Assembly (NCBI GenBank): GCA_016714745.1
Contig: JADKCG010000002.1
Span: 25,161 to 89,160 of the forward strand
Origin: Elusimicrobiota bacterium
GTDB lineage: Bacteria; Elusimicrobiota; Elusimicrobia; FEN-1173
Reading direction: 5' to 3'
DNA: 64,000 nucleotides
In this document: one piece after another, positions 1 through 64,000 of the stretch
Position numbering within the stretch: the first letter of the stretch is position 1
Layout: every line of letters starts with the position of its first letter
Program-made: the position numbers and the translations under genes
Notes under the pieces: generated by a model
The model's database searches: none
Told to the model about the DNA's origin: nothing
The model's input: only the letters and a program-made list of their open reading frames with translations

Positions 1-273
1 AGCCTCCTGATAGAGATCATAAAGCCGCTTCCCCTCCCACGGGGAACCTTGGCCAATGAGAAAACAGTCTTGGTCGGATTTAATGGTCAAGGTATCGGCT
101 GTATAGGTCTGCAGTTTGACAGCGTCCGCCCCCGCGGCCTTCGCTTCCTCCAAAATTTTTACCGCTTTGGAAAAATCTCCTTCATGGTTGGCTGACATCT
201 CAGCCACAATATAGGCAGGCGTTTCTTGACCAATAAGCCGATCATTGATCCTAATGGATCTTGGCACTGTCAT
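1..273 (-). CDS. pseI: pseudaminic acid synthase (NeuB family), N-terminal 91 codons only; the gene runs off the left edge
   Basis: Own reverse-strand translation from the ATG at 273: MTVPRSIRINDRLIGQETPAYIVAEMSANHEGDFSKAVKILEEAKAAGADAVKLQTYTADTLTIKSDQDCFLIGQGSPWEGKRLYDLYQEA. The AEMSANH and LQTYTADT...W.G..LY.LY.EA pattern is typical of PseI. The start overlaps the stop of the upstream ORF. Confidence 0.8.
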   Translation of the reverse strand, partial: MTVPRSIRINDRLIGQETPAYIVAEMSANHEGDFSKAVKILEEAKAAGADAVKLQTYTADTLTIKSDQDCFLIGQGSPWEGKRLYDLYQEA

Positions 274-1045
274 CTCTCCGCTTGACCTCAGACTCCTCCA
301 ACAACTGAAGTTGCAAAAAAACCTTTCGGCCTTTGTGCTTAAAATAGGCCCCTGGATAAGGAGGGAAAGTTCGCGCCCGAATAATGTTGATGAGATCTTT
401 TGCCACATAAGATCGATTTAAATCAATTTCATCAATTCTTTCCACATCCGAAACTCGGTGAAGAGTACCCACACCTTTTTGCTGAAAAGCGCGCCAAGGA
501 TGACCTGTGTTCCGCAAGCCAACCCAGGATTCCTGGAAAAGATGGAGACTCTCTATCTCCAAACGCCGATAAAGGCTCTCTCCCGTATCGCACACTTCAG
601 AGGGAACAGGTCTCTGGGCAATAATGTTTCCGGTGTCCACACCTTCGTCCATGAAGTGAAGAGTGACCCCCGCGGGCGTTTCTTCCACCAGACTCCACAC
701 ATTTGGATAAGCCCCCTTATTAAAAGGAAGATAACTGGGATGTAAATTGATACATCCTCGAGGGAAAAGACTCAGGATTTCTTTTCGCAAGACATAGCCG
801 AAGCCGACAGAAATCCCTATGTCAGGCTTCAATGCTTTGAGGGCGGACTGTGTTTCCGATTTTCTTAATACAGTTCCTTCAAACACTTGGCAAGTATCGG
901 GATCAATTAAAGAAAGGATTTCCTTAGCATGGCGTCCTCGCTCAGGAGGGTGAATGACCAATCCAACAATTTGTTCTCCCTGTTCCTTCAACCACCGGAG
1001 GACTTTGTATCCGATGGTGTTATTCCCAAAGTAGATAATTCGCAT
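251..1045 (-). CDS. formyltransferase-domain protein (Fmt/PurN-like fold) in a sugar context
   Basis: 264 aa ORF. MRIIYFGNN N-terminus, HPSYLPFNKG (HxSLLPxxRG-type motif) and MDEGVDTGNII (DxGxDTG motif). Sits between pseG and pseI. Confidence 0.7.
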   Translation of the reverse strand: MRIIYFGNNTIGYKVLRWLKEQGEQIVGLVIHPPERGRHAKEILSLIDPDTCQVFEGTVLRKSETQSALKALKPDIGISVGFGYVLRKEILSLFPRGCINLHPSYLPFNKGAYPNVWSLVEETPAGVTLHFMDEGVDTGNIIAQRPVPSEVCDTGESLYRRLEIESLHLFQESWVGLRNTGHPWRAFQQKGVGTLHRVSDVERIDEIDLNRSYVAKDLINIIRARTFPPYPGAYFKHKGRKVFLQLQLLEESEVKRRDDSAKIH

Positions 1046-2101
1046 TTAAGCCATCCCTAAAGCGGCCATTGCTCTTACCACTCGACTGGCCCCACGCCCA
1101 TCGACAAGGCGACGCCCACAAGAAGCCATTTTCTGTTTCTGCGCCACAGATTTGAGAAGAAACAATAATTTTCGTTGGATATTGCCTGAAAACAATTTTT
1201 TTACGTGACCCAAATTCAAAGACGCCCCTATTCGATGTAAAGAACGGGCGATCTTGGTTTGATTTTCAGCCTGCACAATCAGAAGGGCCGGAAGGCCCAA
1301 ACGCGCGATCTCCCAGACAATACTGCCCGCCGCCACGATGGCCACATCGGCCCTCGCCAGCAGTTCCGCCATATTGGGTGGGTTTCGTCGAATACGGACG
1401 CGATGGAGACCTGCCAACGGAAGGAATCCAATCAGCGTTTCTTCCCGCTGATAACCTCCGCCCAAGATCACATCGATCTCCAAAGCAGGAGCAGGAACGC
1501 TTTTCAGAGCGCTTAATACTATTTTTGTCATGTTGTGGTGATCTGTTCCTCCACCAAATATCAACACCTGATTTCGTTTAGATCTCGAGACCCTTCGCTG
1601 ACGGGAAGGCCCGAACTCTTCCCGCAACATCGCAAACCGGGGGCCCAGAAACATGCGGGTTTGAGCCTCGACGTGCGGATAGAGGCTTGGCTGGGCATGG
1701 AGATTTTGATTGATAATAATGTCTGAGAAACAATACCCGGAACTGCCCAGGTCGTCAACCCACAAAACACGAAATCCGCTTTTTTTTAAAATCTCGCGAT
1801 ACGACGAGTCAAATTGATATCCATCCACCACCACCCATCGAGCCCCAAACTTCCCCGCCGCGGCCGCTGTTTTCACAGCATCGGCCCGACCGCCCGGACG
1901 AACGCGCAGATGAACATGGCGGAACTTCTCTTGACGTATTTTAGCCAAAAGAGAGGGAAGATTGTTTGCTGTCAGGAAAACGACCCGGCCTCCCCGGGCG
2001 CGCCAGGCTTGTCCCAAAGCGATACATCGCATGATATGCCCAGTTCCCATGACAGGACCGGCATCGGCTCGAATCACTAAGACGGGGGAATCGGTCTTCA
2101 T
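1046..2101 (-). CDS. pseG: UDP-2,4-diacetamido-2,4,6-trideoxy-beta-L-altropyranose hydrolase (PseG-like)
   Basis: VLVIRADAGPVMGTGHIMRCIALGQAW N-terminus is typical of PseG/SpsG, and the rest looks GT-B-like. I prefer the ATG at 2101 (MKTDSPV) over the GTG at 2113 used in the ORF track. Confidence 0.7.
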   Translation of the reverse strand: MKTDSPVLVIRADAGPVMGTGHIMRCIALGQAWRARGGRVVFLTANNLPSLLAKIRQEKFRHVHLRVRPGGRADAVKTAAAAGKFGARWVVVDGYQFDSSYREILKKSGFRVLWVDDLGSSGYCFSDIIINQNLHAQPSLYPHVEAQTRMFLGPRFAMLREEFGPSRQRRVSRSKRNQVLIFGGGTDHHNMTKIVLSALKSVPAPALEIDVILGGGYQREETLIGFLPLAGLHRVRIRRNPPNMAELLARADVAIVAAGSIVWEIARLGLPALLIVQAENQTKIARSLHRIGASLNLGHVKKLFSGNIQRKLLFLLKSVAQKQKMASCGRRLVDGRGASRVVRAMAALGMA

Positions 2102-2102
2102 A

Positions 2103-3140
2103 TCAACCGCCACGAGCAGAACGATCTTGAGATTTTAAAACCAAAATAAAGAGCCGAAAAACATGGCGACGAAGGGCGAGTAAAAAAGAAATGGCACGCG
2201 GGCCCGCCAAGGAAACAAAAAAAAGGCCGATGCTTGAAAACGACCGGAAAGAAAATCGTAAACTTTGGCAAAAATGTTGACGGGCTTGTAATGGGGCCCC
2301 TGCCGTTAACAACCGTAGACCACTTTGATAGAAAATGGAGGAGAGGGCTTCTTTTTTTACCTTCAGGGGAACATTTTCTTTTCGGGAGTGCCACAAAACC
2401 ACGCGGACGGAGTCTTTCCACATCGCTTCGAGCCGAGTCTGCATAGCGCTTTTATCATGAACCCGGTAGAACAATAAAGGTTCAGGAATATGGTGAAAGG
2501 GTTTCACTTGGACTGCGTTTAAGAAAAAATCCCAATCAACAACTCCTGCGGGATGGGAAAAACCGCCCCGCAGTCCACCCACACGTTCCCAAACATCTCG
2601 TTCGACCATTGCTGTGGAAGAAGCCACAAAATTATTTTTCAGTAAATGAAAGAATGGATTCTTTCCTGGAGACCCCGCGCGAACCTCGCGATATGCACCT
2701 TCAGATCGAACGCAAAAACAATCGCTGTAGAACAATCCCACGTCGGGATGTTTCAACGCGTAGTCATGGTACATTTCCAGCTTTTGGGGCGGCCAATAAT
2801 CATCGGCGTCAAGAAACGCCACATACCGACACCGCGTTAAAGAAAACCCCTCATTCCGTGCGGCCGCCAACCCCCCGTTCCGTTTTCGAATCAGTTTCGC
2901 CCGGTCGGCCAGCTTTTCCACCAACTCCCCTGTGCGATCCGTGGACCCATCGTCAATAACTATGATCTCATCGGGGGCACGCGTTTGTGCCCTTACGCTC
3001 TCGAGACACTGAGCGATATACGCCTCCGCATTGTAGGCAGGAATGACCACAGCAATGGTGATGGGGTTGTCCGGGGGGAAGGGCTTGGGTTGAGTCATCG
3101 ATCGTTCAACGGTTTTGTGACGCATAATCAATGAGCTCAA
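2103..3140 (-). CDS. family 2 glycosyltransferase
   Basis: VVIPAYNAEAYIAQCLESVRAQT...IIVIDDGSTDRT and FLDADD motifs (GT-A fold, DxD). Confidence 0.85.
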   Translation of the reverse strand: MSSLIMRHKTVERSMTQPKPFPPDNPITIAVVIPAYNAEAYIAQCLESVRAQTRAPDEIIVIDDGSTDRTGELVEKLADRAKLIRKRNGGLAAARNEGFSLTRCRYVAFLDADDYWPPQKLEMYHDYALKHPDVGLFYSDCFCVRSEGAYREVRAGSPGKNPFFHLLKNNFVASSTAMVERDVWERVGGLRGGFSHPAGVVDWDFFLNAVQVKPFHHIPEPLLFYRVHDKSAMQTRLEAMWKDSVRVVLWHSRKENVPLKVKKEALSSIFYQSGLRLLTAGAPLQARQHFCQSLRFSFRSFSSIGLFFVSLAGPRAISFLLALRRHVFRLFILVLKSQDRSARGG

Positions 3141-3149
3141 TGGATCGTA

Positions 3150-4073
3150 TCACTTGAGCTTCGGGGACCTGTCGTTAAGGAGAATCTTGGTTTTTGAATT
3201 CAACAACAACTTGACCATTCCTGTCACATTTCCAAAACATTTCAAAATAAACGTCTTTTTTCTAAACACAATCCATCGAACAATATTTTCTAATGCCTGA
3301 CCAACGCTCGCCCACCAAAAAAGCGGCATAGAGAGTTCAGAGTGTTTTTTCACAAAATTATATCTGTTGATGATCTGCATTTGGCCAAATGTATAATCCG
3401 CCACCCTGTCCCCAGGGGCGTGTAAATGCAAGACAGCGGCCTCTGCGACAACGTAAAGATCATATCTCTTCGAAACGTTGTAACTAAAATCAATGTCTTC
3501 CATGAGCCCATATCCTTCGTACCACTCATCAAACTTGAACGCAGAAAGCACCTGTCTCCTCCACATGGTTGCTCCGCCATACAACCAGTGGACCTGTTGC
3601 GTTGCTTTGATTGGGCAGTACATCGTGTTATACCCCGATCGCAATATTTGTCCCTCCGATTTGCAGTCAAGGAGAAATGGCCATTTGAGAACGTTTCCCC
3701 GACGGCGGACGGGATGGTTCACGATATTAAATCCCGCTCCACCAATACAGCCATCAGCGGTTGCCCAAAACCGCATCATGGCTTCCAATGCTCCGGGTTC
3801 AAATACAAGATCATCGTCCAGGAACCCAATGTGCTCGATGTTTGCATCAAGCTCGGCAATGCCCCTGTTGCGCGCCTCGGTGATCGATGATTTTTCGCGA
3901 AGATATTTGATCGGAATTCGTGTATGTTCACTGAGAAGAGGGTGAAGGTCGTGCGCACCTCCATCGACAATGACGATGGAGGTAGGCAAAACCGATTGCT
4001 GTTCTAAACTCTTCAGCAACCGCCCCATTTCGTGAGGCCTATTTTTTGTTGGTACAACAAAACCAAATTTCAT
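3150..4073 (-). CDS. family 2-like glycosyltransferase
   Basis: FVVPTKNRPHEMGRLLKSLEQQS...IVIVDGG and FLDDDL (DxD) motifs. Confidence 0.7.
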   Translation of the reverse strand: MKFGFVVPTKNRPHEMGRLLKSLEQQSVLPTSIVIVDGGAHDLHPLLSEHTRIPIKYLREKSSITEARNRGIAELDANIEHIGFLDDDLVFEPGALEAMMRFWATADGCIGGAGFNIVNHPVRRRGNVLKWPFLLDCKSEGQILRSGYNTMYCPIKATQQVHWLYGGATMWRRQVLSAFKFDEWYEGYGLMEDIDFSYNVSKRYDLYVVAEAAVLHLHAPGDRVADYTFGQMQIINRYNFVKKHSELSMPLFWWASVGQALENIVRWIVFRKKTFILKCFGNVTGMVKLLLNSKTKILLNDRSPKLK

Positions 4074-4082
4074 GGAATGTTC

Positions 4083-5867
4083 CTATTCAAGAAAGAGATG
4101 CATGGCGGCCTTTGTCACAGGCCCAAAATATTTACCAACGTACACCTGTGCCCGAGAAAATCGTTCTTGCCATTGTTCCTCGCTAAAAGATCGGACATCT
4201 GCCATGGCTTGAATAAAATCTTCTCTCGTGCGAACTGTCCATTTGGCATCGGATAGCTCAAAGAGAGGATCGGCATCTAGGAAATCGTCCACCGGGATAT
4301 GAAAAAGGGGTTTTCCGCGCTTCAGACAGTTAATGGCCAACGTGGATGAACTGTAGATGGCCACATCTGCCCAGTCAATCATTCGATCATGATCCAAAAA
4401 AGTGTCTTCAACAAATGGAAATTGGATTTTCGAACGAAGATCTTTGTTAAGAGGAATCATCGGGTGTGGACAAAGACAAAAGGAACATTCCATGCCTTTC
4501 TGATATATCGAATTGATAGCGGCAATCATTCGATGATAATAATCACGACTCGCTGAGAGCACCACCAGGAAACGAAGAGGCGCTTGACGCCGGTGTGTAT
4601 CAAAGACAGTGTTTCCCCGTTGCCTTAGGGCACAGCCGGTCTTCACGATTTCCCGAGGGAATAGCCCGAGGTCCACCAAAATCCGGCTCGTGATCTCACC
4701 AGAAGAAATGACCACATCCGGCAGAGGCATGCGGTCATTTTGAGAGCGAAAATATTCCGTATGCTTCCGTGTAATCGTAGCGTGCTGATATCCAATGATC
4801 CGAGTGTCTTTGCTGTGCGCTCGTATGACGCGCATATCCGAGCGTTCAAATCCTCGATTTTCATAAGGCAAAATAAACCGGTCGACGTCCCATCCTTCCA
4901 CAAGTTTTCTCGTCGCTCGCTCATTCATCACGCTCACCAAATATTGGTCCGACCTCACCTCATTCATGACACAGTCACGCACGATGCGTCGCATCGAAAT
5001 CCCACGGAACGGAGATGTCCGCAAAAACGAGAAGATCGTTTGGATCAACGCTCCCATCGCCTGAATGAAACTCCCGAAGAGTTCTGGGAGAGTGAGCCAT
5101 TGCTCTATGGAACAGACCAGTCCCTGGGCCGATCGCCGTGTCCCCCTAAGAAAATCGTGATACGAGTCGATCACATTCCCAATGACAAAAACGTTCCTTC
5201 TGTTTTCCTCCAGGAAATGAGGCAATTCTCCAAAATACAGATCGCGATAGCTCCCCTGCCCGTCAAAGGATCCTTTACTGATAACTGTTTTGATCACCAC
5301 CAGCCGCCGAAGGTCTTTGGACAATAAAAAATGCCCTGAAACACATTTCCGCCCCACCGCCATAAAAAATCCGTAAATCATCCTTCCAGGCAATAAGTCC
5401 GTCAGAAGCCGGCGGATCCATGATCGATTCACTGTGAAATCATGAATGGGGCGATGTTTCCAATTCGATCGTGTTTGCCGAATGACAACAGGGTCGTCCA
5501 CAACAAAAACAATGTCCTGGGAATAAGTTTCTAAAACGTGATTCAAACACGTTGCATAAAAAACATGTTCACAGAATCCCGTGGAATGCACTCGTTTGCC
5601 GGCCAGGCTCAGACGTTTCCAAATAACGGATTCTTGAGAATTGTTGAGTTCCCCCATCCATGCCACAATGTCCTCTCCAAAGCTTCGGTTGACGTTCAGA
5701 AAAACGTCCCGAACGGGAATGGGAGTCCCCCCAGCCATCGAAAGACTTTTTGCCACTTCGCCGGAAAGATACTCTTTCAAGACAAGATAGCGAAAGGGAC
5801 GAACGGGAATCTTTTTGAGAGCTTTCTGAACCCCCTTTAATGAGTTGACGAAAAAAACTCCATTCAT
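4083..5867 (-). CDS. large uncharacterised protein with a GT-B-like C-terminal half (candidate glycosyl or nonulosonate transferase)
   Basis: 594 aa ORF, start coupled by ATGA to the upstream gene. The C-terminal motif DWADVAIYSSSTLAINCLKRGKPLF resembles the GT-B donor-binding end. Architecture is shared with 26804..28852 and 35584..37530. Confidence 0.5.
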   Translation of the reverse strand: MNGVFFVNSLKGVQKALKKIPVRPFRYLVLKEYLSGEVAKSLSMAGGTPIPVRDVFLNVNRSFGEDIVAWMGELNNSQESVIWKRLSLAGKRVHSTGFCEHVFYATCLNHVLETYSQDIVFVVDDPVVIRQTRSNWKHRPIHDFTVNRSWIRRLLTDLLPGRMIYGFFMAVGRKCVSGHFLLSKDLRRLVVIKTVISKGSFDGQGSYRDLYFGELPHFLEENRRNVFVIGNVIDSYHDFLRGTRRSAQGLVCSIEQWLTLPELFGSFIQAMGALIQTIFSFLRTSPFRGISMRRIVRDCVMNEVRSDQYLVSVMNERATRKLVEGWDVDRFILPYENRGFERSDMRVIRAHSKDTRIIGYQHATITRKHTEYFRSQNDRMPLPDVVISSGEITSRILVDLGLFPREIVKTGCALRQRGNTVFDTHRRQAPLRFLVVLSASRDYYHRMIAAINSIYQKGMECSFCLCPHPMIPLNKDLRSKIQFPFVEDTFLDHDRMIDWADVAIYSSSTLAINCLKRGKPLFHIPVDDFLDADPLFELSDAKWTVRTREDFIQAMADVRSFSEEQWQERFSRAQVYVGKYFGPVTKAAMHLFLE

Positions 5868-6886
5868 TGTGGCTTGATTTCTCGCCTCTTTTGAGCAAAG
5901 ACCATCATATTGCTACTCAGCAGATGCCTTTGAAGAAAAGATTGAAAGTCGTCAACCGTCTTCTGCGGGGACCGAAATAACAAATCATGGATGAATGGGT
6001 TCACATCGCCGCATTCTCCAGACAAAATCTGATTCTTTAAAACTGTCACATCGAGAATTCCAGGGGTCATCTTTTTTGTCACCGTGAATCCCGCGCGAGA
6101 CAGCACTGCGTCAATGGTCCTAACATCAAAATAGTTCAGATGATTGGGACCATAGATGTTCTTGTATTTCTCACCTAAAACCATAATGTCAAAGCCCCCC
6201 CAGTTGGGCGTGGTCAATACCAGATGACCCTTCATGGTCATGATCGTGTTTATTTTCTGAAGAAAAGACAGGGGGCAAGAAATGTGCTCAATCGTCTCAA
6301 AGTTCATGAGAACCTCAAAGGGATTCTCTTTGTCGTTACGAAACTCCTCAAGGGCCGTCTGAAAAATATGGATTCCGTATTTCTTCCGGGCAATCCTACA
6401 GGCCTTCGGATCCGGATCCATTCCAAACAGATCGAACCCTGAATTTTTGAACAACGCCAACATCGTGCCGATGCTACAACCCACCTCGAGCAACCGACCG
6501 CATGTCACTTTCTTTCCTTTTAGATAGGCCAAAACGTCACGGGCTCTCGGCTTATAGAATAGATCTATCCTTTTTCTCTCGCTATCCAACAGGATATCTG
6601 AAAACATCTTCATCGCCTTTGATTCCCGATAATATTTGTCCAAAAGAGATTGTGGGGGACGAGGATTAACAAACAACATTCCGCATTTTCCACACTCTAT
6701 AAAGCTGAAGAGGCCCTTCTTGAACTTCAGGGATCCTCCCTTTTGCCCGCAATTGGGACAATCCACATGCACAAAGGTGGATATGTGTGGGGCGATGAGG
6801 ACCCGAATATCCTCCTCGACCAATCGATAATAGCGTTGCCTCAATGTGCGATTTCGGATTTGATCTTCGAGATCGTTCTTAGGCAC
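5864..6886 (-). CDS. class I SAM-dependent methyltransferase with an N-terminal zinc ribbon
   Basis: CPNCGQ...CGKCGMLFVNPRP (CxxC...CxxC) followed by LLEVGCSIGT (SAM-binding motif I). Confidence 0.8.
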   Translation of the reverse strand: MPKNDLEDQIRNRTLRQRYYRLVEEDIRVLIAPHISTFVHVDCPNCGQKGGSLKFKKGLFSFIECGKCGMLFVNPRPPQSLLDKYYRESKAMKMFSDILLDSERKRIDLFYKPRARDVLAYLKGKKVTCGRLLEVGCSIGTMLALFKNSGFDLFGMDPDPKACRIARKKYGIHIFQTALEEFRNDKENPFEVLMNFETIEHISCPLSFLQKINTIMTMKGHLVLTTPNWGGFDIMVLGEKYKNIYGPNHLNYFDVRTIDAVLSRAGFTVTKKMTPGILDVTVLKNQILSGECGDVNPFIHDLLFRSPQKTVDDFQSFLQRHLLSSNMMVFAQKRREIKPQ

Positions 6887-6898
6887 TCCAACGGCTCC

Positions 6899-8362
6899 TT
6901 ATGAGGATCTATACTTCTTAACCAATTCCAGCAACACGCCATCGTCCTCCTCTGCCTTTTTTAACAGAGGAAATTCTTCGCGTTTCACCTTGGTGTAGAG
7001 CATAAATGTTTTATAAAGATTTTTGATTTCCTTTTTCGATAGCTGTGGCATGGTAAGAACGCTTGTGTCGGCGGGATACTCGTATGTATCTCCTGTGGGA
7101 TCAAAAAAGCCATTATCTATACAAACTTTCCGCAATCGAGAACCCATGTAGGGTTGAAAAATACCGACCGAATAGGTCGCGGGTCGACAACGGCGAAACA
7201 GCTCAATGGTCTCAAAAATCAGCTCGCGGGTTTCGAACGGCAGACCGATCATGGCAAATGCTGAGGGAAGCACTTTGCTTCGATGAAATATATCGAAGGC
7301 CTCAACAATTCGGTCGTTGGACATCCTCCTATTCAAAACCTCCGCCCGGAACTTCTCGTTGCCCACCTCAATGCCAATCGTCATCAAATAGCACCCCATG
7401 TCCTCAACAATGCGAACTTTTTCTTCGGTCACAGACTGGGGGTGTGTCATGGCATAGAAAGGAATCTTGACGTGACGTTTGTACTCGTGCGCCAACTCCT
7501 TAAGCAAATTGATATTGATCGAAAGGAATGTTTCGTCAAGAAAGTAGAACATCTCGACGTTATACGTGTCCCTTAAAAAGACCAAATCCTCTATGGTCTT
7601 TGAAACGCTCTTGTGGCGAAGATATTTGTGGGGCCCCGTTAAATTGCGCAACGCCGTGCATGAGCAATAATGGCACGAATAGGGGCACCCTCGGCTGAAT
7701 TCGACGGACCCTATCCTCCGAACCCGGCCGTTTAAAGGGGTGTAAATGTGTTGCTCAGAAAACAAACTCCAATCCAAAACAGGAAGACTGTTGAGAGATA
7801 CCAGCTCCCGAAGGGGATTCTTGAATATTTCGCCATTCTGCTTGATCCAGAGGTTCTTGACACCCACAATACTTTGTTTCTTGTCCATACGCTCCAAAAG
7901 TTCTTCCATGGCCAACTCGCCTTCGCCAATGCAAAGCATATCGACACACGATTCGGCGATCACATCCTTAGGGCAAAGAGAGGGATGGAGTCCGCCGAAA
8001 ATAATAGGAGTCCCAGGGTGCTCCGCCTTGACCTTACGAGCCAGGCGAAGAGCTAAATAGTATTGAGCCGAAAGCGTTGAAAAACCCACGATATCCGGGC
8101 GAAATTCGGAAATTCGACGGATCAGGGCGGTTTCCATATCGCCGTCCTCATAGGCCAGGGCGACTGGATTTTCCACCGGCTTATAGAGACCAAATTTTTC
8201 TCCGATAATCGTACGGTTCTTATTTACAAACTCTCGGAAAAAAGTGGAGTCAAAAATTTCAACGGTGTGTCCCAAGGACTTAATGTAGCTCGCCAAGTTG
8301 GTCAGCCCAATCGGGTAGGAACCTCGCATCGCCGTATTCAGATAAACAAACAGAATTTTCAT
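6899..8362 (-). CDS. B12-binding-domain radical SAM protein
   Basis: N-terminal Rossmann-like MKILFVYLN...DIVGFS...IIFGGLHPS, then SRGCPYSCHYCS (CxxxCxxC). Confidence 0.85.
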   Translation of the reverse strand: MKILFVYLNTAMRGSYPIGLTNLASYIKSLGHTVEIFDSTFFREFVNKNRTIIGEKFGLYKPVENPVALAYEDGDMETALIRRISEFRPDIVGFSTLSAQYYLALRLARKVKAEHPGTPIIFGGLHPSLCPKDVIAESCVDMLCIGEGELAMEELLERMDKKQSIVGVKNLWIKQNGEIFKNPLRELVSLNSLPVLDWSLFSEQHIYTPLNGRVRRIGSVEFSRGCPYSCHYCSCTALRNLTGPHKYLRHKSVSKTIEDLVFLRDTYNVEMFYFLDETFLSININLLKELAHEYKRHVKIPFYAMTHPQSVTEEKVRIVEDMGCYLMTIGIEVGNEKFRAEVLNRRMSNDRIVEAFDIFHRSKVLPSAFAMIGLPFETRELIFETIELFRRCRPATYSVGIFQPYMGSRLRKVCIDNGFFDPTGDTYEYPADTSVLTMPQLSKKEIKNLYKTFMLYTKVKREEFPLLKKAEEDDGVLLELVKKYRSS

Positions 8363-10545
8363 AGTGCTCTGGTTCCTGGTTCCCCTTGTTCTTTGTCCGC
8401 ATACAAGATCGAGCGGCGCATGTTGGAGGAAACCATGACGGAGTAATAGTACTCGTACTTCTCCGCATTGGAGCGAAAACGTTCGGTTTCTTTTAAGAAT
8501 TTTTCATGCTCATCAATGTTTCGAACGACCAGGGCAAATAATCGGGGTTCAGGCAGGGCAAAACGTGAAAGAGGAGACTCGTAATTTCCATCCGCCCATG
8601 CCTTCAAGTCGAAATGAAACGGCACGGTCACGACACGCTCGTTTTTCTCAAGTGGGCTAATGATGCACTCTGGTTGAAGCCGTGCCAGATCATCTAGAAT
8701 GGCGTGAAAAGATTTATTTTGTTCATCGTCGTGTTGCGCATCTATTCTTTTGCGGGAAATCTCTTTGGCGGCATCGACGACTTCGTTGACGAACACAAAT
8801 TTATTTTCAAGCCCAAGGACCTTCGCCATCGTTAATTGGATATGCCGGTTCCAATAAAATCGGTCCACATTTCCATATTCCTCGATATGGCGCCCCAGCT
8901 TTTCTTCAAGCTTTTGAGGGGTCTCGAAAAAGAGGGGTTTTATGCTTTCGATGTATTCTGACAAAATCGTCTGGTGGAATGGGTAACGGTCGGGGTGGGC
9001 GACCAATTCATCATAGATGTCTAACGGGGAGACATTGTTCGTCAGACAATGCATAATAATTTCCTTGAGATAGGCCGCCGCGTAGGCCACCCCCCCCCAG
9101 AGCTTGAAGCGGTAAAGTTCAAAAAACTCATCTTCTGTCATATCTGAGTGTTCAACGACAAGCTCGTCCATTTCGAAGACCCACCTCCCGTCGATCTTCG
9201 TGACGTCTTTTTCAATGAGGGCAAATTTGGTCCTGAATTTATACGCGCGGCGATCCTCTGCCGTATACAACTCAGAACCCTTGATCAGGTAAAGGGCACC
9301 CATATAGACACTGTCCAGACGCAGTTGGACTGCGCTTAGAAATGAGTTTTTGAACGAAGCGAGGGATTCTTTGGGAAGGCCGGAGATGAGCTCTGTTGAG
9401 GTGACGATCCCGTTCTCACGAGCATAAGCAACCATCTCCCGGACTTTCTCCATGGACATATTGCCTCTCTTGATGGTTTTCAATGTGTCCCGGTTGAGAG
9501 ATTGAAAGCTCATATTCAGGGGAAGGATTTCTTTCATAAGGAGAGCCATGGCCTTGATATTTTCAAAAGGCCCCCCCGCCGAGTAATAAACCCTTAGGCT
9601 TGATGGGTAACCGGTCTCTTTTCGCAATGCATGAAGAAACTCCGCCAGTTCCACATCTTTTTTCGCTATCCCCCAATTGGGGTCGGCGATACGCAAGACC
9701 GTATTTGGATAATTGTTTTTTAGATACAGAATTTCTTCTTTGGAATAGGGAAGGGAGTGCCGCCTCATCTTGCCTTCATTCAGCCCGACAGTACAGAATG
9801 TGCACCGAAATGGGCACCCACGCGTTGTTTCAATCTGCGGAAGCAACCGATACTGATCCATAAACCCCTTGAATATCCCCGACGAATAGGGGGAAGGAAT
9901 ACGATCCAAGTCATACAATATCTCTGGAGCAGGCCCTCGAATAATTTCATTACTGACCATGGAACTGCACCCCGGAACAGCCGCACTTTTCACCGCTTCC
10001 CTGTCCCCCGTTTCCAAATACTTTGCCACCAAATCCCCCATGGGGATTTCCCCATCGCCATGGATAATCACATCGATATTTGGATAGTGAATCAACAGAT
10101 CATAATCAGTGTAAACGGGCCATGTGAAGGTGTGAAAATCCTGTTGGGTAGATGTGCAGACATCAGGAACGTTGACTTTCGCGCCATTATCGAAGGGGAA
10201 ACCACTGGTCTTTTCTTGTCCATAAGGGCTTATATTGGCTCCCCCAAAAACAATAAGGGCGTCTGGGCAAGCCGCACGGACGGCTCTGGCCGCTACCAAC
10301 GTGAGATAGTCATTCCAAGAGAAATAACCGAAACCCACAATATCTGGCTGTTTCTCTTGAATGGCGGCCAACAGATCTCCGTAAGTTCTGAAGAGACGCA
10401 ATTGGATCCTCTCCCCAAATTTGGAATGGATAAAAGACCCGACCATTCCAAGCCCCAAGGGAAAGGTCCGCAGACTAAGGCCAAACCCATCATGGGAAAG
10501 TTCAGCAAGGTAAACAACCGTCTGGCGGTTTAGTCCTTTAGTCAT
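8359..10545 (-). CDS. B12-binding-domain radical SAM protein with a long C-terminal extension
   Basis: PDIVGFGYFSWN...IVFGGANISP, then TTRGCPFRCTFCTVG. 728 aa. ATGA overlaps on both sides. Confidence 0.85.
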   Translation of the reverse strand: MTKGLNRQTVVYLAELSHDGFGLSLRTFPLGLGMVGSFIHSKFGERIQLRLFRTYGDLLAAIQEKQPDIVGFGYFSWNDYLTLVAARAVRAACPDALIVFGGANISPYGQEKTSGFPFDNGAKVNVPDVCTSTQQDFHTFTWPVYTDYDLLIHYPNIDVIIHGDGEIPMGDLVAKYLETGDREAVKSAAVPGCSSMVSNEIIRGPAPEILYDLDRIPSPYSSGIFKGFMDQYRLLPQIETTRGCPFRCTFCTVGLNEGKMRRHSLPYSKEEILYLKNNYPNTVLRIADPNWGIAKKDVELAEFLHALRKETGYPSSLRVYYSAGGPFENIKAMALLMKEILPLNMSFQSLNRDTLKTIKRGNMSMEKVREMVAYARENGIVTSTELISGLPKESLASFKNSFLSAVQLRLDSVYMGALYLIKGSELYTAEDRRAYKFRTKFALIEKDVTKIDGRWVFEMDELVVEHSDMTEDEFFELYRFKLWGGVAYAAAYLKEIIMHCLTNNVSPLDIYDELVAHPDRYPFHQTILSEYIESIKPLFFETPQKLEEKLGRHIEEYGNVDRFYWNRHIQLTMAKVLGLENKFVFVNEVVDAAKEISRKRIDAQHDDEQNKSFHAILDDLARLQPECIISPLEKNERVVTVPFHFDLKAWADGNYESPLSRFALPEPRLFALVVRNIDEHEKFLKETERFRSNAEKYEYYYSVMVSSNMRRSILYADKEQGEPGTRAL

Positions 10546-12878
10546 AGCTTGGTTTCTCCCATCGGTCGGTTAGATTTCCCTCCAGGGGGGATGGTGGGAA
10601 TACGCCGGGCCATCGGCGGAATGCCACGATTTCCATTATAAAGAAGAATAGCTGTTTCCCACTCCTGCTTCGTGTCCATATCGTTGACCAGAGATTGGAT
10701 GTCCTTCCCACGCCCCCTGTACGAACCTGCCACCGTCGTATTGTACACTAATGTCAGTTTAAATTGGCCGTCCGCCATATCGATCCCGACAGGAATGAAG
10801 GGGGAGTCCAGGGGTGTGAGTAGAATCCGTCCCACTTCTCCTTCAATGATTTTGACATAAATTGTTTGGCCCTCTTTTTCGATGGCAAGCCGAATGTTTC
10901 GAATCCACAATTTCGGCCAGGGGCGAAACAGGCCGGAATAGGCGATCGTCGTATTCAAATGCCCCATGAGTTGACCACTCTCCAGCGAAACTTTCACAGC
11001 GGAACCTGTTTCCCATTTTTTTAAATCAACGAGCACATTCAGGGGCAAACTTGATTTTCGATCATAAACCGCGAATTTCATGCTGTTCATGAAGGGTGTT
11101 CCAGCTTGTTTTTCTTCCAACAATACACTCTCATCGCCCTTCTTGATTTTGGCCAGGGAAGAATTCATGCGTTCGTTTTGAACCCATGCATTTATCGTAT
11201 TGTGAAAACAATTTCCGTCCGGAAGGGGATCGTATTCAAAATAGACGAACCGGGATGATTCGAAAACACGAACCGGTGCCACAGCATACTGATCTCGAAT
11301 CTGATCCAGATAGTATTTCAAGGTGTATTGGTCGACCATCTGCTTGTGTCCAATCAAGTAACGCTTTTCTTTAGGCGCTTCTTGGCCGGAAATATCGGAA
11401 GTCACCGAATCATAGAGAAAGTCGGTATAGGTGCCCCAGGGTGGATATTCAAAGGGGGGGTCCATTTGCGTCGATTTTCCTATGAATGGTCGGTCCAAAT
11501 AATAGACGTCATTCCTATATCGCTCGATCGGCAAACCCAGTTGGGTCTTCACGTCACGGATATCGGCCACGACATCATCAAGCCTGAAAAAGAATTCCTG
11601 ACAATAGATCAGGGGTTTCAGAGAAAGGAAAAACAATGCGCCCAGCACCACTTTCCTAAAAAACAACCCATGCGCAAAACCGGGCCAGCGGGTGGCGATT
11701 TCCAAAGAGGAGCCAATCCAGACAGGGACGAGAGGGAAAAAAATAAGCCCGTACCACATGTGTGGATGCCGTGCAAACCCCGTCCATTGCCAAAGAACAA
11801 CGACAGGAAAAACCGCTACAAAGGGGACCAAGACCTTTCGTTGAGCCGCACTGAAATGGAATTTTGTTTTATAACCCCAGACACTGAATAACCAGAAGCC
11901 AAGACCCAAAGCAAAAATTAAAAAAATCAATTCGATGCCCAACGTCAGCCAAGAGTATACGGAAACACTTGAATGACTTATACCGGAGGCTAACCCCGGA
12001 CAAACATTACCGACGGCTTGCCGGACAAATTCCCATGCGGACTCCGAAGAAAGTTTGGGGAATATCTTGCAAAAAACATCCTTCGGCAAAAATTGCGCGA
12101 TGGAGTTGCTCCCGGTAAACTGATCGATGCTCCTATTAACTGTAATTCCCCTTGTTGTGTATTTATAGAAAACAAAAGGCAGGAAAGTTAAAAATGCTCC
12201 ACAAATGGAAGTAAGGACCACCGGCCAACGAATCTTTCGGACGAAAATCGCGAGGAACGTGATGGAAATCACATGAGCAGAAAATGACATATGAATTTGG
12301 GTCCCAAGCGCCGTTAAAATAACGGCGGGAACAAAGTACCATTCTTTGTCGTTAATAAAGATATTGACTATAAATAAAAACATCAAAGAATTCAAAATTA
12401 AAATATAAGAGGGGTTAATGGGGACACTAAAAGCCGCGACATGTAAAAGGGAAAAAGACATTAAAGCCACAGTGATCATTGTGACAAATGGTGAATACAC
12501 TTTTTTTACGATAAAAAATATTAAAACAATCGAAGCCAGATTCATCAATTGGTTGTAATAAGCAACAGAATAGGGTGATTTTGAAAAGAGCAGAGCGGGA
12601 GACATCAAAAAATAGAGAAAGGGCCCTGGAAGAAATCCGCCCGTATTCATTTCCGGCCCCACCAAGGGGATAAAATGCCCTGAAATAAGACCGATTGTCC
12701 TCTGGATGTCACGGTCAATCCACTCGCAATAACCGATGGGTTTCATGAACCGGGCAATGACCCCCAAGACAAAAACGGCCAATAGGCAGGTCCAAAATGA
12801 CCAGTGGCTGTAGTTGAAAATACTCTCAACCCAGGACATCCCCTTCTGAGGTGTTTTCACGGGTGTTTGGTCTATCAT
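10542..12878 (-). CDS. polytopic membrane protein, GT-C-like (ArnT/PMT-type) with a roughly 330 aa soluble C-terminal domain
   Basis: 778 aa. The first ~430 aa are a run of hydrophobic helices. The loop after helix 1 reads WIDRDIQ...LVGPEMNTGGFLPGPFLYF, which resembles GT-C first-loop motifs. No WWDYG-type oligosaccharyltransferase motif seen. Confidence 0.55.
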   Translation of the reverse strand: MIDQTPVKTPQKGMSWVESIFNYSHWSFWTCLLAVFVLGVIARFMKPIGYCEWIDRDIQRTIGLISGHFIPLVGPEMNTGGFLPGPFLYFLMSPALLFSKSPYSVAYYNQLMNLASIVLIFFIVKKVYSPFVTMITVALMSFSLLHVAAFSVPINPSYILILNSLMFLFIVNIFINDKEWYFVPAVILTALGTQIHMSFSAHVISITFLAIFVRKIRWPVVLTSICGAFLTFLPFVFYKYTTRGITVNRSIDQFTGSNSIAQFLPKDVFCKIFPKLSSESAWEFVRQAVGNVCPGLASGISHSSVSVYSWLTLGIELIFLIFALGLGFWLFSVWGYKTKFHFSAAQRKVLVPFVAVFPVVVLWQWTGFARHPHMWYGLIFFPLVPVWIGSSLEIATRWPGFAHGLFFRKVVLGALFFLSLKPLIYCQEFFFRLDDVVADIRDVKTQLGLPIERYRNDVYYLDRPFIGKSTQMDPPFEYPPWGTYTDFLYDSVTSDISGQEAPKEKRYLIGHKQMVDQYTLKYYLDQIRDQYAVAPVRVFESSRFVYFEYDPLPDGNCFHNTINAWVQNERMNSSLAKIKKGDESVLLEEKQAGTPFMNSMKFAVYDRKSSLPLNVLVDLKKWETGSAVKVSLESGQLMGHLNTTIAYSGLFRPWPKLWIRNIRLAIEKEGQTIYVKIIEGEVGRILLTPLDSPFIPVGIDMADGQFKLTLVYNTTVAGSYRGRGKDIQSLVNDMDTKQEWETAILLYNGNRGIPPMARRIPTIPPGGKSNRPMGETKL

Positions 12879-12882
12879 AAAA

Positions 12883-13740
12883 TTAGAAAAACGTGTTCAA
12901 GCCGACGTTCGCCGCTTCCATGATCTCATTAAAACGGGGCGAGCGTAGGAACTTAAATGTCTCTTCTCTCGAGGCAATAACCCTGTCTCGCTTTTTTAAG
13001 TCGTCGTCCGTTCTGCCAGGATGGCAATAAAAAATGTCTTTTTCCCTGGGCTTCATGGTCAGATAATGGCGAAATACTGTCTCAAATCTATCGCCCCCCT
13101 CGTACACATAGTATCCCAGGAGATACCTATTGTGTGGGATGCCGCTTTTTTTCATCAATTTCCGGGAAAAGTGACCTGGGATGTGAATGAACATATTTCG
13201 AATAGCAAAACTGACGGAATACGTCCACCCCGAAGAAATACACCAGGGGAGAGGTAATCCAGCTACCCGCGTATAAATCGGACGAATCTTCTCTCTACTT
13301 AAGATCACTGCCTTAACAGCTTCACGCACAACCGGAAGCTGTTGAACGTGTTGGTGCCCATCAATGTAGTCGGGGTCTCGCCCAGTAATTTCCGAAAAAC
13401 GCTGTATCTGTGCCTTAATTTCTGCCAAGACAGATTCATAGTTAAGAACTCTTAAGTAGGCCTTTTTCATTAAATTCCCGAAAGAGAGAAAATCCCCTTG
13501 CGCGTCCACAAGGCCAGAATCTTGCTTGAGGACCGTCAGGGGCCTGCCTTCCGTTAACACAAGATGCAATCCCAAATCATACCTTGTCTTAATCAACCGA
13601 AGTTGTTCCAAAGATTTTTCAACTTCTGGCCAGATCACCATGCAACTGGTCGCGGAAACCCGTTTTCCCTCTATCAATTCAATAATACTTTCACTGACGG
13701 CAGGAGAAATCCCATAATCGTCAGCGCATAAGATCATGTG
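12883..13740 (-). CDS. ChbG/HpnK (YdjC-like) carbohydrate deacetylase family protein
   Basis: MILCADDYGISPAVSESIIELIEGKRVSATSCMV is a typical YdjC-family N-terminus. I start at this Met (13740) rather than 13785. Confidence 0.8.
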   Translation of the reverse strand, partial: HMILCADDYGISPAVSESIIELIEGKRVSATSCMVIWPEVEKSLEQLRLIKTRYDLGLHLVLTEGRPLTVLKQDSGLVDAQGDFLSFGNLMKKAYLRVLNYESVLAEIKAQIQRFSEITGRDPDYIDGHQHVQQLPVVREAVKAVILSREKIRPIYTRVAGLPLPWCISSGWTYSVSFAIRNMFIHIPGHFSRKLMKKSGIPHNRYLLGYYVYEGGDRFETVFRHYLTMKPREKDIFYCHPGRTDDDLKKRDRVIASREETFKFLRSPRFNEIMEAANVGLNTFF

Positions 13741-13830
13741 GGTATTTCTTTCTTTGGAATTCGGTGATGAGCGATCCCACTCCAAACGAGAGAGAAGATA
13801 CGATGGCCCCTTCTATTTCTAAATTTTAGT

Positions 13831-14898
13831 TTAGATCTTATCAAGTATGACCTTCGATGCTTCCTCAGCGCCATTTTTATTGATATTAAAGTTCTGGTGA
13901 GCTTGTACGAAGTCCGGGAACCGGCGGACCATTTCATTGATCCGGGGAACAACATTTTCCATGGTCGCACTCAACCCCAATCCCAAGTCCTCGATCACTT
14001 TTCCATTGATGAATTGCTCCGCGTGGTTGGGAACGGGGATCACCACCACGGGCTTGCGCAACACGACAGCCTCACTGACAGCACTGAAACCCCCATTGAC
14101 CACCATCATGTCGGCTCGATTGATAAGATCTTTATTGTCTTGTAATTTTCCATGAAACGTAATCCATTCATTCGATTCTCCATCCTGACCCACAACGTCC
14201 ACAGTCACGCCGGGCAGAGGATTGAGCTGTTTCAAAAATTTTGCGCTGGTCCCAAACTGAGAGCCACTGAGCATGACCAATATATTATTTAACTGAGCCC
14301 CCCCCGGCCTTACGGCCAGCCCGCTTCGAATGAACGGTGGAAAATGTTTAATTCGTCCATTTTCATGAGAAGAAAATGGAAGAATTGAAGGGCTTAACAC
14401 CACGTCAGGCACGTTCGAATGAAACCAATGATCACACACTTCGACGAAATATTGCATGCGAATTTCACTGGGCAACACGGGCATCACCGAACACGCCCCA
14501 ACAACGACGTCCGCGTTATTGATTGCGAACACAGGAATTGCGATCCATTTTTTGAGCCAGAAGAGGGTGTAATCAGAATCGATCACAAGGGCAGAGTAAT
14601 TATTAGTCCGAAGAAGATTTCGAAGAAGTTTAACGTTTTTTAGAAAAATCCAAGCAAAATGGGGAATTGCCATTATTGTTCGCCAAATGCTCAGCGCATC
14701 TCCCTTTCGGCCATAATAAAACCCATGGAATTCGTAAACATGCGAGGGGTAACCACGATTCTTAAAAAAGTAGACTCCATTGTTTGAGGTCAGGATATCC
14801 ACCACGGCCCCCTTGGAAACGACACATTGCATGATCGATTCACAGCGAGTGGAATTCCCAAGCCCCAACCCATTAACGATAAAAAGGATCTTCTTCAT
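13831..14898 (-). CDS. GT-B glycosyltransferase (MurG/GT28-GT1-like)
   Basis: MKKILFIVNGLGLGNSTRC N-terminus and C-terminal VVNGGFSAVSEAVVLRKPVVVIPVPNHAEQ motif. Confidence 0.7.
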   Translation of the reverse strand: MKKILFIVNGLGLGNSTRCESIMQCVVSKGAVVDILTSNNGVYFFKNRGYPSHVYEFHGFYYGRKGDALSIWRTIMAIPHFAWIFLKNVKLLRNLLRTNNYSALVIDSDYTLFWLKKWIAIPVFAINNADVVVGACSVMPVLPSEIRMQYFVEVCDHWFHSNVPDVVLSPSILPFSSHENGRIKHFPPFIRSGLAVRPGGAQLNNILVMLSGSQFGTSAKFLKQLNPLPGVTVDVVGQDGESNEWITFHGKLQDNKDLINRADMMVVNGGFSAVSEAVVLRKPVVVIPVPNHAEQFINGKVIEDLGLGLSATMENVVPRINEMVRRFPDFVQAHQNFNINKNGAEEASKVILDKI

Positions 14899-15503
14899 TT
14901 CACCCGCTCCCTTTTCAGCCTAAACCCAACCACCAAAGAAAACATCGAAACGCGTTGGTGGCCTGTTATTTCCAGTCCGGCGACGTTAGCCCATTTTTCT
15001 ATCTCATCCAGATTGAATAGGGTCAAATGAATGCCATGGGTCCGGTGAAACAACCGATACATTTTCCCGGCTAAAGATTCCAACGGGATTAAAATAACAA
15101 AGAGGCCCTGGGGATTAAGCATCGAGGCAACGTTGTAAAATATATTCTCAGGTTTCTGGAGAAACTCCAGGACCCCTGCGCAAACGATGGTATCGAACCT
15201 CGACTCGCTTTGAAAATATTGAATGTCGGCCTCTATTTTTTCGCAACCAGGGATATCAAGGTTCTCCAACATTTTCAACGAAAGGTCAACGCAAACCAAT
15301 CGACTGCATTTCCGTTCGTAAAGGAGTTTACTGTAATAGCCTGATCCGCACCCCAGCTCAAGAACGTCTCCCAAGGGATGACCTTCAAGCATCCCCATCA
15401 TCACTGCCGACTCACTCTCCCGAACATGTTTCCAAAGGAGCCCTCGTGATCTCTTGGAGTAATCCAAAGCAACGGAATCAAAATAACGTTTCCTGCTTGT
15501 CAT
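14895..15503 (-). CDS. class I SAM-dependent methyltransferase
   Basis: VLELGCGSGYYS motif I. 202 aa. Confidence 0.8.
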   Translation of the reverse strand: MTSRKRYFDSVALDYSKRSRGLLWKHVRESESAVMMGMLEGHPLGDVLELGCGSGYYSKLLYERKCSRLVCVDLSLKMLENLDIPGCEKIEADIQYFQSESRFDTIVCAGVLEFLQKPENIFYNVASMLNPQGLFVILIPLESLAGKMYRLFHRTHGIHLTLFNLDEIEKWANVAGLEITGHQRVSMFSLVVGFRLKRERVK

Positions 15504-16027
15504 TGAAAAGTGGGGTTCCCTGGCAAATGGTGGATAAAAGCCCCGAAACTTAGTTTTGGGGACCTAAAAATGTTAGGAGCCATTTCGCTAAAAGGGGAAA
15601 TAACCTCCCGTATTTGTTGTTCGGTGTAGTATCTTGGTACATATGTTTTTGTGCGGTGCCCATAAAAAAGATAGATATACATCTTGTGAGCGATTTGTTG
15701 AACAGATCGACGTCTCTCAGAAAAGCTATGAAGGTAATATTGACATTTCACGCGGGCCAGCATCTGCTGAATTTCAGCCAAATCCAGCCAATCGAGAAGC
15801 CCCAGGGAAACACAAATGTTGGCATCAACCTTTTCAAGAGAGATCGCATCCGATTGAAAAAGTTCCACGTTTCCTTTACCAAGAAGTGCCTTGTGTTCTG
15901 CTTTTGCGGCTTCGATGGCCACCGAAGAAATGTCAACGCCCACATATTTCGTCGCTCCTGCTTCCATTATTGAAGGTAGCAATCGAGCCGTTCCACAACC
16001 AATTTCCAATACCGACTTTCCCTTCAC
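15500..16027 (-). CDS. class I SAM-dependent methyltransferase
   Basis: VLEIGCGTARLL motif I. 175 aa. Confidence 0.75.
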   Translation of the reverse strand: MKGKSVLEIGCGTARLLPSIMEAGATKYVGVDISSVAIEAAKAEHKALLGKGNVELFQSDAISLEKVDANICVSLGLLDWLDLAEIQQMLARVKCQYYLHSFSERRRSVQQIAHKMYIYLFYGHRTKTYVPRYYTEQQIREVISPFSEMAPNIFRSPKLSFGAFIHHLPGNPTFQ

Positions 16028-17367
16028 AACCTGACGGAGGACATTTTGGGCGATGAGTTTCCTGTATTTAAGGGATTGATTTGCATCAAAAAATCGCGGA
16101 GTAGGGAACGTTCTGTTCCGGTTCGAAGAGCTTTCCCAATTTCAAAAAATGCTTTGTCAGCAGAGGCAAGATAGTTCTCAATAATATTTTTCTCATGGGC
16201 AAAACTTGCATAGAACGCGTTTGTTGCGAGAAACCCCGCCTCAAGCATGATTTGCGTAAAGAGAGTCTTAAGCAATAAAGGATCCCCCTGTTTGAAGCTG
16301 AAGTGACAAAGGGAATCGATTCCTGCCACAGAGATCTCGACCCCATGCTGTTTGGCGATGTTCTTCCATCCGGACTGGACGTCTCTGCCAATTTGGCAGA
16401 GTTCTGCCGGAATGTTTAGGCGCTTGACCTTGTTTATTGTCGCAATGGCCGCTGTCGGACCAATTCTTTCGGTCCAGTAGGTACTGCTCACAAAGGAATC
16501 TTCTGCCGCCTGCATAACCTCTGAAACGCCAACCACCGCCGACATGGGATAGCCGTTGCTCATGCCCTTTGCAAATACCGCAATATCGGGTTTAAGTTTA
16601 AACAATAAATGCGCACCACCTACAGCCAGTCGAAAACCCGCTGTTATTTCATCCACAATTAAGACCGCTCCTATTGCGCGTGTCTCTTCTTGAACAGCAC
16701 GGAGAAAACGGGGCTCGGGTTGTGTTCCGCGGATAGATTCAAGGATGACGGCGCCAACTTTTTTTCCCCCAGCTTTAATGAGTTTTTGAAAACCATTTGC
16801 GTCATTGTAGGTGAAGGGAGTGGATGTTCCTCGGAGAGCACGTGGGACGCCGAGAGGGTTCAGACCGGGAAGAAGATGGCCATCAAGGGATTTTTTATTG
16901 GCGACATTTGCCGCCAAATACCAGTCATGCCACCCATGATAACCGCAGAACAAGACTCTGTCGCGCCCCGTCTTCGCGCGAGCAATCCGCACGGCGATTG
17001 ACATTGCCTCACCACCGGTACGGGCAAACCGAACCATGTGGGCCCACGGGTGCAAGGATATCAGCAGTTTGGCCAACTCAACATCTTCCGGAGCATTGAG
17101 CGTACTCATGTTCCCCGCACGGACCACCCGCGACACCGCCGCATTCACATCCGGATCGGCGTACCCTAGAAGACAGGACCCTATTCCCATGGACGCCATG
17201 TCGATGTAACGTTTGCCATCAAGGTCCCAGACGAGGCAACCGCTTGACTTAGAAAAATAGGCCGGCCATAGACCCGGAGCGTAGAGCTCCGGCCGTTTGG
17301 AAAACAACTGAGTTCCGCCTGGAATTAATTTCTTGGCCTGCCTGTATAAAGATTGAGTTTTATTCAT
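16024..17367 (-). CDS. class III PLP aminotransferase (glutamate-1-semialdehyde aminomutase-like)
   Basis: LIPGGTQLFSKRP...GCLVWDLDGKRYIDM...FCGYHGWHDW...VDEITAGFR. 447 aa. Confidence 0.8.
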   Translation of the reverse strand: MNKTQSLYRQAKKLIPGGTQLFSKRPELYAPGLWPAYFSKSSGCLVWDLDGKRYIDMASMGIGSCLLGYADPDVNAAVSRVVRAGNMSTLNAPEDVELAKLLISLHPWAHMVRFARTGGEAMSIAVRIARAKTGRDRVLFCGYHGWHDWYLAANVANKKSLDGHLLPGLNPLGVPRALRGTSTPFTYNDANGFQKLIKAGGKKVGAVILESIRGTQPEPRFLRAVQEETRAIGAVLIVDEITAGFRLAVGGAHLLFKLKPDIAVFAKGMSNGYPMSAVVGVSEVMQAAEDSFVSSTYWTERIGPTAAIATINKVKRLNIPAELCQIGRDVQSGWKNIAKQHGVEISVAGIDSLCHFSFKQGDPLLLKTLFTQIMLEAGFLATNAFYASFAHEKNIIENYLASADKAFFEIGKALRTGTERSLLRDFLMQINPLNTGNSSPKMSSVRL

Positions 17368-17373
17368 TGTTCC

Positions 17374-18162
17374 CTATCGAGCTATTTTATCCCTTTTTTC
17401 CGATTTCACGGGATGGTCACGCCGGAGAGATTTTTTATACCCCACATTTCTATCAATGTGACTGTTCATCTTTTCAACTTCAGGATGATTTCTTAGAAAA
17501 CGAAGGATATCATTCATTCCGAAGTTCTTCTTGGTTTTGTAGAGCGCATTAAATATTTTTCTAAAAAATCGATAGTCTTCTGCCTGATCAAGAGTCCATC
17601 TCATTTTGCCAAGATTTTCCCGATGACTCACATTTTTTAGCTTGAATAATTTCGGGTTTTCTTTCATGTAGGGGGTTACGTGTTCGCGCTGAGACACCAA
17701 GATGGCCTCCTTCCATGCCCGAGACAAAGCGGCCACAGTAAAGACTTCCACATCCTGGCCGTCAGGGAATGTCTCGGACATCGTGTTTGAGGTATAGTCT
17801 GATTGGCTCTTGAGATGATAAGAAACCACACGATCGATGATCTGCGGGTCGATCGCTGGACAGTCTGCCGTTATCCTCACGATATGGTCAGCGCGAAACA
17901 AACGCGCCGCCTGATAGTAACGGTCAAGGACATCCTCCTCCGACCCCACATAGAGGCGGATTTTCTTTTCAGCGCACAACCCCACGATCTTCAAGTCCTC
18001 TTCCGCGATCGTCGTCGCAACGACCACCTTGACTACTCTGCGAGCTCGCCTGACCCTCTGTACGACATGCTCCAAAACCTTTTTTCCAGCAAGCGGCAAT
18101 AGGACTTTTCCTGGCAATCGCGATGAACCAACCCGCGCTTGAACGATGGCGATAATACTCAT
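17374..18162 (-). CDS. SpsF-type cytidylyltransferase (acylneuraminate cytidylyltransferase family)
   Basis: MSIIAIVQARVGSSRLPGKVL...RITADCP...EHVTPYM. Start placed at the MSIIAIV Met; the ORF track start at 18246 would overlap the upstream gene. Confidence 0.75.
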   Translation of the reverse strand: MSIIAIVQARVGSSRLPGKVLLPLAGKKVLEHVVQRVRRARRVVKVVVATTIAEEDLKIVGLCAEKKIRLYVGSEEDVLDRYYQAARLFRADHIVRITADCPAIDPQIIDRVVSYHLKSQSDYTSNTMSETFPDGQDVEVFTVAALSRAWKEAILVSQREHVTPYMKENPKLFKLKNVSHRENLGKMRWTLDQAEDYRFFRKIFNALYKTKKNFGMNDILRFLRNHPEVEKMNSHIDRNVGYKKSLRRDHPVKSEKRDKIAR

Positions 18163-18211
18163 TGATGAACTCTTTTTTTTAGATACCCGATTGTCCGGAC
18201 CGGGAACTGGT

Positions 18212-19066
18212 TTAGGTCCAGAAACATGGAACCACAACTTTTTCAATATTGACTGCGAGTTGTTTCAGTTCAGAAAATAATCGCGAATCTTCTAATAATT
18301 TCCCAAAGGCCTTCACGTTCTGACGCAAATGAACTTCCGAATCGACACCGATCACGATTCGGTCGACGCTTTCGTTGGCAACGACAAACATCAGACAAAG
18401 GTCGAGGACTGAAAATCCAGCGCTCATTGACAGGTCACGCAGTCGTGATATCGAGCCCACCGCTCCTTGAAGAGCCCCCGTCAGCTTATCAACAGGAAGG
18501 AATACCGCCCCCTGCAAAAAGACGGATCGGGCATGAATTTCGATCGACCGGCGCCTTAACTCTGGCATGATTTGTTCAAAGCGAGTATCCAAAACACTAT
18601 AAGGCAGTTGAATTATATCGGGGCAAATATTTCGATCCAGCAAAAGTTGGATTTCTTGCGGATAGTATACCGAGAATCCCACTTTCTTAACCATTCCGTT
18701 GTTTTTTAAGACCACGAGGGAATCCCAAACTTCCGGATGTTCCCGATAGGTTTTGAAATCGTGAATAAGATATCCATAAAGTGATTTGGCACGTAACCGT
18801 TTTAATGATTGACCCAGGGCCCCCGCAACGCCATCGCCGGAAACGTTCGGCTGATTTGGAAACTTGCTGACGATGTCAAAGGCCTTTCCAGTTTTCTCAC
18901 TAAAAGCGCCGATGACCTCTTCGCTGGTCCCATACGCGCGGCTTGTGTCAAGCATGGTGATCCCACACGCATGCGCGGCATCCAGGATTGAGAAGGCGGA
19001 ACCGGAATCCGGTTGCCCCCTCTGATTGGCAATGCCGTAAGGAATCCCCAATTGAACTGTGCCCAA
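18212..19066 (-). CDS. aldo/keto reductase family oxidoreductase
   Basis: GTVQLGIPYGI...GITMLDTSRAYGTSEEVIG (AKR N-terminal signature). 284 aa. Confidence 0.8.
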   Translation of the reverse strand: MGTVQLGIPYGIANQRGQPDSGSAFSILDAAHACGITMLDTSRAYGTSEEVIGAFSEKTGKAFDIVSKFPNQPNVSGDGVAGALGQSLKRLRAKSLYGYLIHDFKTYREHPEVWDSLVVLKNNGMVKKVGFSVYYPQEIQLLLDRNICPDIIQLPYSVLDTRFEQIMPELRRRSIEIHARSVFLQGAVFLPVDKLTGALQGAVGSISRLRDLSMSAGFSVLDLCLMFVVANESVDRIVIGVDSEVHLRQNVKAFGKLLEDSRLFSELKQLAVNIEKVVVPCFWT

Positions 19067-19095
19067 ACAGATTTTACTGATGTTTGAACTCTGTT

Positions 19096-20237
19096 TTACT
19101 GAAAGAATTTTTTCACCTGTTTAACAATAAAATTCTGGCTGGCCTCTGACAATCCGGGGAATAATGGCAAGCTCAAACATCGCCTGTAGTATCGTTCCGC
19201 ATTTGGAAAATCACCGGGGCGATACCCGAACTTTTTTCGATAGTAAGAAAGCAGGTGGACGGGGATATAGTTGACCTGTGTCCCGATTCCCAACCTGAAC
19301 AAATAATCATACAACGCCTGGCGCTTTGTGTGAGGAACTTGAATGACATACAAGTGGTGAGAAGACGTGGTCCCTGGCCTCTCATACGGAATCGATATTT
19401 CTGGAATGTGCTGAAAATTCGAATTGTAGTTCCGAACAAGCGCTTTCCGGGTTTTGCAAAATTGATCGAGGCGGGACAATTGGGACCGTCCCAGCGCACA
19501 CTGAAAATCCGTAATACGGTAATTGTATCCCAGTTCAGCAATGTCGTAAAACCATCGTGGTTGGGAAGCACGTTTCACAATCCCATGATGCCTCAAGCGA
19601 CGTGCCCGTTCATAGATGCGCTTATTGTTTGTGAGGAGCGCCCCTCCCTCTCCCGTTGTAATATGTTTAATGGGATGAAAACTCATGATACTGATATCCG
19701 CGTGAACGCACGATCCAATCCGTACCTGTGCCCCGCGATGCTCATACGCCGCACCAAGTGCGTGGGCCGCATCTTCAACAATGGGTATGCCGTAGCGCGC
19801 GCTTATTCTTGAATACGCCTCCACATCTGCGACGGTCCCATAAAATGGACGGGCACAATGGCACGAACTTTTTTTCTTCGGGACGAAGATTCCAGATACT
19901 CTTCAAGAAGTTCCGGACTCATGTGGTACGTCTTAGGGTCAATGTCAACGAATCGTGGTCGGGCGCCGACATAGCACGCACAGTTGGCACTTGCTGAGAA
20001 AGTAATGGGGGAAGTTAGAACAGTGTCTCCTGGTCCAATTCCAAGAGAAAGCATTGCCACATGCAAGGCGGCTGTTCCACTTGAGACAGCAATGCAAAAA
20101 CGTGCACCGGTATAGCGACACATTGCGTTTTCGAATTCTCCAACAAGTGGGCCTTGAGTGAGCCAGTCTGAGGTTAAGGCGGAGGTTACCGCCTGAACAT
20201 CTTTGCGTGTGATGGATTGCCGCCCGTAGGGGATCAA
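19096..20237 (-). CDS. pseC: UDP-4-amino-4,6-dideoxy-N-acetyl-beta-L-altrosamine transaminase (DegT/PseC), interrupted by a 1-nt frameshift in this assembly
   Basis: The N-terminal ORF (19803..20237) ends ...IVPVHFMG. The C-terminal ORF (19096..19824) continues TVADVEAYSRISARYGIPIVEDAAHALGA...SFHPIKHITTGEGG. The frames rejoin if one base is added at the CCC run at 19837-19839. Confidence 0.85.
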
Positions 20238-20250
20238 GGGGAGCCCTCCT

Positions 20251-21246
20251 CTATGCGCTTTGTAAAATCATGGCGCGCAATGAATCGACCTCAAGCCAGG
20301 CATCATTCGTGTCGCTCCGATAAGCAAAACCCTCTTTTACATAATCGTAATGAGCGTATTTTGATTCCAAAGCGGAGCTTGCCGCAAACTGCGGGAGAAC
20401 AACAAAGAAGTCCCCCACACGCTTTGTACTTCGCGCTTCGTCCTCGGAAATGAGGGTCTCATGAAGTTTCTCTCCAGGACGAATTCCAAAAATCTTAAAC
20501 GTGCAAAGAGGATCGACCGCCCTGGCCAAATCGGTAATTCTCATTGAGGGGATGCGGGGGACAAAGAGTTCCCCTCCTTCGGCCTCTTGGAGAGCGTGCA
20601 AAACAAGTTCAACACCTTGACCGAGCCCAACCCAAAAACGAGTCATTTGCTCATGGGTAATCGGAAACTCCTTAACGCCGCGGCTTTTCAAATCAAGAAA
20701 AAGAGGGATAACGCTTCCTCGGGATCCGATCACATTCCCGTACCTCACAACGGAGAATGTCGTCCTATTTCCGGTATAAGCATTGGCCGCGATAAAAATC
20801 TTTTCCGCCACCAGTTTGGTGGCGCCATAAAGATTGATGGGATTGACGGCTTTGTCGGTGGAGAGGGCGACCACTTTTTTAACGCCCCGATCCACCGCCG
20901 CTTCAACAATGTTATCCGCCCCCACCACATTGGTCTTTACCGCTTCGGTCGGATTGTATTCAAGGGCGGGAACTTGTTTAAGAGCGGCCGCGTGAACAAC
21001 GTAATCCACTCCCTCAAAGGCACGGTACAATCGATTTCTGTCCCGAACGTCTCCGATAAAGTAGCGAACCGGATATTTTTCCGGGGGGAACATTTTCGCC
21101 ATTTCAGACTGCTTGTACTCGTCTCGACTGAACACAATAAACTTCTCGGGACGAAAACGGTTCAGAAAAACGGAAGTAAACATTTTACCAAAGGATCCCG
21201 TCCCTCCCGTAACCAATACCGTCTTCCCATCAAACATGTTTTTCAT
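20251..21246 (-). CDS. pseB: UDP-N-acetylglucosamine 4,6-dehydratase (inverting)
   Basis: KTVLVTGGTGSFGK...FSRDEYKQ...YGATK. 331 aa. Classic PseB/FlaA1 pattern next to pseC. Confidence 0.9.
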   Translation of the reverse strand: MKNMFDGKTVLVTGGTGSFGKMFTSVFLNRFRPEKFIVFSRDEYKQSEMAKMFPPEKYPVRYFIGDVRDRNRLYRAFEGVDYVVHAAALKQVPALEYNPTEAVKTNVVGADNIVEAAVDRGVKKVVALSTDKAVNPINLYGATKLVAEKIFIAANAYTGNRTTFSVVRYGNVIGSRGSVIPLFLDLKSRGVKEFPITHEQMTRFWVGLGQGVELVLHALQEAEGGELFVPRIPSMRITDLARAVDPLCTFKIFGIRPGEKLHETLISEDEARSTKRVGDFFVVLPQFAASSALESKYAHYDYVKEGFAYRSDTNDAWLEVDSLRAMILQSA

Positions 21247-21300
21247 AGAAACTCCTAAAGGTTTTGGAAGAAGAAATAGGAAGACCGCACCCAGTTCGTG

Positions 21301-22362
21301 TCATGCTCTATTTCCCGTCAAACGGAATATGAGCCTTTTTAAAAATTGACCGCGCACGGTGGGCGCGCCAAAGCACGTGTTGCAGATGGATGGTTTATTG
21401 ATTCCCGAATGAATTCGCTCAAACACGGATTTATTACGTTCCAATATACTGTGCAACGCCTCTTTTTTAATGTTTCCCAAACCAAACATATCTCCATACC
21501 CTAAGCAACAAGGCATCACGTTGCCTGAGGACAAAACCCCCAGAATTCGTGTTCCACATTTTTTATTCGAACGTACGGGGTAAAAGTCCGTGAGTCTTCG
21601 CCCGTAGATAAACCGTTTGACTTTAAAATTAACATTTTGAGCCACAGAGAATCCCGTCTGCTCTAAATAATCACTCGGGGCGCCCTCCAAATACTCATCC
21701 AACTTATTAAAATCGATCTTGATCGAAGCATTGCTGGCCATAAGGTTTTTGAAAAACAAAACGACGTCATTCCGTAGCGATTGAACGGTGTTGTACATGG
21801 ATGGATCCCCGTGTTCGAGACCCAGGACTGACCGCAAGATCCTCTTGAACGGGGGCATGTAATTACAACCGACATCAATCGTCACTCGTGTGGTTTTTCC
21901 GATCACCGCATTAAGATACGAAATCACCCCCGCGGTGTATTTTTTGAAATCCATATCGATTCCCCGGGCCTTCTTAAAAATTGTTTTATTGAGTGTTTGC
22001 AATGATATTTTTACCTTGGAAGGCTCTGCGGCAACCAACTCGTTAAGACAATCGGGGTTTTGAAAATGTGTGCCGTTGGTAATAAGAAGAGTGGGGACTT
22101 TTCGATCCCTCGCATAACGGATAAACTTGAAAATCCGTTTGTCCAGCAACGGTTCATTGTAATGACTCAGACAGACATGCTCAAACTTATCGTTTGGATC
22201 AATGGCGTCAATAAGTTTATAAACCATTTCATCTTCCAAGAGGATTCCCTTATCTTTCCTCAGAGGAAACGCGCAAAAAGAACATCTCATATCACAGGAT
22301 GCAAAGGTCTCTATCGATAATATGCTGTATCCATAAACAGACAAATCAATAGGATGAACCAC
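21301..22362 (-). CDS. radical SAM / SPASM-domain protein
   Basis: SCDMRCSFCAF (CxxxCxxC) and a C-terminal Cys-rich region (CGTR...MPCCLGYGD...CNTCFGAP). GTG start 5 nt after GGAGGA. Confidence 0.8.
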   Translation of the reverse strand: MVHPIDLSVYGYSILSIETFASCDMRCSFCAFPLRKDKGILLEDEMVYKLIDAIDPNDKFEHVCLSHYNEPLLDKRIFKFIRYARDRKVPTLLITNGTHFQNPDCLNELVAAEPSKVKISLQTLNKTIFKKARGIDMDFKKYTAGVISYLNAVIGKTTRVTIDVGCNYMPPFKRILRSVLGLEHGDPSMYNTVQSLRNDVVLFFKNLMASNASIKIDFNKLDEYLEGAPSDYLEQTGFSVAQNVNFKVKRFIYGRRLTDFYPVRSNKKCGTRILGVLSSGNVMPCCLGYGDMFGLGNIKKEALHSILERNKSVFERIHSGINKPSICNTCFGAPTVRGQFLKRLIFRLTGNRA

Positions 22363-22496
22363 TCTATTCCTCCAATGACCAGCGTCCCAAGATCTGACAT
22401 TGAACCGCGGTCATTTTTTCTTCTCTCAGAGCCTGGAAACCATTTGATATCCAATCTGTGGGCACAAGCGATTGTCAACCGTCCTTTCTGGTTTTG

Positions 22497-23555
22497 TCAA
22501 AACATTTCCCACGAGAGCAATTCATCCGCTCCAATATTTCGTATCGCCGTCCGTCCCACCACCACACTCCGATATTCCGGATAGATACCGGTTCCAGGCC
22601 GCTTGCACGAGATGGCTTGATCTGTAATGACTTGTCCTTTCTTTATTTCACGAATAGCAACGAGACTTTTCCGCGCGTATTGAAACGCCTTATCTTCAGC
22701 CGCGTAATGGGCATTCTGGAATGAACTTATGTTTTTCTCAACGCGACGACAACTTTTGACGAATCCCGCGAGCTCTGCGCTGGTTAGGGCAAACTTATGA
22801 TCGGGGCTGTCGGGCAAGTTGCTGTCGATGGTGTAGTGTTTTTCGATCGAACGGGCCCCTAGCGCCACCGCCGCCAACGACACTTCCCCGCCATACGTAT
22901 GATCGGAATAGCCGATAGGGATATCGGGAAATATTTGTTTCAGCCGTACCATTTTGGCAAGATTAGCATCTTCGTCTTTACAGGGATAGCTCAGCACGCA
23001 GTGTTGGAGCGCGATCTGCCTATTTCCTTTCCTTAGAATGACATCGATGGCCTTTTCCACCTCCCCCACAGAGGCCGCCCCCGTCGACATCACCATGGGT
23101 TTTCCGCAGTCCGCAATGTATTCAATCATCAAATGATTCGTGATCTCTGCGGAAGCGATCTTGAAAAAATCAATGTCAAGTTTTTTTAAAAATCGCGCAC
23201 TGTCCATCCCAAAAGGGGACGATGCAAAAAGGATCTTCTGTTCTCGGGCGTATTCTTTGAGTTCATAATAGGCTTTTTTTGGCAAGTCATCCACCCTGGA
23301 AAACATTTCGAACTGGGTTCCCCCTCCGTCCGTATCAAGCGTGGGATCCCAATAGCGCGGGGCGCTCTTTGTGCTGATCTCATCAGCGCGATACGTTTGA
23401 AATTTGATAGCGTCGGCCCCACCGGCCTTGGCGGATCGAATAAGTTCTTTGGCGCGTGAGACATCATTATTGTGATTGACCCCGGCGTCGAGCATGATGA
23501 AACAGGGCGCCCCCTCTCCAATACCCGCGCCATGCTGGAACCGTATTCGACCCAT
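22497..23555 (-). CDS. NeuB/LegI-family nonulosonic acid synthase with a C-terminal SAF domain
   Basis: GAPCFIMLDAGVNHNND...GADAIKFQTY...GYSDHTYG...IEKHYT, then an SAF-like tail (RKSLVAIREIKKGQVIT). Confidence 0.85.
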   Translation of the reverse strand: MGRIRFQHGAGIGEGAPCFIMLDAGVNHNNDVSRAKELIRSAKAGGADAIKFQTYRADEISTKSAPRYWDPTLDTDGGGTQFEMFSRVDDLPKKAYYELKEYAREQKILFASSPFGMDSARFLKKLDIDFFKIASAEITNHLMIEYIADCGKPMVMSTGAASVGEVEKAIDVILRKGNRQIALQHCVLSYPCKDEDANLAKMVRLKQIFPDIPIGYSDHTYGGEVSLAAVALGARSIEKHYTIDSNLPDSPDHKFALTSAELAGFVKSCRRVEKNISSFQNAHYAAEDKAFQYARKSLVAIREIKKGQVITDQAISCKRPGTGIYPEYRSVVVGRTAIRNIGADELLSWEMF

Positions 23556-24332
23556 TGTCGTCCTCCGTTAATCGATTAGAATTTTTTCTTATTTCGTCTG
23601 CGGCCGCACGATCTTCTTTCACGCGAGGGTATTCCGGCAATTGAGCGCAGTGGGAAACGATTTCCTTCAACGTTGGAACCCGCCCTTGAAAGTGGTTCAA
23701 TAGCTCATTTGCAAATCTTAAATCCGATTCGTAGTCAATGGTCAGCCTCAGTTGCGGCATGCGAACAGACTCAGACACTGAAAAAAAGTTCTTTTGTACG
23801 AATGGTGCCAGCTCAAAAAAATAGGTCATATACTCTCGCTCAGTTCCGGCGTGCGGGATCTCCGGTGGAGTTCTTCAAGAACCGAACTTCGCACTATTTC
23901 ACATGCTGTTCCGAGCGGGACTCCGATCTGCCGAGCATAATCGGCATTTGTTTCCTTCATCTTGATAAACATTTCATGCATGGAAATAAAATCCGTAAAC
24001 GGATTATCCCCCGTTATTCTCACAATGTATTCAGAAGGATGTGCCGCGACACAGCGGATAAACCGCTTCAGGACATCCTCCGCATCTCCACAAAAACACT
24101 TCACACCCTTTTCGGCACACCACAATTCTATCTCTTTGTCCTCATCAGCGGTGGTTGTGCATACGATAAAATCGTCAAGCCCCGATGTTCGCAGTCGGTC
24201 CACGAGCATTTGGAGGATTGGCTTCCCCGCGATCGTGCGAAACGCTTTTTTCGGAAGTCGTTTTGAAGCCATGCGAACAGCGACCAATCCTATGATCTCA
24301 GCCATAGATGCTTTCGGGTGAAATAACCTCAA
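23467..24332 (-). CDS. SpsF-type cytidylyltransferase, split into two ORFs in this assembly (probable 1-nt indel near 23830-23860)
   Basis: The N-terminal ORF (IIGLVAVRMASKRLPKKAF...RITGDNPF) stops at 23826. In the next frame I read GTEREYMTYFFE, which aligns with REHVTPYMKE of the paralogue at 17374..18162, so one ancestral gene is split inside a conserved motif. The 3' end overlaps the next gene by 89 nt, which is suspicious. Confidence 0.7.
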
Positions 24333-25326
24333 ATAATTGGATTTCTTTTTGGGCGATATGCCCTACCACCTGATCGGATTGATTAATTGTAAAAAATTGG
24401 GCCCGAGGAGATAAACGCGCACAACGGCCAGTAATGTCCTTTGGGCGGATCTGAGCTCCTCGTCGAATGGGACGCGCCGCTACTATTAATTTCCGCTTGG
24501 ATCGCGAATAGTCCTGTTCTGAATGGGACAGTAAAAAGGACGGTGCACCCAGAGCGGCGTGGGTAAGCTTCAAACACTGAAGAAGTTGATCAAACTGGGA
24601 TGGGTCATACGCTGATTGCCAATCGTATAACGTCTCCCTTTCTTTCAAAAAGGCGTGTTTTTCAATACAGCACGCACCCACCCCCATAGCGAGACAAGGC
24701 ACATGTGCCGAGAAAGGGTCAGAAGCCGGAGAATGGTCCATGTAACCAACCGGACAGCCGTATCGCTCTCTCAAAAATTTAATTCGATTCACGTTCGACT
24801 CCACTATTGGAGTAGGGAACGCCTGAAACCCCACCATGAGACAGAACGCCTTTCCCGCACACAAACTGACCATCGCGTCGATTTCGCTCAACGTCGCGCC
24901 CCCAACGGAGATCAGGACTGGTTTTCCATATGAAATGACTTTTTTAATAAAAGAATCGTTCCCAATGTCACTGGCATAGATCTTAAAACCGTCGGCGCCA
25001 ACTCGATCCGCCAATGCCAATGATTTTTCGCCAAACACATCGAAATAGGCTTTTTTCCTTGCGCGATGAACGAGCCGAACAATTTTTGAGAATTCCGATT
25101 GAGGAAATTCAAACGATCTAAAGAGTTGATATTGGGGATGAATCGGAGTTAAAAAATCATCCGCCACAATGTACTGGAATTTAACGGCAGGCACCGCCGT
25201 GCGACAGAGGGCCTCCGTCAAACGGCGCAAATAGCTGAGAGAGCCACCATGGGAATTGGCGATCTCTGCAATGAGGAGCGGAACGGCATGGGGCTTTTTA
25301 GACAAAGGAAATCTCCCGGTTTTCAT
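24298..25326 (-). CDS. NeuB-family nonulosonic acid synthase paralogue with an SAF-like tail
   Basis: VPLLIAEIANSHGGS...AVKFQY...GYMDHSP...IEKHAFL. Start placed at MKTGRF (25326), giving an ATGA overlap with the flippase stop. Confidence 0.75.
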   Translation of the reverse strand: MKTGRFPLSKKPHAVPLLIAEIANSHGGSLSYLRRLTEALCRTAVPAVKFQYIVADDFLTPIHPQYQLFRSFEFPQSEFSKIVRLVHRARKKAYFDVFGEKSLALADRVGADGFKIYASDIGNDSFIKKVISYGKPVLISVGGATLSEIDAMVSLCAGKAFCLMVGFQAFPTPIVESNVNRIKFLRERYGCPVGYMDHSPASDPFSAHVPCLAMGVGACCIEKHAFLKERETLYDWQSAYDPSQFDQLLQCLKLTHAALGAPSFLLSHSEQDYSRSKRKLIVAARPIRRGAQIRPKDITGRCARLSPRAQFFTINQSDQVVGHIAQKEIQLFEVISPESIYG

Positions 25327-26837
25327 GGGACAATAGCGCCTAAATTTAAATCCGTCGAATTCTTGGATTTTAACAACCGCACTATCTTGCGTAATGTGTC
25401 GGGCGTCGCCACCTTCCAATGATAACCCGCGAAAAACAAACAACTCAATAGGACAATTTTAAGGAATAACTGACTTGCGTAGGACGCGTCCATTGCGCGC
25501 ATAAGAATGCCTGATGCGGTGCTCAGCATAAAAATCGCATACACACAAAACACGAATCCCCACTCAAATCTGATTTTATACAAAAATTGCCCCATGACAG
25601 TAAGCAACGCATTGATGGTCACATACGAACCCAACATGGCCACGGATGCGCCCATCAGCCCATACCGTGGGACCAATAATATATTCATGCCAACGTTAAC
25701 CAATGTTCCGACAATGGTGACAAAAAAGATATACAAGGGCCTTTTCATATAAGCAAACTGAACCCCGACGAACATGCCAAAGATGTTGGTCGACATGGCA
25801 CAAAGCACGATCATTATCACATCCACGGCGGGCCTGTACGTTGGAGGAGCGAGGAGTCGAATAATTTCAGGGGAAAACAACAGAAACGCGAGCAAGGGGC
25901 AAGAGGTTGTAAAAAGAAAATAGGAGAACAACCTCCCAACAGGTCCACTGGCCTTTTCTCCCTGATCAAAGACCTGCCGGTAACACGGAGGTTGGAACGA
26001 AGACCAAATGGCGTTCATAAATGAAAATGATGCATTTCCAAGACTCTGCCCAATGTTATAAACACCGACGGCTTGAAGTGTTAGCGACTTGTTTAACATG
26101 AATTTATCGAAAAATTTTCCGACAAATCCCGTGAATGATTTTGGAATACTTTGCACCCCAAAGAGAAGGCTCTCTTTAAGCATGGCAAGACTCAAGCTTT
26201 TCTTAAAGTGTTTCATAAAATAGAGGGTGCCTAGCGTGGATGCGACAAATGAGCTTATGAGGGATGCGTAGACCAACGCCGTATAGTTTTTTAATGCGAG
26301 ACAGAGCAACACGTTAAGTGCGCTCAAAAACACAGCGTGAAATATTGAAAAAAAAGAATGGGTTTTTGCATTTTCAAAATTCTGAAGTGTCGTCAAATAC
26401 ACATTGAAAATCGTCAGTAAAAACAGGGATATGTAATATATGAAAAATATTTTCCCGTAGCCTTCATCCCCGATGAGCATTCTGGATAAACTGTTCCTGC
26501 AAAAGAAAACGGGAACCGCAGTAACAAAGAGAGAAAGATACAGGAATAATTGACATGTGAATAGAAATTGCCCTAATCGATCAGGTTCTTTTCGGTATTC
26601 AAAAAAGAACCGTTGGACCGCTGAGGGCATTCCCCAGGAAAAAACCCCTACCGCAAAGGTGGGAAATATCGTTGCCATCGTCACTACGCCAAAATCTTGG
26701 GGCGTCAATATCCGAGTTAATATTGGAAGTGTGATCACATGGACTGCCATACCAGCAAACTTCGGCAAAATATAGAAAAAAGAGTTTACGATCGTCTTCT
26801 TTTCTACTTCCATATAGAAACGGACTCCGAACCCCAT
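25323..26837 (-). CDS. Wzx/MOP-family polysaccharide flippase
   Basis: About 500 aa of hydrophobic helices throughout. The N-terminus (NSFFYILPKFAGMAVHVITLPILTRILTPQDFG) is typical of polysaccharide biosynthesis (Wzx-like) proteins. The start could instead be the Met at 26813. Confidence 0.75.
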   Translation of the reverse strand: MGFGVRFYMEVEKKTIVNSFFYILPKFAGMAVHVITLPILTRILTPQDFGVVTMATIFPTFAVGVFSWGMPSAVQRFFFEYRKEPDRLGQFLFTCQLFLYLSLFVTAVPVFFCRNSLSRMLIGDEGYGKIFFIYYISLFLLTIFNVYLTTLQNFENAKTHSFFSIFHAVFLSALNVLLCLALKNYTALVYASLISSFVASTLGTLYFMKHFKKSLSLAMLKESLLFGVQSIPKSFTGFVGKFFDKFMLNKSLTLQAVGVYNIGQSLGNASFSFMNAIWSSFQPPCYRQVFDQGEKASGPVGRLFSYFLFTTSCPLLAFLLFSPEIIRLLAPPTYRPAVDVIMIVLCAMSTNIFGMFVGVQFAYMKRPLYIFFVTIVGTLVNVGMNILLVPRYGLMGASVAMLGSYVTINALLTVMGQFLYKIRFEWGFVFCVYAIFMLSTASGILMRAMDASYASQLFLKIVLLSCLFFAGYHWKVATPDTLRKIVRLLKSKNSTDLNLGAIVP

Positions 26838-28852
26838 CTCACCCGATGCAAGTGATTGGCTTTTTCAATGGCAACCTCTTTGTTTTGCCCTTGGCTAAGC
26901 TCGTTGAACAACACCTCTAGATATTGCCCAATTCGTCGGGATGCGTGGCCATCCCGGAACGGATCCCTCTCTCGTGCCCACTGCGCAAGTTTTGGATGAA
27001 TATTAAATTTGCCGCCGGCCCTTCTCTGGGTGACGACATAGGTTTTCAATCCCTCCAGGGAATCAAATATCACTTCATCTCTCCCCCACGCATAGAGCTC
27101 CCCAGAATAAATTTTCTCCAAGTCTAAAAAAAGCGTGGGAGTTCCTGCCAACAGACTTTCGAGAACCGCCGTTCCCGCCAAATAGATCCCCACTGCGAGG
27201 TCAGCCGCTTGCGACACTTCAGAGGGATACTGATTTGTCACATATTTACCATCAGAGACAACAAGGCACCGACCTGTTTCCATTGCTTTATTAATTAAAT
27301 TGGAACAACCCGAAATGCGCGATAAAAGAGTTTTTGGGTACCCCGGTTTAAAAATGACTCCAATTTCCTTGTCCTGAATAATCCACTGAAGTAAAAATGA
27401 ATACAAGTCGGCAACTCGCTGATGGCCAATGGTGGAGTATGAATCATCCGATGAATTTTCATCAAAGAATGCGATGATCGTCTTGGCTCCTTGATTCAAT
27501 AAAAGGTTTCTTAAATGCACGGATTTATTCTTTGCGGCCAGGAAGGAATGGTCGGTGACATAACCAGTGTATACGATGGAATTTAAGATTGACCCATTCT
27601 CTTTCCAAAACCTTTCGTAATGGGGAGAAAATAAAAAAAGGACTTCTGCGTTTGAGCTCAGCCAGCCACTTGAAAACCAAATGTTCGAAAACTGATTGGA
27701 AACGCCCACGCCTCCGGACGTCCTAATAGCCGAGTGAATCGCAATATTGTACTTGTCGAAATCGTTGGGAAGGTAGGCCAGCCGGATCCCGTGGTGAACA
27801 AAAAATTCACGCCAGAGAATAAAACCGTAAAGCAAACGAGTTATTTCAGGAAAATAATGTACACAGGCGGAAAGCGGGTGACGGAGTAATGATAAGCCTA
27901 ACAACCCAATGGGCCCCAGCAGTCTCCTCTTCGGAATGTGGGCTGGACCCCAACATGGAATTCGGCGATTCGGACTGGTTTTGCCAATGAACCAGTAGCG
28001 TATTCCATTTTTATCTAATAGATCAAGATCAGCGTCTGTGATGGGAATATCGGCCCGATAAAACACGACGGTCACTTTGTCTTTGGGTAAATCGGAGTTG
28101 ATCAACCAAAAGAAATCACTCCGATCATCCAAATTTAAAGATATTGACTTGCCCATATACAGAGCGACAATGCCACCCTCCACATCTTCCCTCTTTTTTG
28201 CATGATTCCCATGAAGCGGGATTCCAACTCTTTTTTTTGGTTCGATGTTTGGGCGAATGACTCCGCGCAGGAATTGCTTGATTAACTGCGCAATAGGACG
28301 AACGATTGATAAGAGATTGAGGTCGATGTAGGTAGAAAAGAGGAGGTCTTTGGAATCGAATGAACGGGAAAAGATGTCTCCCCTGAAAATGTATTGATAT
28401 CGGAACCTACAGGACACGGATCCCTGTATGTTGAAGTTCTTTTTATGCCGCGTGATAGCAAGAATATGGACAACTTGGCTATAGACGTTTTCCCAGATTG
28501 CCTTATCGAGAAATAACCTTAATTCATCTTTTGAAAAAAATCGGGGGGGGCCAGAAAGTTCTAAAACGATTCGTTCCCGCAAGGCCGCACAGATCCTGTT
28601 TGTTTTCTCCAGGACATCTGGAAATGGACTCCCTCCCTTATCATCCGTGAGTTCCCAAAGATGAAAAACAACGGGTTCGATCTCTGCGACCGCCGCGCCG
28701 ATCCCCAATAGGAACGAATAAAATCGATAAGCCGCGTTGGTCCGTTTTAGAAAAAATATTTTTTTTATTTTTCGACGCAATAAATCTGGAAGGAGAAAAA
28801 CAAGAAGGCTAACAGACAAAACATCAGTGTAAATATAAGGGGAAGCCATCAC
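26804..28852 (-). CDS. large uncharacterised protein with a GT-B-like C-terminal half
   Basis: 682 aa with an N-terminal hydrophobic segment. C-terminal IIAFFDEN...VIFKPGYP...AADLAVGIYLAGTAVLESLLAGTPTLF resembles a GT-B C-terminal domain. Confidence 0.5.
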   Translation of the reverse strand: MMASPYIYTDVLSVSLLVFLLPDLLRRKIKKIFFLKRTNAAYRFYSFLLGIGAAVAEIEPVVFHLWELTDDKGGSPFPDVLEKTNRICAALRERIVLELSGPPRFFSKDELRLFLDKAIWENVYSQVVHILAITRHKKNFNIQGSVSCRFRYQYIFRGDIFSRSFDSKDLLFSTYIDLNLLSIVRPIAQLIKQFLRGVIRPNIEPKKRVGIPLHGNHAKKREDVEGGIVALYMGKSISLNLDDRSDFFWLINSDLPKDKVTVVFYRADIPITDADLDLLDKNGIRYWFIGKTSPNRRIPCWGPAHIPKRRLLGPIGLLGLSLLRHPLSACVHYFPEITRLLYGFILWREFFVHHGIRLAYLPNDFDKYNIAIHSAIRTSGGVGVSNQFSNIWFSSGWLSSNAEVLFLFSPHYERFWKENGSILNSIVYTGYVTDHSFLAAKNKSVHLRNLLLNQGAKTIIAFFDENSSDDSYSTIGHQRVADLYSFLLQWIIQDKEIGVIFKPGYPKTLLSRISGCSNLINKAMETGRCLVVSDGKYVTNQYPSEVSQAADLAVGIYLAGTAVLESLLAGTPTLFLDLEKIYSGELYAWGRDEVIFDSLEGLKTYVVTQRRAGGKFNIHPKLAQWARERDPFRDGHASRRIGQYLEVLFNELSQGQNKEVAIEKANHLHRVRWGSESVSIWK

Positions 28853-28870
28853 GTGAAAGACATGCTCCCC

Positions 28871-30808
28871 TTAATACCACCCTGTAATACACAAAGTGAT
28901 GAGAGTGACCAGGTTGTTAAAATCTTGGCCGTCCGATTCTTTCTTTTGAAGATACGCGTCTGTGATTGAATCAAGATATTTAACATTGAAAGAACGATCG
29001 TCAAGGAGGGCTCGATAGGGTTTCGATTTAATTGTTTCCCTGAAATAGTCACTCACTCCCGAGCGGTAAACGACCTCTTTTGTCAGAGAAAAACCTTCGA
29101 GAACGTCATAGAGATAGGAATGCGGGCCGGTTTCAAGCAATTCGTAGGGGAATTTTAGCCGGTTTTTTAATAACCATTTAAGAGGATATTTTGTGTTATT
29201 AAGGTCAAGTCCTCGACCCCATGACTCGGGAGCCTGGGAAAGAAGTTGGACCAACCGGAGATCATTAAACGGAGAACGCCAACCATGTCCTTCCTTTTCC
29301 ATAGCATGCTTTTGAACGTTAACGGTCGATCCCTGCGAATGCATGCTGTGATAGAGATAGATCATCCACGAATAAATTGTTTCCGGAGTCATGGAATCCA
29401 GTTTTTGAAAACACTCATCAAACAGGTAATTGAATGTCTTGTTTTGAACGGTTTTCCTCAGCGCTGGATTCTCAAGGGTTTTAACAAAGGGGATCCGAGG
29501 CGCACCGTAAAACAACGGAGACAGATAACTACGTACCTTCCCTGATTTGGATGAAAAATTTTTGGCCAACTTCAACTGAGGATTCATACGCTGAAATATT
29601 TGAAATACTTTATCACTCACGTAAGAACCTTCAAGGACTTTTTTAAAAAAGGTCGGCCCGTAAAGATAACAATTCATTTTATCAGCGTATTCCGTGAAAG
29701 ATTTGACAGTGTGAAAAAACGTGACGAATTGAGAAAACCCAAAATTGTGAAAAGAATCGGAGGTTTCCCCATTGAAAATGGTACCCGAATCCCCGTTTAG
29801 CCGAGTCAGTCCTTCCGATACACGCGAATAATTATGGGTAACAATGGTGTAAATATGACGTGATTTATAAAAGGAAAGCAGTTTCTCCCAGTGAGCTACG
29901 ATCCCCTTATTTTTGAAATCCAACGGAACGATTTCCGGACGAATCCCAAAAAATTTTCCAATTTTTTTAATTTTCTCTATTTCAAAAGAATTGATGATAT
30001 TGGTCGCTTTTGAATACAACATACTACCGGTTATCATTCCCACTTTCTTCGCTCCGAACTCGTCCACCAAGAGCCCGATCAAGCTTGACGAATCCCAACC
30101 GCTCGAGCTCGAGACCCATGTGGTGCCATTTTGATTGGCGCGTGTTCTCACAGAATCTCGCAAATAACTTTCGTATTTTGACAAGTGGTCTTGAGTGTAT
30201 TCTTGTATGGGAAGCGGCTTGAATGCGATGATTTCTGTTTCAATGGCAAATCCATTCAAATGTTTAATCTCGCCCACAGACAAACGATTCACTCCCGCGT
30301 ACATCGTTCTTGGCTTCGGAACATACCACCCATAGACCGAGAACATGTGGGCAATCATTTTCTGATCGTAACGGGGGGTGAAAAACCGAAAGAGCATATC
30401 CAAATCAGAACTTAGGTAAAATTGATTATTTTCTTCTGCATAAAAATAATCTTGACGAGAGTACTTGTCTGCAAAAATAATCGCCTTTTTTTTATCGGAA
30501 TCGGTGAGGAGACACAGAAATTGACCTTCCAGAAAACGGTGAATGTCCCTATAAGAATGTGCACGAAATGTTTTCTGAACCTGCTGTTTTGAATTCATCG
30601 GAGTTATAGAACCATCGGGGTGGACGAAATAAAACAAATCACCCCAAATATACGCCGTTTTCGTCGCCGAAATCTGAACCGCCTGATCTGCGGTCTTAAG
30701 GCTGGCAAACAAGGGAGACCCCCGCCCCACGCCCATGACGGGTTCAAGAACAAGCCCCAGATCACGTTGACAGTCACCGGTACCAATGAAGAAATTACGC
30801 ATGGTCAT
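28871..30808 (-). CDS. asparagine synthase-like PP-loop amidotransferase/ligase lacking the N-terminal catalytic Cys
   Basis: WVSSSSGWDSSSL matches the SGGxDSS PP-loop of AsnB-type enzymes. The N-terminus is MTMRNFF, not MCG. 645 aa. Confidence 0.6.
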   Translation of the reverse strand: MTMRNFFIGTGDCQRDLGLVLEPVMGVGRGSPLFASLKTADQAVQISATKTAYIWGDLFYFVHPDGSITPMNSKQQVQKTFRAHSYRDIHRFLEGQFLCLLTDSDKKKAIIFADKYSRQDYFYAEENNQFYLSSDLDMLFRFFTPRYDQKMIAHMFSVYGWYVPKPRTMYAGVNRLSVGEIKHLNGFAIETEIIAFKPLPIQEYTQDHLSKYESYLRDSVRTRANQNGTTWVSSSSGWDSSSLIGLLVDEFGAKKVGMITGSMLYSKATNIINSFEIEKIKKIGKFFGIRPEIVPLDFKNKGIVAHWEKLLSFYKSRHIYTIVTHNYSRVSEGLTRLNGDSGTIFNGETSDSFHNFGFSQFVTFFHTVKSFTEYADKMNCYLYGPTFFKKVLEGSYVSDKVFQIFQRMNPQLKLAKNFSSKSGKVRSYLSPLFYGAPRIPFVKTLENPALRKTVQNKTFNYLFDECFQKLDSMTPETIYSWMIYLYHSMHSQGSTVNVQKHAMEKEGHGWRSPFNDLRLVQLLSQAPESWGRGLDLNNTKYPLKWLLKNRLKFPYELLETGPHSYLYDVLEGFSLTKEVVYRSGVSDYFRETIKSKPYRALLDDRSFNVKYLDSITDAYLQKKESDGQDFNNLVTLITLCITGWY

Positions 30809-31403
30809 CGTTGCCTCCTTTCAATCTTTGCCCGCCTCTTACGTATTCGTCCCTCAACAACCCCATACGAAAACAGTCCACGTACGAACCGTCTACATAA
30901 AAATGCTGCCGCAAAATCCCCTCCACTTTGAACCCAATGCGCAGGAACGCACGGTGAGACGCCTCGTTGCCCATGATCATTCCGCAGTAGAGTTTGTGTA
31001 AATTCAGTCGCCCAAAGGCATGCTCAACAACGAGCCGAATCGCTTCTGTTCCGTATCCTCTGCCGCGAGACCGCTTGTCTCCGATCAAAATGCCGACCTC
31101 CGCATGACGGTCTTTCCATTGGATATCGGTTAATGAAATATTTCCCATATGTTTTTTGCTTTTTTTCAAGAAAATACCAAGGAGAAGGCCATTTTTATTG
31201 AGCTCATAGGTGCGGACATACGTCCGCAATTCTTGAACAGTCACGGGGAATCGTCCAACGGCCATAAATCGAGTTGTGTCTTGGTCATTGACCCAATCCA
31301 CATAGTAGGACATATCCGCTTTTTCGGAAATCAGTCCAAGCACCACGTGCTTTCCTACTAGGTATTTTGTTTTCATCTTTCCCGCTCTGTCTATTATTTT
31401 CAT
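30795..31403 (-). CDS. GNAT N-acetyltransferase (RimJ/RimL-like); possible PseH-type role
   Basis: HAEVGILIGDKRSRGRGYGTEAIRLVVEHAF...NEASHRAFLRIGFKVEG (GNAT motifs A and B). Confidence 0.75.
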   Translation of the reverse strand: MKIIDRAGKMKTKYLVGKHVVLGLISEKADMSYYVDWVNDQDTTRFMAVGRFPVTVQELRTYVRTYELNKNGLLLGIFLKKSKKHMGNISLTDIQWKDRHAEVGILIGDKRSRGRGYGTEAIRLVVEHAFGRLNLHKLYCGMIMGNEASHRAFLRIGFKVEGILRQHFYVDGSYVDCFRMGLLRDEYVRGGQRLKGGNDDHA

Positions 31404-31440
31404 TCATCCACCCAATTCGCAAAACCAAATTTTTTGATTT

Positions 31441-32469
31441 TCATCGACAGTTTATTTGACAATCTTTGCAGGCCGCTATTTCGTCGTACCTTTGCTCCCT
31501 ATGCAATTGCCTCATGGCTGTGAGTTCGGGGCTGTGCCAAAGGTCTCGGATCGTGCGTGTTTTGATATCTCCGATGGGGTTCTTACTGTGGTGGTCCCCG
31601 CAACACATCAACACGGTGCCGTCAAAGAGAATGACCATTCTTTGCCAGAGTTGCGGGCAAGGAAAGCGTTCCTTTTGTTGAGGGGCCTTCACCTGGGCGT
31701 CTTCGCCTGCTTCATTGTTCCCGGAACGATAACGTGAGATGCCGATCCTGTTCACTTTATCCTCCCAAAAGTGGATGTAATCCTTGAGTTCCTTTTGGTT
31801 CATGGACATGTACACCATTTGAACCATGACGGAGGGGAATTTTGACCCCATTTCATTGCGAATCCGAATAAATTCAAGTATGCGTTCCAGAGTCTTTTCG
31901 TAATGGGCCCCTTTGCGAACGGCATCGTAAAGGGACGGGTCCATACTGTCCAGCGAGAACTTAATGCGCACCAGCCCAGCGGCGATGAGGTCCCGGGAGA
32001 GTTTTTCGTTGAGCAAGGTACCGTTAGTGTTAAACTGAACATCCATAATCCCCGCTTCGCGGGCCAAACGAACGAACTCCGCAATCCGAGGATGAAGGGT
32101 TGGTTCCCCTCGAAAATTAAACTTCACGGACGGTAGTTCTGCTTTGTTGAGCCTAATTTCGTCCATGATCTTCTTGAAAAGATCAATGGAAATTAAACCA
32201 GACGGCATGGTGTCAAAGGGAATTTGGCACATGGTACATCGGAGGTTACAGACGGCCGCCGCTTCCACATCCAAGTGCAAAGGGTAGTCGCCCACCGTCT
32301 GAGTGCGGGGAAGTTCGGACCAATTTTTTCGGTAGGCGAGATAGGAGGGGCCGAGGTATTTTTCCACATTGTCATGGCGGTCGGTACCGAGAACCTCTAA
32401 ATAGTCTGCGCTCACGGGGACCACCCGTTCCATTGGCAATAAGTCCATGGGAATAAATACAGTGTTCAT
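31441..32469 (-). CDS. radical SAM / SPASM-domain protein
   Basis: AAVCNLRCTMCQ (CxxxCxxC) and C-terminal CPQLWQR...LMCCGDH...CKDCQINC. Confidence 0.8.
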   Translation of the reverse strand: MNTVFIPMDLLPMERVVPVSADYLEVLGTDRHDNVEKYLGPSYLAYRKNWSELPRTQTVGDYPLHLDVEAAAVCNLRCTMCQIPFDTMPSGLISIDLFKKIMDEIRLNKAELPSVKFNFRGEPTLHPRIAEFVRLAREAGIMDVQFNTNGTLLNEKLSRDLIAAGLVRIKFSLDSMDPSLYDAVRKGAHYEKTLERILEFIRIRNEMGSKFPSVMVQMVYMSMNQKELKDYIHFWEDKVNRIGISRYRSGNNEAGEDAQVKAPQQKERFPCPQLWQRMVILFDGTVLMCCGDHHSKNPIGDIKTRTIRDLWHSPELTAMRQLHREQRYDEIAACKDCQINCR

Positions 32470-32530
32470 TTAACCCCCTTCGATTCCGATTCAGACGATC
32501 CCCGTTGATCGGTCCTTTTCATTCTATCAC

Positions 32531-33238
32531 TCAAGTCGTCCGGCTTCGAGCGATACTTTCGGCAAATAAAAAATCCCGTTCCTCATCAATATCAAGCCCC
32601 TGAAAATGATCCAGCACATAATAATACGGTTTTTCGCCTATTCTATCCCCTATTATTTTCATCGTGTCCACATTTGTGATAAAAACCGCTGAATTAACGA
32701 TATACCATTCAGGAAGCGTCTGGGTGCGTGGCCATTTCTCAGCTTTCCTAGAATAATTGACCGGACCGCTCTGGTCCCATATGAAGGTCTTTAAAGACGT
32801 GACCGACATTAGCGAATCAAACCCGCTATTCAACGATTCGACATACAGATCGATGGCCTTCGTCAGCACCCTGTCGTCTGCAAAGGGTTGAGTTGTATGA
32901 GTCCATAAAACGTGCTTGGTTTTTATCTTTGGGGCAATATGTTTGATTAAATCATCGGTGCTTGTGGAGCTTCCTGCGAATTTCGGATCCCGCCGTTCCA
33001 CCCTAATTGATGAAACATCCTCTCCCGCCCCTTTGAGCCGATCCAAAATGTCTGTTATTTCCGGCACATCCGTATCCACCACGATCTCGTCCAAGGCTTT
33101 CACCCTTAATAACTGCTTGATTTTGAGTTCTGTCAACCCAAAGGGATATGGACCGAAGGGACGGGTATTTTTATTTAGGACCCTTTGACTCCCCGCACGA
33201 ATGGGGAGAACAGCCGAGATGGTTTCCCCCTTCATCAT
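32531..33238 (-). CDS. acylneuraminate (NeuA-type) cytidylyltransferase
   Basis: ISAVLPIRAGSQRVLNKNTRPFG N-terminus. Start placed at the MMKGE Met, which abuts the stop of the upstream gene (ATGATGA). Confidence 0.7.
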   Translation of the reverse strand: MMKGETISAVLPIRAGSQRVLNKNTRPFGPYPFGLTELKIKQLLRVKALDEIVVDTDVPEITDILDRLKGAGEDVSSIRVERRDPKFAGSSTSTDDLIKHIAPKIKTKHVLWTHTTQPFADDRVLTKAIDLYVESLNSGFDSLMSVTSLKTFIWDQSGPVNYSRKAEKWPRTQTLPEWYIVNSAVFITNVDTMKIIGDRIGEKPYYYVLDHFQGLDIDEERDFLFAESIARSRTT

Positions 33239-34929
33239 GTCGTGGCCTCCCAAACGACCCGATGGTGCTTCTGAAAGATCGTGGGCGTGATGATCCAAAA
33301 AGCCGCGGATTTCTCAGCAAGGATAACGCGCGCTGTCTCCAATTCTTTATGTGTCATCTGATTCAGTGTTTCAAATTCTTGCCTCTTCTCGTCCGATTCA
33401 TCTTCCGCTTTTTTCTCCGGCGAATCCGAGTTGGGGTAATAAAAAAGATTTCTCTCGTTGGGAGAAAACCCATCCATCCCTGCCACATAGATTTCCTTGA
33501 ACCCGATCGCGGCCATCGACAAAATGGCTTGCACTCCTGAATTGGTTGGCAATTTATGGGGAAAAACGTACTCTTTGTTTAAAGAAAATGCGTCAATGGG
33601 AATTCTCGAAATAGTGTCTTGAGGCCCCCCCTCTCCCTCGTCGATTTCGATGTAGGGGTTGAGAATCACTTGCACCCCAGCTCCCCCCTTTTGATAATTT
33701 TGTCTTAACCGACGGGCGCTTCCAAAAAAGACGGCATCCGTTCGTTCTGGAAGAAAATTATTGTTTACACACACGACCGCGCATTTCGTTTCATCAACGA
33801 ACCGGCGGATGGAGTCCATGGATGTGCCCAGGGTCCCTCCCCCACACGCGATCAACACTTTCCCTTGGGAAGATCCGACCAGGCCCCTCACTTTTGTCGT
33901 GGTGACGGGCATCAACTTTTTTGCTTTTTCTATTTTGTATTGGAAAGCAACATTGATATTTTTTTCTCGGTTAAATTCAGCTCGTTCGTCAAAAGGGATT
34001 TTACTGAGTGCAAGAAAAACCTCTTTGGCTGAATAAATTTTCAGTTTCAGCATTTCCCCAGCGTAGTGGGGGTGACAATTCAGCGCCCCAGAGACGACTT
34101 GCGCCACTGAATTTCCCCATTTATATTGTTTTTTTAACGGCTCCATGTAAATTTCAGCGAAATCAAGCAAAGGGAGCGCGTTGTATCTTGTCGGACTAAC
34201 TTGACCAAGATAGAGAAGCAATGTCTCTATGGGTAAATTTCCTCCTCCCCTCCCCATCCCATTAACAGAACCATCAATGATGGAGACACCCCCTTGAATG
34301 GCCTCAAGTGTGTTGGCAAAAGCCAGTTGGAGATTGTTGTGCGGATGAAATCCCAGGGGGGCATCTGTCTGCGATCGGATGGTTTTTAAAATGTCCCTCA
34401 ATTTTGATGGGATGAGACTGCCAAAGCTATCCGCAAGATAAAAATACGTCACTTGTTTTTTATACTTTTCCATAAGACAGGCAAGGGCATTCATTTCCGA
34501 TGGGGTGTAATTTGAAATTCCCATGAAATTGACACTGGTTTCGTACCCCTTCCCCGCCAATTGCGCGGCAAGCTCAGCTCCCCGTTCCGCATCGGCCTTG
34601 CGTGTGACGATTCGAAGAATGTCCGCCCCAAAATCCCCCTGACGGGGAAACAGGCCAGCGATCAACTCTTTTGAAAAATCAACCAGGAGGGAAACACGGG
34701 CTCCGTTTTTGAATGAGCCGCGGATATCATTGATTAGTTTTGAGTCGCAGTTCCTAAAAAGGGAGGCCTTATCTGCCAAGGGGCTACAAAATCCCAACTC
34801 AACGTATTCGCACCCGGATGAGCTGACCGCCCAATACAGAGCTTTTCCGAAATCCACACTAAAATTCCAGTTGTTAATGTAACCGCCGTCGCGGATGGTA
34901 CAGTCAAGTATTTTGAGATTTTCAAACAT
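33235..34929 (-). CDS. two-domain fusion: N-terminal DRE-TIM metallolyase (HMGL-like aldolase) plus a C-terminal Cst-II/Maf(DUF115)-like Rossmann domain
   Basis: N-terminal LDCTIRDGGYINNW and GFHPHNNLQLAFANT (metal ligands of HMGL-like aldolases). C-terminal KVLIACGGGTLGTS...AVVCVNNNF...PTNSGVQAILSMAAIGFKEIYVAGMDGF parallels the Campylobacter Cst-II motifs VIIAGNGPSL...FRCNQFYFE...TSGVYMCAVAIALGYKEIYLSGIDFY as I recall them. Confidence 0.6.
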   Translation of the reverse strand: MFENLKILDCTIRDGGYINNWNFSVDFGKALYWAVSSSGCEYVELGFCSPLADKASLFRNCDSKLINDIRGSFKNGARVSLLVDFSKELIAGLFPRQGDFGADILRIVTRKADAERGAELAAQLAGKGYETSVNFMGISNYTPSEMNALACLMEKYKKQVTYFYLADSFGSLIPSKLRDILKTIRSQTDAPLGFHPHNNLQLAFANTLEAIQGGVSIIDGSVNGMGRGGGNLPIETLLLYLGQVSPTRYNALPLLDFAEIYMEPLKKQYKWGNSVAQVVSGALNCHPHYAGEMLKLKIYSAKEVFLALSKIPFDERAEFNREKNINVAFQYKIEKAKKLMPVTTTKVRGLVGSSQGKVLIACGGGTLGTSMDSIRRFVDETKCAVVCVNNNFLPERTDAVFFGSARRLRQNYQKGGAGVQVILNPYIEIDEGEGGPQDTISRIPIDAFSLNKEYVFPHKLPTNSGVQAILSMAAIGFKEIYVAGMDGFSPNERNLFYYPNSDSPEKKAEDESDEKRQEFETLNQMTHKELETARVILAEKSAAFWIITPTIFQKHHRVVWEATT

Positions 34930-35574
34930 AAGGTATTAGGTCTTTCATGTTTTTAATTTTTTTCCACACATGGACTGAATCCATTTTTGCTCCAGACGGG
35001 TAATAAACAAACCGAATCCCAAATGAAAAAGCCGCGTTGGCATCGGCCGTCGCATCCCCGACAAAAATTAAGTTTTCCGGAACCATCTTTTGTGACCCCA
35101 AAATTTGTCTCACGCCTTCCTCTTTTGAAATCGGGGACCCGAAGATCCCGTTGAACTTTTCAAAAATCCCCAGTCGAGTTAAGTGAAAATCAAGTTCGGC
35201 CCGGGGGGCTCCTGAAACAACAAACATCTTAATCCCTTTATTGGCACAGATGGAGGTCAAATCCGAAACCCCCGGTGTCAGCTGTGCCGTTTCCATATAA
35301 TTGTCAATGCATTTGTCAAGGGAATCAAGCATTGATATTAACGAATCTTCGCTCACAGGCACCCTCACGATATTATTAATGAAATACTTCACTTGATTAA
35401 CCCGCCCTACGCCGTAAGAAGCCAAATGATATTCCATAAATTCCCGTTCCCACTGTGGGTAATATTTGGTGACCCATTCCCTGAACGCTTTAACTTTTTT
35501 TCAATGGAATCGATCAATACCCCGTCGCAATCGAAAAGAATGGCTCTTATTTTATCCTTTTTCCTCTCCATCAT
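34922..35574 (-). CDS. HAD-superfamily hydrolase, frameshifted at a T7/A7 homopolymer in this assembly
   Basis: Own translation from the ATG at 35574: MMERKKDKIRAILFDCDGVLIDSIEKK (HAD motif I, DxDGV). It leaves frame at the T-run 35495-35501. One extra base gives ...VKAFREWVTKYYPQWEREFMEYHLASYG, joining ORF 34922..35437. Confidence 0.8.
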
Positions 35575-35583
35575 AGAATCGTA

Positions 35584-37530
35584 TTAATTTTCCAGAGCCC
35601 CACGAACAAAGTGAGAAATGTTGGCGGAATAATCTTTCGTGTATTTGTAGGGCTCAAAAGATTTATCCCCGATAGGCGTTTTATTCCTTTTGGCCTGGCG
35701 GAGATAGTCAAGTGCCTTTGGGAGCAGGGGAGTCTCTGTGACGTAGCAAACGGGAAAAAAGGGTCCATCCGTCTCCGCGACATTTTTGGTGAACTCTGGC
35801 GTATTGAAATGGTTGTATCGTGACCAACGATCGTACAACAACACGGGAATGCCGTTTATCAAGGATTCATCAATGACTGTCGAGGAATAGCTCACAACGA
35901 CGTCGGCGCAGGCCAACACCTGGGAAAAGGGCCCCTCTCTGTGGATAATAAGATGGCTTGGATTGCCGAGCCTATTCCTTATTTCATCATCATTCAGTAT
36001 GAACCCCGGGTGGAGCCTGAGGACATAGCGCGCGTGGTCCAATCGACCGACCGCCTCGAGCATATCCCGCACACCGATAAAAAACTCGTCCAGTGTTTCA
36101 ATAAACAAGTATCGCTCCCCACTTCGGTTTTTTATCGTGGAAGCGTGCACGACAACAAAATCATCATCAGCCAACCCCAAATTGCGTCGTGCTTTTTTAA
36201 TTTTGTTACCATCCAGATCCACAAATATCAACGGGCCTGTTCTCAGTCCGACCCCCCGGACAAAATCATACTTCTCTTTAAAATAATTAAAATGTGCTTC
36301 TTGAACGGGTGTCGCGAGGGCAACGACCGGGAAAACCCCCAGCATGAATCCGCGACACAAATTGAGCAGTTCAACTTCGTAGGGCGGGGAAGAAGGCACC
36401 GGGTGCGATCCGTGGGAGATAAACAGAGACGGTTTATTTGACAACGAAAAGAGTTCGCCAACCACACCATACAGATCAACCCCCACATGCGACAGAAAAA
36501 TAGATCGTTTGCAGAATGCCATATACTGATCGACCCTTTCCGCTTGCATAACAAGGGCCTCCATGTGGGGAAACAAACCGGCGCGCGCTTTCTTTATCAA
36601 TATGGATTTTAAGGAAATACCGAAAAGCATGCACACCCCATCCGGGAGAGATTGAAGCGCCTGGTCAAGAGCGCTCGTCATTTCCGCTCGCCCCGGAAAT
36701 GAAGGGACCAAAGACTTCCGAGGCCGTGTTGGGATAAAAAATCGCACAGGCCTCCACCTCACAAACAGGCGCGCCAGGGACACGAAGTTCCAGAGAAGAC
36801 TTTTGACGTTGTAAGACTTTCTCGTTAGAACGACATAGGTCGGGTTGTGGGGTTTTAATATTTTTTCAACCTTATTGAAGGATTGACCGAGGGGCGGTGT
36901 AAAAATAACTTTTTCCCTCTGTAAGGTTGAAAAAATGATTCGTGCGAGCACGTCGGAAAAGAATCCACATGCTTTATCCCAAACTCGGGATACCCGGAGC
37001 GGAGAAGTGGACGATTTTTCATGGCCGGCCAAAGCAACGAACGGGATATTCCTCTGTCGGCAGAATCGTTCCGCTATTTCACCTAAGAATCTCTCTTGAT
37101 CGTCGATCATTGCTGTATTTTTAACGATCGATGACGAAAAGAAATAGAGAGTCAGACCTGGATAATGATCAATAATGGAATTCACGATCCATGCCATCTT
37201 GAAGAGGTGATTGGCATAAAAGCGGAGATGAAGGGCGACCTCAATCCCATACGAGATTTTTACCCCAAATTGATCCGCGAATTGGAACAAAGAACGAATC
37301 GACTCCATCAGCGGCTCAACGGCGTAAATAAGGGTCGAATGGATGTGGGGGGGGAAGAACGCAAGGGTGTCTTCGAAAACAACTTGTTTTTTGCTCAAAA
37401 AAACTTGCAAAGCCGGCTCGCAAGCAACAATCGTAAATTCAGAAATCGCAAGACCATGCGCAGAGCAATACTCCTCCAATAGGCAATATTCATTAGTGAA
37501 TTCAAGGACAGCGACATGTCGATCGGTCAT
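35584..37530 (-). CDS. large uncharacterised protein with a GT-B-like C-terminal half
   Basis: 648 aa. C-terminal FVVVHAST...YVLRLHPG...VLACADVVVSYSSTVIDESLINGIPVLLYD resembles the GT-B donor-binding end, as in 4083..5867. Confidence 0.5.
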   Translation of the reverse strand: MTDRHVAVLEFTNEYCLLEEYCSAHGLAISEFTIVACEPALQVFLSKKQVVFEDTLAFFPPHIHSTLIYAVEPLMESIRSLFQFADQFGVKISYGIEVALHLRFYANHLFKMAWIVNSIIDHYPGLTLYFFSSSIVKNTAMIDDQERFLGEIAERFCRQRNIPFVALAGHEKSSTSPLRVSRVWDKACGFFSDVLARIIFSTLQREKVIFTPPLGQSFNKVEKILKPHNPTYVVLTRKSYNVKSLLWNFVSLARLFVRWRPVRFFIPTRPRKSLVPSFPGRAEMTSALDQALQSLPDGVCMLFGISLKSILIKKARAGLFPHMEALVMQAERVDQYMAFCKRSIFLSHVGVDLYGVVGELFSLSNKPSLFISHGSHPVPSSPPYEVELLNLCRGFMLGVFPVVALATPVQEAHFNYFKEKYDFVRGVGLRTGPLIFVDLDGNKIKKARRNLGLADDDFVVVHASTIKNRSGERYLFIETLDEFFIGVRDMLEAVGRLDHARYVLRLHPGFILNDDEIRNRLGNPSHLIIHREGPFSQVLACADVVVSYSSTVIDESLINGIPVLLYDRWSRYNHFNTPEFTKNVAETDGPFFPVCYVTETPLLPKALDYLRQAKRNKTPIGDKSFEPYKYTKDYSANISHFVRGALEN

Positions 37531-38445
37531 TTAGGTATATCCGATCGCGATAAGGGCATCGGAAACCCCTCGCACAGAGAGTTGTTTCTTATAATAATTC
37601 TCAACATCTGCGTATTCAGATGCTATGGTAAATGCAGGGTTCTCAATTTGGGGTTTGCCAACCCGAAGCCAGTGAAAGAGATTTTCCAATCCATACCGTT
37701 GCTCAAAATAGACACATCCCCTCTTGTATCCCGCTTTTTTTAAACATTCTTTAAGCGTGATTGCCGAAAAATAATGAAGATGGGCCCTAATCCAATAGAA
37801 ATCGTTGTAAGCCTTACACGTTCTCAGCAGTAATTCCTCCACATTTGGGACCTCGCATATTAAAACCCCCCCCTTTTTAAGAAGGGCTTTGCTTCGCAAA
37901 AGGAAATCAACTGGATTGCGTGTATGTTCCAATACATGGAACATGGTGATAACGTCAAACGGACCCCCTTTCGGGATCTCGGATAAAATGTCCGCGTCAA
38001 ACAATGGAGCGGAGATATTTCTTTTTCCAATCATTCGCCGCTCTTGGCTTATTTCAACCCCAACCACTTTGTGGTATCCACGGCGAAACATCCCATCGAT
38101 AAAAAAACCATAGCCCGCCCCAACGTCAAGAATTTTGCTCTGCTTTGAACGGCAAAACTTCGAAACAAAAGCTATGTGACGATCGGTATCGAATTGGTTG
38201 TTCTTTTTAAGTGCGCTAAAATAAATTTTCTTTCCGACAGACTTGTCCTGCTGATTCAAATCGTAATACGCCTTTTCCTTTTCAATGTTTGGCTGTGGGT
38301 ATAGTTGGACATGCCCGCATGTGAAACAACAATATACTTTGCTTTTTTGAGAACCATCCCTTAATCGGGAGGAGACAAGCCGATGCCTGTTATGTCCACA
38401 CAAAGAACATTTAAAATTATTCGTAATCATGAGGTGGATCCCCAA
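37531..38445 (-). CDS. class I SAM-dependent methyltransferase with an N-terminal zinc ribbon; first gene of the island
   Basis: CSLCGH...CFTCGHVQLYPQP, then ILDVGAGYGFF (motif I). Same architecture as 5864..6886. Confidence 0.8.
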   Translation of the reverse strand: MGIHLMITNNFKCSLCGHNRHRLVSSRLRDGSQKSKVYCCFTCGHVQLYPQPNIEKEKAYYDLNQQDKSVGKKIYFSALKKNNQFDTDRHIAFVSKFCRSKQSKILDVGAGYGFFIDGMFRRGYHKVVGVEISQERRMIGKRNISAPLFDADILSEIPKGGPFDVITMFHVLEHTRNPVDFLLRSKALLKKGGVLICEVPNVEELLLRTCKAYNDFYWIRAHLHYFSAITLKECLKKAGYKRGCVYFEQRYGLENLFHWLRVGKPQIENPAFTIASEYADVENYYKKQLSVRGVSDALIAIGYT

Positions 38446-38524
38446 AATAAGGCAACAATCGTCCGCCGCTCTTCGGCGAACTCATATGAGACACAGCGGA
38501 CGAAAAAGGTCTGAAGGGATTCCA

Positions 38525-38905
38525 TCATAGGACCTTTTTCGCGAGCGCAAGGATGTTTGATACGGCGTCGAGAGCGCGAGAGAAAGCTTTCGTTTTCTTG
38601 ACACTTTTTTCTGCTTTCTCCGCCAACCAGGCCAGTTCGGATTGGGCGGTTTTTGAGCGATTCAAAAGGGCGGTCGATTCTTTGTTCCAATCGGCGGTGA
38701 GTGTTCGGCGAATCCGGACCATTTCAATTTTAAGCGATTGACCTTTTTCGGTTAATTCTTTGGCCAGGGCCATGTCCTTGGTTTCTTTGGCCCGGCGGGC
38801 CAGGTAAAGAACAGAGATCCGCGATTCGGACAGGGACTCGAACAGCGCGGTGGCGGGGAGCCGCTGGGATGTCGTTTTTTCTCGAACGACACGATTTTTC
38901 CTCAT
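38525..38905 (-). CDS. hypothetical 126 aa protein, Lys/Glu/Ala-rich and probably coiled-coil
   Basis: ORF coupled by an ATGA overlap to the upstream lipoprotein gene. No recognisable motif. Confidence 0.5.
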   Translation of the reverse strand: MRKNRVVREKTTSQRLPATALFESLSESRISVLYLARRAKETKDMALAKELTEKGQSLKIEMVRIRRTLTADWNKESTALLNRSKTAQSELAWLAEKAEKSVKKTKAFSRALDAVSNILALAKKVL

Positions 38906-39843
38906 CGGGACTTCTCCAACTCATTTGTGAGGCGAGCCACTTGGGTAGCGAAGGCGGCGAGATCGGTGAGGGCATTTTGGGGTTTGGCGTTGCGGGCGAG
39001 ACCTTCCGCTAAATCGTGGTGGGCCTTTGGCAGATTATTATAGAACAGGGTCAGGGCGTTGAGGGTTTCCATGGCGTCGGCGTATTCGGCGTTTAGGTTA
39101 AAGATCGAGCGGGCGAGGGTGTTGCGGCCGGGGGTGCGTTTGTCGTCCCAGCGGGCGTGGATCGCGTCCATTCGGTTGGCGTAGGCGATCTTGAGGTCGG
39201 TTCGGATGAGGTCGAGCAGGGTCAGACAATGGGTCGCGTAAGATTCTACCCAAGGCTGGTTTTCCTGAACAGCGGATCGCAGATTTTTGGCGCGACGGGA
39301 TCGTTTGACATTGCGCAAGCTTTCAGAAGAAAACGCGGCGGCTCCCGCGGGAAAGAGGTTGGGCCTGCCCTTCACCTGAACAATCGTTGCCCCGGCGTCG
39401 CGAAGGCTTTGGGTGATGGCGGCGGCCAGGGCGTCGCGGTCTTCTGACTCCTTCGGATGTCCCTCTGCCACTTGAACGAGGAGCGTGGTATAGCCCCCGA
39501 AAGCGGCGTTCAGTTCTTCCAATGCACGGAGGGTGAGCCGGGCTTCCCAGTGGGGGACCGTGACCGGCGTTGACCAGGCATATCCTTTTACCTCTTTTAG
39601 CATGTGGTCGCTTAAGGGGGCGTTTTTGGTTTCGGCCAGGGCATCGACGTCCGCTTCTCGCGTCCAATCCACGTCCCGGGCCATTTCGGTTTCGATCCCC
39701 TTTTGGGCGGTGGCGACAGACGTTTCAAAAGATTTAAATGCGCCGGGGCGAAGAGAGGCGCAGGCGGTGAGACTAAGAAGGAACAATTGGGGAATAAATG
39801 CACTGGAGGAGAGAGCCCCATTCCGCGTCCGAGGGATTTTCAT
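38902..39843 (-). CDS. hypothetical lipoprotein, predicted mostly helical
   Basis: MKIPRTRNGALSSSAFIPQLFLLSLTAC: signal peptide with an L-T-A-C lipobox. The ATG at 39843 forms an ATGA overlap with the upstream stop. Confidence 0.6.
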   Translation of the reverse strand: MKIPRTRNGALSSSAFIPQLFLLSLTACASLRPGAFKSFETSVATAQKGIETEMARDVDWTREADVDALAETKNAPLSDHMLKEVKGYAWSTPVTVPHWEARLTLRALEELNAAFGGYTTLLVQVAEGHPKESEDRDALAAAITQSLRDAGATIVQVKGRPNLFPAGAAAFSSESLRNVKRSRRAKNLRSAVQENQPWVESYATHCLTLLDLIRTDLKIAYANRMDAIHARWDDKRTPGRNTLARSIFNLNAEYADAMETLNALTLFYNNLPKAHHDLAEGLARNAKPQNALTDLAAFATQVARLTNELEKSR

Positions 39844-41171
39844 GGAACGGCCCAATAGCCGCCTGTTCGACGGCTCCCTTTGTGAACGATCGCTCTCCGC
39901 ATTTTAAGTTGAGCCAACCAACGCTCGATATTCTTGGGTGATGTGGTAAGGGCTCTCGCCAATTGTGGGGTCCGAATACCGGGTTTCTGGACGATCAACG
40001 AGAGAAGGCCGTTTATTCCCTCATTTATTCCCTCATTTATTCCCTCACTGCCGCCGGGGTGGGGAGGGCGTTGCAATTTGATTCGGAAGAAGGGGCCTGT
40101 TTTGATTTTGGGCGCAGGAAGATCGACCGCGCGCATGTGGTCGCGCATGCGGCGCAGACCACTGCCCAACCGCTCCACTTTTTGCATTCGGGCAAAAATG
40201 TCGGCAATTTTTTCGTTTCGCCGGATGGAAACGCCCATCAGCGTTTCCGCTGTCATGCCATCGGGAACCCGCCCGGGATTGACGATTTCCACTCGATCAT
40301 CGTAAATTTCCACCATCAAGCTGGTCCCTCGGAAACCGTAGTCCCGATGAACAATCGCGTTGGCCACAGCCTCGCGCAACACCTCGACGGGAATTTCCAT
40401 GAGATCGAAACGGCGGGTGCCGTGGATTTCACTGCGCGTGTTCAGGTGTTTTTGAAGGAAAAAGAGAGCTTCATTAAATTGCGTGAGCAAATCGTCTTTG
40501 ACGTCTTTTCGATCAAAGACGTCGCGCCGTTCTTTGCCCTTAAACACAACAAAGGTGGCCTGGCATTGGGGAAACGCTCGTTGGGGGTCGCGACCAAAAA
40601 GGAGGATCCCCGCGTTGCGGATCCGATCTCCGTCCGCCAAGTTGAGGCTGGCTAAAACAGTGGACGGCGGCGCGCCCAGACGGCGGACACCCGCTTCTTG
40701 GAAAAAAGCGGCGACCTTTTTTGTGGAGATTTGTTTCCAGGTCACTGCCGCGTCAAACCGGTCTTCGAAAGAATCTTTCCCCGCCGCTTGGAAATGGAGA
40801 CCCAGTTCCTTTCGGTTCATTTTCTGAGTCACCGCGTCCATCCGTCGGAAATAGCCTGAAGCGCAACTGTATGGTTTTTCTTCTCCAGGCAAAACATCAA
40901 TGACCACCACATCGCCGATCTGAGTCAACTGGTGAATATCCAGCGGCGGCTCGCATTGGCGGGAGAGAGCCTGAATTTCAGCCTTGAGTCGGTTTGTCAG
41001 TTTTTCCCCCACCACACGGCCATCGTCTTTTACCCCCAACAGAATGCGGCCGCCCTTTGTGTTGGCGAAAGCGACGAGGTCGCGATCGATTTTAGGTGTG
41101 TATTTTTCCTTAAACTCAACGGAAAGGCCTTCGCCTTCCGCGAGAAGAAGTTTCAATTCTTCGGGAGTCAT
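39840..41171 (-). CDS. AlbA_2 (Schlafen-like) plus HATPase_c_4 plus C-terminal wHTH protein (the class often annotated RecG-like putative regulator)
   Basis: EGLSVEFKEKY...DLVAFANTKGGRILLGVKDDGRVVG (AlbA_2 N-terminus), LREAVANAIVHRDY (ATPase-like core) and a C-terminal HTH-like tail. The ATG at 41171 forms an ATGA overlap with the protease stop. Confidence 0.75.
   Translation of the reverse strand: MTPEELKLLLAEGEGLSVEFKEKYTPKIDRDLVAFANTKGGRILLGVKDDGRVVGEKLTNRLKAEIQALSRQCEPPLDIHQLTQIGDVVVIDVLPGEEKPYSCASGYFRRMDAVTQKMNRKELGLHFQAAGKDSFEDRFDAAVTWKQISTKKVAAFFQEAGVRRLGAPPSTVLASLNLADGDRIRNAGILLFGRDPQRAFPQCQATFVVFKGKERRDVFDRKDVKDDLLTQFNEALFFLQKHLNTRSEIHGTRRFDLMEIPVEVLREAVANAIVHRDYGFRGTSLMVEIYDDRVEIVNPGRVPDGMTAETLMGVSIRRNEKIADIFARMQKVERLGSGLRRMRDHMRAVDLPAPKIKTGPFFRIKLQRPPHPGGSEGINEGINEGINGLLSLIVQKPGIRTPQLARALTTSPKNIERWLAQLKMRRAIVHKGSRRTGGYWAVP
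40012..40047. repeat. perfect 12-bp tandem repeat x3 (tttattccctca) inside the AlbA_2 gene
   Basis: Read directly. Encodes (EGIN)x3 in the linker before the C-terminal HTH. Confidence 0.95.
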
Positions 41172-42298
41172 TTGGGAGGAATCCCCACAGAAATCCAAGA
41201 TTGCTTTACGGCTTTGGATTCGGGACTGCGGGAACCGTAAAGAATAGTCGCTTTTTCGACCGTCCCCTGTGCGATCGCGGCGAAATCACTTCGGGGCGAC
41301 AAAGAGAGGAGCGTTTGATACCAAATCTTTCCTGTTTTTTCCCACGATTTCCCGCCAATTTGCATGGCCGCCAGGTAGAAAGCGTGATTGGGAATGCCAG
41401 AGTTGATATGGACGCCGCCGTAATCATCTTCCCCCTCATACTTCTGTTTCATGTGGGCGGGTTGGGGGTCGGTGCCGATGTCGGGATCGTTCACATAGGC
41501 GGTGCCGGGAGCGGAAAAACTTCGGAGCGCTTTTCGCGTGAACGTTTTGATCAAGATATCGGCGCCGACCAGCCAATCGGCTTGTTTGACGGTTTGGTTT
41601 CTTCGCCACTGTTTAACGAGGATTCCCATAACGTCGGCGTAATGTTCGTTTAAGGCGCCGGATTCTCCCTGATACTCTAAATTTGCCGTATGGCTCACAA
41701 CGCCGTGGGTTAACTCGTGGGCGACCACGTCGAGGGATTTGGTAAAACGCACAAATGTGCGCCCGTCCCCGTCGCCGTACGCCATTTGCTCTCCGTCCCA
41801 AAAAGCGTTGGCATAGTGTTGGCCCACGTGCACACTGGAAATGAGGGACATGCCACGGTCATCGAGGGAGTTCCGGTTCAAGACCTCTTTGTAAAAATCG
41901 TAGGTGTCGCCGGAATAATCGTAGGCTTCGTTGACCGCGGGGTCCTTCGAGGGGCCATTCGGCCCCTTTTCACCTTCACTGCGGACCAGTTTTCCGGGGA
42001 GGGCGTGGGTGGGTTTGTGTTGGGCGTCGTAGATCAGGCGGTGTTTCTTGCCTGCCGGGGAAGGGATGGCGGCCATTTGGGGAAGTGTCGATAGGGTGGT
42101 TCGTGTGGCGCGGGCCGCGGCGGAGGCGGCCAGGTTCTCCAGGGCCCATCGACGAGTGATTTTGTCGGGAGACTCGGCCATCCGTTTGAGGATGAACGGG
42201 GGGAGGATGCCTTGACACACACGCTTAACAGCAAATCCCCCCTGGCCCCCCTTTTTCAAAGGGGGATAAAAATAATGAGGGTGAATTATGCGATCCAT
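41168..42298 (-). CDS. M4 (thermolysin-family) zinc metallopeptidase, protealysin-like, with no signal peptide
   Basis: VAHELTHGV (HExxH) ...GALNEHYADV (third zinc ligand Glu) ...GGVHINSGIPNHAF. The N-terminal CQGILPPFILKRM resembles the protealysin propeptide motif. The true start is uncertain and may lie downstream of 42298. Confidence 0.85.
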   Translation of the reverse strand: MDRIIHPHYFYPPLKKGGQGGFAVKRVCQGILPPFILKRMAESPDKITRRWALENLAASAAARATRTTLSTLPQMAAIPSPAGKKHRLIYDAQHKPTHALPGKLVRSEGEKGPNGPSKDPAVNEAYDYSGDTYDFYKEVLNRNSLDDRGMSLISSVHVGQHYANAFWDGEQMAYGDGDGRTFVRFTKSLDVVAHELTHGVVSHTANLEYQGESGALNEHYADVMGILVKQWRRNQTVKQADWLVGADILIKTFTRKALRSFSAPGTAYVNDPDIGTDPQPAHMKQKYEGEDDYGGVHINSGIPNHAFYLAAMQIGGKSWEKTGKIWYQTLLSLSPRSDFAAIAQGTVEKATILYGSRSPESKAVKQSWISVGIPPK

Positions 42299-42750
42299 TG
42301 GGCGATGAAGACCATGGCCTTGCGGGCTTTAATGATCAGGGACTGGAGCTCTTGGATTCGTTTTTGGGCAACGGAGATTCCGTTGCCGCTATTGAGGAGA
42401 TGAACCAACTGCTCTTCAGCACGGTCCAATCGTTTGGTCAACCCTTCTTTGACACGGCGGAGGGCGACCTGCTTAATATCCCGGTTGGCCTCGTAAAAAT
42501 CCTTTCGGCTCCCGACTAAGGAAACGGGCCGAACGGCCCCCCAGGATTCTAAAAGCCGGATGTTGATACTGGCGTTGCCCTTGCTCATGGACAGCCGTTG
42601 ACCAATGTCTTCAAGCGAAAGCGGGGATTCTTGAAGATAGAGCAGACCATAGATTTGCCCCACCGATCGGTTGAAACTAAAACTTTCCGCCAGTTCACCC
42701 GCGAAGCGGGCAAACTCTGAATCCGTCGAGGCAGGCGTTTGTGTGCGCAT
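42286..42750 (-). CDS. GbsR/MarR-type winged-helix transcriptional regulator
   Basis: GQIYGLLYLQESPLSLEDIGQRLSMSKGNASINIRLLESWGAV (wHTH). 154 aa. Confidence 0.75.
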   Translation of the reverse strand: MRTQTPASTDSEFARFAGELAESFSFNRSVGQIYGLLYLQESPLSLEDIGQRLSMSKGNASINIRLLESWGAVRPVSLVGSRKDFYEANRDIKQVALRRVKEGLTKRLDRAEEQLVHLLNSGNGISVAQKRIQELQSLIIKARKAMVFIAQWIA

Positions 42751-42782
42751 ATGTTTTTTAATGTTTAGCTCGTTCTAAACAA

Positions 42783-42811
42783 TATATACACTGTGTTCCC
42801 TCTTCTGTCAA
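42783..42811 (-). promoter_or_regulatory. sigma70-type promoter candidate for the gbsR-like / M4 protease operon
   Basis: The minus strand reads TTGACA, then 17 nt, then TATATA. The -10 element ends about 30 nt upstream of the ATG at 42750. Confidence 0.55.
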
Positions 42812-42924
42812 GGGGGCTGAGGGAGGCGTTGGTTATATCACGCATCACAACCCCTGGGCCAGGTGCCTTCGTGCAGGAGTATCACCTCCTCTCAGTGTTT
42901 CTGAAGAGACTCCACCGATGTTTT

Positions 42925-42964
42925 CGGCGGAAAGGTCGTCCGATCTTTGTCTCTCTTTCCGCCG
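42925..42964. repeat. perfect 10-bp inverted repeat (cggcggaaag / ctttccgccg) with a 20-nt loop
   Basis: Read directly in non-coding DNA. Confidence 0.9.
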
Positions 42965-43168
42965 CACACGTGCAGTGTTTTCCGTTCAAAGTCGAGGTTA
43001 GGCGGGACAATTCCATGTCCCCTGGATGAGTCCCATCGTTGTGTTATGCCAACTCGGCCGGGAACTGAGACTTCTCATGACGTTCCTGTTCGTCGTCTCC
43101 TCGGTTTGCCGTAGGCTTCCTCCAGACGGTCCCTCGCACGACAAAGGGGACCCCAGAAGCTCACGTAA

Positions 43169-43376
43169 CCCGGAACTTTCAGTTGGGCGCGAGGACCGGC
43201 CCCGCGCAGAGCGCGGGGCACTTGGGGCGGCAGAGCCGCTGATGCGAGACGGAAAAGCCAGGTTTTTTACGAAACAAAAAAGTTTGGGCGTAGCGGGGAC
43301 TACGTTCAAACTTTTTTGTGAAGTAAAAAGCCTGGATTTTACGTCGAATCCCGTGATCCAACTGAAAATTCCGGGG
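43169..43376. mobile_element. 208-bp MITE-like element: 18/19-bp terminal inverted repeats flanked by TAA direct repeats, with nested internal hairpins
   Basis: Left end TAA|CCCGGAACTTTCAGTTGG, right end CCAACTGAAAATTCCGGGG|TAA (one mismatch and one indel between arms). Inside are a near-perfect 78-nt palindrome at 43258-43335 and a GC hairpin (ccccgcgc aga gcgcgggg). No ORF. No second copy in this window. Confidence 0.45.
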
Positions 43377-43406
43377 TAAGGATGTAAATTTGGCTTCCGA
43401 CCGCGC

Positions 43407-43509
43407 TAGCCGGGATTCCCCGGTTGGCACAGGGCTCCCGTCGACAGGGTCCGGAACATATTTTTTAGCCCTCCCAGACGGAAATGATTGGTCCTCTGAC
43501 ATTTTCAGG
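43407..43509 (+). repeat. intergenic repeat family A, copy 1 (about 103 bp)
   Basis: tagccgggattccccggttggcacagggctcccgtcgacagggtccggaacatatt... aligns by eye at roughly 90 percent or better with 51282-51385. Confidence 0.9.
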
Positions 43510-43555
43510 CTACGGAAGTTTGTTGGATCATTTTGTAGGTTTTCGAGGGTTTTCG

Positions 43556-43891
43556 CTAGGAGACAACGTCCCCCTTGGCTTGGGCGGAGAGGAAGGCTAT
43601 TAGGGGGCGGGCTTTGGGGGGAACGGTTTGTTCGTCTAGCTGGATCAAGGTTTTTCCCTTGGAGCCTTTCAAACTTAATTGATACACGATTAAATCGCGG
43701 GCGTGGGAGGGAGGGGGTTTCTTTAATTCTCTCACGGCGATCAGGCCCGCCTTGGCTTTCGGCGTGAGGTGCGAAAGGGGCACTTCACAGACTTTTCGCG
43801 TCCCCGCGAATCCTCCCGACTGCATAAAGCAAAGAATTCCCCCTTCGTCCGGACGGGAGCGTTTTGATTTGATCCGAGGCCGTTGGGTCAT
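43556..43891 (-). CDS. small protein resembling the emfourin family of protealysin inhibitors (tentative)
   Basis: 111 aa. ILCFMQSGGFAGTRKVCEVPLSHLTP...ARDLIVYQLSLKGSKGKTLIQLDEQTVPPKARPLIAFL fits my recollection of the emfourin pattern (SGGFAG ... D..Y.L.l ... lP...rPL). Not verified by search. Confidence 0.45.
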   Translation of the reverse strand: MTQRPRIKSKRSRPDEGGILCFMQSGGFAGTRKVCEVPLSHLTPKAKAGLIAVRELKKPPPSHARDLIVYQLSLKGSKGKTLIQLDEQTVPPKARPLIAFLSAQAKGDVVS

Positions 43892-43929
43892 GCTCTTCTT
43901 CCTCTTAAAAATTCAGTCTGTCCGCACCA

Positions 43930-45355
43930 TCAATCAATGACGATCCGGTAATCTTCCCAGGGAAGCGTTGGGTCGATGGTGATCGTCAGCGATCGTTTAA
44001 GAATTTTTTCCAGCCGGTCTTGGCGTTCTCTGACGAAATCGCCCACGCCGGGCGGCAGGGTCACTTGGAGTCTCCCTTCCGACCGTCCTTGGGTGATTTC
44101 TAATATTTTTTTGCAATTTTAAATACATGGACTCGCGCGAGAGGACGTTGCCGCTTCCCGCGCATTCAGGGCAAGGCTCGGACAACAGGGAAAGCAACGA
44201 TTCCCGTCGGCGTTCCCGGGTCATTTCCACCAGGCCCAGCCGGGTAATGGGAAGAATTTTGATTTTCGCCCGGTCATTGCGCGTGGCGTGCTCCAGCACC
44301 TCCACCACCTTGATTTGGTTTCGTTTGCGCCTCATGTCGATGAAATCAATGACGATGATCCCCCCGATGTTTCGGATGCGCAATTGTTTGGCCACCTCTT
44401 CGGCGGCTTCCAGGTTCGTGGCGGTGACGGTTTCTTCTTGGGATTTGTGGCCGATGAATTTGCCGGTGTTCACGTCGATGGCACAGAGAGATTCTGCTTC
44501 CTGGATGATGATGTATCCGCCGGACGGAAGATCGATCCTTTGTTGACGAATATGTGCCAGTTCACGGTCAACCCCGAACGCTTGGAAGATCGGCGTTTTG
44601 CCCGTGTAATGCTGGACCCGTTCGGTGTATTCTGGAGCCAACATTTCAACGAACTTTTTTAAGTCTCTATATTCCTCTTTGTCATCAATCAGAAAAATGT
44701 TCGCGTTGTCATTCAACAGGTCTCGGGCAATCTGGAACGTCAATCCCAATTCCCGGTGGATCAGCGTGCCGGTTTGCGCGGTCTCATACTTTTTGAGAAT
44801 CCCTTCCCAGAGTTTGGCCAGATATTTCATTTCGCTTCGCAGTTCGGCCTCGTCCGCCCCCTCCGCCTCGGTGCGGACAATCATTCCGCCCGGCAAATTC
44901 TCCTCTTCGATGATGCGACGAAGCCGATCGCGTTCGGCTGGTTCCTCGATGTGTTTTGAGACGCCCACGTGTTCGCTTTTGGGCATATAGATGAGGTATC
45001 GGCCCGGCAGGGAAATGTCCATGGTGACTTTCATGCCTTTGGTGCTGATCGCCTCTTTCGCCACCTGCACCATCAGGTCTTCCCCCCGTTTCAACATCTT
45101 TTCAATGTGGCGGTCTTTGGATGAACTGACCACGTCGGTCACATACAGGTACGCGTTCTTTTCGAACCCCGTGTTCACGAACGCGCTGGAAATCCCGGGA
45201 AGCACATTTTCGAGTTTCCCTTTATAAATGTTACCCACCAGTTTCGCCATGCCGAGCGCGGGACGTTCGATCATGAATTCAGCCAGGTGGCCATCTTCCA
45301 ATACAGCGATGCGTGTTTCTTCCGGTAAAACGTTGGCAATAATCTCTCTTTTCAT
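43930..45355 (-). CDS. rng: ribonuclease G/E family (S1 domain plus catalytic core), frameshifted at a T7/A7 run in this assembly
   Basis: MKREIIANVLPEETRIAVLEDG...GNIYKGKLENVLPGISSAFVNTG...CPECAGSG. After the A7 run (plus-strand T-run 44106-44112) the ORF tail looks like noise. One extra A gives KKILEITQGRSEGRLQVTLPPGVGDFVRERQDRLEKILKRSLTITIDPTLPWEDYRIVID, with a stop at 43930. Confidence 0.85.
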
Positions 45356-45442
45356 TTAAGACTCCCTTTCTTTTTTTAAAATGATCATATAATCCACAAC
45401 CTCAAAATAGGCATTGATTGTCGTTTCTGTTTAAACACTCAA

Positions 45443-46814
45443 TTACAAAATATACCGACGCAAATGGATTGACAACAATAGGCCCACGGCCATAAATGAA
45501 CCGACGAGCCCGGACCCTCCGTAAGAGAGGAAAGGCAGGGGAATCCCTGTCACGGGCATCAGTCCCATGGCCATCCCAATATTGACGAGACCCGAAAACG
45601 AAAAATAGGCGCCCAATGCGGTCGCGAGGTATCGCCCGAAATAGTCCCGCGCCGTATACGCGATATCAAATGCCCGCCATGCCACCCAAAAATATACCGC
45701 CAAAAGAAAGAAAGCCCCCAAAAATCCGGTTTCTTCCCCCACAAGCGAAAAAATAAAGTCCGTATGTTTTTCTGGCAAGAACCCCAACTGGCTTTGGCTC
45801 CCCGAAAGGATTCCTTTCCCCACAAACCGGCCGGACCCTACAGCGATTTTCGATTGCAAAATGTTATAGCCGGACCCCAACGGGTCCACGGCCGGATCAA
45901 CGAACGCGATCAGCCTTTTGCGTTGGTAGGGTTTAATCGCCCGGTCGACCACGAAAGAACCCGCCACGCCCATGACAATAACCATCAACGCCACCGCTAA
46001 GGAAACCCTGCTCACAGGAACCCGCCATTTCCTCAGAAACCACCAGAGCGCGCAGACCGCCCCCCCTATGGCGGTCCAAAACAAAGAAGGGGCCGGTTTC
46101 CTGAAACGCCCGCGACAGTCCCATCATCACAGGACGGTCGATCCAGCGATCACTGACGATGGAAAAATAGGTTCCGGTCAACGGAATTCCGAGCGCGAGC
46201 ACGGTTCCGGAAAGGATCGTGATCAAAAACCCCAATGGCATCCCCGCCGCAAAGAGGACCGCCAACGTCATGGGCCCCATCACCAACGCACTTGAAAGGT
46301 CCGGCTGAAGAAGCACCAAACCAAAATGCGCGCCGGCCAGCAATAAAGGAGGAACGGACCCGCGCCAATAGCGAAGGTCTCTCGCCCGCACGTTCGCATA
46401 CGCCGCTAAGGCCACGGCCAACCCCAACCGAGTGATCTCGACCGGCTGAAAATAGATATTCCCCAAATCTATCCAGGAGCGGCTTCCTCTCAGACGCGTG
46501 CCGACCAACAGCGTCAAAATCAATAAAAGTGTGCTGATCCCATAGACCCCCTTGGCATAGGTCTGAAACACTTGATACGGCAGAAGCGCCAGAAAAATCA
46601 TGGCCACCCCCCTCACCGCAAACCCCAGCCCTTGTCGAGCCATAAAAGAACCGGCATGGCCGCTCTGGAGCGTGGCGGAAAAAATAAAGAGCATGCCCAT
46701 CACCGCCAACGCCATCACCGCAACCAACAAGCTCCAATCCAGGCGCGCCAAAAATTTGTGGGATCCCGAAGATTCCCCCACGCGGAAAAATCGCGGAACA
46801 ATGTCGGGAGTCAT
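45443..46814 (-). CDS. rodA: rod shape-determining SEDS protein RodA (FtsW/RodA family), frameshifted in this assembly
   Basis: ORF 45933..46814 carries the N-terminal helices. ORF 45443..46084 carries the C-terminus (GSGYNILQSKIAVGSGRFVGKG...EKHTDFIF...PVTGIPLPFLSYGGS). The frames join near the A-runs at 46078-46085. Confidence 0.85.
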
Positions 46815-46877
46815 AGGCCCATTCTCACGGGAACGACAGAGCCCCGCCCCTCCCCGTGGGAACAGCTTGGAAAATTC

Positions 46878-46925
46878 TGTTCCGGACCCTGGGGACGGTA
46901 GCCCTGGGCCAACGGGGGAATCCGG
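46878..46925 (-). repeat. intergenic repeat family A, partial diverged copy in inverted orientation
   Basis: The reverse complement, ccggattcccccgttggcccagggctaccgtccccagggtccggaaca, matches the core of copies 1 and 2. It lies in the mrdA-rodA spacer. Confidence 0.75.
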
Positions 46926-46945
46926 ATGAACCGAGTCATCGTGGG

Positions 46946-48768
46946 TTACCTCCCTTGCCCGGACAATGGGAGGATGGATCGAGAGGGGGGATAATAGGCA
47001 TCGATCATTTGTTTGGCGATGGGGGCGGCGGAGGCGGAACCGTTGCCGCCATTTTCGACAAAAACCGCCAAGGCCAAGCCGGGCGTTTCACCGCGTCTGC
47101 CCGCGTAGGCGGCAAACCAAGAATGGTCGTCCCCATGGGAGTTTTGCGCTGTTCCGGTTTTTCCGCCGATCACAAGGTCGTCACGTCTGACCGATTGGCC
47201 GGACCCCTGCCGAACAACCTCTTCGAGAGCTTGATGGATCATGTCCCACACCCGATCGTCCAGCACCACGCGCCGACGGGATTTTGGATTTTGTCCCAAA
47301 ACGATTTTATTGTCCGGCGATATCACGCGGTCCACAAGAAACGGGCGCCAGACCGTCCCCTTATTGGCCACCGCGGCCAACAAGACCGCGTTTTGCAATG
47401 GAGTCGTGGCCAGAGCGCCTTGCCCGATACAAAAATTGAGGGTGTCCCCTTCAAACCAGGTTTGTTTTAAGACTTGCTTTTTCCACGTCCGGCCCGGCAC
47501 GAGCCCGGGAGATTCGCCCGGCAAATCGAGTCCTGACTTTTCTCCGAACCCGAACGCCTTCGCCATAGCTTCCAGGTTGTCCGCCCCCACGGCGCGGCCC
47601 ATATTATAGAAGTACACATCGCAGGACTGCGCCACCGCCCCCAAAAAATCTTTTCGCCCGTGTTGGGTCCAACAACCGAATTCCCTGTTCCCCATTTGAT
47701 ACGACCCTGTGCAAAAAAATGTTCGGCGGGTGTCCCAGCCGTTCTGGAGCGCCACGGCCGACGTCACAATTTTAAAAACGGATCCGGGGGGATAAATGCC
47801 TTGCAGGGCCCGGTTAAAGAAGGGAAGGTTGGGATCTCCCAGATAATCGCCTAAATTCAGGGAAGGATCATATCCCGGCGCACTCGCCAGCGCGAGGATC
47901 GCCCCGGTGCGCGGATCGATCGCCACGGCCCCGCCGCGCCCCGTCACCGACGCCGCCAGTCCCGCCTCTGCCGCGGACTGAAGCCGTCGATCCATCGTGA
48001 GGTGTATGTCGTTGCCCGGCGTCGAGGGGATTCGGCGGATCACGTGGAGGTGGCGGCCCATCGCGTCCACTTCAAATTGCAATCCCCCGTCGGTTCCACG
48101 CAACCATCCGTCATAGACTTTTTCAAGACCGTTTTTGCCGACCCACTGGCCGGGACGCAAAGACTCGGGCCCACGGGGATCAGGCCGGAGATTTTGGTCT
48201 CTTCCCCGCCGCAGTTCAGCTTCGTCCACTTCGCCGGCATATCCCAGGAGATGGCACGCCAAAGAACCGAACCGCGCGCGTCGTTGGGGTTCCACGAGCA
48301 CATTCACTCCGGGCAAAAAGATACGGCGTTCCATCAACGCGAGCGCTACGGCGGGCGGAATGTTGGTCAAAATTCTGGTAATTTTACCGGTCTTTTTCGC
48401 TTCCAGCAGTTTGCGCCGGATCACATCCTCCGATTGAGGAAGACGGTCTCTTAATTCTTTTTCAACCGCGTCCAAAGACGGTCCCGCTTTTTTGCCGTGC
48501 GAATAGAACAGGGAAAAACGCGGGGCGTTCTCCAACACGGGTTCCTCGTCAACGCCGTTGCGGGCGTAGATGAGCCCCGCGGCGCGAGAAGCGGCAGGAT
48601 TTGAGTGCTGTTCATTTCGGCCTGACGTTCCATGTCCGGCCCCTGCACTATTTGGAGGAAAAAAAGACGGAGCACCAACATCAAGAACCCCGCCGTCGCC
48701 AAAGTCGACAAAACAAAAAGACGGCGATCATCTTGGGCGCTAAAATGAGACGCGTCGCGGTTAAGCAT
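46946..48768 (-). CDS. mrdA: penicillin-binding protein 2 (elongasome transpeptidase), frameshifted in this assembly
   Basis: ORF 48451..48768 gives the membrane anchor and LRLFFLQIVQGPDMERQAE...APRG. Adding one base at the C-run 48575-48578 gives APRGLIYARNGV..., which joins ORF 46946..48538 (...PGSVFKIVT = SxxK motif ...SHGDD...GGKTGTAQ = KTG motif). Confidence 0.85.
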
Positions 48769-49270
48769 GGTCGTTGCGCGGCCGCGGGTCCCACAGGTCG
48801 GACCAGGCGGCCATGACCCAAAACACGCCGGGAGCCACCAATGCGTTTAAGGCCACATGCGCTGTGGCCAGGATCACGCTCGGATGACCCACCGGAGAGT
48901 GATCAAAGATTCCCGACAAGATCCGAATCCCCCCCCACATGACCAACGTCGCGATCACCGCAAGCGTTTCTTGAGTCCCCAACTTTTCTGCGTTAAGATT
49001 TTTTGAAAGTGTTCCGGACCCAAACCCCGCCAACGCTAAAAGCCACCCCTGAACGCCAAACGCCGATATTCCGTAGGCGTCCAGGGCCAATCCCCATATA
49101 AAACCCGCGCTCATGGCGAACGTTGTTCGTCCTTGCGCGCCCAGAGCCAATACCGCCAACAAAAGCCATTGGGGCGTCGGCAACCCCGCGGGAACAGCAT
49201 AGAGGATCAGGGCCTGAAAAATCCAGCCCAGAACCAACGTGAGAACAAAGAACATCCCCGTTCGTTTCAT
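48761..49270 (-). CDS. mreD: rod shape-determining protein MreD
   Basis: 169 aa, all hydrophobic helices, positioned between mreC and mrdA. Confidence 0.75.
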   Translation of the reverse strand: MKRTGMFFVLTLVLGWIFQALILYAVPAGLPTPQWLLLAVLALGAQGRTTFAMSAGFIWGLALDAYGISAFGVQGWLLALAGFGSGTLSKNLNAEKLGTQETLAVIATLVMWGGIRILSGIFDHSPVGHPSVILATAHVALNALVAPGVFWVMAAWSDLWDPRPRNDHA

Positions 49271-50169
49271 GGGATTTTCTTGTCCCCGGGGTCGGGGGAC
49301 GTGGGGGAGAGGATGAGAACCTCACGCACAAATCCCAGGCGGGCGGCCGGGGAAACCACCGCCCGTTTGGAACTCGCGCCGAGCGGGGCCACCACATCGG
49401 TGACGTGTCCAATCAATAGGTGGGGGGGGTAGACTTCACCGAGCCCGGCCGTGACCACCTCGTCTCCCGGACGGATATCGGAATCTGAAAATAAATAGTT
49501 CAATAAAATTTTTGCGCCGCCGCGTCCTTCCACCAACCCCTGTTCCCCCGTTCGTGTCACGAACGCCGACAGAGCCGAAAAGGGGTCCGTGACGAGAAGG
49601 ATGCGCGCTTTTCCGTCAGGCAAAATTTCTCTCACCTGGCCAACCACCACCGGTCGGCCCGACTCCATCGTGATCACCGCGGCGCCTTCTTTCACGGGGG
49701 TCCCGGGGTTCACCAGAAAAGAATGGAACCAGTCGGCGGGGTCTCGCGCCCACACCCGCGCGGTCGTGGCGTGAAACCCCGCGCTGGGGGATACCCCCAG
49801 AAGGTCGGCCATCCGTTTATTTTCCTCTTCCAAGGATTTCAGGCGAGCGGTGTCCAACCGGTCTTGGACCCAGCGGGACTCGAAATCCCGCGCCCGTTGG
49901 TCCGCCCGAAGAATTTTCGCAAACCCTTGCCCCACGCGCCCCCATTGGTCCAGTGAACCAACGACAGCGCTTCCCGAAGGAGACCAGAGGTAAAAAAAGG
50001 AGAGTTTAAGGGATTGAACGACCCGATTCGCCGACCACGCGAGGAGGGCCAGGCTGACGAGAGAATAGACGCCAAAAAGAGTTGCGGATCTGTGACGCTG
50101 AAACAAAATTGTTCTCCCTGCGCTCGCTGAGAGCGCGGTTCCGGAGGAGCGGGAGAGGAAAAGAGTCAA
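49267..50169 (-). CDS. mreC: rod shape-determining protein MreC
   Basis: N-terminal anchor, coiled-coil (LKSLEEENKRMADLL), then a beta-rich domain (VITMESGRPVVVGQV...GDEVVTAGLGEVYPP). Sits after mreB. Confidence 0.85.
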   Translation of the reverse strand: MTLFLSRSSGTALSASAGRTILFQRHRSATLFGVYSLVSLALLAWSANRVVQSLKLSFFYLWSPSGSAVVGSLDQWGRVGQGFAKILRADQRARDFESRWVQDRLDTARLKSLEEENKRMADLLGVSPSAGFHATTARVWARDPADWFHSFLVNPGTPVKEGAAVITMESGRPVVVGQVREILPDGKARILLVTDPFSALSAFVTRTGEQGLVEGRGGAKILLNYLFSDSDIRPGDEVVTAGLGEVYPPHLLIGHVTDVVAPLGASSKRAVVSPAARLGFVREVLILSPTSPDPGDKKIP

Positions 50170-50236
50170 CGGGTGATCTCAACACGGGATCCCGGGTTTC
50201 GCCGGGAGAACGGCTGAGAGAACGCGCGTTGGACCT

Positions 50237-51275
<1,039 letters not shown>

Positions 51276-51281
51276 TCACCT

Positions 51282-51385
51282 TAGCCGGGATTCCCCGGTT
51301 GGCACAGGGCTACCGTCGACAGGGTCCGGAACATATTATTTTAGCCCTCCCAGGCGGAAATCATTGGTCATCTGAAATTTTCAGG
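51282..51385 (+). repeat. intergenic repeat family A, copy 2 (about 104 bp), immediately upstream of the mreB Shine-Dalgarno
   Basis: tagccgggattccccggttggcacagggctaccgtcgacagggtccggaacatattatttt... aligned by eye to 43407-43509. Confidence 0.9.
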
Positions 51386-51400
51386 TTAGCTTTCCGTAGA

Positions 51401-51426
51401 GCACACGGGCAAGAGGCCCGTGCGAC
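51401..51426. repeat. hairpin repeat family B, copy 1 (gcacacgggc aaga g gcccgtgcgac)
   Basis: Read directly. A GC-rich stem followed by ACAAA on the plus strand, just downstream of rplQ. Confidence 0.8.
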
Positions 51427-51441
51427 AAAAGAAAAACAATT

Positions 51442-51792
51442 TTACTGGACCAAGCGGATCAGGGCCATTTCGGCGTTGTCGCCGTTGCGCGTTCCGATCC
51501 GGTGGATGCGGGTGATGCCGCCCACACGGGATTGGTACCGCGGCACCAGCACGTCGTAAATTTTTTTCCGCACCTCTCGGTCGTTCACTTCCCCGGCCAC
51601 GCGGCGGCGACTTTCAAGGGTTTTGGCTTTCGCCAGAGCCAGAACGCCATCGGCGAACCGAGACAACTCTTTGGCTTTGGGCACTGTTGTGCGGATCTGT
51701 TCGTGCCGAAAGAGGCTGACGGTGAGGTTTCGCAAAAGCGATGTTCGCGCCCCCGTCGGCCGGGAAAGTTTCCGACCGGCATGCGTGTTCAT
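51442..51792 (-). CDS. rplQ: 50S ribosomal protein L17
   Basis: MNTHAGRKLSRPTGARTSLLRNL...FRHEQIRTT.PKAKE. 116 aa, after rpoA. Confidence 0.95.
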   Translation of the reverse strand: MNTHAGRKLSRPTGARTSLLRNLTVSLFRHEQIRTTVPKAKELSRFADGVLALAKAKTLESRRRVAGEVNDREVRKKIYDVLVPRYQSRVGGITRIHRIGTRNGDNAEMALIRLVQ

Positions 51793-52808
51793 TTCGACTC
51801 CCCTGACCCCGTCGTCGCGGTCGCCAACATCCCTAAATGCATGCCCAATTCCGTCAACCGTTCCTTGATTTCTTCCAAAGATTTTTTCCCGAAATTCTTA
51901 AACCCCAAAAGTTCCTCTTCGGTTTTCGAAATAAGCTCGCCGATGGTCTTGATTTTAGCGACTTTCAAACAGTTGGAGGCCCGCACCGTCAACTCGATCA
52001 TTTCCACCGGTTGGTCCACCATGTCTTTGAGTTTGCCGGGAACCACCGGGTGAAGCGCCGCCGGCGCCACAGACCCGTTCGCGGCGGGTTCCTCTTTCGT
52101 TCCCATCACCGGCGTTAAGGCCGGCGCCGGCAAGAAAACGTGCACGGAACTCCGCAGAATTTCTGAGGCACGCGCCACCGCCTCGGTGGGCGACACGGAC
52201 CCGTCTGTCCAGACTTCCAATATCAGTTTGTCGTAGTCCGTCACCTGTCCGACACGGGCGTACTCCACCTCGTAATGGACCTTCGAGACAGGAGAGAAAA
52301 GCGCGTCCACCGGAATGGTGTTGACCGGCTGGCCTTCCCGTTTGAGTTTCTCGGCCGTCACGAACCCGCGGCCGCGGCCGATTTCCAGCTCAATGTCCAG
52401 CTCGCCGCCCGCGTCCAAATGGGCAATCACATGCTCGGGGTTCAACACCTCCACCGAAGACGTCGCGTCGATGTGTTTCCCTTTCACCTCGCCCCCTTTT
52501 TTCTTTAACGACAACGTTTCGGGGCCCGCCGTGTGAAGACGGAAACGCAATTGTTTGAGGTTTTGGATCAAGGTGATCACATCTTCCTGAACCCCTTTGA
52601 GGCTGGAGAATTCGTGGGGCGCTCCTTTGATGCGAACAGAGGTCACCGCCGCCCCTTCCAGAGACGAAAGGAGAATCCGACGGAGCGAATGGCCCACGGT
52701 GTGTCCGTAACCTTTTTCAAAGGGTTCGGCAATGAACTTCCCGTACGTTTCTGTCGAAGCGGAATCGGTCTCCAGCTTCTGAGGCAACACCAATCCAAGG
52801 CTGGTCAT
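51789..52808 (-). CDS. rpoA: DNA-directed RNA polymerase alpha subunit
   Basis: YGKFIAEPFEKGYGHTVGHSLRRILLSSLEGAAVTSVRI... and a C-terminal domain (IELTVRASNCLK...IGELI). 339 aa. Confidence 0.97.
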   Translation of the reverse strand: MTSLGLVLPQKLETDSASTETYGKFIAEPFEKGYGHTVGHSLRRILLSSLEGAAVTSVRIKGAPHEFSSLKGVQEDVITLIQNLKQLRFRLHTAGPETLSLKKKGGEVKGKHIDATSSVEVLNPEHVIAHLDAGGELDIELEIGRGRGFVTAEKLKREGQPVNTIPVDALFSPVSKVHYEVEYARVGQVTDYDKLILEVWTDGSVSPTEAVARASEILRSSVHVFLPAPALTPVMGTKEEPAANGSVAPAALHPVVPGKLKDMVDQPVEMIELTVRASNCLKVAKIKTIGELISKTEEELLGFKNFGKKSLEEIKERLTELGMHLGMLATATTGSGESK

Positions 52809-52843
52809 GAGGTCAAATCCTCCTTAAAGGGGCAACGAATGGG

Positions 52844-53527
52844 TTATTTACTGTAAAGTTCGACGATGAACTGTTCGTTCACCGGATACGACATTTCCGC
52901 TCGGCTGGGCCAGGCTTTCATCGTTCCCGCCAATGTCACACCGTCAAAAGTGACCGTGTCCGCCGACCCTTTCACCGCCCGCGCCAGGCTCGCGTCCCAC
53001 TCGAGCCACGCCGGCACGCCCCGCTGAGACGCGGCATGAAGCGCGCGTTTAACGAAAAGGTTTCCTTTCTGTCCTTCGGCCAGAGACACCACGTCTCCCG
53101 GTTGAACTTGATAGGAGGGGATGTCCACCGGTTTCCCGTTCACCCGGATGTTGCCATGGAACACCAGCTGACGCGCCGCGCGCGGCGAGGTGGAAAATCC
53201 CAATCGCCGAACCACGTTGTCGAGCCGCGTTTCCAACAACCGCAATAGGTTTTCGCCCGTGTTCCCTTTCTGGTGAGAAGCCACCGCGAACGTTCGACGG
53301 AATTGGCGTTCCAACACCCCCGAAATGCGCCGGGCTTTCTGTTTCTCCCGCAGACGTTTGCCGTACTCCGTCGGCTTGCCTGCACGCCGTCGGGCGTGTT
53401 GACCCGGCGGAACCGCCGCGCCTTCCTTATCGATGGGGCATTTGGCGTAACAGCGATCGCCCTTTAAAAAGAGCTTCACACCCTCGCGCCGACAAAGTTT
53501 ACAAACTGGACCTGTGTATCGAGCCAC
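52844..53527 (-). CDS. rpsD: 30S ribosomal protein S4
   Basis: [26 protein letters not shown]...[14 protein letters not shown]...ARQLV.HG...VNG. 227 aa. Confidence 0.95.
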
Positions 53528-53634
53528 AAAACCTCCGTTACAATCTCATTTGAAGGACGGGCGAATCGCCCACGCTCCCTTTATTCAAAAAACCTGTGTA
53601 GAGCGCGAACCCAACTCCCGCGCTCCCTGTGCGA

Positions 53635-54155
53635 CTAGACGCGGCGCGCTTTGGGCGGTCGGCATCCGTCGTGGGGGATCGGGGTGACGTCTTTGATCGA
53701 CGTGACCACCAACCCCGCCCCTTGAAGCGCCCGAATGGCCGTTTCTCGTCCCGATCCCGGACCTTTCACAAAAACAGAGACGGTTTTCACTCCGAGCCCG
53801 ATCGCCTTTTTCGCCGCCGCGTCCGCCGTCACCTGGGCCGCAAAAGGAGTCCCTTTTTTCGTGCCTTTAAATCCAGAACTTCCCGCCGTGGCCCATACGA
53901 TAACGTTTCCCCGTTCATCGGTAATGCTCACAATCGTGTTATTGAACGACGATTGAACATAAACCCGGGCGTTGGCGATGTCTCGCCACAACTTCTTTTC
54001 GCCTTCGGCGCCGGAACCCCCGTCGGTCGAGCCGACGGGACATTCGTCCCGGGGGATTTCGTCCCGGGGGCATTCGTCCCGAGGGATTTCGCCCCGGGGG
54101 ATTTCGTGCCAGGGGATTTCGCCCCTTCTTTCTTTGTGTCGATTGGGTCACCCAT
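53635..54155 (-). CDS. rpsK: 30S ribosomal protein S11 with a repetitive N-terminal extension; frameshifted in this assembly
   Basis: AAGGAG followed by the ATG at 54155 gives [54 protein letters not shown].. . One extra base at the plus-strand T-run 53996-53999 joins it to ..[25 protein letters not shown]...[14 protein letters not shown]...[14 protein letters not shown]. Confidence 0.85.
54037..54126. repeat. six imperfect tandem copies of a 15-bp unit (ggggatttcgtcccg-like), coding
   Basis: Read directly. In frame it encodes the (S/N)PGTK-type pentapeptide repeats of the S11 N-terminal extension. Confidence 0.9.
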
Positions 54156-54165
54156 AAATTTCTCC

Positions 54166-54573
54166 TTACGCCTTACCGGGAGCCGCGGCGGGGGCCCCGA
54201 CCGTTCCGGGTTTCGCCGAACCCACCGTGCGCCGACGACCGCGCCGAGTCCGAGCATTCGATTTGGTGCGCTGGCCGCGCGCGGGAAGGTTTCGACGATG
54301 GCGGGACCCGCGATAGGCCCCGATTTCGATCAGGCGGCGAACGTTAGCGGAAATTTCCCGCCGTAAGTCCCCTTCCACTTTAAAGTTCTTGGCGATCTCC
54401 GTGTTGATCTTGGACACTTCGGCCTCGGTGAGATCTTTCACCCGGGTGGCCGGTTGGACACCCGTGACTTCAAGAATCTGGACAGAACGGGCCGGACCGA
54501 TCCCGAAGAGGTACCGCAAAGCGACGTCCACGCGCTTATGTTTGGGGAGGTCAATCCCCGAGACGCGAGCCAT
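54166..54573 (-). CDS. rpsM: 30S ribosomal protein S13 with a basic/Ala-Pro C-terminal tail
   Basis: [26 protein letters not shown]...[23 protein letters not shown]. 135 aa. Confidence 0.95.
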
Positions 54574-54599
54574 AGTGACTCCTTAGTTTAAGAAACGTT

Positions 54600-54713
54600 T
54601 CAACCCTGGCGCTGTTTGTGCCGAGGGTTCTCACAGAGAACATAAATCTTGCGGTGCCGTCGCTGGACGCGGCACTTACTGCAAATAGGTTTGACCGACG
54701 CGCGAACTTTCAT
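54600..54713 (-). CDS. rpmJ: 50S ribosomal protein L36
   Basis: Below the ORF-track size cut-off. Own translation: [37 protein letters not shown]. Confidence 0.95.
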
Positions 54714-54783
54714 AATTCCTTCTCCTCACAATAATTCCACCCACACCAACCACCCGCCGGCAGGGAGCCCGGCGCTCTTTCCC

Positions 54784-55002
54784 TTATTTTTCTCGATACG
54801 TGATGCGGCCACGAGTTAAATCGTAGGGAGACAACTCCACTTTCACTTTGTCTCCGGGCAAAATCTTAATGTAATGCATTCTCATTTTTCCGGAGATATG
54901 AGCTAACACTTTATGCCCACCCTCAATTTCTAACCGAAACATGGCGTTCGGCAACGCTTCCAGCACGCGCCCTTCCACTTCGATCTTGTCTTCTTTTGTC
55001 AT
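54784..55002 (-). CDS. infA: translation initiation factor IF-1
   Basis: [72 protein letters not shown] (72 aa). Internal Met of the 121 aa track ORF. Confidence 0.95.
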
Positions 55003-55016
55003 TCGATCCTTTCGTC

Positions 55017-55790
55017 TTAGCTGTTCGGGAGGCACGTCAAAATTTCCGGCCCCCCTTCCGTCACGGCCACCGTGTGCTCGAAATGGGCGGAAAGTCGATT
55101 GTCTTCCGTCACCACCGTCCACCCGTCCTTTAAAACCTGAACACGCCACGTCCCGGCGTTGACCATCGGTTCCAGTGCCACCACCAACCCCACATCCAAC
55201 CGCGGGCCCGTGCCCGCTGTTCCGTAATTGGGCACCGAAGGTTCTTCGTGCATGTTCCGCCCAATCCCGTGCCCCACAAAATCACGCACCACCGCATACC
55301 CGCGGGATTCCGCCACCCGCTGCATCGCACCCGAGATGTCGCCCAACCGGTTCCCCGCCCGCGTCGCCGCGATGCCTTCCGTCAACGCGTCTCGCGTTGT
55401 TTGAAGGAGTTTCTCCGCTTCGAGGCTGATGCGGCCCACCGGAAACGTCGCCGCCGTGTCTCCCACGAACCCGCCCAACGTCGCCCCCACATCAATGCCC
55501 ACAATGTCCCCTTCGCGCAACACCCGTTTCGGGTGGGGAATCCCATGGACCACTTCTTCGTTGATCGACGCGCAAATGGAAGCGGTGTACCCCCGATAAC
55601 CCAAAAAGGTCGGTACCCCCCCCGCGTCTCGAATAAATTTTTCCGCCAACCGGTCGAGCTCTTTCGTGGTCACGCCCGGCACCACCGCCCGTCCCACCGC
55701 GTCCAACACCTGCGCGGCCAGCTGTCCGGCCCGCCGCATTCGTTCTAGGTCTGCGGGGGACTTAAGCTCGATTTGGCGGGTTGACCCCAT
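55017..55790 (-). CDS. map: type I methionine aminopeptidase
   Basis: VVHGIP...GDIVGIDVG...GFVGD...GHGIG...HEEP...LEPM...EHTV. 257 aa. Confidence 0.95.
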
Positions 55791-56446
55791 TAACCCCGCG
55801 GAAGACCGTCCAAAATCGTGGTGATCGTTTTCGCCACTTCGGCGATCGGACGATCCGCCGGAATAGTTTCAAGCAAATCCAACCCGTGGTAATAGGCAAT
55901 CAAAGGTTCTGTTAAATCGTTGAACACCCGTAACCGTTTTCCGATCGTCTCCGGTTGATCGTCGTCCCGTTGAAACAATCCGCCCGCGTCGGTGTCGCAA
56001 ATATCTGAACTTTTTGGCGGTTTCGTTAGAACGTTATAGACCTTCCCGCATTTCATACACTGGCGACGGCTGGACAAGCGACGAATCACTTCCGCCTCAG
56101 AAAGAGAGAGATACAATACCTTATCAAGAGGCCGTTTGGCGTTTATCAAATAGCCATCCAGGGATTCCGCTTGGTTCACCGTCCGTGGAAATCCGTCCAG
56201 CAAAAAACCTTTTTGGCAATCGGGCTGATTGAGCCGGGCCGTCATCACCTCCAACACCAGTTCGTCCGGCGCCAAACGTCCGGAATTCACATATTCCTGG
56301 ACCTTCAATCCTAACGGAGTCGCTTCTTCCATCGCCAAACGAAAAATGTCACCGGTTGAAATGTGCGGCGTTTTATATCGTACCGACAACGGCTGAGCTT
56401 GCGTCCCTTTTCCCGACCCCGGCGCACCCAATAGAACAATATTCAT
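55790..56446 (-). CDS. adk: adenylate kinase (zinc-lid type)
   Basis: MNIVLLGAPGSGKGTQA...ISTGDIFR...LLDGFPRT...CMKCGKVYN. 218 aa. Confidence 0.95.
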   Translation of the reverse strand: MNIVLLGAPGSGKGTQAQPLSVRYKTPHISTGDIFRLAMEEATPLGLKVQEYVNSGRLAPDELVLEVMTARLNQPDCQKGFLLDGFPRTVNQAESLDGYLINAKRPLDKVLYLSLSEAEVIRRLSSRRQCMKCGKVYNVLTKPPKSSDICDTDAGGLFQRDDDQPETIGKRLRVFNDLTEPLIAYYHGLDLLETIPADRPIAEVAKTITTILDGLPRG

Positions 56447-56460
56447 GGTGATCTCTCTCC

Positions 56461-57804
56461 TTAGGATTGGCTGCCTGCACCGACGTTAAACCAACGGCCT
56501 TTCACTCGCCCTGTCTTGGAAAATCCCTCGTAATGCCGCATGATGAGATGCGACTCCAACTGACCCACCGTGTCTAAAGCCACCCCCACAACAATCAAAA
56601 TCGACGTCCCGCCAAAATAAAACGGAGTGTTCATCACACGGTGCAAAATGTCCGGCATAATGGCCAGTGCCGCCACGAACAGCGCACCCCCCAAAGTGAT
56701 CCGCATTGACACCGCGTTGATGTATTCGGCCGTGGGTTCGCCCGGACGAATCCCCGGAATAAATCCCCCCCACTTTTTTAGGTTATCCGCCAAATCCACG
56801 GGATTGAATGAAACGGAATTGTAAAAGTAGCAAAAGAAAATAATCAAACCCGCATACGTCGCTTCGTACCACAAAGCCCGCTGGTTCCAAAGACCCAAAA
56901 TTCGTTTCGACCACTCGCCGTCAGGATTAAAACTGGCGAATGTCACCGGCACCGACAAAAGTGACACGGCGAAAATCACCGCGATCACCCCGGACTGGTT
57001 CACTTTTAACGGCAAAAACGTGCTGGCGCCCCCGTACATTTTCCGTCCGACCATACGCCGCGCGTATTGCACAGGAATTTTTCGTTGCGCCGTTTCCACC
57101 CAGACCACTAACCCCACCACAATCACCACCAGCGCCCCTAGGCTCAACGCCGTCAACAGAGACATTTCCTGAAGATCGAACACCATTTTCCGCATTTGGT
57201 TCAACGAGCTCGGCAGACGGTCCACAATGCCGGTAAAAATCATCAACGAAATCCCGTTGCCGACCCCCCACTCCGTGATCTGTTCGCCCAACCACATAAT
57301 GAAAATGGTCCCGGCAGTGAGCGTGAGCACCGTCGTGAAAATGAAAAGCGCCCCGGGTTCCCGAACCACCGCAATTTCGTTGCCGAGCCGAATTTTCGTG
57401 ATCAAGGTCGTCAATCCGAACGACTGGATCACCGCCAAAAGCAATGTAAAATACCGCGTGATCTTGTTTAGTTGGCGGCGGCCACTTTCGCCCTCTTTGG
57501 CCAACCGGTCAAGATAGGGAATCACATGGGCCCCTTGCAACAAACTCATAATGATCGACGAGTTGATGTAGGGCATGACCCCCATGGCAAAAATCGACAT
57601 CCGGCTCATGGCCCCGCCGGAAAACATGTCTAAAAAACCGAGAAAATTGTTGGCTTGGGACTTAAAGAGCTGTTGAATCGCCGTCGAGTCAATGCCGGGA
57701 ATCGGAATGGCCACGCCCACGCGATAGACCACTAAAATTCCTAAAGTAAAGAACACCCGTTTTCGAAGTTCTGGAATTTTGAAAATATCAGCGAAGGATT
57801 GCAT
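56461..57804 (-). CDS. secY: preprotein translocase subunit SecY
   Basis: IPELRKRVFFTLGILVVYRVG..IPIPGID...FAMGVMPYI.SSII. 447 aa. Confidence 0.97.
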   Translation of the reverse strand: MQSFADIFKIPELRKRVFFTLGILVVYRVGVAIPIPGIDSTAIQQLFKSQANNFLGFLDMFSGGAMSRMSIFAMGVMPYINSSIIMSLLQGAHVIPYLDRLAKEGESGRRQLNKITRYFTLLLAVIQSFGLTTLITKIRLGNEIAVVREPGALFIFTTVLTLTAGTIFIMWLGEQITEWGVGNGISLMIFTGIVDRLPSSLNQMRKMVFDLQEMSLLTALSLGALVVIVVGLVVWVETAQRKIPVQYARRMVGRKMYGGASTFLPLKVNQSGVIAVIFAVSLLSVPVTFASFNPDGEWSKRILGLWNQRALWYEATYAGLIIFFCYFYNSVSFNPVDLADNLKKWGGFIPGIRPGEPTAEYINAVSMRITLGGALFVAALAIMPDILHRVMNTPFYFGGTSILIVVGVALDTVGQLESHLIMRHYEGFSKTGRVKGRWFNVGAGSQS

Positions 57805-57832
57805 CAGCGCACCGCAATCCGGGGATCAAAAG

Positions 57833-58315
57833 TCATTTCGCCCGCTTCCAGACCTTCGCGCCAGGAATCAACTCGGCCCGGCCCCCGGCCTTTTCCAATT
57901 TCACTTTCGCCGAACCAGAAAACTTGTCGGCCTTGACCACAAACGCTTTGCTCACGTCGCCGTCGCCCAACACTTTGACCGGATGGCGGCCCTTGATGAG
58001 GCCGGCCGAGCGCAACATGTCCGGCGTCACTTCCCCGGGCTGGGCGATCACGGCATTGATGTCTCCCACGTTCACTAACGAATACACGGTACGAAACGCC
58101 GTCGTCTTGAACCCCCGTTTGGGGATGCGGCGGATCAGCGGAATTTGGCCGCCTTCGAACCCTTGTTTCATATGAGAGTCGCCGGACCGGGCGGTTTGGC
58201 CCTTAAACCCGCGCGTCGATCCCTTTCCCCCATGGCCGGACCCTTCGCCTCGACCAACAATTTTTCGCCGGTGACGTGAACCGGGCGCGGGTTTCAATGT
58301 GTTCAAACGAATCAT
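57833..58315 (-). CDS. rplO: 50S ribosomal protein L15
   Basis: MIRLNTLKPAPGSRHRRKIVGRGEGSGHGGKGSTRGFKGQ...EGGQIPLIRR.PKRGF. 160 aa. Confidence 0.95.
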   Translation of the reverse strand: MIRLNTLKPAPGSRHRRKIVGRGEGSGHGGKGSTRGFKGQTARSGDSHMKQGFEGGQIPLIRRIPKRGFKTTAFRTVYSLVNVGDINAVIAQPGEVTPDMLRSAGLIKGRHPVKVLGDGDVSKAFVVKADKFSGSAKVKLEKAGGRAELIPGAKVWKRAK

Positions 58316-58369
58316 GGTTAAGTCCCTTATAAATAGGTTGCTGTCAAATCATTCATTCCACATCCACGG

Positions 58370-58395
58370 CACACGGGCAGGATGCCCGTGCTACA
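58370..58395. repeat. hairpin repeat family B, copy 2 (gcacacgggca ggat gcccgtgctac)
   Basis: Read directly. Lies in the 90-bp rpsE-rplO spacer, where rpmD (L30) would normally be. Confidence 0.8.
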
Positions 58396-58405
58396 AATGC
58401 AAAAA

Positions 58406-58921
58406 CTAGGCAGGGACGGCGACCGGTCGGGGGGCGGGCATTTCTTTGCCACGCCGACGATAGGAGTCTTCCCGCGTCTCCAAGTCTTTTAAGCCGGCCA
58501 GCGTGGCGTAGACCACATTGAACGGGTTGGTGCTTCGAAGCGATTTACTCAAAATATCGCGAACCCCCGCGGCTTCCACCACGGCGCGGACACTGCCGCC
58601 GGCGATAACGCCGGTCCCTGAAACAGCGGGTTTCAACAGAACCGTTCCCGCGCCAAAAATACCGGTCACTTCGTGGGGAATCGTCCCGTTCTTAATCGGA
58701 ATCTTAACGATGGTTTTTTTTGCGTGGGACACCGCTTTTTGGATGGCCGCCTGCACTTCTTTGGCTTTACCAATCGCCGCGCCGACATGGCCCGCCCCGT
58801 CCCCCACCACCACCAGAGCGCTGAACGAAAAACGTTTACCGCCCTTCACAACTTTCGCCACCCGGTTAATGGTGACCACGGTTTCTTTTAAGTTTAAACT
58901 GTTCGCGTCAATTCTTGGCAC
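58406..58921 (-). CDS. rpsE: 30S ribosomal protein S5
   Basis: [45 protein letters not shown]. 171 aa. Confidence 0.95.
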
Positions 58922-58932
58922 ATGGACTCCTG

Positions 58933-59298
58933 TTAAAAGCTCAGACCCGCCGCGCGGGCTCCGTCGGCAACCGCTTTGATGCGGCCGTGATAGGCCCGCC
59001 CGCCGCGGTCAAAAACGGCTCGGCTGATATGAATCGCTTTCGCTTTTTCCGCGATCGCTTGCCCCACCTTCGTGGCGGCGTCAACGTTCGCCCCGGTCTT
59101 CAGCGTTTTCTTAAGATCACCGCTCAGACTCGACGCCGCGGCCAACGTTTTCCCCGCGGTATCGTCCACCAGCTGGGCATACATATGGCGTTGGGCGCGA
59201 TAAACCGACAAGCGCGGTTTCTCCGCCGTGCCGAAAATTTTTCGCCGACCGCGTAGTCGACGGAACGCCAGACGTTCTTGGGGACTTTTTAAACTCAT
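58933..59298 (-). CDS. rplR: 50S ribosomal protein L18
   Basis: [21 protein letters not shown]...HMYAQLVDD...DRGG..YHGR.KA.AD.AR..GL.F. 121 aa. Confidence 0.95.
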
Positions 59299-59879
59299 TT
59301 CTTGGCTCCTCCCGCGGCGCCTGTGGCACCCGCCGCGGCTTTGCCGGCTTTGCGGCGCACATGTTCCGTCGTGTAACGGATACCCACCGGTTCGTTGTTG
59401 GCCCAGTACACTCCGGGCCGACGGAACCGACGAATCTCGGCGGCCACTTGGCCCACCCGTTCTTTGTCTGCCCCTTGAACCACCAAACCGGTCTGTTTGG
59501 CGTCAACGGTCACCTTAATGCCCGCGGGGATCGTGTAGTGGATGGGATGGGAAAACCCAAGCGTCATGGACAAATCGTTCCCCGTCAACGTGGCGCGGAA
59601 CCCCACACCGCCGATCTTCAGTTCTTTCGTAAACCCCGAAAGAGACCCTTCCACCATGTTGGACAAAAGTTTTCGGAACGTCCCGTGCAGAGACCGCTGT
59701 CGCGTGCTGTCGTCACGGCGGTCGACAACCAAAACGCCTTTGTCGAGATGCGCCGTGAGACCTTCCGGCAGGGTTCGGCTCAGTTGGCCCAGAGGACCCG
59801 TCACGCTGACCAACGGACCTTGAATCGAGACTTTGACTTTATCTGAAACGGGAATCGGTTTTTTTCCAAGTCGGCTCAT
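59295..59879 (-). CDS. rplF: 50S ribosomal protein L6 with a Gly/Ala/Lys tail
   Basis: [16 protein letters not shown]...GPLG...[10 protein letters not shown]...GFSHP. 194 aa. Confidence 0.95.
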
Positions 59880-59886
59880 GGCATTT

Positions 59887-60282
59887 TTACCAAACTTTGG
59901 CGATCACTTCGCCACCGAGTTTCCGTTTGCGCGATTGGTGATCGGTCATCAACCCTTTGGACGTCGAGACAATCGTCATTCCCAACCCCCCGCGCACTTT
60001 CCCCAATTCTTCAAACCCTTTGTACACCCGCAGGCCCGGACGAGACACCCGGCGCACGCCCTGGATGACCCGAACCTTGTTGGGCTGATATTTCAGAAAC
60101 AACCGGAGCACGCCCTGTTTCCGGTCGGGCAACACTTTGTAATCGGCAATGTAGCCCTCTTCCCTCAACAAATGGGCGATGTCTTTCTTCGCGCTGGACG
60201 ACGGCAAATCCACACGTTCCATAAACTTGTGGTTCGCGTTATTGATCATGGCGAACATGTCGCTGATCGGATCTTGGCTCAT
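59887..60282 (-). CDS. rpsH: 30S ribosomal protein S8
   Basis: DPISDMFAMINNA...LLREEGYI.DYKV...ISRPGLRVY...GGLGMTIVSTSKG.MTD...GGEVIAKVW. 131 aa. Confidence 0.95.
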   Translation of the reverse strand: MSQDPISDMFAMINNANHKFMERVDLPSSSAKKDIAHLLREEGYIADYKVLPDRKQGVLRLFLKYQPNKVRVIQGVRRVSRPGLRVYKGFEELGKVRGGLGMTIVSTSKGLMTDHQSRKRKLGGEVIAKVW

Positions 60283-60310
60283 GGGTTCCCCTTCTCTCCT
60301 AAATCAATCG

Positions 60311-60496
60311 TTACCAACTGGACTTCGTGACGCCCGGGATTTCCCCGCGCAGGGCCAGATTTCGAAAACAGATCCGGCACAAACCAAAATCCCTATAAAA
60401 CGCCCGCGGACGGCCACAGAGCCGGCACCGGTTTCGATAGCGCCCCGCAAACTTCAGGGGCTTTCGCATTTTCGCGATCCACGCTGTTGTGGCCAT
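60311..60496 (-). CDS. rpsN: 30S ribosomal protein S14, short zinc-binding type Z
   Basis: 61 aa. [42 protein letters not shown] (CxxC...CxxC). Confidence 0.95.
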
Positions 60497-60620
60497 AGTC
60501 GAGTTAACTCCTCAATTAGTTCCTGCTCTTAAAATCCCATCGGTGCCCCTTTTCAGGGAAACGGGGGACAACGGCTAAAATTTTTCTTCCTGCAACGACG
60601 TTCGAGAAATTGTGTCTCTT

Positions 60621-60645
60621 CAAAAACCCAGGCGATTTCGCCCGG
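60621..60645 (-). terminator. intrinsic-terminator-like hairpin just downstream of rplE, inside the spc operon
   Basis: The minus strand reads CCGGGCG AAAT CGCCTGG G TTTTT (7-bp stem with one G-U pair, then a U-run). Confidence 0.4.
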
Positions 60646-60657
60646 TCCACGGCCGCC

Positions 60658-61254
60658 TTAGGCGGCTTTTTCGACGGCCGCCTTATCCCGCTTGAAAGGC
60701 ATGCCGAGAAGCGCCAACACTTCCAACGCCGGTTCGTCTTTCCCTGCGTTGGTGACAATGGTGACGTTCATCCCGCGCGGTTTGTCGGATTTGTCCAAAT
60801 CAATTTCCGGAAAAACATATTGCTCCGTCAAACCCAAATTGTAATTGCCCTGCCCGTCAAACCCCCGTTTCGGGTCTACCCCACGGAAATCGCGGATGCG
60901 GGGCATGGCAATGTTCACAAGTCGGTCCAGGAAATCCCACATCCGCCCCGCACGGAGGGTGACCCGCACACCGATCGGCATCCCTTCCCGCAATTTAAAA
61001 TTCGAAATGGCTTTCTTGGCCCGTCGAACCTGCGCTTTTTGCCCCGTGAACGCCGCGATTTCTTCCGCCGCGAGATCCACCACTTTAGCGTTTTCTCGCG
61101 CTTCCGACAAACCAATGTTAACCACCACCTTTTGGATCCGCGGCACTTGCAACGCGTTGGTCCAACTGTGGCGTTTCATCATTTCCGGCACCACACCGGT
61201 GCGGTACAATTCTTTCATGCGGTTTTCAAATTTTTTTGTTTCGTCGTTTGACAT
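60658..61254 (-). CDS. rplE: 50S ribosomal protein L5
   Basis: NALQVPRIQKVVVNIG...AISNFKLREGMPIG..VTLR...MWDFLDRL...PRIRDFRG...FDG.GNYNLG..EQ..FPEI. 198 aa. Confidence 0.95.
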   Translation of the reverse strand: MSNDETKKFENRMKELYRTGVVPEMMKRHSWTNALQVPRIQKVVVNIGLSEARENAKVVDLAAEEIAAFTGQKAQVRRAKKAISNFKLREGMPIGVRVTLRAGRMWDFLDRLVNIAMPRIRDFRGVDPKRGFDGQGNYNLGLTEQYVFPEIDLDKSDKPRGMNVTIVTNAGKDEPALEVLALLGMPFKRDKAAVEKAA

Positions 61255-61303
61255 CGAACACCCTCACTTGAGATCGTCCATCGAAATCCAACTCACTCCA
61301 ACA

Positions 61304-61365
61304 GCACACAGGCAAGCCGTTCCCACACGGCACTTCCGCTTACGCGGTCGGATGCCCGTGCTACA
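61304..61365. repeat. hairpin repeat family B, copy 3, with a roughly 33-nt insertion in the loop
   Basis: gcacacaggcaag ... ggatgcccgtgctac flanks an inner segment (ccgttcccacacggcacttccgcttacgcggtc). Lies in the 280-bp rplX-rplE spacer. Confidence 0.7.
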
Positions 61366-61515
61366 AAGACAAATACGTTAAACCTGTTCCTGCGCCGTGG
61401 ACCAGAGATCATCTCTTCACCCCAAGGCGCCCCACAAATGGGTCAACCACAAAAACCAGCCGTTCCTAGACCCTTGAAACCCCCAAAAAAAACGCGCCCA
61501 AAAACACGCTTTGTG

Positions 61516-61535
61516 AAAAAAGGGCCGAATGGCCC
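61516..61535 (-). terminator. intrinsic-terminator-like hairpin overlapping the rplX stop codon, inside the spc operon
   Basis: The minus strand reads taG GGCC ATTC GGCCC TTTTTT (5-bp all-GC stem, 4-nt loop, U6). Confidence 0.45.
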
Positions 61536-61852
61536 TAGCCGATCATTTCGCCGCAGTGGCGGCAGACGCGCGCTTTTGTGCCGTCGGAAATCGTGCCCAC
61601 TTTGAAACGGGTGGCTTTGCCGCATTTCGGACACACCAATTTCACTTTACTGAGCGGCAGATACGCTTCTTTATCTTGAATCCCCCCGGGTTTCTGGGGC
61701 GTGCCTTTCGCGTGCTTTTTGACCATGTTCACCTTGGCCACGAGCACGCGCCCTTTCACTCGGTCCACTTCGATGACATCGCCTTGTTTGCCGCGATCTT
61801 TTCCGGCCAAAACCAAAACCTTGTCTTTCTTACGGATAGGGGCGATGGCCAT
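61535..61852 (-). CDS. rplX: 50S ribosomal protein L24 with a CxxC...CxxC C-terminal tail
   Basis: IRKKDKVLVLAGKDRGKQGDVIEV...VNMVKKH...CPKCGKATR...CRHCGE. 105 aa. Confidence 0.95.
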   Translation of the reverse strand: MAIAPIRKKDKVLVLAGKDRGKQGDVIEVDRVKGRVLVAKVNMVKKHAKGTPQKPGGIQDKEAYLPLSKVKLVCPKCGKATRFKVGTISDGTKARVCRHCGEMIG

Positions 61853-62220
61853 TACACCACCTCCGGCGCTAAAGAAATAATTTTTAAATAGTTGCGTTCC
61901 CGCAACTCACGGGCGATGGGCCCAAAGATCCGCGTGCCCCGGGGTTCGCCTTGATCGTCAATCAACACCGCCGCGTTGTCGTCAAACCGGACATAGCTGC
62001 CGTCAGGACGCGCGCTCTCTTTGCGCGTGCGAACCACAACGCATTTGACCACTTCGCCCTTTTTGACACTCGAATCGGGGAGCGCGGTTTGAACCGACGC
62101 GGTCACCAAATCGCCCAAAAACGCATATCGCCGACGGGACCCCCCGTGCATCCGGAACACCCGAACCAACCGGGCCCCGGAATTGTCGGCCACTCTCAAA
62201 ATGCTTCGTTCTTGAATCAC
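61852..62220 (-). CDS. rplN: 50S ribosomal protein L14
   Basis: [17 protein letters not shown]...[24 protein letters not shown]. 122 aa. Confidence 0.97.
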
Positions 62221-62525
62221 GGCGTCCCTCCCAGCACTTCTTCCAACGCCGGCCCCGTGTGCGCGCGTTTAACAACGCTCACCAACCGCCACCGCTTCGT
62301 TTTGGACAGAGGCCGGGTTTCCATCACTTGCACTCGGTCCCCCGCCTTGCTTTCATTTTTTTCGTCGTGCGCATAAATCTTGGTGGACCGGGTCAGCACT
62401 TTCGCGTAACTGCCGTGGCGCAATCGCCTCTCCACCGACACCACGCGGGTTTTGTTCATCTTGTCGGAAAGCACCAGGCCTTCCACTACTTTTCGATCAT
62501 CGCGCTCGATCTGAGGTACGGTCAC
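62217..62525 (-). CDS. rpsQ: 30S ribosomal protein S17
   Basis: [21 protein letters not shown]......K.YAHDE.N....GD.V...[11 protein letters not shown]. 102 aa. Confidence 0.95.
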
Positions 62526-62728
62526 GCGGAGACTCCCTTTTGCCTTAAGAACGTCAGCGCCCGCGCAATGGTCCGCCGGGTCGTCCGAATTTGCCGCGGG
62601 TTCTTTAACGGCGCGGTCGTGTTCTGAAATTTTAACTGAAACAACTTTTCCTGGTTTTCACGAACCTTGACTTGAAGCTCATCGCTCGTCAACTCAGAAA
62701 ATTTGATCTCGTCTTTTTTCTTGGCCAT
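62522..62728 (-). CDS. rpmC: 50S ribosomal protein L29
   Basis: [35 protein letters not shown]. Internal Met of the 79 aa track ORF, 10 nt after the rplP stop. Confidence 0.9.
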
Positions 62729-62738
62729 GGAATTTTTC

Positions 62739-63152
62739 CTAGAAATGGTCCCGCGCCACAAGGCGCGTGGAGATGGGCAATTTATGCCCCGCCAGTCTCA
62801 TCGCTTCTTTGGCTTGCTCCGCCGTCACGCCTTCAATCTCAAAGAGGATCCGGCCCGGTTTCACAACGGCCACCCAAAACTCCGCATTCCCTTTTCCTTT
62901 TCCCATCCGCGTTTCGGCCGGTTTCTTTGACACCGGCTTGTCCGGAAACACCCGAATCCACACTTTCCCGCCCTTCTTTAACGTGCGTGAAAGCGTGATC
63001 CGCGTGGCTTCGATTTGCCGCGCGGTGATCCAATGGGATTCCAACGCCTGCAATCCGTATTCACCGAACGCCACAAACCCGCCCGCTTTGGTGCGGCCTT
63101 TTAACCGGCCGCGATGGGACTTTCTATATTTGACGCGCGAAGGCATGAGCAT
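62739..63152 (-). CDS. rplP: 50S ribosomal protein L16
   Basis: [19 protein letters not shown]....[10 protein letters not shown].....IT.RQIEA.R. 137 aa. Confidence 0.97.
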
Positions 63153-63155
63153 AAA

Positions 63156-63992
63156 TTACTCCACGTTCCCTTCACGTTTTTTTGCTTCGTCTTCTTCCTG
63201 CTGAATCTTGCTCATCACTTCTTCTTCGATCGCTTCCGCTTCCACCACCGGCTCCACAACGACCGTGGGTTCCAACGTTAAAAGCCCCGCTTCGGCTTTT
63301 TTCGCCAACTCTTCTTTTTCTTTTTCTTCGATCACGCGCACTTCCGCCATCAAATCCGCGTCGGTCTTTTGGAAAAGTTCTTTACGGAATATCCATGTTT
63401 TGATTCCGATGGTCCCCATCTTGATGCGCGCTTCCGTCGTCCCATAATCGATGTCGGCTCGGAACGTTTGGAGCGGCACCCGGCCCTCTTTTAGCCACTC
63501 GGTTCGGGCAATTTCCGCTCCACCCAACCGGCCCGCCACCATGATCTTGATGCCCAACGCGCCCCCCTGCATGGCGCGTTCCATAGACCGTTTCATGGCC
63601 CGGCGAAACCCCACCTGTTTCTCTAACTGCATGGCCACACCTTCCGCCACCAGCTGGGCATCCACTTCCGGCCGTTTTATTTCAATAATTTGGATCGCGG
63701 TCTTTAAACTTGTCATTTCTTCCACCACGTTCCGGAGCCCTTCAATATCGGCGCCTTTTTTGCCGATCACCAGGCCCGGCCGGGCGGTGTATATATTGAC
63801 GCGGAGATATTTCCCCGTACGTTCAATGCCGATCTTTGACACCGCCGCCAACTTAAGCCGCTCTTTTAAAAATTTGCGGATTTTAAAATCTTCCTCGATC
63901 AGGGTGGGCATCTCTTTGAGGTTCAGCCATTTAGAGTCCCACTCTCGAATGTAACCGAGACGTATTCCCTTGGGGTGCGTTTTGTTGCCCAT
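63156..63992 (-). CDS. rpsC: 30S ribosomal protein S3 with a long acidic C-terminal extension
   Basis: MGNKTHPKGIRLGYIREWDSKW...GRLGGAEIAR.EW..EGRVPLQT.RADIDYG. The last ~70 aa are Glu/Lys/Val-rich. 278 aa. Confidence 0.95.
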   Translation of the reverse strand: MGNKTHPKGIRLGYIREWDSKWLNLKEMPTLIEEDFKIRKFLKERLKLAAVSKIGIERTGKYLRVNIYTARPGLVIGKKGADIEGLRNVVEEMTSLKTAIQIIEIKRPEVDAQLVAEGVAMQLEKQVGFRRAMKRSMERAMQGGALGIKIMVAGRLGGAEIARTEWLKEGRVPLQTFRADIDYGTTEARIKMGTIGIKTWIFRKELFQKTDADLMAEVRVIEEKEKEELAKKAEAGLLTLEPTVVVEPVVEAEAIEEEVMSKIQQEEDEAKKREGNVE

Positions 63993-64000
63993 CGAAAATG

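Follow-up and report, generated by a model that had tools for sequence, protein, structure and literature searches.

A probable surface-glycan island with three distinct NeuB-family synthases in an uncultured Elusimicrobia bacterium

Introduction

The flagellar locus of Campylobacter jejuni carries several nonulosonic acid (NulO) synthases and CMP-synthetases. The same combination is already known from a Leptospira cluster (PMC3438082), which shares this feature with the island described here. In a pse locus of Kuenenia, pseC, a cytidylyltransferase, pseG, a formyltransferase and pseI stand in a row with pseB adjoining and pseH absent, and formyl-bearing CMP-NulOs have been measured in this organism (preprint 10.64898/2026.04.20.719630). 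PseJ is known to be the Pse5Ac7Fo formyltransferase (PMC11040635).

We analysed a 64-kb stretch of Elusimicrobia DNA (the window). Its positions 1-38445 are best explained as a surface-glycan biosynthesis and export island with three layers: a pseudaminic acid (Pse) route, an unstudied ulosonic-acid core, and a set of tailoring, transfer and export genes. We assign this explanation, taken as a whole, a probability of roughly 0.6. A search for a characterised locus corresponding to the gene set found none.

Results

Layout and gene content

The island is an unbroken run of minus-strand ORFs in the ORF calls on the window (Table 1). Once two frameshifted pairs are merged and the edge-cut pseI fragment is included, it holds 33 genes, as the preliminary description had stated. 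The overlaps of 4-14 nt reported there, many of them ATGA, were also found: seven junctions are ATGA, one is GTGA, and three others overlap by 8, 11 and 14 nt. So was the sharp compositional step, with a GC content of 0.428 at 38.0-38.5 kb and 0.534 at 38.5-39.0 kb; the overall values are 0.467 for the island versus 0.559 for the core-gene flank at 38446-64000. The flank (RNase G, rodA, PBP2, mreBCD, rpoA, secY and ribosomal proteins) lies on the minus strand as well; the single-strand run is genuine, but this layout is not particular to the island. The island continues past the left edge of the window.

Profile searches recovered all three NeuB-family genes that had been listed, the four radical SAM enzymes (two B12-binding, two SPASM), the formyltransferase, the GNAT, the flippase, the GT-C-like protein and the three big proteins that lack a Pfam match. 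Two of the earlier counts were too high: there are four class-I methyltransferases instead of five SAM methyltransferases, and three cytidylyltransferase loci instead of four, two of them intact (CTPa and CTPc) and one split (CTPb). PseB and PseG exceed the equivalog cut-offs of their NCBIfam profiles, whereas pseC, although present as claimed, is frameshifted, which had been missed. The AsnB-like ligase stands as a similarity, its score being far below the model cut-off. Genes missing from the earlier list are two GT2 enzymes, the GT28/GT1_3 enzyme, YdjC, the aldo-keto reductase, the class-III aminotransferase, the HMGL-like aldolase and the HAD hydrolase.

The frame-disrupted genes of the island are pseC, where 1 nt is deleted from a G run (the intact orthologue in the related locus L001 has 380 aa), and CTPb. 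As the flank too has split genes, mreB and rodA, assembly error is the likelier cause. If the two frameshifts were real, layers 1 and 2 would both be broken.

Table 1. Genes of the island in window coordinates
Feature	Coordinates	Strand	Evidence or remark
PseI-type synthase, N-terminal 91 aa	1..273	-	Pfam NeuB; gene leaves window
PseJ-like sugar N-formyltransferase	251..1045	-	Formyl_trans_N + N_formyltrans_C
PseG, UDP-sugar hydrolase	1046..2113	-	TIGR03590 222.8 bits (cut-off 153.55)
GT2 glycosyltransferase, C-terminal hydrophobic segment	2103..3140	-	Glycos_transf_2 125 bits
Second GT2 glycosyltransferase	3150..4073	-	Glycos_transf_2
594-aa protein, distantly TIGR04326-like (surface carbohydrate biosynthesis)	4083..5867	-	39 bits (cut-off 250); no Pfam match
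Class-I SAM methyltransferase, 340 aa	5864..6886	-	Methyltransf_23
B12-binding radical SAM, 487 aa, probably methyltransferase-type	6899..8362	-	B12-binding + Radical_SAM; NCBIfam sub-threshold only
B12-binding radical SAM, 728 aa, KedN5-like	8359..10545	-	Radical_SAM + weak B12-binding match
GT-C-like polytopic membrane glycosyltransferase, 778 aa	10542..12878	-	PMT_2 24 bits, below gathering score
YdjC-family protein	12883..13785	-	YdjC 178 bits
GT28/GT1_3-type glycosyltransferase, MurG/PseG-like fold	13831..14898	-	Glyco_trans_1_3 + Glyco_tran_28_C; kept in L001
Class-I SAM methyltransferase, 202 aa	14895..15503	-	Profile match
Class-I SAM methyltransferase, 175 aa, N-terminally shortened	15500..16027	-	L001 orthologue 225 aa
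Class-III aminotransferase, glutamate-1-semialdehyde aminomutase-like	16024..17367	-	Aminotran_3
CTPa, SpsF-type cytidylyltransferase, putative CMP-Pse synthetase	17374..18246	-	CTP_transf_3
Aldo-keto reductase	18212..19066	-	Profile match
pseC-type DegT aminotransferase, split	19096..20237	-	Two ORFs, DegT profile positions 3-125 and 128-359
PseB, inverting UDP-GlcNAc 4,6-dehydratase	20251..21246	-	TIGR03589 483.9 bits (cut-off 407.75)
Radical SAM/SPASM enzyme, 353 aa	21301..22362	-	Profile match
NeuB2, NeuB + SAF synthase	22497..23555	-	TIGR03569 326 bits (cut-off 400); TIGR03586 259 bits (cut-off 340)
CTPb, cytidylyltransferase, split by 2-nt insertion	23467..24332	-	Intact orthologues 245 aa
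NeuB3, divergent NeuB-family synthase	24298..25326	-	TIGR03569 126 bits
Wzx-type flippase	25323..26837	-	Polysacc_synt_3 + Polysacc_synt; about 12 hydrophobic segments
682-aa protein, two N-terminal hydrophobic segments	26804..28852	-	No Pfam, NCBIfam or PDB match
645-aa AsnB-like protein, possible amide ligase	28871..30808	-	TIGR01536 44 bits (cut-off 267)
GNAT (Acetyltransf_3) N-acetyltransferase	30795..31403	-	PseH model only 47.5 bits (cut-off 93)
Radical SAM/SPASM enzyme, 342 aa, type recurring next to dual-NeuB genes	31441..32469	-	Profile match
CTPc, cytidylyltransferase	32531..33298	-	CTP_transf_3 36 bits; PseF model 51 bits (cut-off 206)
HMGL-like (DRE-TIM) aldolase	33235..34929	-	Profile match; 290-aa C-terminal half without annotation
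HAD-family hydrolase	34922..35437	-	Profile match
648-aa protein, weak GT-B-like C-terminal stretch	35584..37530	-	No Pfam or NCBIfam match
Class-I SAM methyltransferase, 304 aa, island's first gene at GC step	37531..38445	-	Profile match

A predicted route to a formylated pseudaminic acid

The pseI fragment is 56% identical to PseI of the Kuenenia pse operon and, among solved structures, scores 71 bits with PseI (8h2c), 38 with SpsE and 25 with NmNeuB. The closest solved structure to the formyltransferase is PseJ (6ci2/6ci4, 99 bits), and the PseG-formyltransferase-PseI neighbourhood is also present in Kuenenia, Lachnospiraceae and Bacteroidales loci. CTPa is 41% identical to the Kuenenia cytidylyltransferase located between pseC and pseG. 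The chemical steps that we infer from these likenesses make a plausible route to CMP-Pse5Ac7Fo: UDP-GlcNAc would be processed by PseB, PseC and the PseJ-like formyltransferase, the latter in place of PseH, and then by PseG, PseI and the SpsF-type CTPa, to give a sugar predicted to resemble CMP-Pse5Ac7Fo. This layer resembles the Kuenenia pse locus in having the same enzymes, with a formyltransferase instead of pseH. CTPa, the aldo-keto reductase and the class-III aminotransferase form a trio that is kept in L001 and L009; the nearest NCBIfam model gives the aminotransferase 230 bits versus a cut-off of 486.

Three separate NeuB lineages

The phylogeny places each of the three NeuB paralogues in a supported clade of its own; the PseI clade is the only one of the three with a solved or characterised enzyme. 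Their sequences thus indicate ancient and distinct genes, not the recent duplicates of a single clade. NeuB2 has 5932 relatives at E<=1e-20, and its clade, with 100% bootstrap, excludes all four PDB references. NeuB3, which is 24% identical to NeuB2, is rare: only 5 representative clusters among 1.84 billion reach >=39% identity. It retains the metal and PEP ligands (E25, K53, Q55, K129, H215, E234, H236 and D247), and its altered sugar-contact residues are T110D, S132A, N184Q, Y186F, S213M and R314C.

Fusions are frequent in this family. About a third of the NeuB3 representatives (51 of 147) are 520-620 aa long, which matches the length of the synthase-cytidylyltransferase fusions that were sampled; other genomes encode NeuB3-type, cytidylyltransferase and GT2 fusions, and P0306 and P0310 join a GNAT to a NeuB3-type domain. 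In P0276 a single polypeptide carries NeuB2-like, NeuB3-like and cytidylyltransferase domains, so the two synthases may serve one pathway instead of making two separate sugars.

A recurrent ulosonic-acid core

In a comparison of related loci, the core of a radical SAM/SPASM enzyme, NeuB3, a cytidylyltransferase and NeuB2 was found in L009, L010/L011, L014, L016, L018 and L019, which belong to Elusimicrobia, Margulisbacteria and other uncultured lineages and have a GC content of 0.39-0.70. Its usual companions are at least one of the 594-, 648- and 682-aa proteins, a GT2 and a flippase. Relatives of the 342-aa SPASM enzyme (40-82% identity) adjoin the NeuB3-type, cytidylyltransferase and NeuB2-type genes in all of these loci (L011 apart), and for at least 17 of its best ~45 relatives the longest contig equals in size that of a NeuB2 relative. 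The 353-aa SPASM enzyme is only 29% identical to it over 121 aa; its gene has 98.3% nucleotide identity to L001, and a 45% identical relative occurs in L019.

Relatives of the 594-aa protein accompany the dual-NeuB core in L009, L010, L018 and L019, and those of the 682-aa protein occur in L001, L010 and L018. The 648-aa protein has relatives of 33-36% identity in L018 and L019, where CTPc relatives adjoin their genes, and it weakly matches SpnP (4ldp), a GT-B glycosyltransferase, with an E value of 0.0036 over residues 510-566. The HMGL-like aldolase has a 35% identical relative in L019.

This set of about ten genes, none of whose members has been studied, therefore recurs across several uncultured lineages and is a good biochemical lead. 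The SPASM enzyme, NeuB3, CTPb and NeuB2 would be its core, and the second SPASM enzyme, CTPc, the aldolase, the GNAT, a GT2 and the 594-, 648- and 682-aa proteins its companions. Together they would make one or more additional keto-acid sugars, CMP-activated and modified by radical SAM chemistry. None of the papers searched links radical SAM enzymes to NulOs.

Tailoring, transfer and export

Assignments in the third layer come from Pfam and NCBIfam profiles and hydrophobic-segment counts. Tailoring would involve the two B12-binding radical SAM enzymes, probably C-methyltransferases, together with the four SAM methyltransferases, the AsnB-like ligase and YdjC, which we take to be a possible carbohydrate deacetylase. 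The 487-aa radical SAM enzyme has relatives of 31-34% identity in L017, whereas the 728-aa enzyme has a 74% identical orthologue in L009 and scores 131 bits with the KedN5 family model NF033712 (cut-off 700). Orthologues of the AsnB-like protein in L001 and L009 are 77-80% identical. L018 contains relatives of the second GT2 (55%) and of the 304-aa methyltransferase (50%).

Assembly and export would depend on the GT2 and GT28-type transferases, the Wzx flippase and the GT-C enzyme, which has about ten or more hydrophobic segments and no PDB sequence match. The GT-C enzyme would transfer the lipid-linked glycan to a periplasmic acceptor. The assembly route as read is incomplete, since neither an initiating phosphoglycosyl transferase nor a Wzy, Wzz or ligase turned up.

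Discussion

The preliminary description proposed several NulOs or a heavily modified one. Three ancient NeuBs, three cytidylyltransferases and a search that found no matching characterised locus agree with this, but the Pse precursor route is the only recognisable one: profile searches of the window found neither a NeuC/LegG-type 2-epimerase nor LegB, and no precursor pathway for a second NulO could be recognised in it. The island could accordingly make one NulO only, a heavily tailored Pse. In that case NeuB2 and NeuB3, instead of acting as independent synthases, would form a single accessory or hetero-oligomeric unit, and non-ulosonic substituents would be activated by the extra cytidylyltransferases. 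The presence of PseB, PseC and PseG alone as a precursor route fits such an arrangement, as does P0276, where both synthase domains are fused to a single cytidylyltransferase. Moreover, R314, the SAF-domain residue that reaches into the partner's active site (PMC8208679), is replaced by Cys in Elusimicrobia NeuB3. Nevertheless, we consider a single NulO unlikely. NeuB2 and NeuB3 both retain full sets of metal and PEP ligands, a PseI-type synthase is present in addition, the three synthases are matched by three cytidylyltransferases, and the dual-NeuB core occurs in L010, L014 and L016, where the PseB-like gene is only distant (26-29% identity).

KedN5-type B12-radical SAM, BlsE-like sugar-modifying SPASM/Twitch radical SAM, class-III aminotransferase and AsnB-like ligase genes are typical of small-molecule clusters of the aminoglycoside- or nucleoside-antibiotic kind, but the NCBIfam matches here are weak, no resistance gene, regulator or transporter of the antibiotic-cluster type was seen in the window, and Wzx, GT-C, several GT2/GT28 enzymes, three NeuBs and three CMP-type cytidylyltransferases are surface-glycan hallmarks; such a cluster is very improbable. 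Somewhat less so, though still improbable, is a filament (flagellin or pilin) glycosylation island like those of Campylobacter, Aeromonas or Geobacillus, in which cytoplasmic Maf-type transferases would load NulOs directly onto the protein. Such islands do mix pse and leg genes with methyltransferases, formyltransferases and aminotransferases (PMC5109656), and in L012 a distant NeuB2 relative lies near a faint MptE-like (Maf-type) match. However, Maf/MptE-like proteins, flagellin, pilin and flagellar genes are all missing from the window. Extracytoplasmic, lipid-linked assembly is indicated by the Wzx flippase, the GT-C enzyme and the membrane-anchored GT2, and the related locus L014 ends in an STT3/PMT_2 protein. 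Finally, the island might be a decaying, horizontally acquired remnant that makes no glycan, in which case the pseC and CTPb frameshifts and the shortened methyltransferase would be real. Within 38 kb three genes are disrupted or shortened, and the GC content is 9 points under that of the flank; both are compatible with decay, and L009 has split NeuB2, NeuB3 and 594-aa genes as well as short methyltransferase and GT-C remnants. We regard it as a slim prospect, since the similarly split mreB and rodA indicate indel errors of the assembly, every other gene of the island is unbroken and lies close to its neighbours, and the L001 orthologues are intact.

Layout and gene content of the island

The block of 33 close-packed minus-strand genes starting at a compositional step, as given in the preliminary description, is borne out by ORF calls, junction overlaps and GC windows. 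Minus-strand ORFs run through the island without interruption, and they number 33 once two frameshifted pairs are merged and the pseI fragment at the left edge is included. Overlapping junctions comprise seven of the ATGA type, one GTGA and three of 8, 11 and 14 nt. The GC content of the island is 0.467 versus 0.559 in the remainder of the window, and the step lies between 38.0-38.5 kb (0.428) and 38.5-39.0 kb (0.534). The one-strand layout is not a trait specific to the island, as the flank of core genes (RNase G, rodA, PBP2, mreBCD, rpoA, rpsD, map, secY and rpsC) shares the strand. There is no tRNA at the island border and no integrase or transposase among the genes scanned beside it. Hence, the low GC content is not attributable to a mobile element. 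The first part of the flank, outside the island and at higher GC, holds two ORFs without a family match (126 and 317 aa), a Schlafen/AlbA_2 + HATPase_c_4 protein, an M4 (thermolysin-type) peptidase and a MarR-like regulator.

The promoter scan of the window gave a result near shuffle expectation, and the promoter/terminator scan was uninformative on operon structure. Two elements, a promoter-like site (TTGACA, 18 nt, GACAAT) in the 134-nt spacer preceding the 353-aa radical SAM gene and a terminator-like hairpin in the 79-nt spacer immediately before the first island gene, are consensus matches only.

The gene content was established by Pfam and NCBIfam scans of every ORF and an internal jackhmmer sweep of all ORFs of at least 50 aa. 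These confirmed three NeuB-family genes, two B12-binding radical SAM genes and two SPASM radical SAM genes. The four cytidylyltransferases and five SAM methyltransferases counted previously have to be reduced to three cytidylyltransferase loci and four class-I methyltransferases. The island further encodes a DegT aminotransferase, a sugar N-formyltransferase, a GNAT, two GT2 and one GT28/GT1_3 transferases, a YdjC-family protein, an aldo-keto reductase, a class-III aminotransferase, an HMGL-like aldolase, a HAD hydrolase, a Wzx-type flippase, a GT-C-like polytopic protein and a weakly AsnB-like 645-aa protein. The large proteins of 594, 648 and 682 aa have no Pfam match. We regard the island as a putative nonulosonic-acid surface glycan locus.

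Coordinates of the features discussed, in window numbering
Feature	Coordinates	Strand	Remark
Island	1-38445	minus	
PseI-type fragment	1-273	minus	left edge
Aminotransferase/methyltransferase junction	16024-16177	minus	differs from L001
CTPa	17374-18246	minus	cytidylyltransferase
pseB, spacer and 353-aa gene	20251-22362	minus	near-identical to L001
353-aa enzyme	21301-22362	minus	SPASM radical SAM
Promoter-like site	22471-22500	minus	
NeuB2	22497-23555	minus	synthase
CTPb	23467-24332	minus	cytidylyltransferase, split
NeuB3	24298-25326	minus	divergent synthase
342-aa enzyme	31441-32469	minus	SPASM radical SAM
CTPc	32531-33298	minus	cytidylyltransferase
Terminator-like hairpin	38451-38469	minus	
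Core-gene flank	38.5-64 kb	minus	
First part of flank	38525-42750		
rodA	45443-46814	minus	two ORFs
mreB	50237-51269	minus	two ORFs

Three distinct NeuB paralogues

The pseI fragment, of which 91 N-terminal residues lie in the window, scores 71 bits against the solved PseI 8h2c versus 38 bits against SpsE and 25 bits against NmNeuB, and it is 56% identical to PseI of the Kuenenia pse operon. NeuB2 has NeuB and SAF domains and falls under both NCBIfam equivalog cut-offs. For TIGR03569 (NeuB/NnaB equivalog, cut-off 399.65), it reaches 326 bits and NeuB3 126 bits, both below the cut-off. The closest solved relative of NeuB2 is B. subtilis SpsE (PDB 1vli, 193 bits), and its family is large, with 5932 matches at E<=1e-20 across many uncultured phyla. 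When 1.84 billion cluster representatives were searched exhaustively with NeuB3, only five clusters reached 39% identity or more, and the next scores did not exceed 199 bits. Among solved structures, NeuB3 is closest to the SAF-less synthase 6ncs from Leptospira.

Neighbour joining (344 columns, 100 bootstraps) separates a PseI clade, a NeuB2 clade and a NeuB3 superclade, each with 91-100% support. The NeuB2 and NeuB3 groups contain none of the four solved references, which are sequences rebuilt from printed PDB alignments without their termini and include no characterised LegI. Recent duplication within one clade, the alternative named in the preliminary description, is ruled out as the origin of the three genes by these separate clades and by an identity of 24% between NeuB2 and NeuB3.

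The roles of individual residues are described in NmNeuB numbering, with H215 and H236 as metal ligands alongside E25, E/D134, E234, K53 and K129 (PMC8208679). NeuB3 has kept the residues for metal binding, PEP binding and catalysis (E25, K53, Q55, K129, D134, H215, E234, H236 and D247), and six positions on the substrate (sugar) side are changed, R314C among them.

A probable formyl-type pseudaminic acid route

Like the PseB-PseC-PseH-PseG-PseI-PseF pathway of Campylobacter and Helicobacter, which in its PseJ variant leads to Pse5Ac7Fo, the island has PseB, PseG, a DegT aminotransferase and a PseI-type fragment, together with a PseJ-like formyltransferase. However, PseH and a classical PseF are missing at cut-off, pseC is frameshifted in the assembly, and the pathway genes are spread over 21 kb among unrelated genes. 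PseB (TIGR03589, 483.9 bits, cut-off 407.75) and PseG (TIGR03590, 222.8 bits, cut-off 153.55) pass. The sole GNAT of the island fails as PseH (TIGR03585, 47.5 bits, cut-off 93.1), as does CTPc, the best match for PseF (TIGR03584, 51 bits, cut-off 205.7). Where PseH is absent, the formyltransferase is present, and its gene adjoins pseG and pseI. It consists of Formyl_trans_N and N_formyltrans_C domains, and its top PDB match (6ci2/6ci4, 99 bits) is PseJ, the enzyme behind Pse5Ac7Fo (PMC11040635).

The nearest formyltransferase found is 47% identical and belongs to L003, a locus of Ca. Kuenenia stuttgartiensis that has a row in common with the island: pseC, an SpsF-type cytidylyltransferase (41% identical to CTPa), pseG, the formyltransferase and pseI, adjoined by pseB. 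Unlike the island, L003 is a compact six-gene operon, and the 20 kb examined there hold no gene for NeuB2, NeuB3 or a radical SAM enzyme. The pseI/formyltransferase/pseG adjacency recurs in four other loci, including Lachnospiraceae and Bacteroidales contigs. In the Kuenenia operon, the position of PseF is held by the CTPa-like SpsF-type enzyme, and an SpsF-type cytidylyltransferase likely substitutes for PseF. CMP-NulOs with one formylated and one free amine have been measured in Kuenenia and tied to a gene cluster, called Leg-related, that encodes a formyltransferase and a deacetylase (preprint 10.64898/2026.04.20.719630) and that may or may not be L003. The YdjC-family protein of the window is a possible deacetylase.

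A second nonulosonic-acid precursor pathway is not recognisable in the window. A hydrolysing 2-epimerase (LegG/NeuC, Epimerase_2) has no match in the island proteins within the window, which ends at the left edge, and LegB is absent among the island proteins scanned there. The earlier suggestion of more than one nonulosonic acid, or of a heavily modified one, stands in part. The ancient, distinct NeuB paralogues speak in its favour, whereas the presence of a Pse precursor route only, with NeuC/LegG and LegB absent from the window, speaks against more than one.

A core conserved in several lineages

Synteny comparison showed that the NeuB3-CTPb-NeuB2 order is kept in the related Elusimicrobia loci L001, L002 and L009. 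Preceded directly upstream by a gene of the 342-aa SPASM radical SAM type, the core recurs in the Margulisbacteria loci L010/L011 and in L014, a 665-kb metagenomic contig with a fusion of the NeuB3-type synthase to the cytidylyltransferase and an STT3/PMT_2 protein at the end of the locus. With such an upstream gene, it is also found in L016, on a contig encoding a protein listed by NCBI under an Omnitrophica MAG, and in two further lineages (L018 and L019). The GC content of the core loci spans 0.39-0.70. In L018/L019, the companions that match the window by tblastn are the 648-aa (33-36%), 594-aa (22-29%) and 682-aa (32%) unknowns, CTPc, the HMGL-like aldolase (35%), the 353-aa SPASM enzyme (45%), a GT2 transferase (55%), the 304-aa methyltransferase (50%) and the flippase (42%).

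Among the best ~45 relatives of the 342-aa radical SAM enzyme, 17 or more have a longest contig equal in length to that of a NeuB2 relative. One relative, at 39% identity, has an unrelated genomic context (L015), and therefore we place the edge of this family near 40% identity.

The same genes are found joined in natural fusions. The library protein P0276 (963 aa) is composed of a NeuB2-like part (residues 3-364), a NeuB3-like part with SAF (388-711) and a cytidylyltransferase (719-942), mirroring three adjacent genes of the window. In view of this fusion, NeuB2 and NeuB3 may act as one unit rather than as two independent synthases. A length of 520-620 aa is shared by 51 of the top 147 NeuB3 representatives, and every protein of this size that was scanned or aligned is a fusion of a NeuB3-type synthase and a cytidylyltransferase. 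To such a fusion, P0314 and P0388 add a GT2 domain; in P0306 and P0310, a GNAT (33% identical to that of the island) is fused to the NeuB3-type domain.

The novelty lies in about ten genes that are conserved as a set across Elusimicrobia, Margulisbacteria and further uncultured lineages and that centre on two unstudied NeuB clades paired with SPASM radical SAM enzymes.

Radical SAM enzymes and large proteins

The Spiro-SPASM family (TIGR04321) offers a comparison for the SPASM enzymes: the first half of its model is matched by an SpsF-type cytidylyltransferase and the second half by SPASM radical SAM enzymes. The 342-aa enzyme matches positions 224-502 (87 bits) and CTPa positions 20-226, and CTPc is encoded directly upstream of the 342-aa radical SAM gene. 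However, the island has three separate proteins with 87, 40 and 32 bits, all under the cut-off of 250. BlsE, the sugar-acting SPASM precedent in NCBIfam, is matched weakly by the 342-aa enzyme (34 bits). Among the B12-binding enzymes (487 and 728 aa), the 728-aa protein scores 131 bits versus a cut-off of 700 for the KedN5 family of B12-radical SAM C-methyltransferases (NF033712), with which it has the domain architecture alone in common. A metagenome search with it found only a 26% identical relative.

PDB sequence searches with the 594-, 645-, 682- and 778-aa proteins gave nothing usable, and the 648-aa protein gave a single marginal GT-B match. Single-sequence AlphaFold models had a mean pLDDT of 33 (594-aa protein) and 36 (648-aa protein).

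Full-text literature searches returned no relevant paper joining radical SAM enzymes with nonulosonic, pseudaminic or legionaminic acids or flagellin glycosylation, and none joining Elusimicrobia with nonulosonic acids. A glycan-type locus with four B12-binding radical SAM genes was seen in a Vulcanimicrobiota MAG (L017; GCA_054941295.1, 85985-100971). There, a SPASM radical SAM gene (35% identical to the 342-aa enzyme of the window) has a cytidylyltransferase gene immediately upstream; a flippase and a PseB-like gene are also present, and the 15 kb seen contain no NeuB gene.

Comparison with multi-synthase loci

[quoted passage not shown] In the NulO cluster of Leptospira interrogans, several NulO synthases and CMP-synthetases in one locus have been read as a sign of more than one nonulosonic acid (PMC3438082). 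Unlike the island, both loci have complete precursor sets for Leg or Neu (LegB, LegC, LegH, LegG). The Leptospira paper reports no radical SAM enzyme (0 occurrences of 'radical'; PMC3438082), whereas the island has four and a second precursor set is missing. SpsF-type cytidylyltransferases are shared with the sps legionaminic acid pathway of B. subtilis (PMC7439481), the source of the best solved relative of NeuB2, but SpsE stands apart from NeuB2 in the tree. Flagellin glycosylation islands commonly carry formyltransferases and methyltransferases (PMC5109656). The window has no Maf/MptE-like transferase and no flagellin or flagellar genes.

Proposed pathway

Nonulosonic acids shape how phages, hosts and neighbouring cells see bacterial surfaces. 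To our knowledge, the known chemistry of these sugars comes from a handful of pathogens. A tentative reading, to which we assign a probability of roughly 0.3, is that the core and its recurrent partners form a pathway to an undescribed class of CMP-activated ulosonic acids, in which NeuB2 and NeuB3 would work as one unit (a heterodimer or successive steps) and radical SAM chemistry would alter the carbon skeleton.

From gene content, the comparisons and established family chemistry, we infer the following scheme. The formyl-type Pse route would provide a CMP-Pse5Ac7Fo-like donor, and the core with its companions would provide at least one further CMP-activated keto-acid sugar. For the latter, an amino sugar acetylated by the GNAT would be condensed with PEP by NeuB3 and/or NeuB2, then activated by CTPb and altered by a SPASM radical SAM enzyme. 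The B12-radical SAM pair, the four methyltransferases, YdjC and the AsnB-like protein may tailor the sugars. GT2 and GT28-type transferases, probably with the large unknowns too, would build a lipid-linked glycan, which Wzx would flip and the GT-C enzyme would move to an acceptor. Wzx is present, and the GT-C-like protein is the sole other polytopic protein. Pfam/NCBIfam scans of the island proteins in the window gave no match to the Wzy, Wzz, WbaP or WecA families, and no initiating transferase, Wzy or ligase was found among the island genes seen there.

As a speculation, a C10 backbone would arise if a B12-radical SAM enzyme methylated the 9-deoxy methyl group. In Magnetospirillum, mass spectrometry has revealed CMP-linked C10 keto acids, with no genes assigned and radical SAM not mentioned (10.64898/2026.04.20.719630). 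The gene set could supply candidates for such higher-carbon CMP-keto acids, and the natural fusion proteins are clonable targets for determining the substrates of the second and third synthases and the role of the radical SAM enzymes. We see the island as a solid and specific biochemical lead.

Sequence quality and variation between related loci

Several genes of the island are broken in the assembled sequence. Compared with the intact orthologues of the related metagenomic locus L001, pseC has a 1-nt deletion in a G run, so that its DegT profile is covered by two ORFs separated at this point, CTPb has a 2-nt insertion, and one methyltransferase is without its N-terminus. Gene decay was considered as the cause and rejected, since two genes of the flank are split likewise: rodA and mreB each consist of two overlapping ORFs (Pfam profile positions 3-184 and 171-353, and 1-155 and 160-326, respectively). 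Such breaks in essential genes suggest indel errors in the assembly, and hence we read the island frameshifts as probable assembly errors too.

Two further places differ from L001. The class-III aminotransferase is about 11 codons longer than its L001 orthologue and runs across the expected start of the next methyltransferase; the ATGA junction of L001 is not preserved, and about 20 nt are absent. The segment of PseB, spacer and 353-aa radical SAM/SPASM gene is 98.3-100% identical in nucleotides to L001 12943-15054 over 2.1 kb, and the genes on either side of it are 68-84% identical. The near-identity fits either a recent cassette exchange between lineages or a chimeric metagenome assembly. 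At the corresponding spot of L009, the 353-aa radical SAM gene is missing.

L009 lies on a 2.76-Mb Elusimicrobia contig (GCA_016721625.1). Between its aminotransferase and B12-radical SAM genes, at 16182-16579, are remnants of the 175-aa methyltransferase (51 aa) and of the GT-C protein (100 aa, 40%), which suggests that the methyltransferase/GT28/YdjC/GT-C segment was deleted. NeuB2, NeuB3 and the 594-aa gene are also split in L009.

Follow-up and report, generated by a model that had tools for sequence, protein, structure and literature searches.

Which enzymes attach the sugar acids that a NeuB-containing island of an uncultivated Elusimicrobiota bacterium would make? In the 64,000-nt stretch of DNA analysed here (the window), the initial annotation had singled out three large ORFs as candidate nonulosonate transferases, on the basis of a similar, GT-B-like C-terminal block and of the presence of three NeuB paralogues in the same island. 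Nonulosonate biosynthesis genes are widespread; to our knowledge, transferases for Pse- and Leg-type sugars are known in a handful of cases, namely Maf/FlmG, which act on flagellins, the TagB-like enzymes of Tannerella, and KpsS1. Analysis of the window found all three ORFs intact, on the minus strand, which had not been given before:

4083..5867, minus strand: P0001 (family A1), 594 aa, ATG start; GT-B candidate transferase, divergent relative of TIGR04326
26804..28852, minus strand: P0002 (family A2), 682 aa, GTG start; predicted GT-B fold, lacking the His pair; probable distant sister of the TIGR04417 "PFTS motif" proteins
35584..37530, minus strand: P0003 (family A3), 648 aa, ATG start; TagF-like GT-B protein

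Homologue alignments and AF2 models favour these long N-termini over the shorter public gene calls (592 and 604 aa). As already noted from the bare sequence, no family signature was recognised in the proteins, and Pfam gave no significant match for any of them; no transmembrane helix was found in the three sequences.

Fold and mutual relationship of the three proteins

The AF2 models of P0002 (pLDDT 91.9, pTM 0.91) and P0003 (pLDDT 88, pTM 0.89) have the GT-B fold, and from end to end their secondary-structure elements follow one another in the same order. Foldseek searches against the PDB gave 163 matches at E≤1e-3 for P0003 and 20 for P0002, the top matches listed being essentially all GT-B enzymes. 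TagF (3l7j, E 1.9e-9) ranked first for P0003, followed by TarL and other GT-B enzymes; P0002 matched HepE, MurG, MshA and 2-epimerases at TM values reaching 0.62. UDP-GlcNAc 2-epimerases, including NeuC, rank among the best structural matches of both models, a likeness at the generic GT-B level only. For P0001, the same fold is predicted through its profile homology to P0003; the GT-B guess was therefore correct.

On raw sequence, the shared C-terminal block is no more than suggestive. It is located at about residues 497-521 of P0001, 549-575 of P0002 and 540-566 of P0003, and BLASTP between the pairs gave no significant match, the best (E 0.03) falling at this block. In profile-profile comparisons the blocks align with one another in all pairings, and P0001 and P0003 represent the sole strongly significant pair (hhalign 97.4%, E 1e-11, ~266 columns over both lobes); the match between P0001 and P0002 is borderline (54-70%, E about 1e-4), and that between P0002 and P0003 is weak (5-35%). 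By these profiles P0001 and P0003 are distant homologues, while P0002 is related to both at the fold or borderline profile level only. Thus, homology holds firmly for one pair out of three, and the proteins do not form one set of paralogues with a common C-terminus: A1, A2 and A3 are three old, distinct families. Each of the three proteins also has an extra N-terminal region of ~300 residues.

Conserved residues and nearest known families

P0001 contains the motifs IGYQH (H362), xHP (H468-P469) and ADVAIYSSST...G.P; in the A1 family, H468-P469 is invariant and H362 near-invariant. P0003 has an invariant SHG (H373), HAxTxK (462-467), R505-L-H507-P508 and SYSST..E (547-555). In the wider A3 family, H373 is kept in 94/94 sequences, position 505 is K or R in 95/95, and P508 is found in 90/95; position 507 is H in 41 and R in 53 (of ~95-97 sequences), i.e., arginine replaces the histidine of the HP motif in more than half of the family. 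The distance between H373 and H507 in P0003 is 134 residues, compared to 133 for the catalytic pair H300/H433 of TarL (PMC10901376). Judging from motif position and spacing, P0001 and P0003 would both keep a TagF-like pair of histidines, including (K/R)xHP, the motif with which sialyltransferases and the GT99/GT107 Kdo transferases bind CMP (PMC12887879).

PF04464, the family of TagF, TarL and TagB (PDB 3l7j, 8va1), is matched by 5 of 23 A3 relatives, up to 4e-7 and far below the curated cut-off; together with the top structural match, this finding bears out for P0003 the TagF-like fold that had been suggested. No match to PF04464 was obtained at E≤1 for P0001, P0002 or P0003. The likeness of P0003 to these enzymes comprises the GT-B fold and, as proposed from motif and spacing, an equivalent pair of histidines and a cytidine-nucleotide donor; on the other hand, P0003 lies below the reach of PF04464, amphipathic membrane helices are not evident in the three proteins, and P0002 lacks both histidines.

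KpsC/KpsS (GT107), WbbB (GT99), KpsS1 (GT118) and KrkA (GT140) are retaining GT-B-like enzymes which use CMP-Kdo or CMP-Pse as the donor. None of them was found among the top 50 Foldseek matches of P0002 and P0003; besides the (K/R)xHP motif of A1 and A3, the resemblance consists of faint, non-significant KpsC matches of the A1 profile (E 0.7-0.9), over the HP-motif region.

The nearest precedent is represented by the TagB-like Pse/Leg-derivative transferases of Tannerella forsythia (Tanf_01245, TFUB4_00887 and BFO_1060; NCBIfam NF046086), whose knock-outs lose the terminal Pse/Leg derivative (PMC5420450). These enzymes are GT-B proteins with an HP motif and are encoded beside CMP-nonulosonate biosynthesis genes; P0001 (H468-P469) and P0003 (H507-P508) share both features, P0002 the genomic position only. 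Unlike the Tannerella enzymes, which are about 445 aa long, the proteins described here reach 594-682 aa owing to the additional N-terminal region, and three of them are found in one island, in an Elusimicrobiota host. They are not members of NF046086, with scores far below its 200-bit cut-off: P0003 gave 14.7 bits (E 0.012), and among 12 A1 members two matched (E 9e-7), also far below the cut-off.

All 12 A1 members significantly match TIGR04326 (LIC13510-type "surface carbohydrate biosynthesis protein"; best 3e-20), always below the curated cut-off of 250 bits, P0001 itself with 39.2 bits (E 2.8e-10). Similarly, the A2 profile aligns with a TIGR04417-like protein ("polysaccharide biosynthesis PFTS motif protein"; hhalign 83%, E 9e-6), and in one locus (L023) such a protein takes the place of A2, between the AsnB-like gene and Wzx. 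Members of both families are about 520-600 aa long and occur in surface-glycan loci; the families are purely computational, nothing on either was found in the papers searched, and they supply a name rather than a mechanism.

A2, which counts 2,128 clusters at 50% identity, is a separate large family, probably sister to TIGR04417; P0002 has no NCBIfam match, hence none to TIGR04417 or NF046086. Its motifs are FDENS (D464/E465), KPGYP and TGRC (R528), with D434, D464, R528, D551 and D577 invariant, and neither the TagF-like histidine nor the HP motif is present. The only Pfam affinities of A2, both weak, are to LpxB (3/70 members) and Glyco_trans_1_4. With the same fold and different catalytic residues, the chemistry of P0002 is less predictable; since it has no His pair or HP motif, and generic GT-B enzymes for UDP/GDP-sugars and 2-epimerases are what it resembles in structure, it is the genomic context that suggests a CMP-sugar donor.

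Gene neighbourhood in the island and across genomes

The other relevant genes of the island are the following:

1..408, minus strand: third NeuB-family gene, cut by the window start, N-terminus only
1046-2113: PseG-like GT28 ORF
17374..18246, minus strand: CTP1, KdsB-like CTP_transf_3 cytidylyltransferase
22497..23555, minus strand: NeuB1, NeuB/LegI-like nonulosonate synthase with SAF domain
23467..24332, minus strand: CTP2, KdsB-like cytidylyltransferase, split into two ORFs (23826-24332 and 23467-23829)
24298..25443, minus strand: NeuB2, divergent NeuB-family synthase
25323..26837, minus strand: Wzx-type flippase, the next gene downstream of P0002 in this island, as of A2 in most of its loci
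28871..30808, minus strand: AsnB-like PP-loop protein (P0004, 645 aa), adjoining P0002 on its upstream side; conserved neighbour, not GT-B
31441..32469, minus strand: radical SAM/SPASM enzyme (SPASM342), whose orthologues adjoin or are fused to A1 members in other phyla
32531..33298, minus strand: CTP3, PseF-like CTP_transf_3 cytidylyltransferase, conserved partner of the A3 family
33235..34929, minus strand: HMGL-like protein, 564 aa; N-terminal part 4-hydroxy-2-oxovalerate-aldolase-like, C-terminal ~230 aa with no family assignment; recurs beside A3 and CTP3
34922..35437, minus strand: HAD phosphatase, directly downstream of P0003
37531..38445, minus strand: SAM methyltransferase (orf304), placed ahead of A3 in many loci

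The three NeuB paralogues are therefore confirmed, and NeuB and cytidylyltransferase genes are co-directional with P0001-P0003. The window contains three copies of CTP_transf_3; those adjoining the three proteins resemble PseF or KdsB, enzymes of the class producing CMP-ulosonates, and no cytidylyltransferase of the TagD or TarI/IspD class was found among the linked ones, which all belong to CTP_transf_3 (PseF/KdsB/NeuA class). The module of P0003 comprises the HMGL-type aldolase and the HAD phosphatase, and is devoid of NeuB. Further possible transferases of the island are two GT2, one GT28-like, one GT1_3 and one GT-C-like protein, together with the C-terminal half of the HMGL-like protein, which has no family assignment.

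Among 40 metagenome loci of at least 10 kb anchored on A3, CTP_transf_3 is found in 39 (1-3 copies), A2 in 22, A1 in 11, and NeuB or HMGL in 19; in a set of 80 loci, with many truncated ones among them, 47 have the cytidylyltransferase directly next to A3. A second set, anchored on A2, comprised 15 loci from named genomes of ~10 phyla, and contained NeuB and a cytidylyltransferase in 11 loci each, Wzx in 10, A3 in 9 and A1 in 6. The tightest link is thus that of A3 to the CTP_transf_3 cytidylyltransferase, not to NeuB, and A2 is linked to Wzx, A3 and A1 at least as tightly as to NeuB. The proposed pairing of three transferases with three NeuB paralogues is not borne out by this co-occurrence, the conserved partner being CTP_transf_3. 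A1, A2 and A3 recur jointly, in at least 10 phyla, in islands with NeuB, cytidylyltransferase, radical SAM and Wzx genes. Two fusions were also observed: an A1 member with a radical SAM/SPASM enzyme in Saganbacteria, and an orthologue of P0003 with the HAD phosphatase (P0030). For some A1 members, which lie in O-antigen-like clusters, neither NeuB nor a cytidylyltransferase occurs within 10 kb.

Proposed function and alternative explanations

The conserved neighbourhood, together with the weak similarity to NF046086, strongly favours the idea of candidate nonulosonate transferases, with a putative donor sugar. From comparative and structural evidence we infer, with moderate confidence, that A1, A2 and A3 are soluble or peripheral cytoplasmic enzymes which take nonulosonic or other ulosonic acids from their CMP-activated form and add them to a lipid-linked glycan; P0001-P0003 appear to be good candidates for attaching sialic-acid-like sugars to the cell surface. 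In such a pathway, synthases (NeuB paralogues or the HMGL-type aldolase), CTP_transf_3 enzymes and tailoring proteins (radical SAM, methyltransferases, GNAT, AsnB-like) would make several differently modified sugar acids and activate them as CMP esters. Each GT-B enzyme would bind one CMP-sugar in its C-terminal Rossmann lobe, in P0001 and P0003 through (K/R)xHP and the "SYSST...E" block quoted in the initial annotation, and would move the sugar acid to a hydroxyl of the lipid-linked glycan at the cytoplasmic face, before Wzx flips the product. As in TagF/TarL, the N-lobe histidine (H373 in P0003, H362 in P0001) may act as the base on the acceptor, while the HP histidine (H507, H468) may assist the departing CMP phosphate.

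A different assignment, which we regard as unlikely, is that all three proteins, and P0002 above all, are ordinary UDP-/GDP-sugar glycosyltransferases building the glycan backbone, the acidic sugars being added by other enzymes of the island, e.g., the C-terminal domain of the HMGL-like protein or a smaller GT. The structural neighbours of P0002, the LpxB and Glyco_trans_1_4 affinities of its family, the lack of the HP motif and its position next to Wzx, where backbone enzymes often lie, would all agree with this role; however, four conventional GTs are already present in the island, and A2 occurs together with an HP-type A3 in 23/25 long loci; NeuB, cytidylyltransferase and AsnB-like genes accompany it as well in different phyla. 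This co-occurrence is tighter than expected of a generic backbone enzyme, because backbone GTs usually vary between loci.

It is quite unlikely, in our judgement, that P0003, and perhaps P0001, are instead TagF-type phosphotransferases, transferring a polyol- or sugar-phosphate from a CDP donor and forming the phosphodiester links of a polymer of the teichoic-acid or capsule kind. Their long N-terminal domain could then be the mark of a polymerase, as it is among TagF-like enzymes (PMC10901376), and the structural matches to TagF and TarL, the PF04464 matches of A3 relatives and the TarL-like spacing of the histidines point in the same direction. Moreover, in some loci A3 and the cytidylyltransferase are followed by genes for a Fe-ADH_2/DHQ-synthase-like dehydrogenase and for an SDR, a possible source of polyol phosphate, and TagF-like capsule polymerase machines with a fused HAD phosphatase are known (PMC12887879; PMC10299916). 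Against it, the cytidylyltransferase linked to A3 belongs to CTP_transf_3 (PseF/KdsB/NeuA class) and not to the TagD or TarI/IspD class, P0003 itself fails to match PF04464 even at E 1, the sequences show no evident segment for membrane binding, and the only TagB-like enzymes tested genetically in a nonulosonate context transfer Pse/Leg derivatives (PMC5420450).

Finally, it seems improbable that one or more of the proteins, most plausibly P0002, is a nucleotide-sugar hydrolase or hydrolysing 2-epimerase of GT-B fold (PseG/NeuC/LegG-like) feeding a hexosamine to a NeuB paralogue. In favour of it, both models have 2-epimerases among their best structural matches, the island yielded no Epimerase_2 gene despite the NeuB/LegI-like NeuB1, P0002 lies just downstream of NeuB, GNAT and AsnB-like genes in many loci, and one of 23 A3 members matches Epimerase_2 (PF02350; E 3.6e-4). 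Against it, none of 70 A2 members nor of P0001-P0003 gives such a match even at E 1, the three proteins exceed epimerases and PseG by ~300 residues, a PseG-like ORF is already present in the window, and A2 is tied to Wzx, A3 and A1 no less closely than to NeuB.

A GT fold is now assigned to three large unannotated families linked to CMP-sugar-activating enzymes in at least 10 phyla. Should transfer of CMP-activated ulosonic acids be their function, up to three glycosyltransferase families would be added, with handles for the chemo-enzymatic synthesis of nonulosonate glycans, and the acidic surface glycans of many uncultivated bacteria would be explained in part; the idea can be tested in Marinomonas sp. 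S3726, a cultivable carrier of related genes.

A broader version of this transferase proposal, which we hold as tentative and rather doubtful, is that A1, A2 and A3, together with the three cytidylyltransferases and the several synthases, form one conserved machine, common in uncultivated phyla, for a glycan or polymer made mostly of several ulosonic acids, heavily tailored by radical SAM enzymes. Here A1, A2 and A3 would each found a new family of CMP-ulosonate glycosyltransferases, A1 and A3 deriving from a TagF scaffold, with N-terminal domains that may serve processive polymerisation, and A2 working independently of histidines; the HMGL-type pyruvate aldolase and the HAD phosphatase would provide a NeuB-independent route to ulosonic acids. 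The groups named for such a machine are Elusimicrobiota, Saganbacteria, Margulisiibacteriota, Omnitrophota, Brocadia, Nitrospirota and others.

The three proteins and their island

The window encodes three large proteins without annotation, P0001, P0002 and P0003, whose reading frames and C-terminal peptides, as quoted in the initial annotation, are all present in the sequence.

Reading frames of the three proteins (positions in the window)
4083-5867, minus strand: P0001, 594 aa
26804-28852, minus strand: P0002, 682 aa, GTG start
35584-37530, minus strand: P0003, 648 aa

Searches of the three sequences returned no Pfam match and no transmembrane helix; among NCBIfam models, P0001 reaches 39 bits against TIGR04326, below the cut-off of 250, and P0003 matches NF046086 faintly (E 0.012). 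The long forms of P0002 and P0003 were preferred, as their homologues can be aligned from residues 1-7 onwards and confident strands occur there in the AF2 models; the public gene calls start about 90 and 44 residues later and give proteins of 592 and 604 aa, respectively.

The proteins are encoded in one co-directional island, extending from position 1 to about 38,450, whose GC content is 44-49% (41-50% in 2-kb windows) versus 52-59% in the flanking region (38450-64000), the latter containing the housekeeping genes rng, mrdA, rodA and mreBCD; the low GC content of the island is compatible with horizontal acquisition. RNase G falls into clusters with Elusimicrobiota proteins at 90% identity or more, which makes an Elusimicrobiota MAG the probable host.

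Other genes of the island
NeuB-family genes (nonulosonate synthases): three, one cut by the window edge
CTP_transf_3 cytidylyltransferases: three (CTP1, CTP2 and CTP3)
PseB-, PseC- and PseG-like genes
GNAT, AsnB-like and class-III aminotransferase genes
Radical SAM enzymes: five, three B12-type or related and two SPASM
Methyltransferases: several
HMGL-type aldolase and HAD phosphatase
Two GT2, one GT1_3, a GT-C-like protein, YdjC and a Wzx flippase

Two of these genes are split. A frameshift-type change within the conserved domain divides the PseC/DegT-type aminotransferase (19096-20237, minus strand) into ORFs 19803-20237 and 19096-19824, which overlap; this reflects either a misassembly or a pseudogene. 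CTP2 (23467-24332, minus strand) consists of 168-aa and 120-aa ORFs overlapping at ATGA, and both pieces align contiguously to single proteins of about 250-270 aa in three comparison loci from other genomes (L005, L011 and L012). The Pfam-less ORF at 28871-30808 (minus strand, 645 aa) was rejected as a fourth member of the group, being an AsnB-like PP-loop protein (SSSGWDSS; weak GATase_7 and Asn_synthase matches), which in various phyla is a conserved neighbour on the upstream side of P0002 family members.

Fold and relatedness of the three families

The AF2 model of P0003 (pLDDT 88, pTM 0.89) has TagF as its best structural match (E 1.9e-9), followed by TarL, MshA, VldE and UDP-GlcNAc 2-epimerases, while that of P0002 (pLDDT 91.9, pTM 0.91) matches HepE, 2-epimerases, MurG and MshA (TM on the target 0.62 at most). 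These matches identify both as GT-B proteins at the level of predicted structure, and the same fold can be assumed for P0001 from its homology to P0003; the GT-B fold first proposed on inspection of the sequence is thus borne out.

BLASTP comparison of the proteins with one another yielded no significant match, and family alignments were built for P0001 (A1, n=12), P0002 (A2, n=10, later deepened to A4, n=75) and P0003 (A3, n=23). Profile comparison of A1 with A3 gives a probability of 97.4% and E 1e-11 in an alignment of ~266 columns that covers both GT-B lobes; A1 and A2 reach 54-70% (E ~1e-4) in a co-linear, not decisive alignment, and A2 and A3 only 5-35%. These comparisons point to P0001 and P0003 as distant homologues, P0002 being tied to them at the fold or borderline level only, so that the homology originally proposed for all three proteins needs correction, holding for the first pair and no more than borderline for P0002. 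The C-terminal block on which that proposal was based is aligned in every family pairing, and corresponds to the usual strand-helix element of the GT-B nucleotide lobe. Between-family profile comparison of the N-terminal ~300 residues revealed no significant similarity (A1 versus A3 26%, others ~1%); a common N-terminal domain is suggested only by the secondary-structure order of the P0002 and P0003 models, which runs parallel along the whole chain.

The P0002 family is large although unannotated: its A2 profile retrieves 2,128 clusters at 50% identity, of which 1,115 reach E<=1e-30 and most represent full-length proteins around 690 aa long. The weak Pfam affinities of the family are limited to LpxB (3 of 70 members) and Glyco_trans_1_4. 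In one locus its slot is filled by a TIGR04417 "PFTS motif" protein, which aligns to the A2 profile at 83%. TIGR04326 is matched by all A1 members and NF046086 by two of them, while five A3 members match PF04464; scanning metagenomes with a single pattern yielded 359 A3 relatives. Among the papers searched, none dealt with TIGR04326 or TIGR04417 or characterised such proteins; the interest of these families is that they are large, conserved, unannotated and testable.

Conserved motifs and candidate donors

TagF-like enzymes have two invariant histidines: the base is H444 in TagF and H300 in TarL, and the leaving-group histidine of TarL, H433, lies 133 residues past H300 (PMC10901376). Among 97 aligned A3 sequences, H373 ("SHG") is invariant (94/94), position 505 is K or R in 95/95, position 507 carries H in 41 sequences and R in 53, and P508 is kept in 90/95. 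P0003 itself has R505-L-H507-P508, 134 residues past H373, and was likened to TagF and TarL by motif and spacing rather than by residue-level alignment, because PDB sequence and profile searches gave only faint KpsC and LpxB matches with A1, A2, A3 and A4, and none with protein P0031. The A1 family shows "IGYQH" (H362) and an invariant H468-P469. In sialyltransferases and in the GT99/GT107 Kdo transferases, (K/R)xHP has been described as the motif that binds CMP (PMC12887879), and the TagB-like Pse/Leg transferases from Tannerella forsythia have been noted to contain an HP motif (PMC5420450). At the corresponding places P0002 has Q387 and "KPGYP", together with an invariant set of its own (D434, D464, R528, D551, D577, D634 and R640).

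The reading that we favour, with modest confidence, is that P0001, P0002 and P0003 are cytoplasmic GT-B transferases whose donors are nonulosonic or other ulosonic acids produced by the island and activated with CMP. The enzymes would add these activated acids to a lipid-linked glycan, which would then be flipped by Wzx; P0001 and P0003 would act through a TagF-like histidine pair, and P0002 through a different, acid/arginine-based site. On this reading they would be variants of an already known kind, the TagB/TagF-derived, cytidine-nucleotide-dependent transferases found in nonulosonate loci.

Ordinary backbone transferases using UDP- or GDP-sugars are an unlikely alternative, to be considered above all for P0002, with its own motif set and its structural matches to MurG and MshA. 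TagF-type phosphotransfer from CDP-activated donors, which would concern P0003 and P0001 with their histidine motifs, appears rather improbable. A role as NDP-sugar hydrolases or 2-epimerases in precursor synthesis, suggested by the 2-epimerases among the structural matches, is the least probable of these alternatives, weakened by the presence of a PseG-like ORF in the window and by the finding that none of 70 A2 members showed Epimerase_2 affinity in Pfam. A Maf/DUF115 flagellin-glycosylation reading was rejected for the three proteins, since there are no such matches and the island lacks flagellin genes.

Gene neighbourhoods and fusions

Fifteen loci of named genomes anchored on A2 were compared, from carriers including Brocadia, Omnitrophota, a Flavobacteria MAG, Nitrospirae, Saganbacteria/WOR-1, Margulisiibacteriota, Fibrobacterota, Lindowbacteria, Alphaproteobacteria, Terriglobia and Dehalococcoidia. 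The three families repeatedly share loci: A3 is found in 9/15 of them and A1 in 6/15, along with NeuB (11/15), a cytidylyltransferase (11/15) and Wzx (10/15). Three modules are recurrent: methyltransferase, A3, CTP3 and HMGL-like (or Fe-ADH_2 plus SDR); NeuB, GNAT, AsnB-like, A2 and Wzx; and A1, SPASM radical SAM, NeuB2, CTP2 and NeuB1.

Of 40 metagenome loci that were anchored on A3 and span 10 kb or more, 39 carry a CTP_transf_3 gene, in one to three copies, and 10 carry NeuB; A2 occurs in 22, A1 in 11 and HMGL in 10. Long loci of the "HP" subtype, to which P0003 belongs, contain A2 (23/25), Wzx (21/25) and NeuB (15/25), and in the "RP" subtype the cytidylyltransferase is still present in 26/28. 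Thus, the strongest partner is the CMP-ulosonate-type activating enzyme and not NeuB as such; the candidate transferase role put forward in the initial annotation is retained, whereas its pairing of three transferases with three NeuB paralogues needs correction.

In a Saganbacteria genome (L005 14425-17226 / L010 16328-19129), a single product of 934 aa joins an A1-type protein to a radical SAM/SPASM enzyme, the two genes being adjacent and unfused in WOR-1 and Margulisiibacteriota, and an A3 orthologue is fused to a HAD phosphatase in protein P0030; both fusions support functional coupling. The cultured gammaproteobacterium Marinomonas sp. S3726 (JXYC01000004.1 481131-502945) carries A3-like and TIGR04326-like genes (10001-11815 and 13721-15550 of the locus, respectively) with two cytidylyltransferases, an HMGL/cytidylyltransferase/HAD trio and another unannotated protein of 574 aa. 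No NeuB lies within 10 kb, which hints that an ulosonic acid may be made there independently of NeuB, and the strain is a possible experimental model.

The C-terminal half (residues ~330-564, ~230 aa) of the HMGL-like aldolase (33235-34929, minus strand) bears glycine-rich and "GFKEIYVAGMDGF" motifs, which resemble the Cst-II/DUF115 type; checked as a rival transferase, it had no match among PDB sequences, and it may represent a further domain of transferase-like or kinase-like type that competes for the transferase role. CTP1 (17374-18246, minus strand) matches the N-terminal half of NCBIfam TIGR04321 ("spiro-SPASM protein"), and the SPASM radical SAM enzyme at 31441-32469 (minus strand) its C-terminal half; a cytidylyltransferase and a SPASM enzyme thus occur fused elsewhere, a hint that the CMP-sugar or its precursor may be the substrate of the radical SAM enzyme.

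What the first reader, a model, noticed from the sequence alone, without database searches (positions are those of the whole stretch)
32531..35574. Fusion of a pyruvate-type DRE-TIM aldolase with a Cst-II/Maf-like transferase domain, flanked by HAD phosphatase and NeuA-type cytidylyltransferase
ORF 33235-34929 joins two domains.
- The first is a complete HMGL-like metallolyase domain, with DCTIRDGG and HPHNN metal ligands.
- The second has glycine-rich and GFKEIYVAGMDGF motifs that parallel the Campylobacter sialyltransferase Cst-II and DUF115/Maf proteins. Maf proteins are implicated in transferring Pse- and Leg-type sugars to flagellin.

The neighbours are a HAD hydrolase and a CMP-sugar synthetase. 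Aldolase, phosphatase and cytidylyltransferase make up the minimal logic of an ulosonic-acid branch (condense with a 3-carbon keto acid, dephosphorylate, activate), but it would run through a DRE-TIM enzyme instead of NeuB. The fusion would also tether the transferase directly. I am not aware of a described system of this kind.
Basis: partly seen in the sequence, partly recalled or inferred. Interest (0 to 1): 0.7.

Follow-up and report, generated by a model that had tools for sequence, protein, structure and literature searches.

The report
Aldolase fused to sialyltransferase-like domain
A real and widespread but uncharacterised gene fuses a pyruvate-type aldolase to a sialyltransferase-like domain and almost always sits beside a CMP-sugar synthetase and a phosphatase, which suggests an undescribed way of making and using an acidic (Kdo- or sialic-acid-like) surface sugar.

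Summary
ORF 33235-34929(-) is an intact 564-aa protein. Residues 1-330 are an HMGL-like/DRE-TIM metallolyase with the DmpG metal ligands. Residues 335-564 are a divergent member of the GT42 / PF01973 (Maf, MptE) fold, supported by family-level Pfam hits, a profile hit to Cst-I (E 1.6e-5) and Foldseek (top hit Cst-I).

The fusion is not an assembly artefact. There are 969+ full-length homologues in Bacteria and Archaea, including a 98%-identical copy in independent assemblies. The neighbouring HAD gene, however, does carry a homopolymer frameshift in this window.

In 36 non-redundant fused loci, a KdsB/NeuA-type cytidylyltransferase is present in 30 and a HAD phosphatase in 27. NeuB lies within 6 kb in only 3. 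Campylobacterales encode a triple fusion of aldolase, GT42-like domain and cytidylyltransferase. Related ~320-aa stand-alone aldolases have none of these neighbours.

Best reading (confidence about 0.45): a NeuB/KdsA-independent cassette that makes a CMP-activated 3-deoxy-2-ulosonic acid with a class II pyruvate aldolase. All chemistry is inferred.

The role of the C-domain is unresolved between transferase and kinase "adapter". It lacks the GT42 catalytic His, and an adjacent TagF-like GT-B protein could be the transferase. I found no published description.

The parts
33940..34929 (-). N-terminal domain of the fusion (aa 1-~330). HMGL-like / DRE-TIM metallolyase of the DmpG/BphI-related type, carrying 'RDGGY' in place of DmpG's 'RDGSH'.
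   Evidence: Pfam PF00682 E 2.4e-25. PDB 3dxi 'putative aldolase' E 1.9e-42 and DmpG 1nvm E 1.2e-19, with D14/H195/H197 aligned to the DmpG metal ligands. These residues are invariant in 48 homologues.
33238..33927 (-). C-terminal domain of the fusion (aa 335-564). Divergent GT42 / PF01973 (Maf, MptE)-fold nucleotide-binding domain. Conserved residues: G364, N389, N404 (Ser in this window), R407, G476, G484-x-D486-G487-(Y/F), Y498 and T548.
   Evidence: AF2 pLDDT 88. Foldseek: Cst-I E 4.9e-4, SteA and MjHPPK. 21/32 members hit PF01973 and 7/32 hit CST-I. Profile against PDB: Cst-I 1.6e-5. Conservation.
33235..33237 (-). Stop codon of the fusion, overlapping the start of the cytidylyltransferase gene (ATGA).
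   Evidence: Sequence read directly.
32531..33238 (-). CTP_transf_3 cytidylyltransferase (KdsB/NeuA/PseF type), 235 aa counted from the ATG at 33238.
   Evidence: Pfam PF02348 35.7 bits against a cut-off of 22.6. Best PDB relatives are CMP-Neu5Ac synthetases (6ifd E 8.3e-9). It is adjacent to the fusion in most fused loci.
34922..35574 (-). HAD-IA (HAD_2) phosphatase gene. Frameshifted in this window at the A7 run 35495-35501. Intact at 217 aa, with the DxDG motif, in the 98% relative.
   Evidence: Best PDB relative is 'phosphorylated carbohydrates phosphatase TM_1254'.
35584..37530 (-). 648-aa GT-B fold protein, distantly TagF-like (Glyphos_transf). Candidate cytidine-nucleotide-dependent transferase or polymerase.
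   Evidence: No Pfam hit itself. AF2 pLDDT 87.9. Foldseek top hits are TagF 3l7j/3l7i at E ~1e-9. 7/23 homologues hit PF04464. A relative, P0262, has it fused to the HAD.
37531..38445 (-). SAM-dependent methyltransferase. First gene of the co-directional block.
   Evidence: Pfam Methyltransf_23 E 5.8e-24.
31441..32469 (-). Radical SAM / SPASM enzyme downstream of the cytidylyltransferase.
   Evidence: Pfam PF04055 + PF13186. Also present in the close relative L001 and in L035.

Best explanation
The fusion is the core enzyme of a self-contained, horizontally mobile cassette that makes and uses a CMP-activated 3-deoxy-2-ulosonic (2-keto-3-deoxy) sugar acid without a NeuB/KdsA-type PEP-dependent synthase.

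**Proposed steps**
1. The N-terminal class II (metal-dependent, DmpG-related) aldolase condenses pyruvate with an aldose, most likely a phosphorylated one. The product is a phosphorylated 4-hydroxy-2-oxo acid.
2. The HAD-IA phosphatase removes the distal phosphate. This pulls the otherwise reversible aldol reaction forward.
3. The KdsB/NeuA-type cytidylyltransferase converts the free ulosonic acid and CTP into the CMP-sugar.
4. The GT42/Maf-like C-terminal domain binds the CMP-sugar and transfers the acid to a glycan acceptor. The adjacent TagF-like GT-B protein may act as a second transferase or a polymerase.

The logic is that of the Kdo pathway (KdsA-KdsC-KdsB-transferase) with a non-homologous first enzyme.

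**Shown:** the domain homologies, the intact metal site, the conserved synteny and the gene fusions that link the activities.

**Inferred:** the substrates, the order of steps, the role of the phosphatase and the transferase role of the C-domain.
For: **Domains and neighbours**
- N-domain: PF00682 above its cut-off. It aligns to 4-hydroxy-2-oxovalerate aldolases with the metal ligands D14/H195/H197 and with R13 conserved.
- The partner cytidylyltransferase passes PF02348. Its closest solved relatives are CMP-Neu5Ac synthetases. In most other loci it carries a KdsB-like 'IPARYxSSRxxGKPL' N-terminus (sequences).
- The HAD is closest to a sugar-phosphate phosphatase.

**Conserved linkage**
- In 36 non-redundant fused loci from about a dozen phyla, CTP_transf_3 is present in 29, plus 1 more as an internal domain.
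- A HAD is present in 27.
- The genes are translationally coupled in the window.
- Campylobacterales MAGs encode a single 767-768-aa protein: aldolase + GT42-like domain + CTP_transf_3.

**Independence from NeuB**
- NeuB is found within 6 kb in only 3 fused loci.
- Several carriers are Lachnospiraceae or Clostridia. By general knowledge these lack LPS-Kdo synthesis.
- So the cytidylyltransferase needs another source of ulosonic acid.

**Contrast group**
- 49 related stand-alone ~320-aa aldolases have Leu instead of Tyr17.
- None of them has a cytidylyltransferase or HAD neighbour.

**C-domain**
- Sequence-profile hit to Cst-I at E 1.6e-5 and to Cst-II at about 1e-3.
- Foldseek top hit is Cst-I.
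- PF01973 hits in 21/32 members.
- The same conserved residues are kept in 102 stand-alone homologues. It is therefore an autonomous enzyme.
- One locus carries both a fusion and an extra stand-alone paralogue, as expected for transferases with different acceptors.

**Literature**
- The PF01973 domain of Maf resembles Cst-II. Maf enzymes can transfer Neu5Ac and Kdo from CMP donors (PMC11339370).
- Ulosonic acids have so far been seen only in CMP-activated form (bioRxiv 10.64898/2026.04.20.719630).
Against: - No biochemical data exist for any member.
- The DmpG/BphI catalytic His is Tyr in the fused family. NCBIfam aldolase scores are far below their cut-offs (111 against 229 bits). The reaction may therefore differ from a simple pyruvate aldol addition.
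- The window C-domain itself is sub-threshold for every Pfam model. It has Ser at the >=88%-conserved Asn404.
- No conserved counterpart of the GT42 general base His188 is present.
- TM-scores to Cst-I are modest (0.46).
- Fusing the first and last steps of a pathway is unusual.
- A TagF-like GT-B protein accompanies the cassette in at least 13/36 loci and could be the real transferase. If it is a true phosphotransferase, it would call for a CDP-linked donor rather than a CMP-linked one.
- HAD is fused to this GT-B protein in a relative. This hints that the phosphatase could act at the transfer stage rather than on the free sugar.
- In this window two NeuB genes and a second cytidylyltransferase lie 8-15 kb away. 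Locally, the partner cytidylyltransferase could serve a NeuB product.
Confidence: 0.45

Rival explanations
1. Kinase-adapter model. The cassette is the same ulosonic-acid cassette, but the C-domain is an MptE-like (pyro)phosphokinase. It phosphorylates the aldose with ATP immediately before the fused aldolase acts. The HAD removes that phosphate afterwards. Together kinase, synthase, phosphatase and cytidylyltransferase reproduce the animal Neu5Ac route. Transfer to the glycan is done by the TagF-like GT-B protein or another glycosyltransferase.
For: - PF01973 is the family of the archaeal pyrophosphokinase MptE. Members match almost the whole model (positions ~12-165 of 171).
- Foldseek also finds MjHPPK (probability 0.90) and SteA.
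- The GT42 catalytic His is not conserved.
- The model joins two consecutive steps in one protein. It also explains why the C-domain and HAD travel together (27/36).
- Kinase and phosphatase 'adapters' fused to NulO enzymes are documented: GNE, and the Leptospira NeuB-phosphatase fusion (PMC3438082).
- A separate GT-B candidate transferase is present in many loci.
Against: - Sequence similarity to GT42 (E 1.6e-5) is stronger than to MjHPPK (0.039) and covers the second, donor-binding motif.
- Only one acidic residue (D486) is invariant, which is meagre for a Mg-ATP kinase.
- Stand-alone homologues occur in glycan loci with no phosphatase or nucleotidyltransferase nearby.
- One locus has two copies. 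That suits transferases better than a pathway kinase.
Confidence: 0.22
2. Teichoic-acid-like model. The cassette builds a CDP-activated, pyruvate-derived acid or alditol phosphate. The TagF-like protein then installs it as a phosphodiester-linked substituent or polymer. The C-domain provides the phosphate (as a kinase) or acts as a second CDP-dependent transferase.
For: - The adjacent 648-aa protein has TagF and TarL as top structural hits.
- 7/23 of its homologues hit Glyphos_transf.
- In the Deltaproteobacteria/Omnitrophota/Altiarchaeota type of locus, the cytidylyltransferase gene is directly followed by the TagF-like gene.
- A stand-alone C-domain homologue sits near a TagD-type cytidylyltransferase.
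- HAD domains fused to TagF-like capsule polymerases are known. This is my own knowledge of the Hib Bcs3 enzyme and was not checked here.
Against: - The cytidylyltransferase is of the KdsB/NeuA family (PF02348). Its characterised members make CMP-ulosonates, not CDP-alcohols.
- Ulosonic acids are reported only as CMP conjugates.
- The GT-B/TagF similarity is distant: no sequence hit to any PDB chain, and generic GT-B glycosyltransferases score almost as well.
- The TagF-like gene is absent from about half of the fused loci.
Confidence: 0.12
3. Tailoring model. The aldolase does not make a glycosyl donor. Instead it supplies a 4-hydroxy-2-oxo-acid side chain (an N-acyl or ketal substituent) for the NeuB-derived nonulosonic acid encoded in the same island, or it acts catabolically. 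The C-domain binds the CMP-nonulosonate that is being modified.
For: - The window has a full Pse/Leg-type set: a PseB-like gene, a split PseC-like gene, two NeuB genes, a PseG-like gene and a second CTP_transf_3.
- It also has many tailoring genes: methyltransferases, radical SAM enzymes, a GNAT and an Asn-synthase-like protein.
- NeuB genes also lie near the fusion in L004, L005 and L026.
Against: - Only 3 of 36 fused loci have NeuB within 6 kb, whereas 30 have their own cytidylyltransferase, one of them fused into the same polypeptide.
- A dedicated cytidylyltransferase and phosphatase are not needed for a side-chain donor.
Confidence: 0.08
4. Artefact. The fusion results from a missed stop codon or an indel that joins two genes in an error-prone contig.
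For: The window does contain at least two frameshifts: in the HAD gene at an A-run, and in the split PseC-like aminotransferase.
Against: - An identical-length, 98%-identical protein occurs in three independent assemblies.
- 969+ homologues of 520-600 aa share the architecture.
- 39 of 88 fetched loci encode it as one ORF.
Confidence: 0.01

Closest known systems
DmpG / BphI 4-hydroxy-2-oxovalerate aldolases (DRE-TIM metallolyases, PF00682; PDB 1nvm, 4lrs)
   Same: TIM-barrel HMGL-like domain. It has the same Asp/His/His metal site and the Arg that binds the 2-oxo-acid. It aligns over ~265 residues.
   Different: - The catalytic His21 is Tyr ('RDGGY').
- There is no DmpF dehydrogenase partner.
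- NCBIfam equivalog scores are far below their cut-offs.
- It is fused to a nucleotide-binding domain.
- It is embedded in glycan loci, not aromatic-degradation operons.
PDB 3dxi, 'putative aldolase' (structural-genomics entry, 320 residues)
   Same: Closest solved relative of the N-domain (E 1.9e-42, residues 4-309). It shares the 'RDGGY' motif.
   Different: No function is assigned. The deposited chain covers only the aldolase part. From memory only, and unverified, it is the N-terminal domain of a longer Bacteroides protein.
GT42 sialyltransferases Cst-I / Cst-II of Campylobacter jejuni (PDB 2p2v, 1ro7)
   Same: - Best sequence-profile and fold match for the C-domain.
- Shared N-terminal 'GNGPSL'-type loop.
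- Shared 'TSG...G(Y/A)KxIY(L/V)xG(I/M)D(F/G)Y' motif.
- There are equivalents of Asn31, Asn51, Asp154, Tyr156 and Tyr162. Residue roles are from my knowledge of the Cst-II literature.
   Different: - No conserved equivalent of the general base His188. Arg129 is not conserved in the window's subfamily.
- The Pfam CST-I cut-off is not reached (13.6 against 25 bits).
- TM-score is only 0.46.
- The domain is fused to an aldolase.
PF01973 (DUF115 / Maf_flag10 / MptE-like): Maf flagellin nonulosonic-acid transferases and the archaeal pyrophosphokinase MptE
   Same: 21/32 family C-domains match nearly the whole model. The Maf central domain is itself Cst-II-like (PMC11339370).
   Different: - Most scores are below the gathering cut-off, and the window protein does not match at all.
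- It lacks the extra N- and C-terminal domains of Maf proteins.
- No flagellar genes are nearby.
Kdo pathway KdsA-KdsC-KdsB-WaaA, and the Kdn / animal Neu5Ac 9-phosphate routes
   Same: The same four-step logic: condense a C3 keto-acid unit with a phosphorylated aldose, dephosphorylate with a HAD enzyme, activate with CTP using a PF02348 enzyme, then transfer.
   Different: - The condensing enzyme would be a pyruvate-dependent class II aldolase rather than a PEP-dependent KdsA/NeuB synthase.
- The HAD is type IA (capped), not KdsC-like.
- A transferase-like domain is fused to the first enzyme.
TagF / TarL CDP-alditol phosphotransferases (PF04464; PDB 3l7i, 8va1)
   Same: These concern the neighbouring 648-aa protein, not the fusion itself. 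It has a GT-B fold with TagF as the top Foldseek hit, and family-level PF04464 hits.
   Different: - No detectable sequence hit to any solved TagF-type chain.
- It is 200+ residues longer.
- The donor is unknown.

Membership tests
HMGL-like / DRE-TIM metallolyase superfamily (PF00682) | Score above Pfam's gathering cut-off | tested here: met
   89.9 bits against 29, E 2.4e-25.
HMGL-like / DRE-TIM metallolyase superfamily (PF00682) | Divalent-metal ligands (Asp of the 'RD' motif plus HxH) and the Arg that polarises the 2-oxo acid | tested here: met
   R13, D14, H195 and H197 align to DmpG R17, D18, H200 and H202. They are invariant in 48 homologues.
4-hydroxy-2-oxovalerate aldolase (DmpG/BphI; TIGR03217, PRK08195) | Curated equivalog or subfamily score cut-off | tested here: not met
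   97.2 bits against 286, and 111.3 bits against 229.
4-hydroxy-2-oxovalerate aldolase (DmpG/BphI; TIGR03217, PRK08195) | Catalytic His (DmpG His21 / BphI His20) after the RDG motif | tested here: not met
   Tyr17 at that position, in 91-97% of fused members.
4-hydroxy-2-oxovalerate aldolase (DmpG/BphI; TIGR03217, PRK08195) | Adjacent acetaldehyde dehydrogenase (DmpF/BphJ) partner | tested here: not met
   No such gene in the window or in the related loci. The neighbours are glycan genes.
GT42 sialyltransferases (Pfam CST-I, PF06002) | Pfam gathering cut-off | tested here: not met
   Window C-domain: 13.6 bits against 25, E 0.046. Among family members the best is E 8.7e-4, in 7/32.
GT42 sialyltransferases (Pfam CST-I, PF06002) | Shared fold and donor-binding motifs (N-terminal GxGPSL loop; GxDxY motif with two Tyr) | tested here: met
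   Foldseek top hit 2p2v, E 4.9e-4, probability 1.0. Profile against Cst-I E 1.6e-5, covering both motifs. hhalign E 1.8e-5.
GT42 sialyltransferases (Pfam CST-I, PF06002) | General-base His (Cst-II His188) in the lid region | tested here: not met
   No invariant or nearly invariant His occurs after the GMDGY motif in 32 fused or 102 stand-alone members. In the Cst-I alignment its His-containing segment faces non-conserved profile positions.
GT42 sialyltransferases (Pfam CST-I, PF06002) | CMP-sugar-dependent glycosyl transfer | not testable with these tools
   Needs enzyme assays.
PF01973 (Maf_flag10 / MptE-like) | Pfam gathering cut-off (34.6 bits) | tested here: not met
   The window C-domain gives no hit at E<=10. 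21/32 relatives hit at E down to 1.4e-8, but of 10 inspected only one (P0150, 36.0 bits) passes. The others score 16-32 bits.
PF01973 (Maf_flag10 / MptE-like) | Match over the whole domain model rather than a single motif | tested here: met
   Relatives align to model positions ~12-165 of 171.
CMP-ulosonate synthetases (PF02348: KdsB/NeuA/PseF), the neighbouring gene | Pfam cut-off and N-terminal CTP-binding motif | tested here: met
   35.7 bits against 22.6. 'LPIRAGSQRVLNKN' aligns to 'ITARGGSKGLLRKN' of 6ifd. The PseF equivalog cut-off is not met (51 against 206 bits).
HAD phosphatases (PF13419), the neighbouring gene | Pfam cut-off and motif I DxDG | tested here: met
   39 bits against 23.8. 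'FDCDGVLID' is present. The reading frame is broken in the window but intact in L001.
TagF-like phosphotransferases (PF04464), the neighbouring 648-aa protein | Pfam hit and GT-B fold closest to TagF | tested here: inconclusive
   The window protein has no Pfam hit. 7/23 homologues hit PF04464, best E 4e-7. Foldseek ranks TagF first at 7e-10, but other GT-B enzymes follow at 5e-9.

The most novel reading that the evidence does not exclude
A third, previously unrecognised biosynthetic entry to CMP-activated ulosonic acids exists, widespread in Bacteria and Archaea. In it, a metal-dependent DmpG-like pyruvate aldolase replaces the PEP-dependent NeuB/KdsA synthases. This aldolase is physically tethered to a minimal GT42-like transferase, and in some lineages also to the cytidylyltransferase. 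Synthesis, activation and transfer of a new acidic sugar would then be organised as one metabolon.
Probability: 0.3. Interest if true: 0.8.

Novelty: new variant of a known kind. Interest (0 to 1): 0.62.

Why it matters
Ulosonic acids (Kdo, sialic, pseudaminic and legionaminic acids) cap bacterial surfaces and govern immune recognition, phage adsorption and motility. All known de novo routes use PEP-dependent KdsA/NeuB-type synthases, and genome mining for such sugars relies on those markers.

A conserved aldolase-based cassette has three implications.
- It occurs in gut Lachnospiraceae and Bacteroidales, Campylobacterales, SAR11, Omnitrophota, Elusimicrobia and some Archaea. Many organisms scored as 'NulO/Kdo-negative' may therefore still display an acidic keto-sugar.
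- It would give a function to more than a thousand 'aldolase catalytic domain-containing' proteins and to a large set of ~230-aa GT42-like orphans.
- It would provide a pyruvate-dependent enzyme, cheaper than PEP-dependent ones, for chemo-enzymatic synthesis of keto-deoxy sugars.

The Rosetta-stone fusions make the hypothesis directly testable with four recombinant proteins.

Tried and rejected
**Artefactual fusion: rejected**.

**Direct Pfam or NCBIfam assignment of the window C-domain.**
- Nothing significant came back.
- It became interpretable only through family alignments (A1, A5).

**Profile of fused C-domains alone against PDB sequences.**
- Only borderline hits: 9c08 at 0.097 and SteA at 0.13.
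- Adding stand-alone homologues was needed to reach Cst-I at 1.6e-5.

**hhalign against a single Cst-II sequence.**
- It aligned only the 30-residue GxDxY motif.
- A full residue map to Cst-II therefore could not be computed. Equivalences for Asn31 and Asn51 rest on motif order.

**Literature searches.** None found a description of this fusion or cassette. The searches were:
- DUF115 + aldolase
- 'MptE-like'
- 4-hydroxy-2-oxovalerate aldolase + cytidylyltransferase or NulO terms
- ulosonic acid + aldolase/HMGL/DRE-TIM
- MptE/HPPK

. The library lacks most subscription journals.

**Treating the ~320-aa stand-alone aldolases as split versions of the fusion: rejected.**
- They form a distinct 'RDGGL' subfamily.
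- They have no glycan, cytidylyltransferase or HAD context.
- No separate C-domain gene lies nearby.

**Profile of the 648-aa neighbour against PDB sequences.** No hit. Only the fold search and family-level Pfam were informative.

**Promoter and terminator scan of 28.5-39 kb.** Promoter-like sites were at the chance level, and terminator-like sites were uninformative inside genes.

**Model coordinates** are not exposed to scripts. I could not superpose the C-domain model on the Cst-II/CMP-3F-Neu5Ac complex.

Full report
**1. What is in the sequence**

The minus strand of the window carries a long co-directional block of glycan-biosynthesis genes from about 250 to 38445.

ORF 33235..34929(-) is uninterrupted and encodes 564 aa.

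Upstream is a HAD gene whose stop overlaps the fusion's ATG by 8 nt. Downstream is a cytidylyltransferase gene whose ATG overlaps the fusion's TGA as ATGA. The three genes therefore look translationally coupled.

The gene order around the finding is:
- methyltransferase (37531-38445)
- 648-aa unknown protein (35584-37530)
- HAD (34922-35574)
- fusion
- CTP_transf_3 (32531-33238)
- radical SAM/SPASM (31441-32469)
- GNAT
- Asn-synthase-like protein

The 648-aa protein is 100% identical over 93% of its length to a hypothetical protein of an Elusimicrobia MAG. That probably identifies the source lineage.

**2. Is the fusion an artefact?**

The contig does contain errors or pseudogenes.
- The HAD gene has an A7 run (35495-35501) where the 98%-identical relative has A8. 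This breaks the frame after the DxDG motif.
- A PseC-like aminotransferase is split into two ORFs (19096-19824 and 19803-20237).

The fusion ORF itself is sound.
- A 564-aa protein 98% identical over its full length occurs on three independently assembled contigs, up to 503 kb long.
- 969 proteins were found at E<=0.001, and almost all of the 120 listed are 520-590 aa.
Of 88 loci in hand, 39 encode aldolase plus C-domain as a single ORF.

**3. The N-terminal domain**

- It passes Pfam HMGL-like.
- Its best solved relatives are the structural-genomics 'putative aldolase' 3dxi (E 1.9e-42) and the 4-hydroxy-2-oxovalerate aldolases DmpG/BphI (E 1e-19 to 1e-16).
- In the printed alignment to DmpG, R13, D14, H195 and H197 match Arg17 and the metal ligands Asp18, His200 and His202. 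All are invariant in 48 homologues.
- The DmpG catalytic His21 is Tyr17 here, in 91-97% of fused members.
- NCBIfam aldolase models score far below their cut-offs.

It is therefore a DRE-TIM metallolyase with an intact 2-oxo-acid/metal site. It is a distinct subfamily, not a DmpG orthologue.

**4. The C-terminal domain**

On its own, the window's C-domain gives only E 0.046 to Pfam CST-I and nothing to PF01973. Family-level evidence is much stronger.
- Of 32 C-domains cut from homologues, 21 hit PF01973 (best E 1.4e-8) and 7 hit CST-I (best 8.7e-4).
- The PF01973 matches span model positions ~12-165 of 171, but mostly stay under the gathering score.
- An AF2 model built with that alignment is confident (pLDDT 88, pTM 0.88).
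- Foldseek against the PDB gave Cst-I first (E 4.9e-4, probability 1.0, TM 0.46). M. tuberculosis SteA (probability 1.0) and the M. jannaschii pyrophosphokinase MptE/HPPK (probability 0.90) are also recovered among generic Rossmann folds.
- A profile that adds 62 stand-alone homologues hits Cst-I at E 1.6e-5, Cst-II and another GT42 enzyme at about 1e-3, MjHPPK at 0.039 and SteA at 0.062. The alignments cover both the 'GNGPSL' loop and the 'TSG...GYKxIYxxGxDxY' motif.

The Cst-II sequence I used for hhalign was recalled from memory. It was verified as identical to 1RO7.

Conserved C-domain residues are G364, N389, N404, R407, G476, G484, D486, G487, Y498 and T548.

The same set is conserved in 102 representative stand-alone proteins of 200-275 aa. 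The domain is therefore an autonomous catalytic unit, not a linker or a degenerate remnant.

Two caveats apply.
- There is no conserved His where GT42 has its general base.
- The window protein and its 98% relative have Ser at the usually conserved Asn404.

The literature confirms that the PF01973 domain of Maf resembles Cst-II, and that Maf enzymes can use CMP-Neu5Ac and CMP-Kdo (PMC11339370).

**5. Genomic context across lineages**

I called ORFs in all fetched loci and clustered the neighbours within 7 kb by BLASTP.

For 36 non-redundant fused loci:

| Neighbour | Loci |
|---|---|
| PF02348-type cytidylyltransferase | 29, plus 1 as an internal domain |
| HAD_2 phosphatase | 27 |
| ~600-aa protein distantly related to the window's 648-aa protein | 12 (13 counting the window's own type) |
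| Unannotated 495-aa protein with a similar HP...SS(T) motif pattern (by eye only) | 7 |
| HpcH/HpaI aldolase | 10 |
| LdpA_C-type Fe-S protein | 10 |
| B12-radical SAM | 9 |
| NeuB within 6 kb | 3 |

Three recurrent layouts emerge.
- Window type: HAD-fusion-CTP, or fusion-CTP-HAD.
- Firmicutes type: CTP-fusion-HAD.
- Deltaproteobacteria/Omnitrophota/Altiarchaeota type: a strongly syntenic B12 rSAM-fusion-FeS-HAD-HpcH-CTP-TagF-like block.

Two Campylobacterales MAGs encode a 767-768-aa triple fusion: aldolase (1-~330), C-domain (346-520) and a KdsB-like cytidylyltransferase (522-~690).

A relative of the window encodes the TagF-like protein and the HAD as one 869-aa ORF.

By contrast, 49 loci encode stand-alone ~320-aa aldolases. 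These have Leu instead of Tyr17, many other subfamily-specific residues, and no cytidylyltransferase, HAD or glycan neighbours.

The Tyr17 aldolase, the C-domain, the cytidylyltransferase and the phosphatase thus form one evolutionary unit.

Carriers include:
- Opitutales, Abditibacterium, Elusimicrobia, Omnitrophota, Deltaproteobacteria and Bdellovibrionales
- Bacteroidales/Muribaculaceae and Chitinophaga
- Campylobacterales/Helicobacteraceae, Pelagibacteraceae and Idiomarina
- Lachnospiraceae, Clostridia and Acidaminococcaceae
- Margulisiibacteriota
- Altiarchaeota and Euryarchaeota

**6. The neighbours in more detail**

- **Cytidylyltransferase.** Its closest solved relatives are CMP-Neu5Ac synthetases, and the CTP-binding motif is aligned.
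- **HAD.** Its closest solved relative is a 'phosphorylated carbohydrates phosphatase'.
- **648-aa protein.** It has no Pfam or PDB sequence hit. It folds confidently (pLDDT 87.9) into a GT-B enzyme. Its best Foldseek matches are the teichoic-acid polymerase TagF (7e-10), then other GT-B enzymes and TarL. 7/23 homologues hit Glyphos_transf.
- **Rest of the window.** Further along there is a canonical Pse/Leg-type set:
  - a PseB-like dehydratase
  - the split aminotransferase
  - two NeuB paralogues
  - a PseG-like GT28 protein
  - a second CTP_transf_3
  - a formyltransferase

. The aldolase cassette is therefore an additional branch in a composite island.

**7. Most likely mechanism**

PF02348 enzymes are known only to activate 2-keto-3-deoxy sugar acids as CMP conjugates. 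Ulosonic acids have only been seen CMP-activated.

A class II pyruvate aldolase makes exactly that class of compound, 4-hydroxy-2-oxo acids.

A HAD phosphatase between synthase and cytidylyltransferase is the hallmark of the Kdo, Kdn and animal Neu5Ac routes.

I therefore propose four steps.
1. Pyruvate plus a (phosphorylated) aldose gives an ulosonate(-P).
2. The HAD dephosphorylates it.
3. The cytidylyltransferase makes the CMP-ulosonate.
4. The acid is transferred to a glycan.

The linkage of these activities is shown by synteny and by fusions. The chemistry is inferred.

For the C-domain I favour a GT42/Maf-like CMP-sugar transferase, with a sub-claim confidence of about 0.4. The reasons are:
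- its sequence is closer to GT42 than to MptE;
- stand-alone copies occur in glycan loci without any phosphatase or nucleotidyltransferase, where ubiquitous CMP-Kdo could be the donor;
- one locus has a fusion plus a paralogue.

The main rival is that it is an MptE-like kinase 'adapter' paired with the phosphatase, as in the animal sialic-acid pathway. Such adapter fusions are documented (PMC3438082). The missing GT42 base and the presence of a separate GT-B transferase favour this rival.

A third option is a CDP-linked, teichoic-acid-like donor used by the TagF-like protein.

**8. Novelty**

Four features of the logic are known: condense, dephosphorylate, CMP-activate and transfer.

Three features would be new.
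- A non-homologous first enzyme.
- Its fusion to a GT42-like domain.
- The family of small GT42/PF01973-like proteins.

The protein family is abundant in databases under generic names such as 'aldolase catalytic domain-containing protein' and '4-hydroxy 2-oxovalerate aldolase'. The N-domain type has a deposited structure.

Five full-text searches found no functional description.

I rate it a new variant of a known kind, of moderate-to-high interest.

Noticed in passing
window 35495-35501 (within the HAD gene, 34922-35574, minus strand): A 1-nt shorter homopolymer (A7, against A8 in the 98%-identical locus L001) frameshifts the HAD gene just after its DxDG motif. It is either a sequencing error at a homopolymer or a genuine inactivation or phase-variable site.
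   Followed up: yes
window 19096-20237 (minus strand): The PseC/DegT-type aminotransferase is split into two overlapping ORFs, 144 aa (N-terminal part) and 242 aa (matching Pfam positions 128-359). This is a second frameshift in the island.
   Followed up: partly
window ~251-38445 versus 38900-64000: The glycan island has 41-49% G+C. The flanking housekeeping region (M4 peptidase, RNase E/G and others) has 52-59%. The step lies near 38.4 kb and suggests a horizontally acquired or hypervariable surface-glycan island.
   Followed up: no
window 31403-31441 versus L001 13490-17403: The 98%-identical relative carries four extra genes between the radical SAM and GNAT genes: a methyltransferase, a glyoxalase-like protein, a 578-aa unknown and a PP-binding carrier protein. 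All are absent from the window, so this is strain-level cassette swapping inside the island.
   Followed up: no
L026:2352-4658 and L064:1674-3977 (Campylobacterales MAGs): A single 767-768-aa ORF combines the aldolase, the GT42-like domain and a KdsB-like cytidylyltransferase. It is followed by the HAD gene.
   Followed up: yes
P0262 (869 aa, ENA contig of 6430 bp); corresponds to window 34922-37530: In a 62%-identical relative, the TagF-like 648-aa protein and the HAD phosphatase are one ORF. This hints that the phosphatase may act together with the GT-B enzyme.
   Followed up: partly
L005, L008, L011, L013-L016, L018, L019, L057: A strongly conserved gene block occurs in Deltaproteobacteria, Omnitrophota and an Altiarchaeota MAG: B12-radical SAM, fusion, LdpA_C-type 2x[4Fe-4S] protein, HAD, HpcH/HpaI aldolase, cytidylyltransferase, TagF-like protein. 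The roles of the second aldolase and the Fe-S protein are unexplained.
   Followed up: partly
L021-L088 (49 loci, e.g. Paenibacillus, Neobacillus, Bacteroidota, Lachnospiraceae): A very homogeneous stand-alone ~320-aa aldolase subfamily has 'RDGGL' instead of 'RDGGY'. It lies outside glycan loci. In 8 loci it is preceded by a ~105-aa protein, and in 6 by a ~216-aa protein that looks like a KDPG-type aldolase (by eye). Its function is unknown.
   Followed up: partly
window 33718-33720 (codon for residue 404 of the fusion): The window protein and its 98% relative have Ser where 88-93% of fused and stand-alone C-domains have Asn ('FFGN.RR'). The 72-76% relatives keep Asn.
   Followed up: partly
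window 22497-23555, 24298-25443, 17374-18246, 251-1045, 6899-10545: The island also holds two NeuB paralogues (one lacking the SAF domain), a second CTP_transf_3, a sugar N-formyltransferase and two B12-binding radical SAM enzymes. This suggests a heavily tailored nonulosonic acid alongside the aldolase cassette.
   Followed up: no
window 39840-41198 (minus strand): A Schlafen/AlbA_2 + HATPase_c_4 protein, an architecture often seen in defence or regulatory ATPases, lies at the high-GC edge of the glycan island.
   Followed up: no
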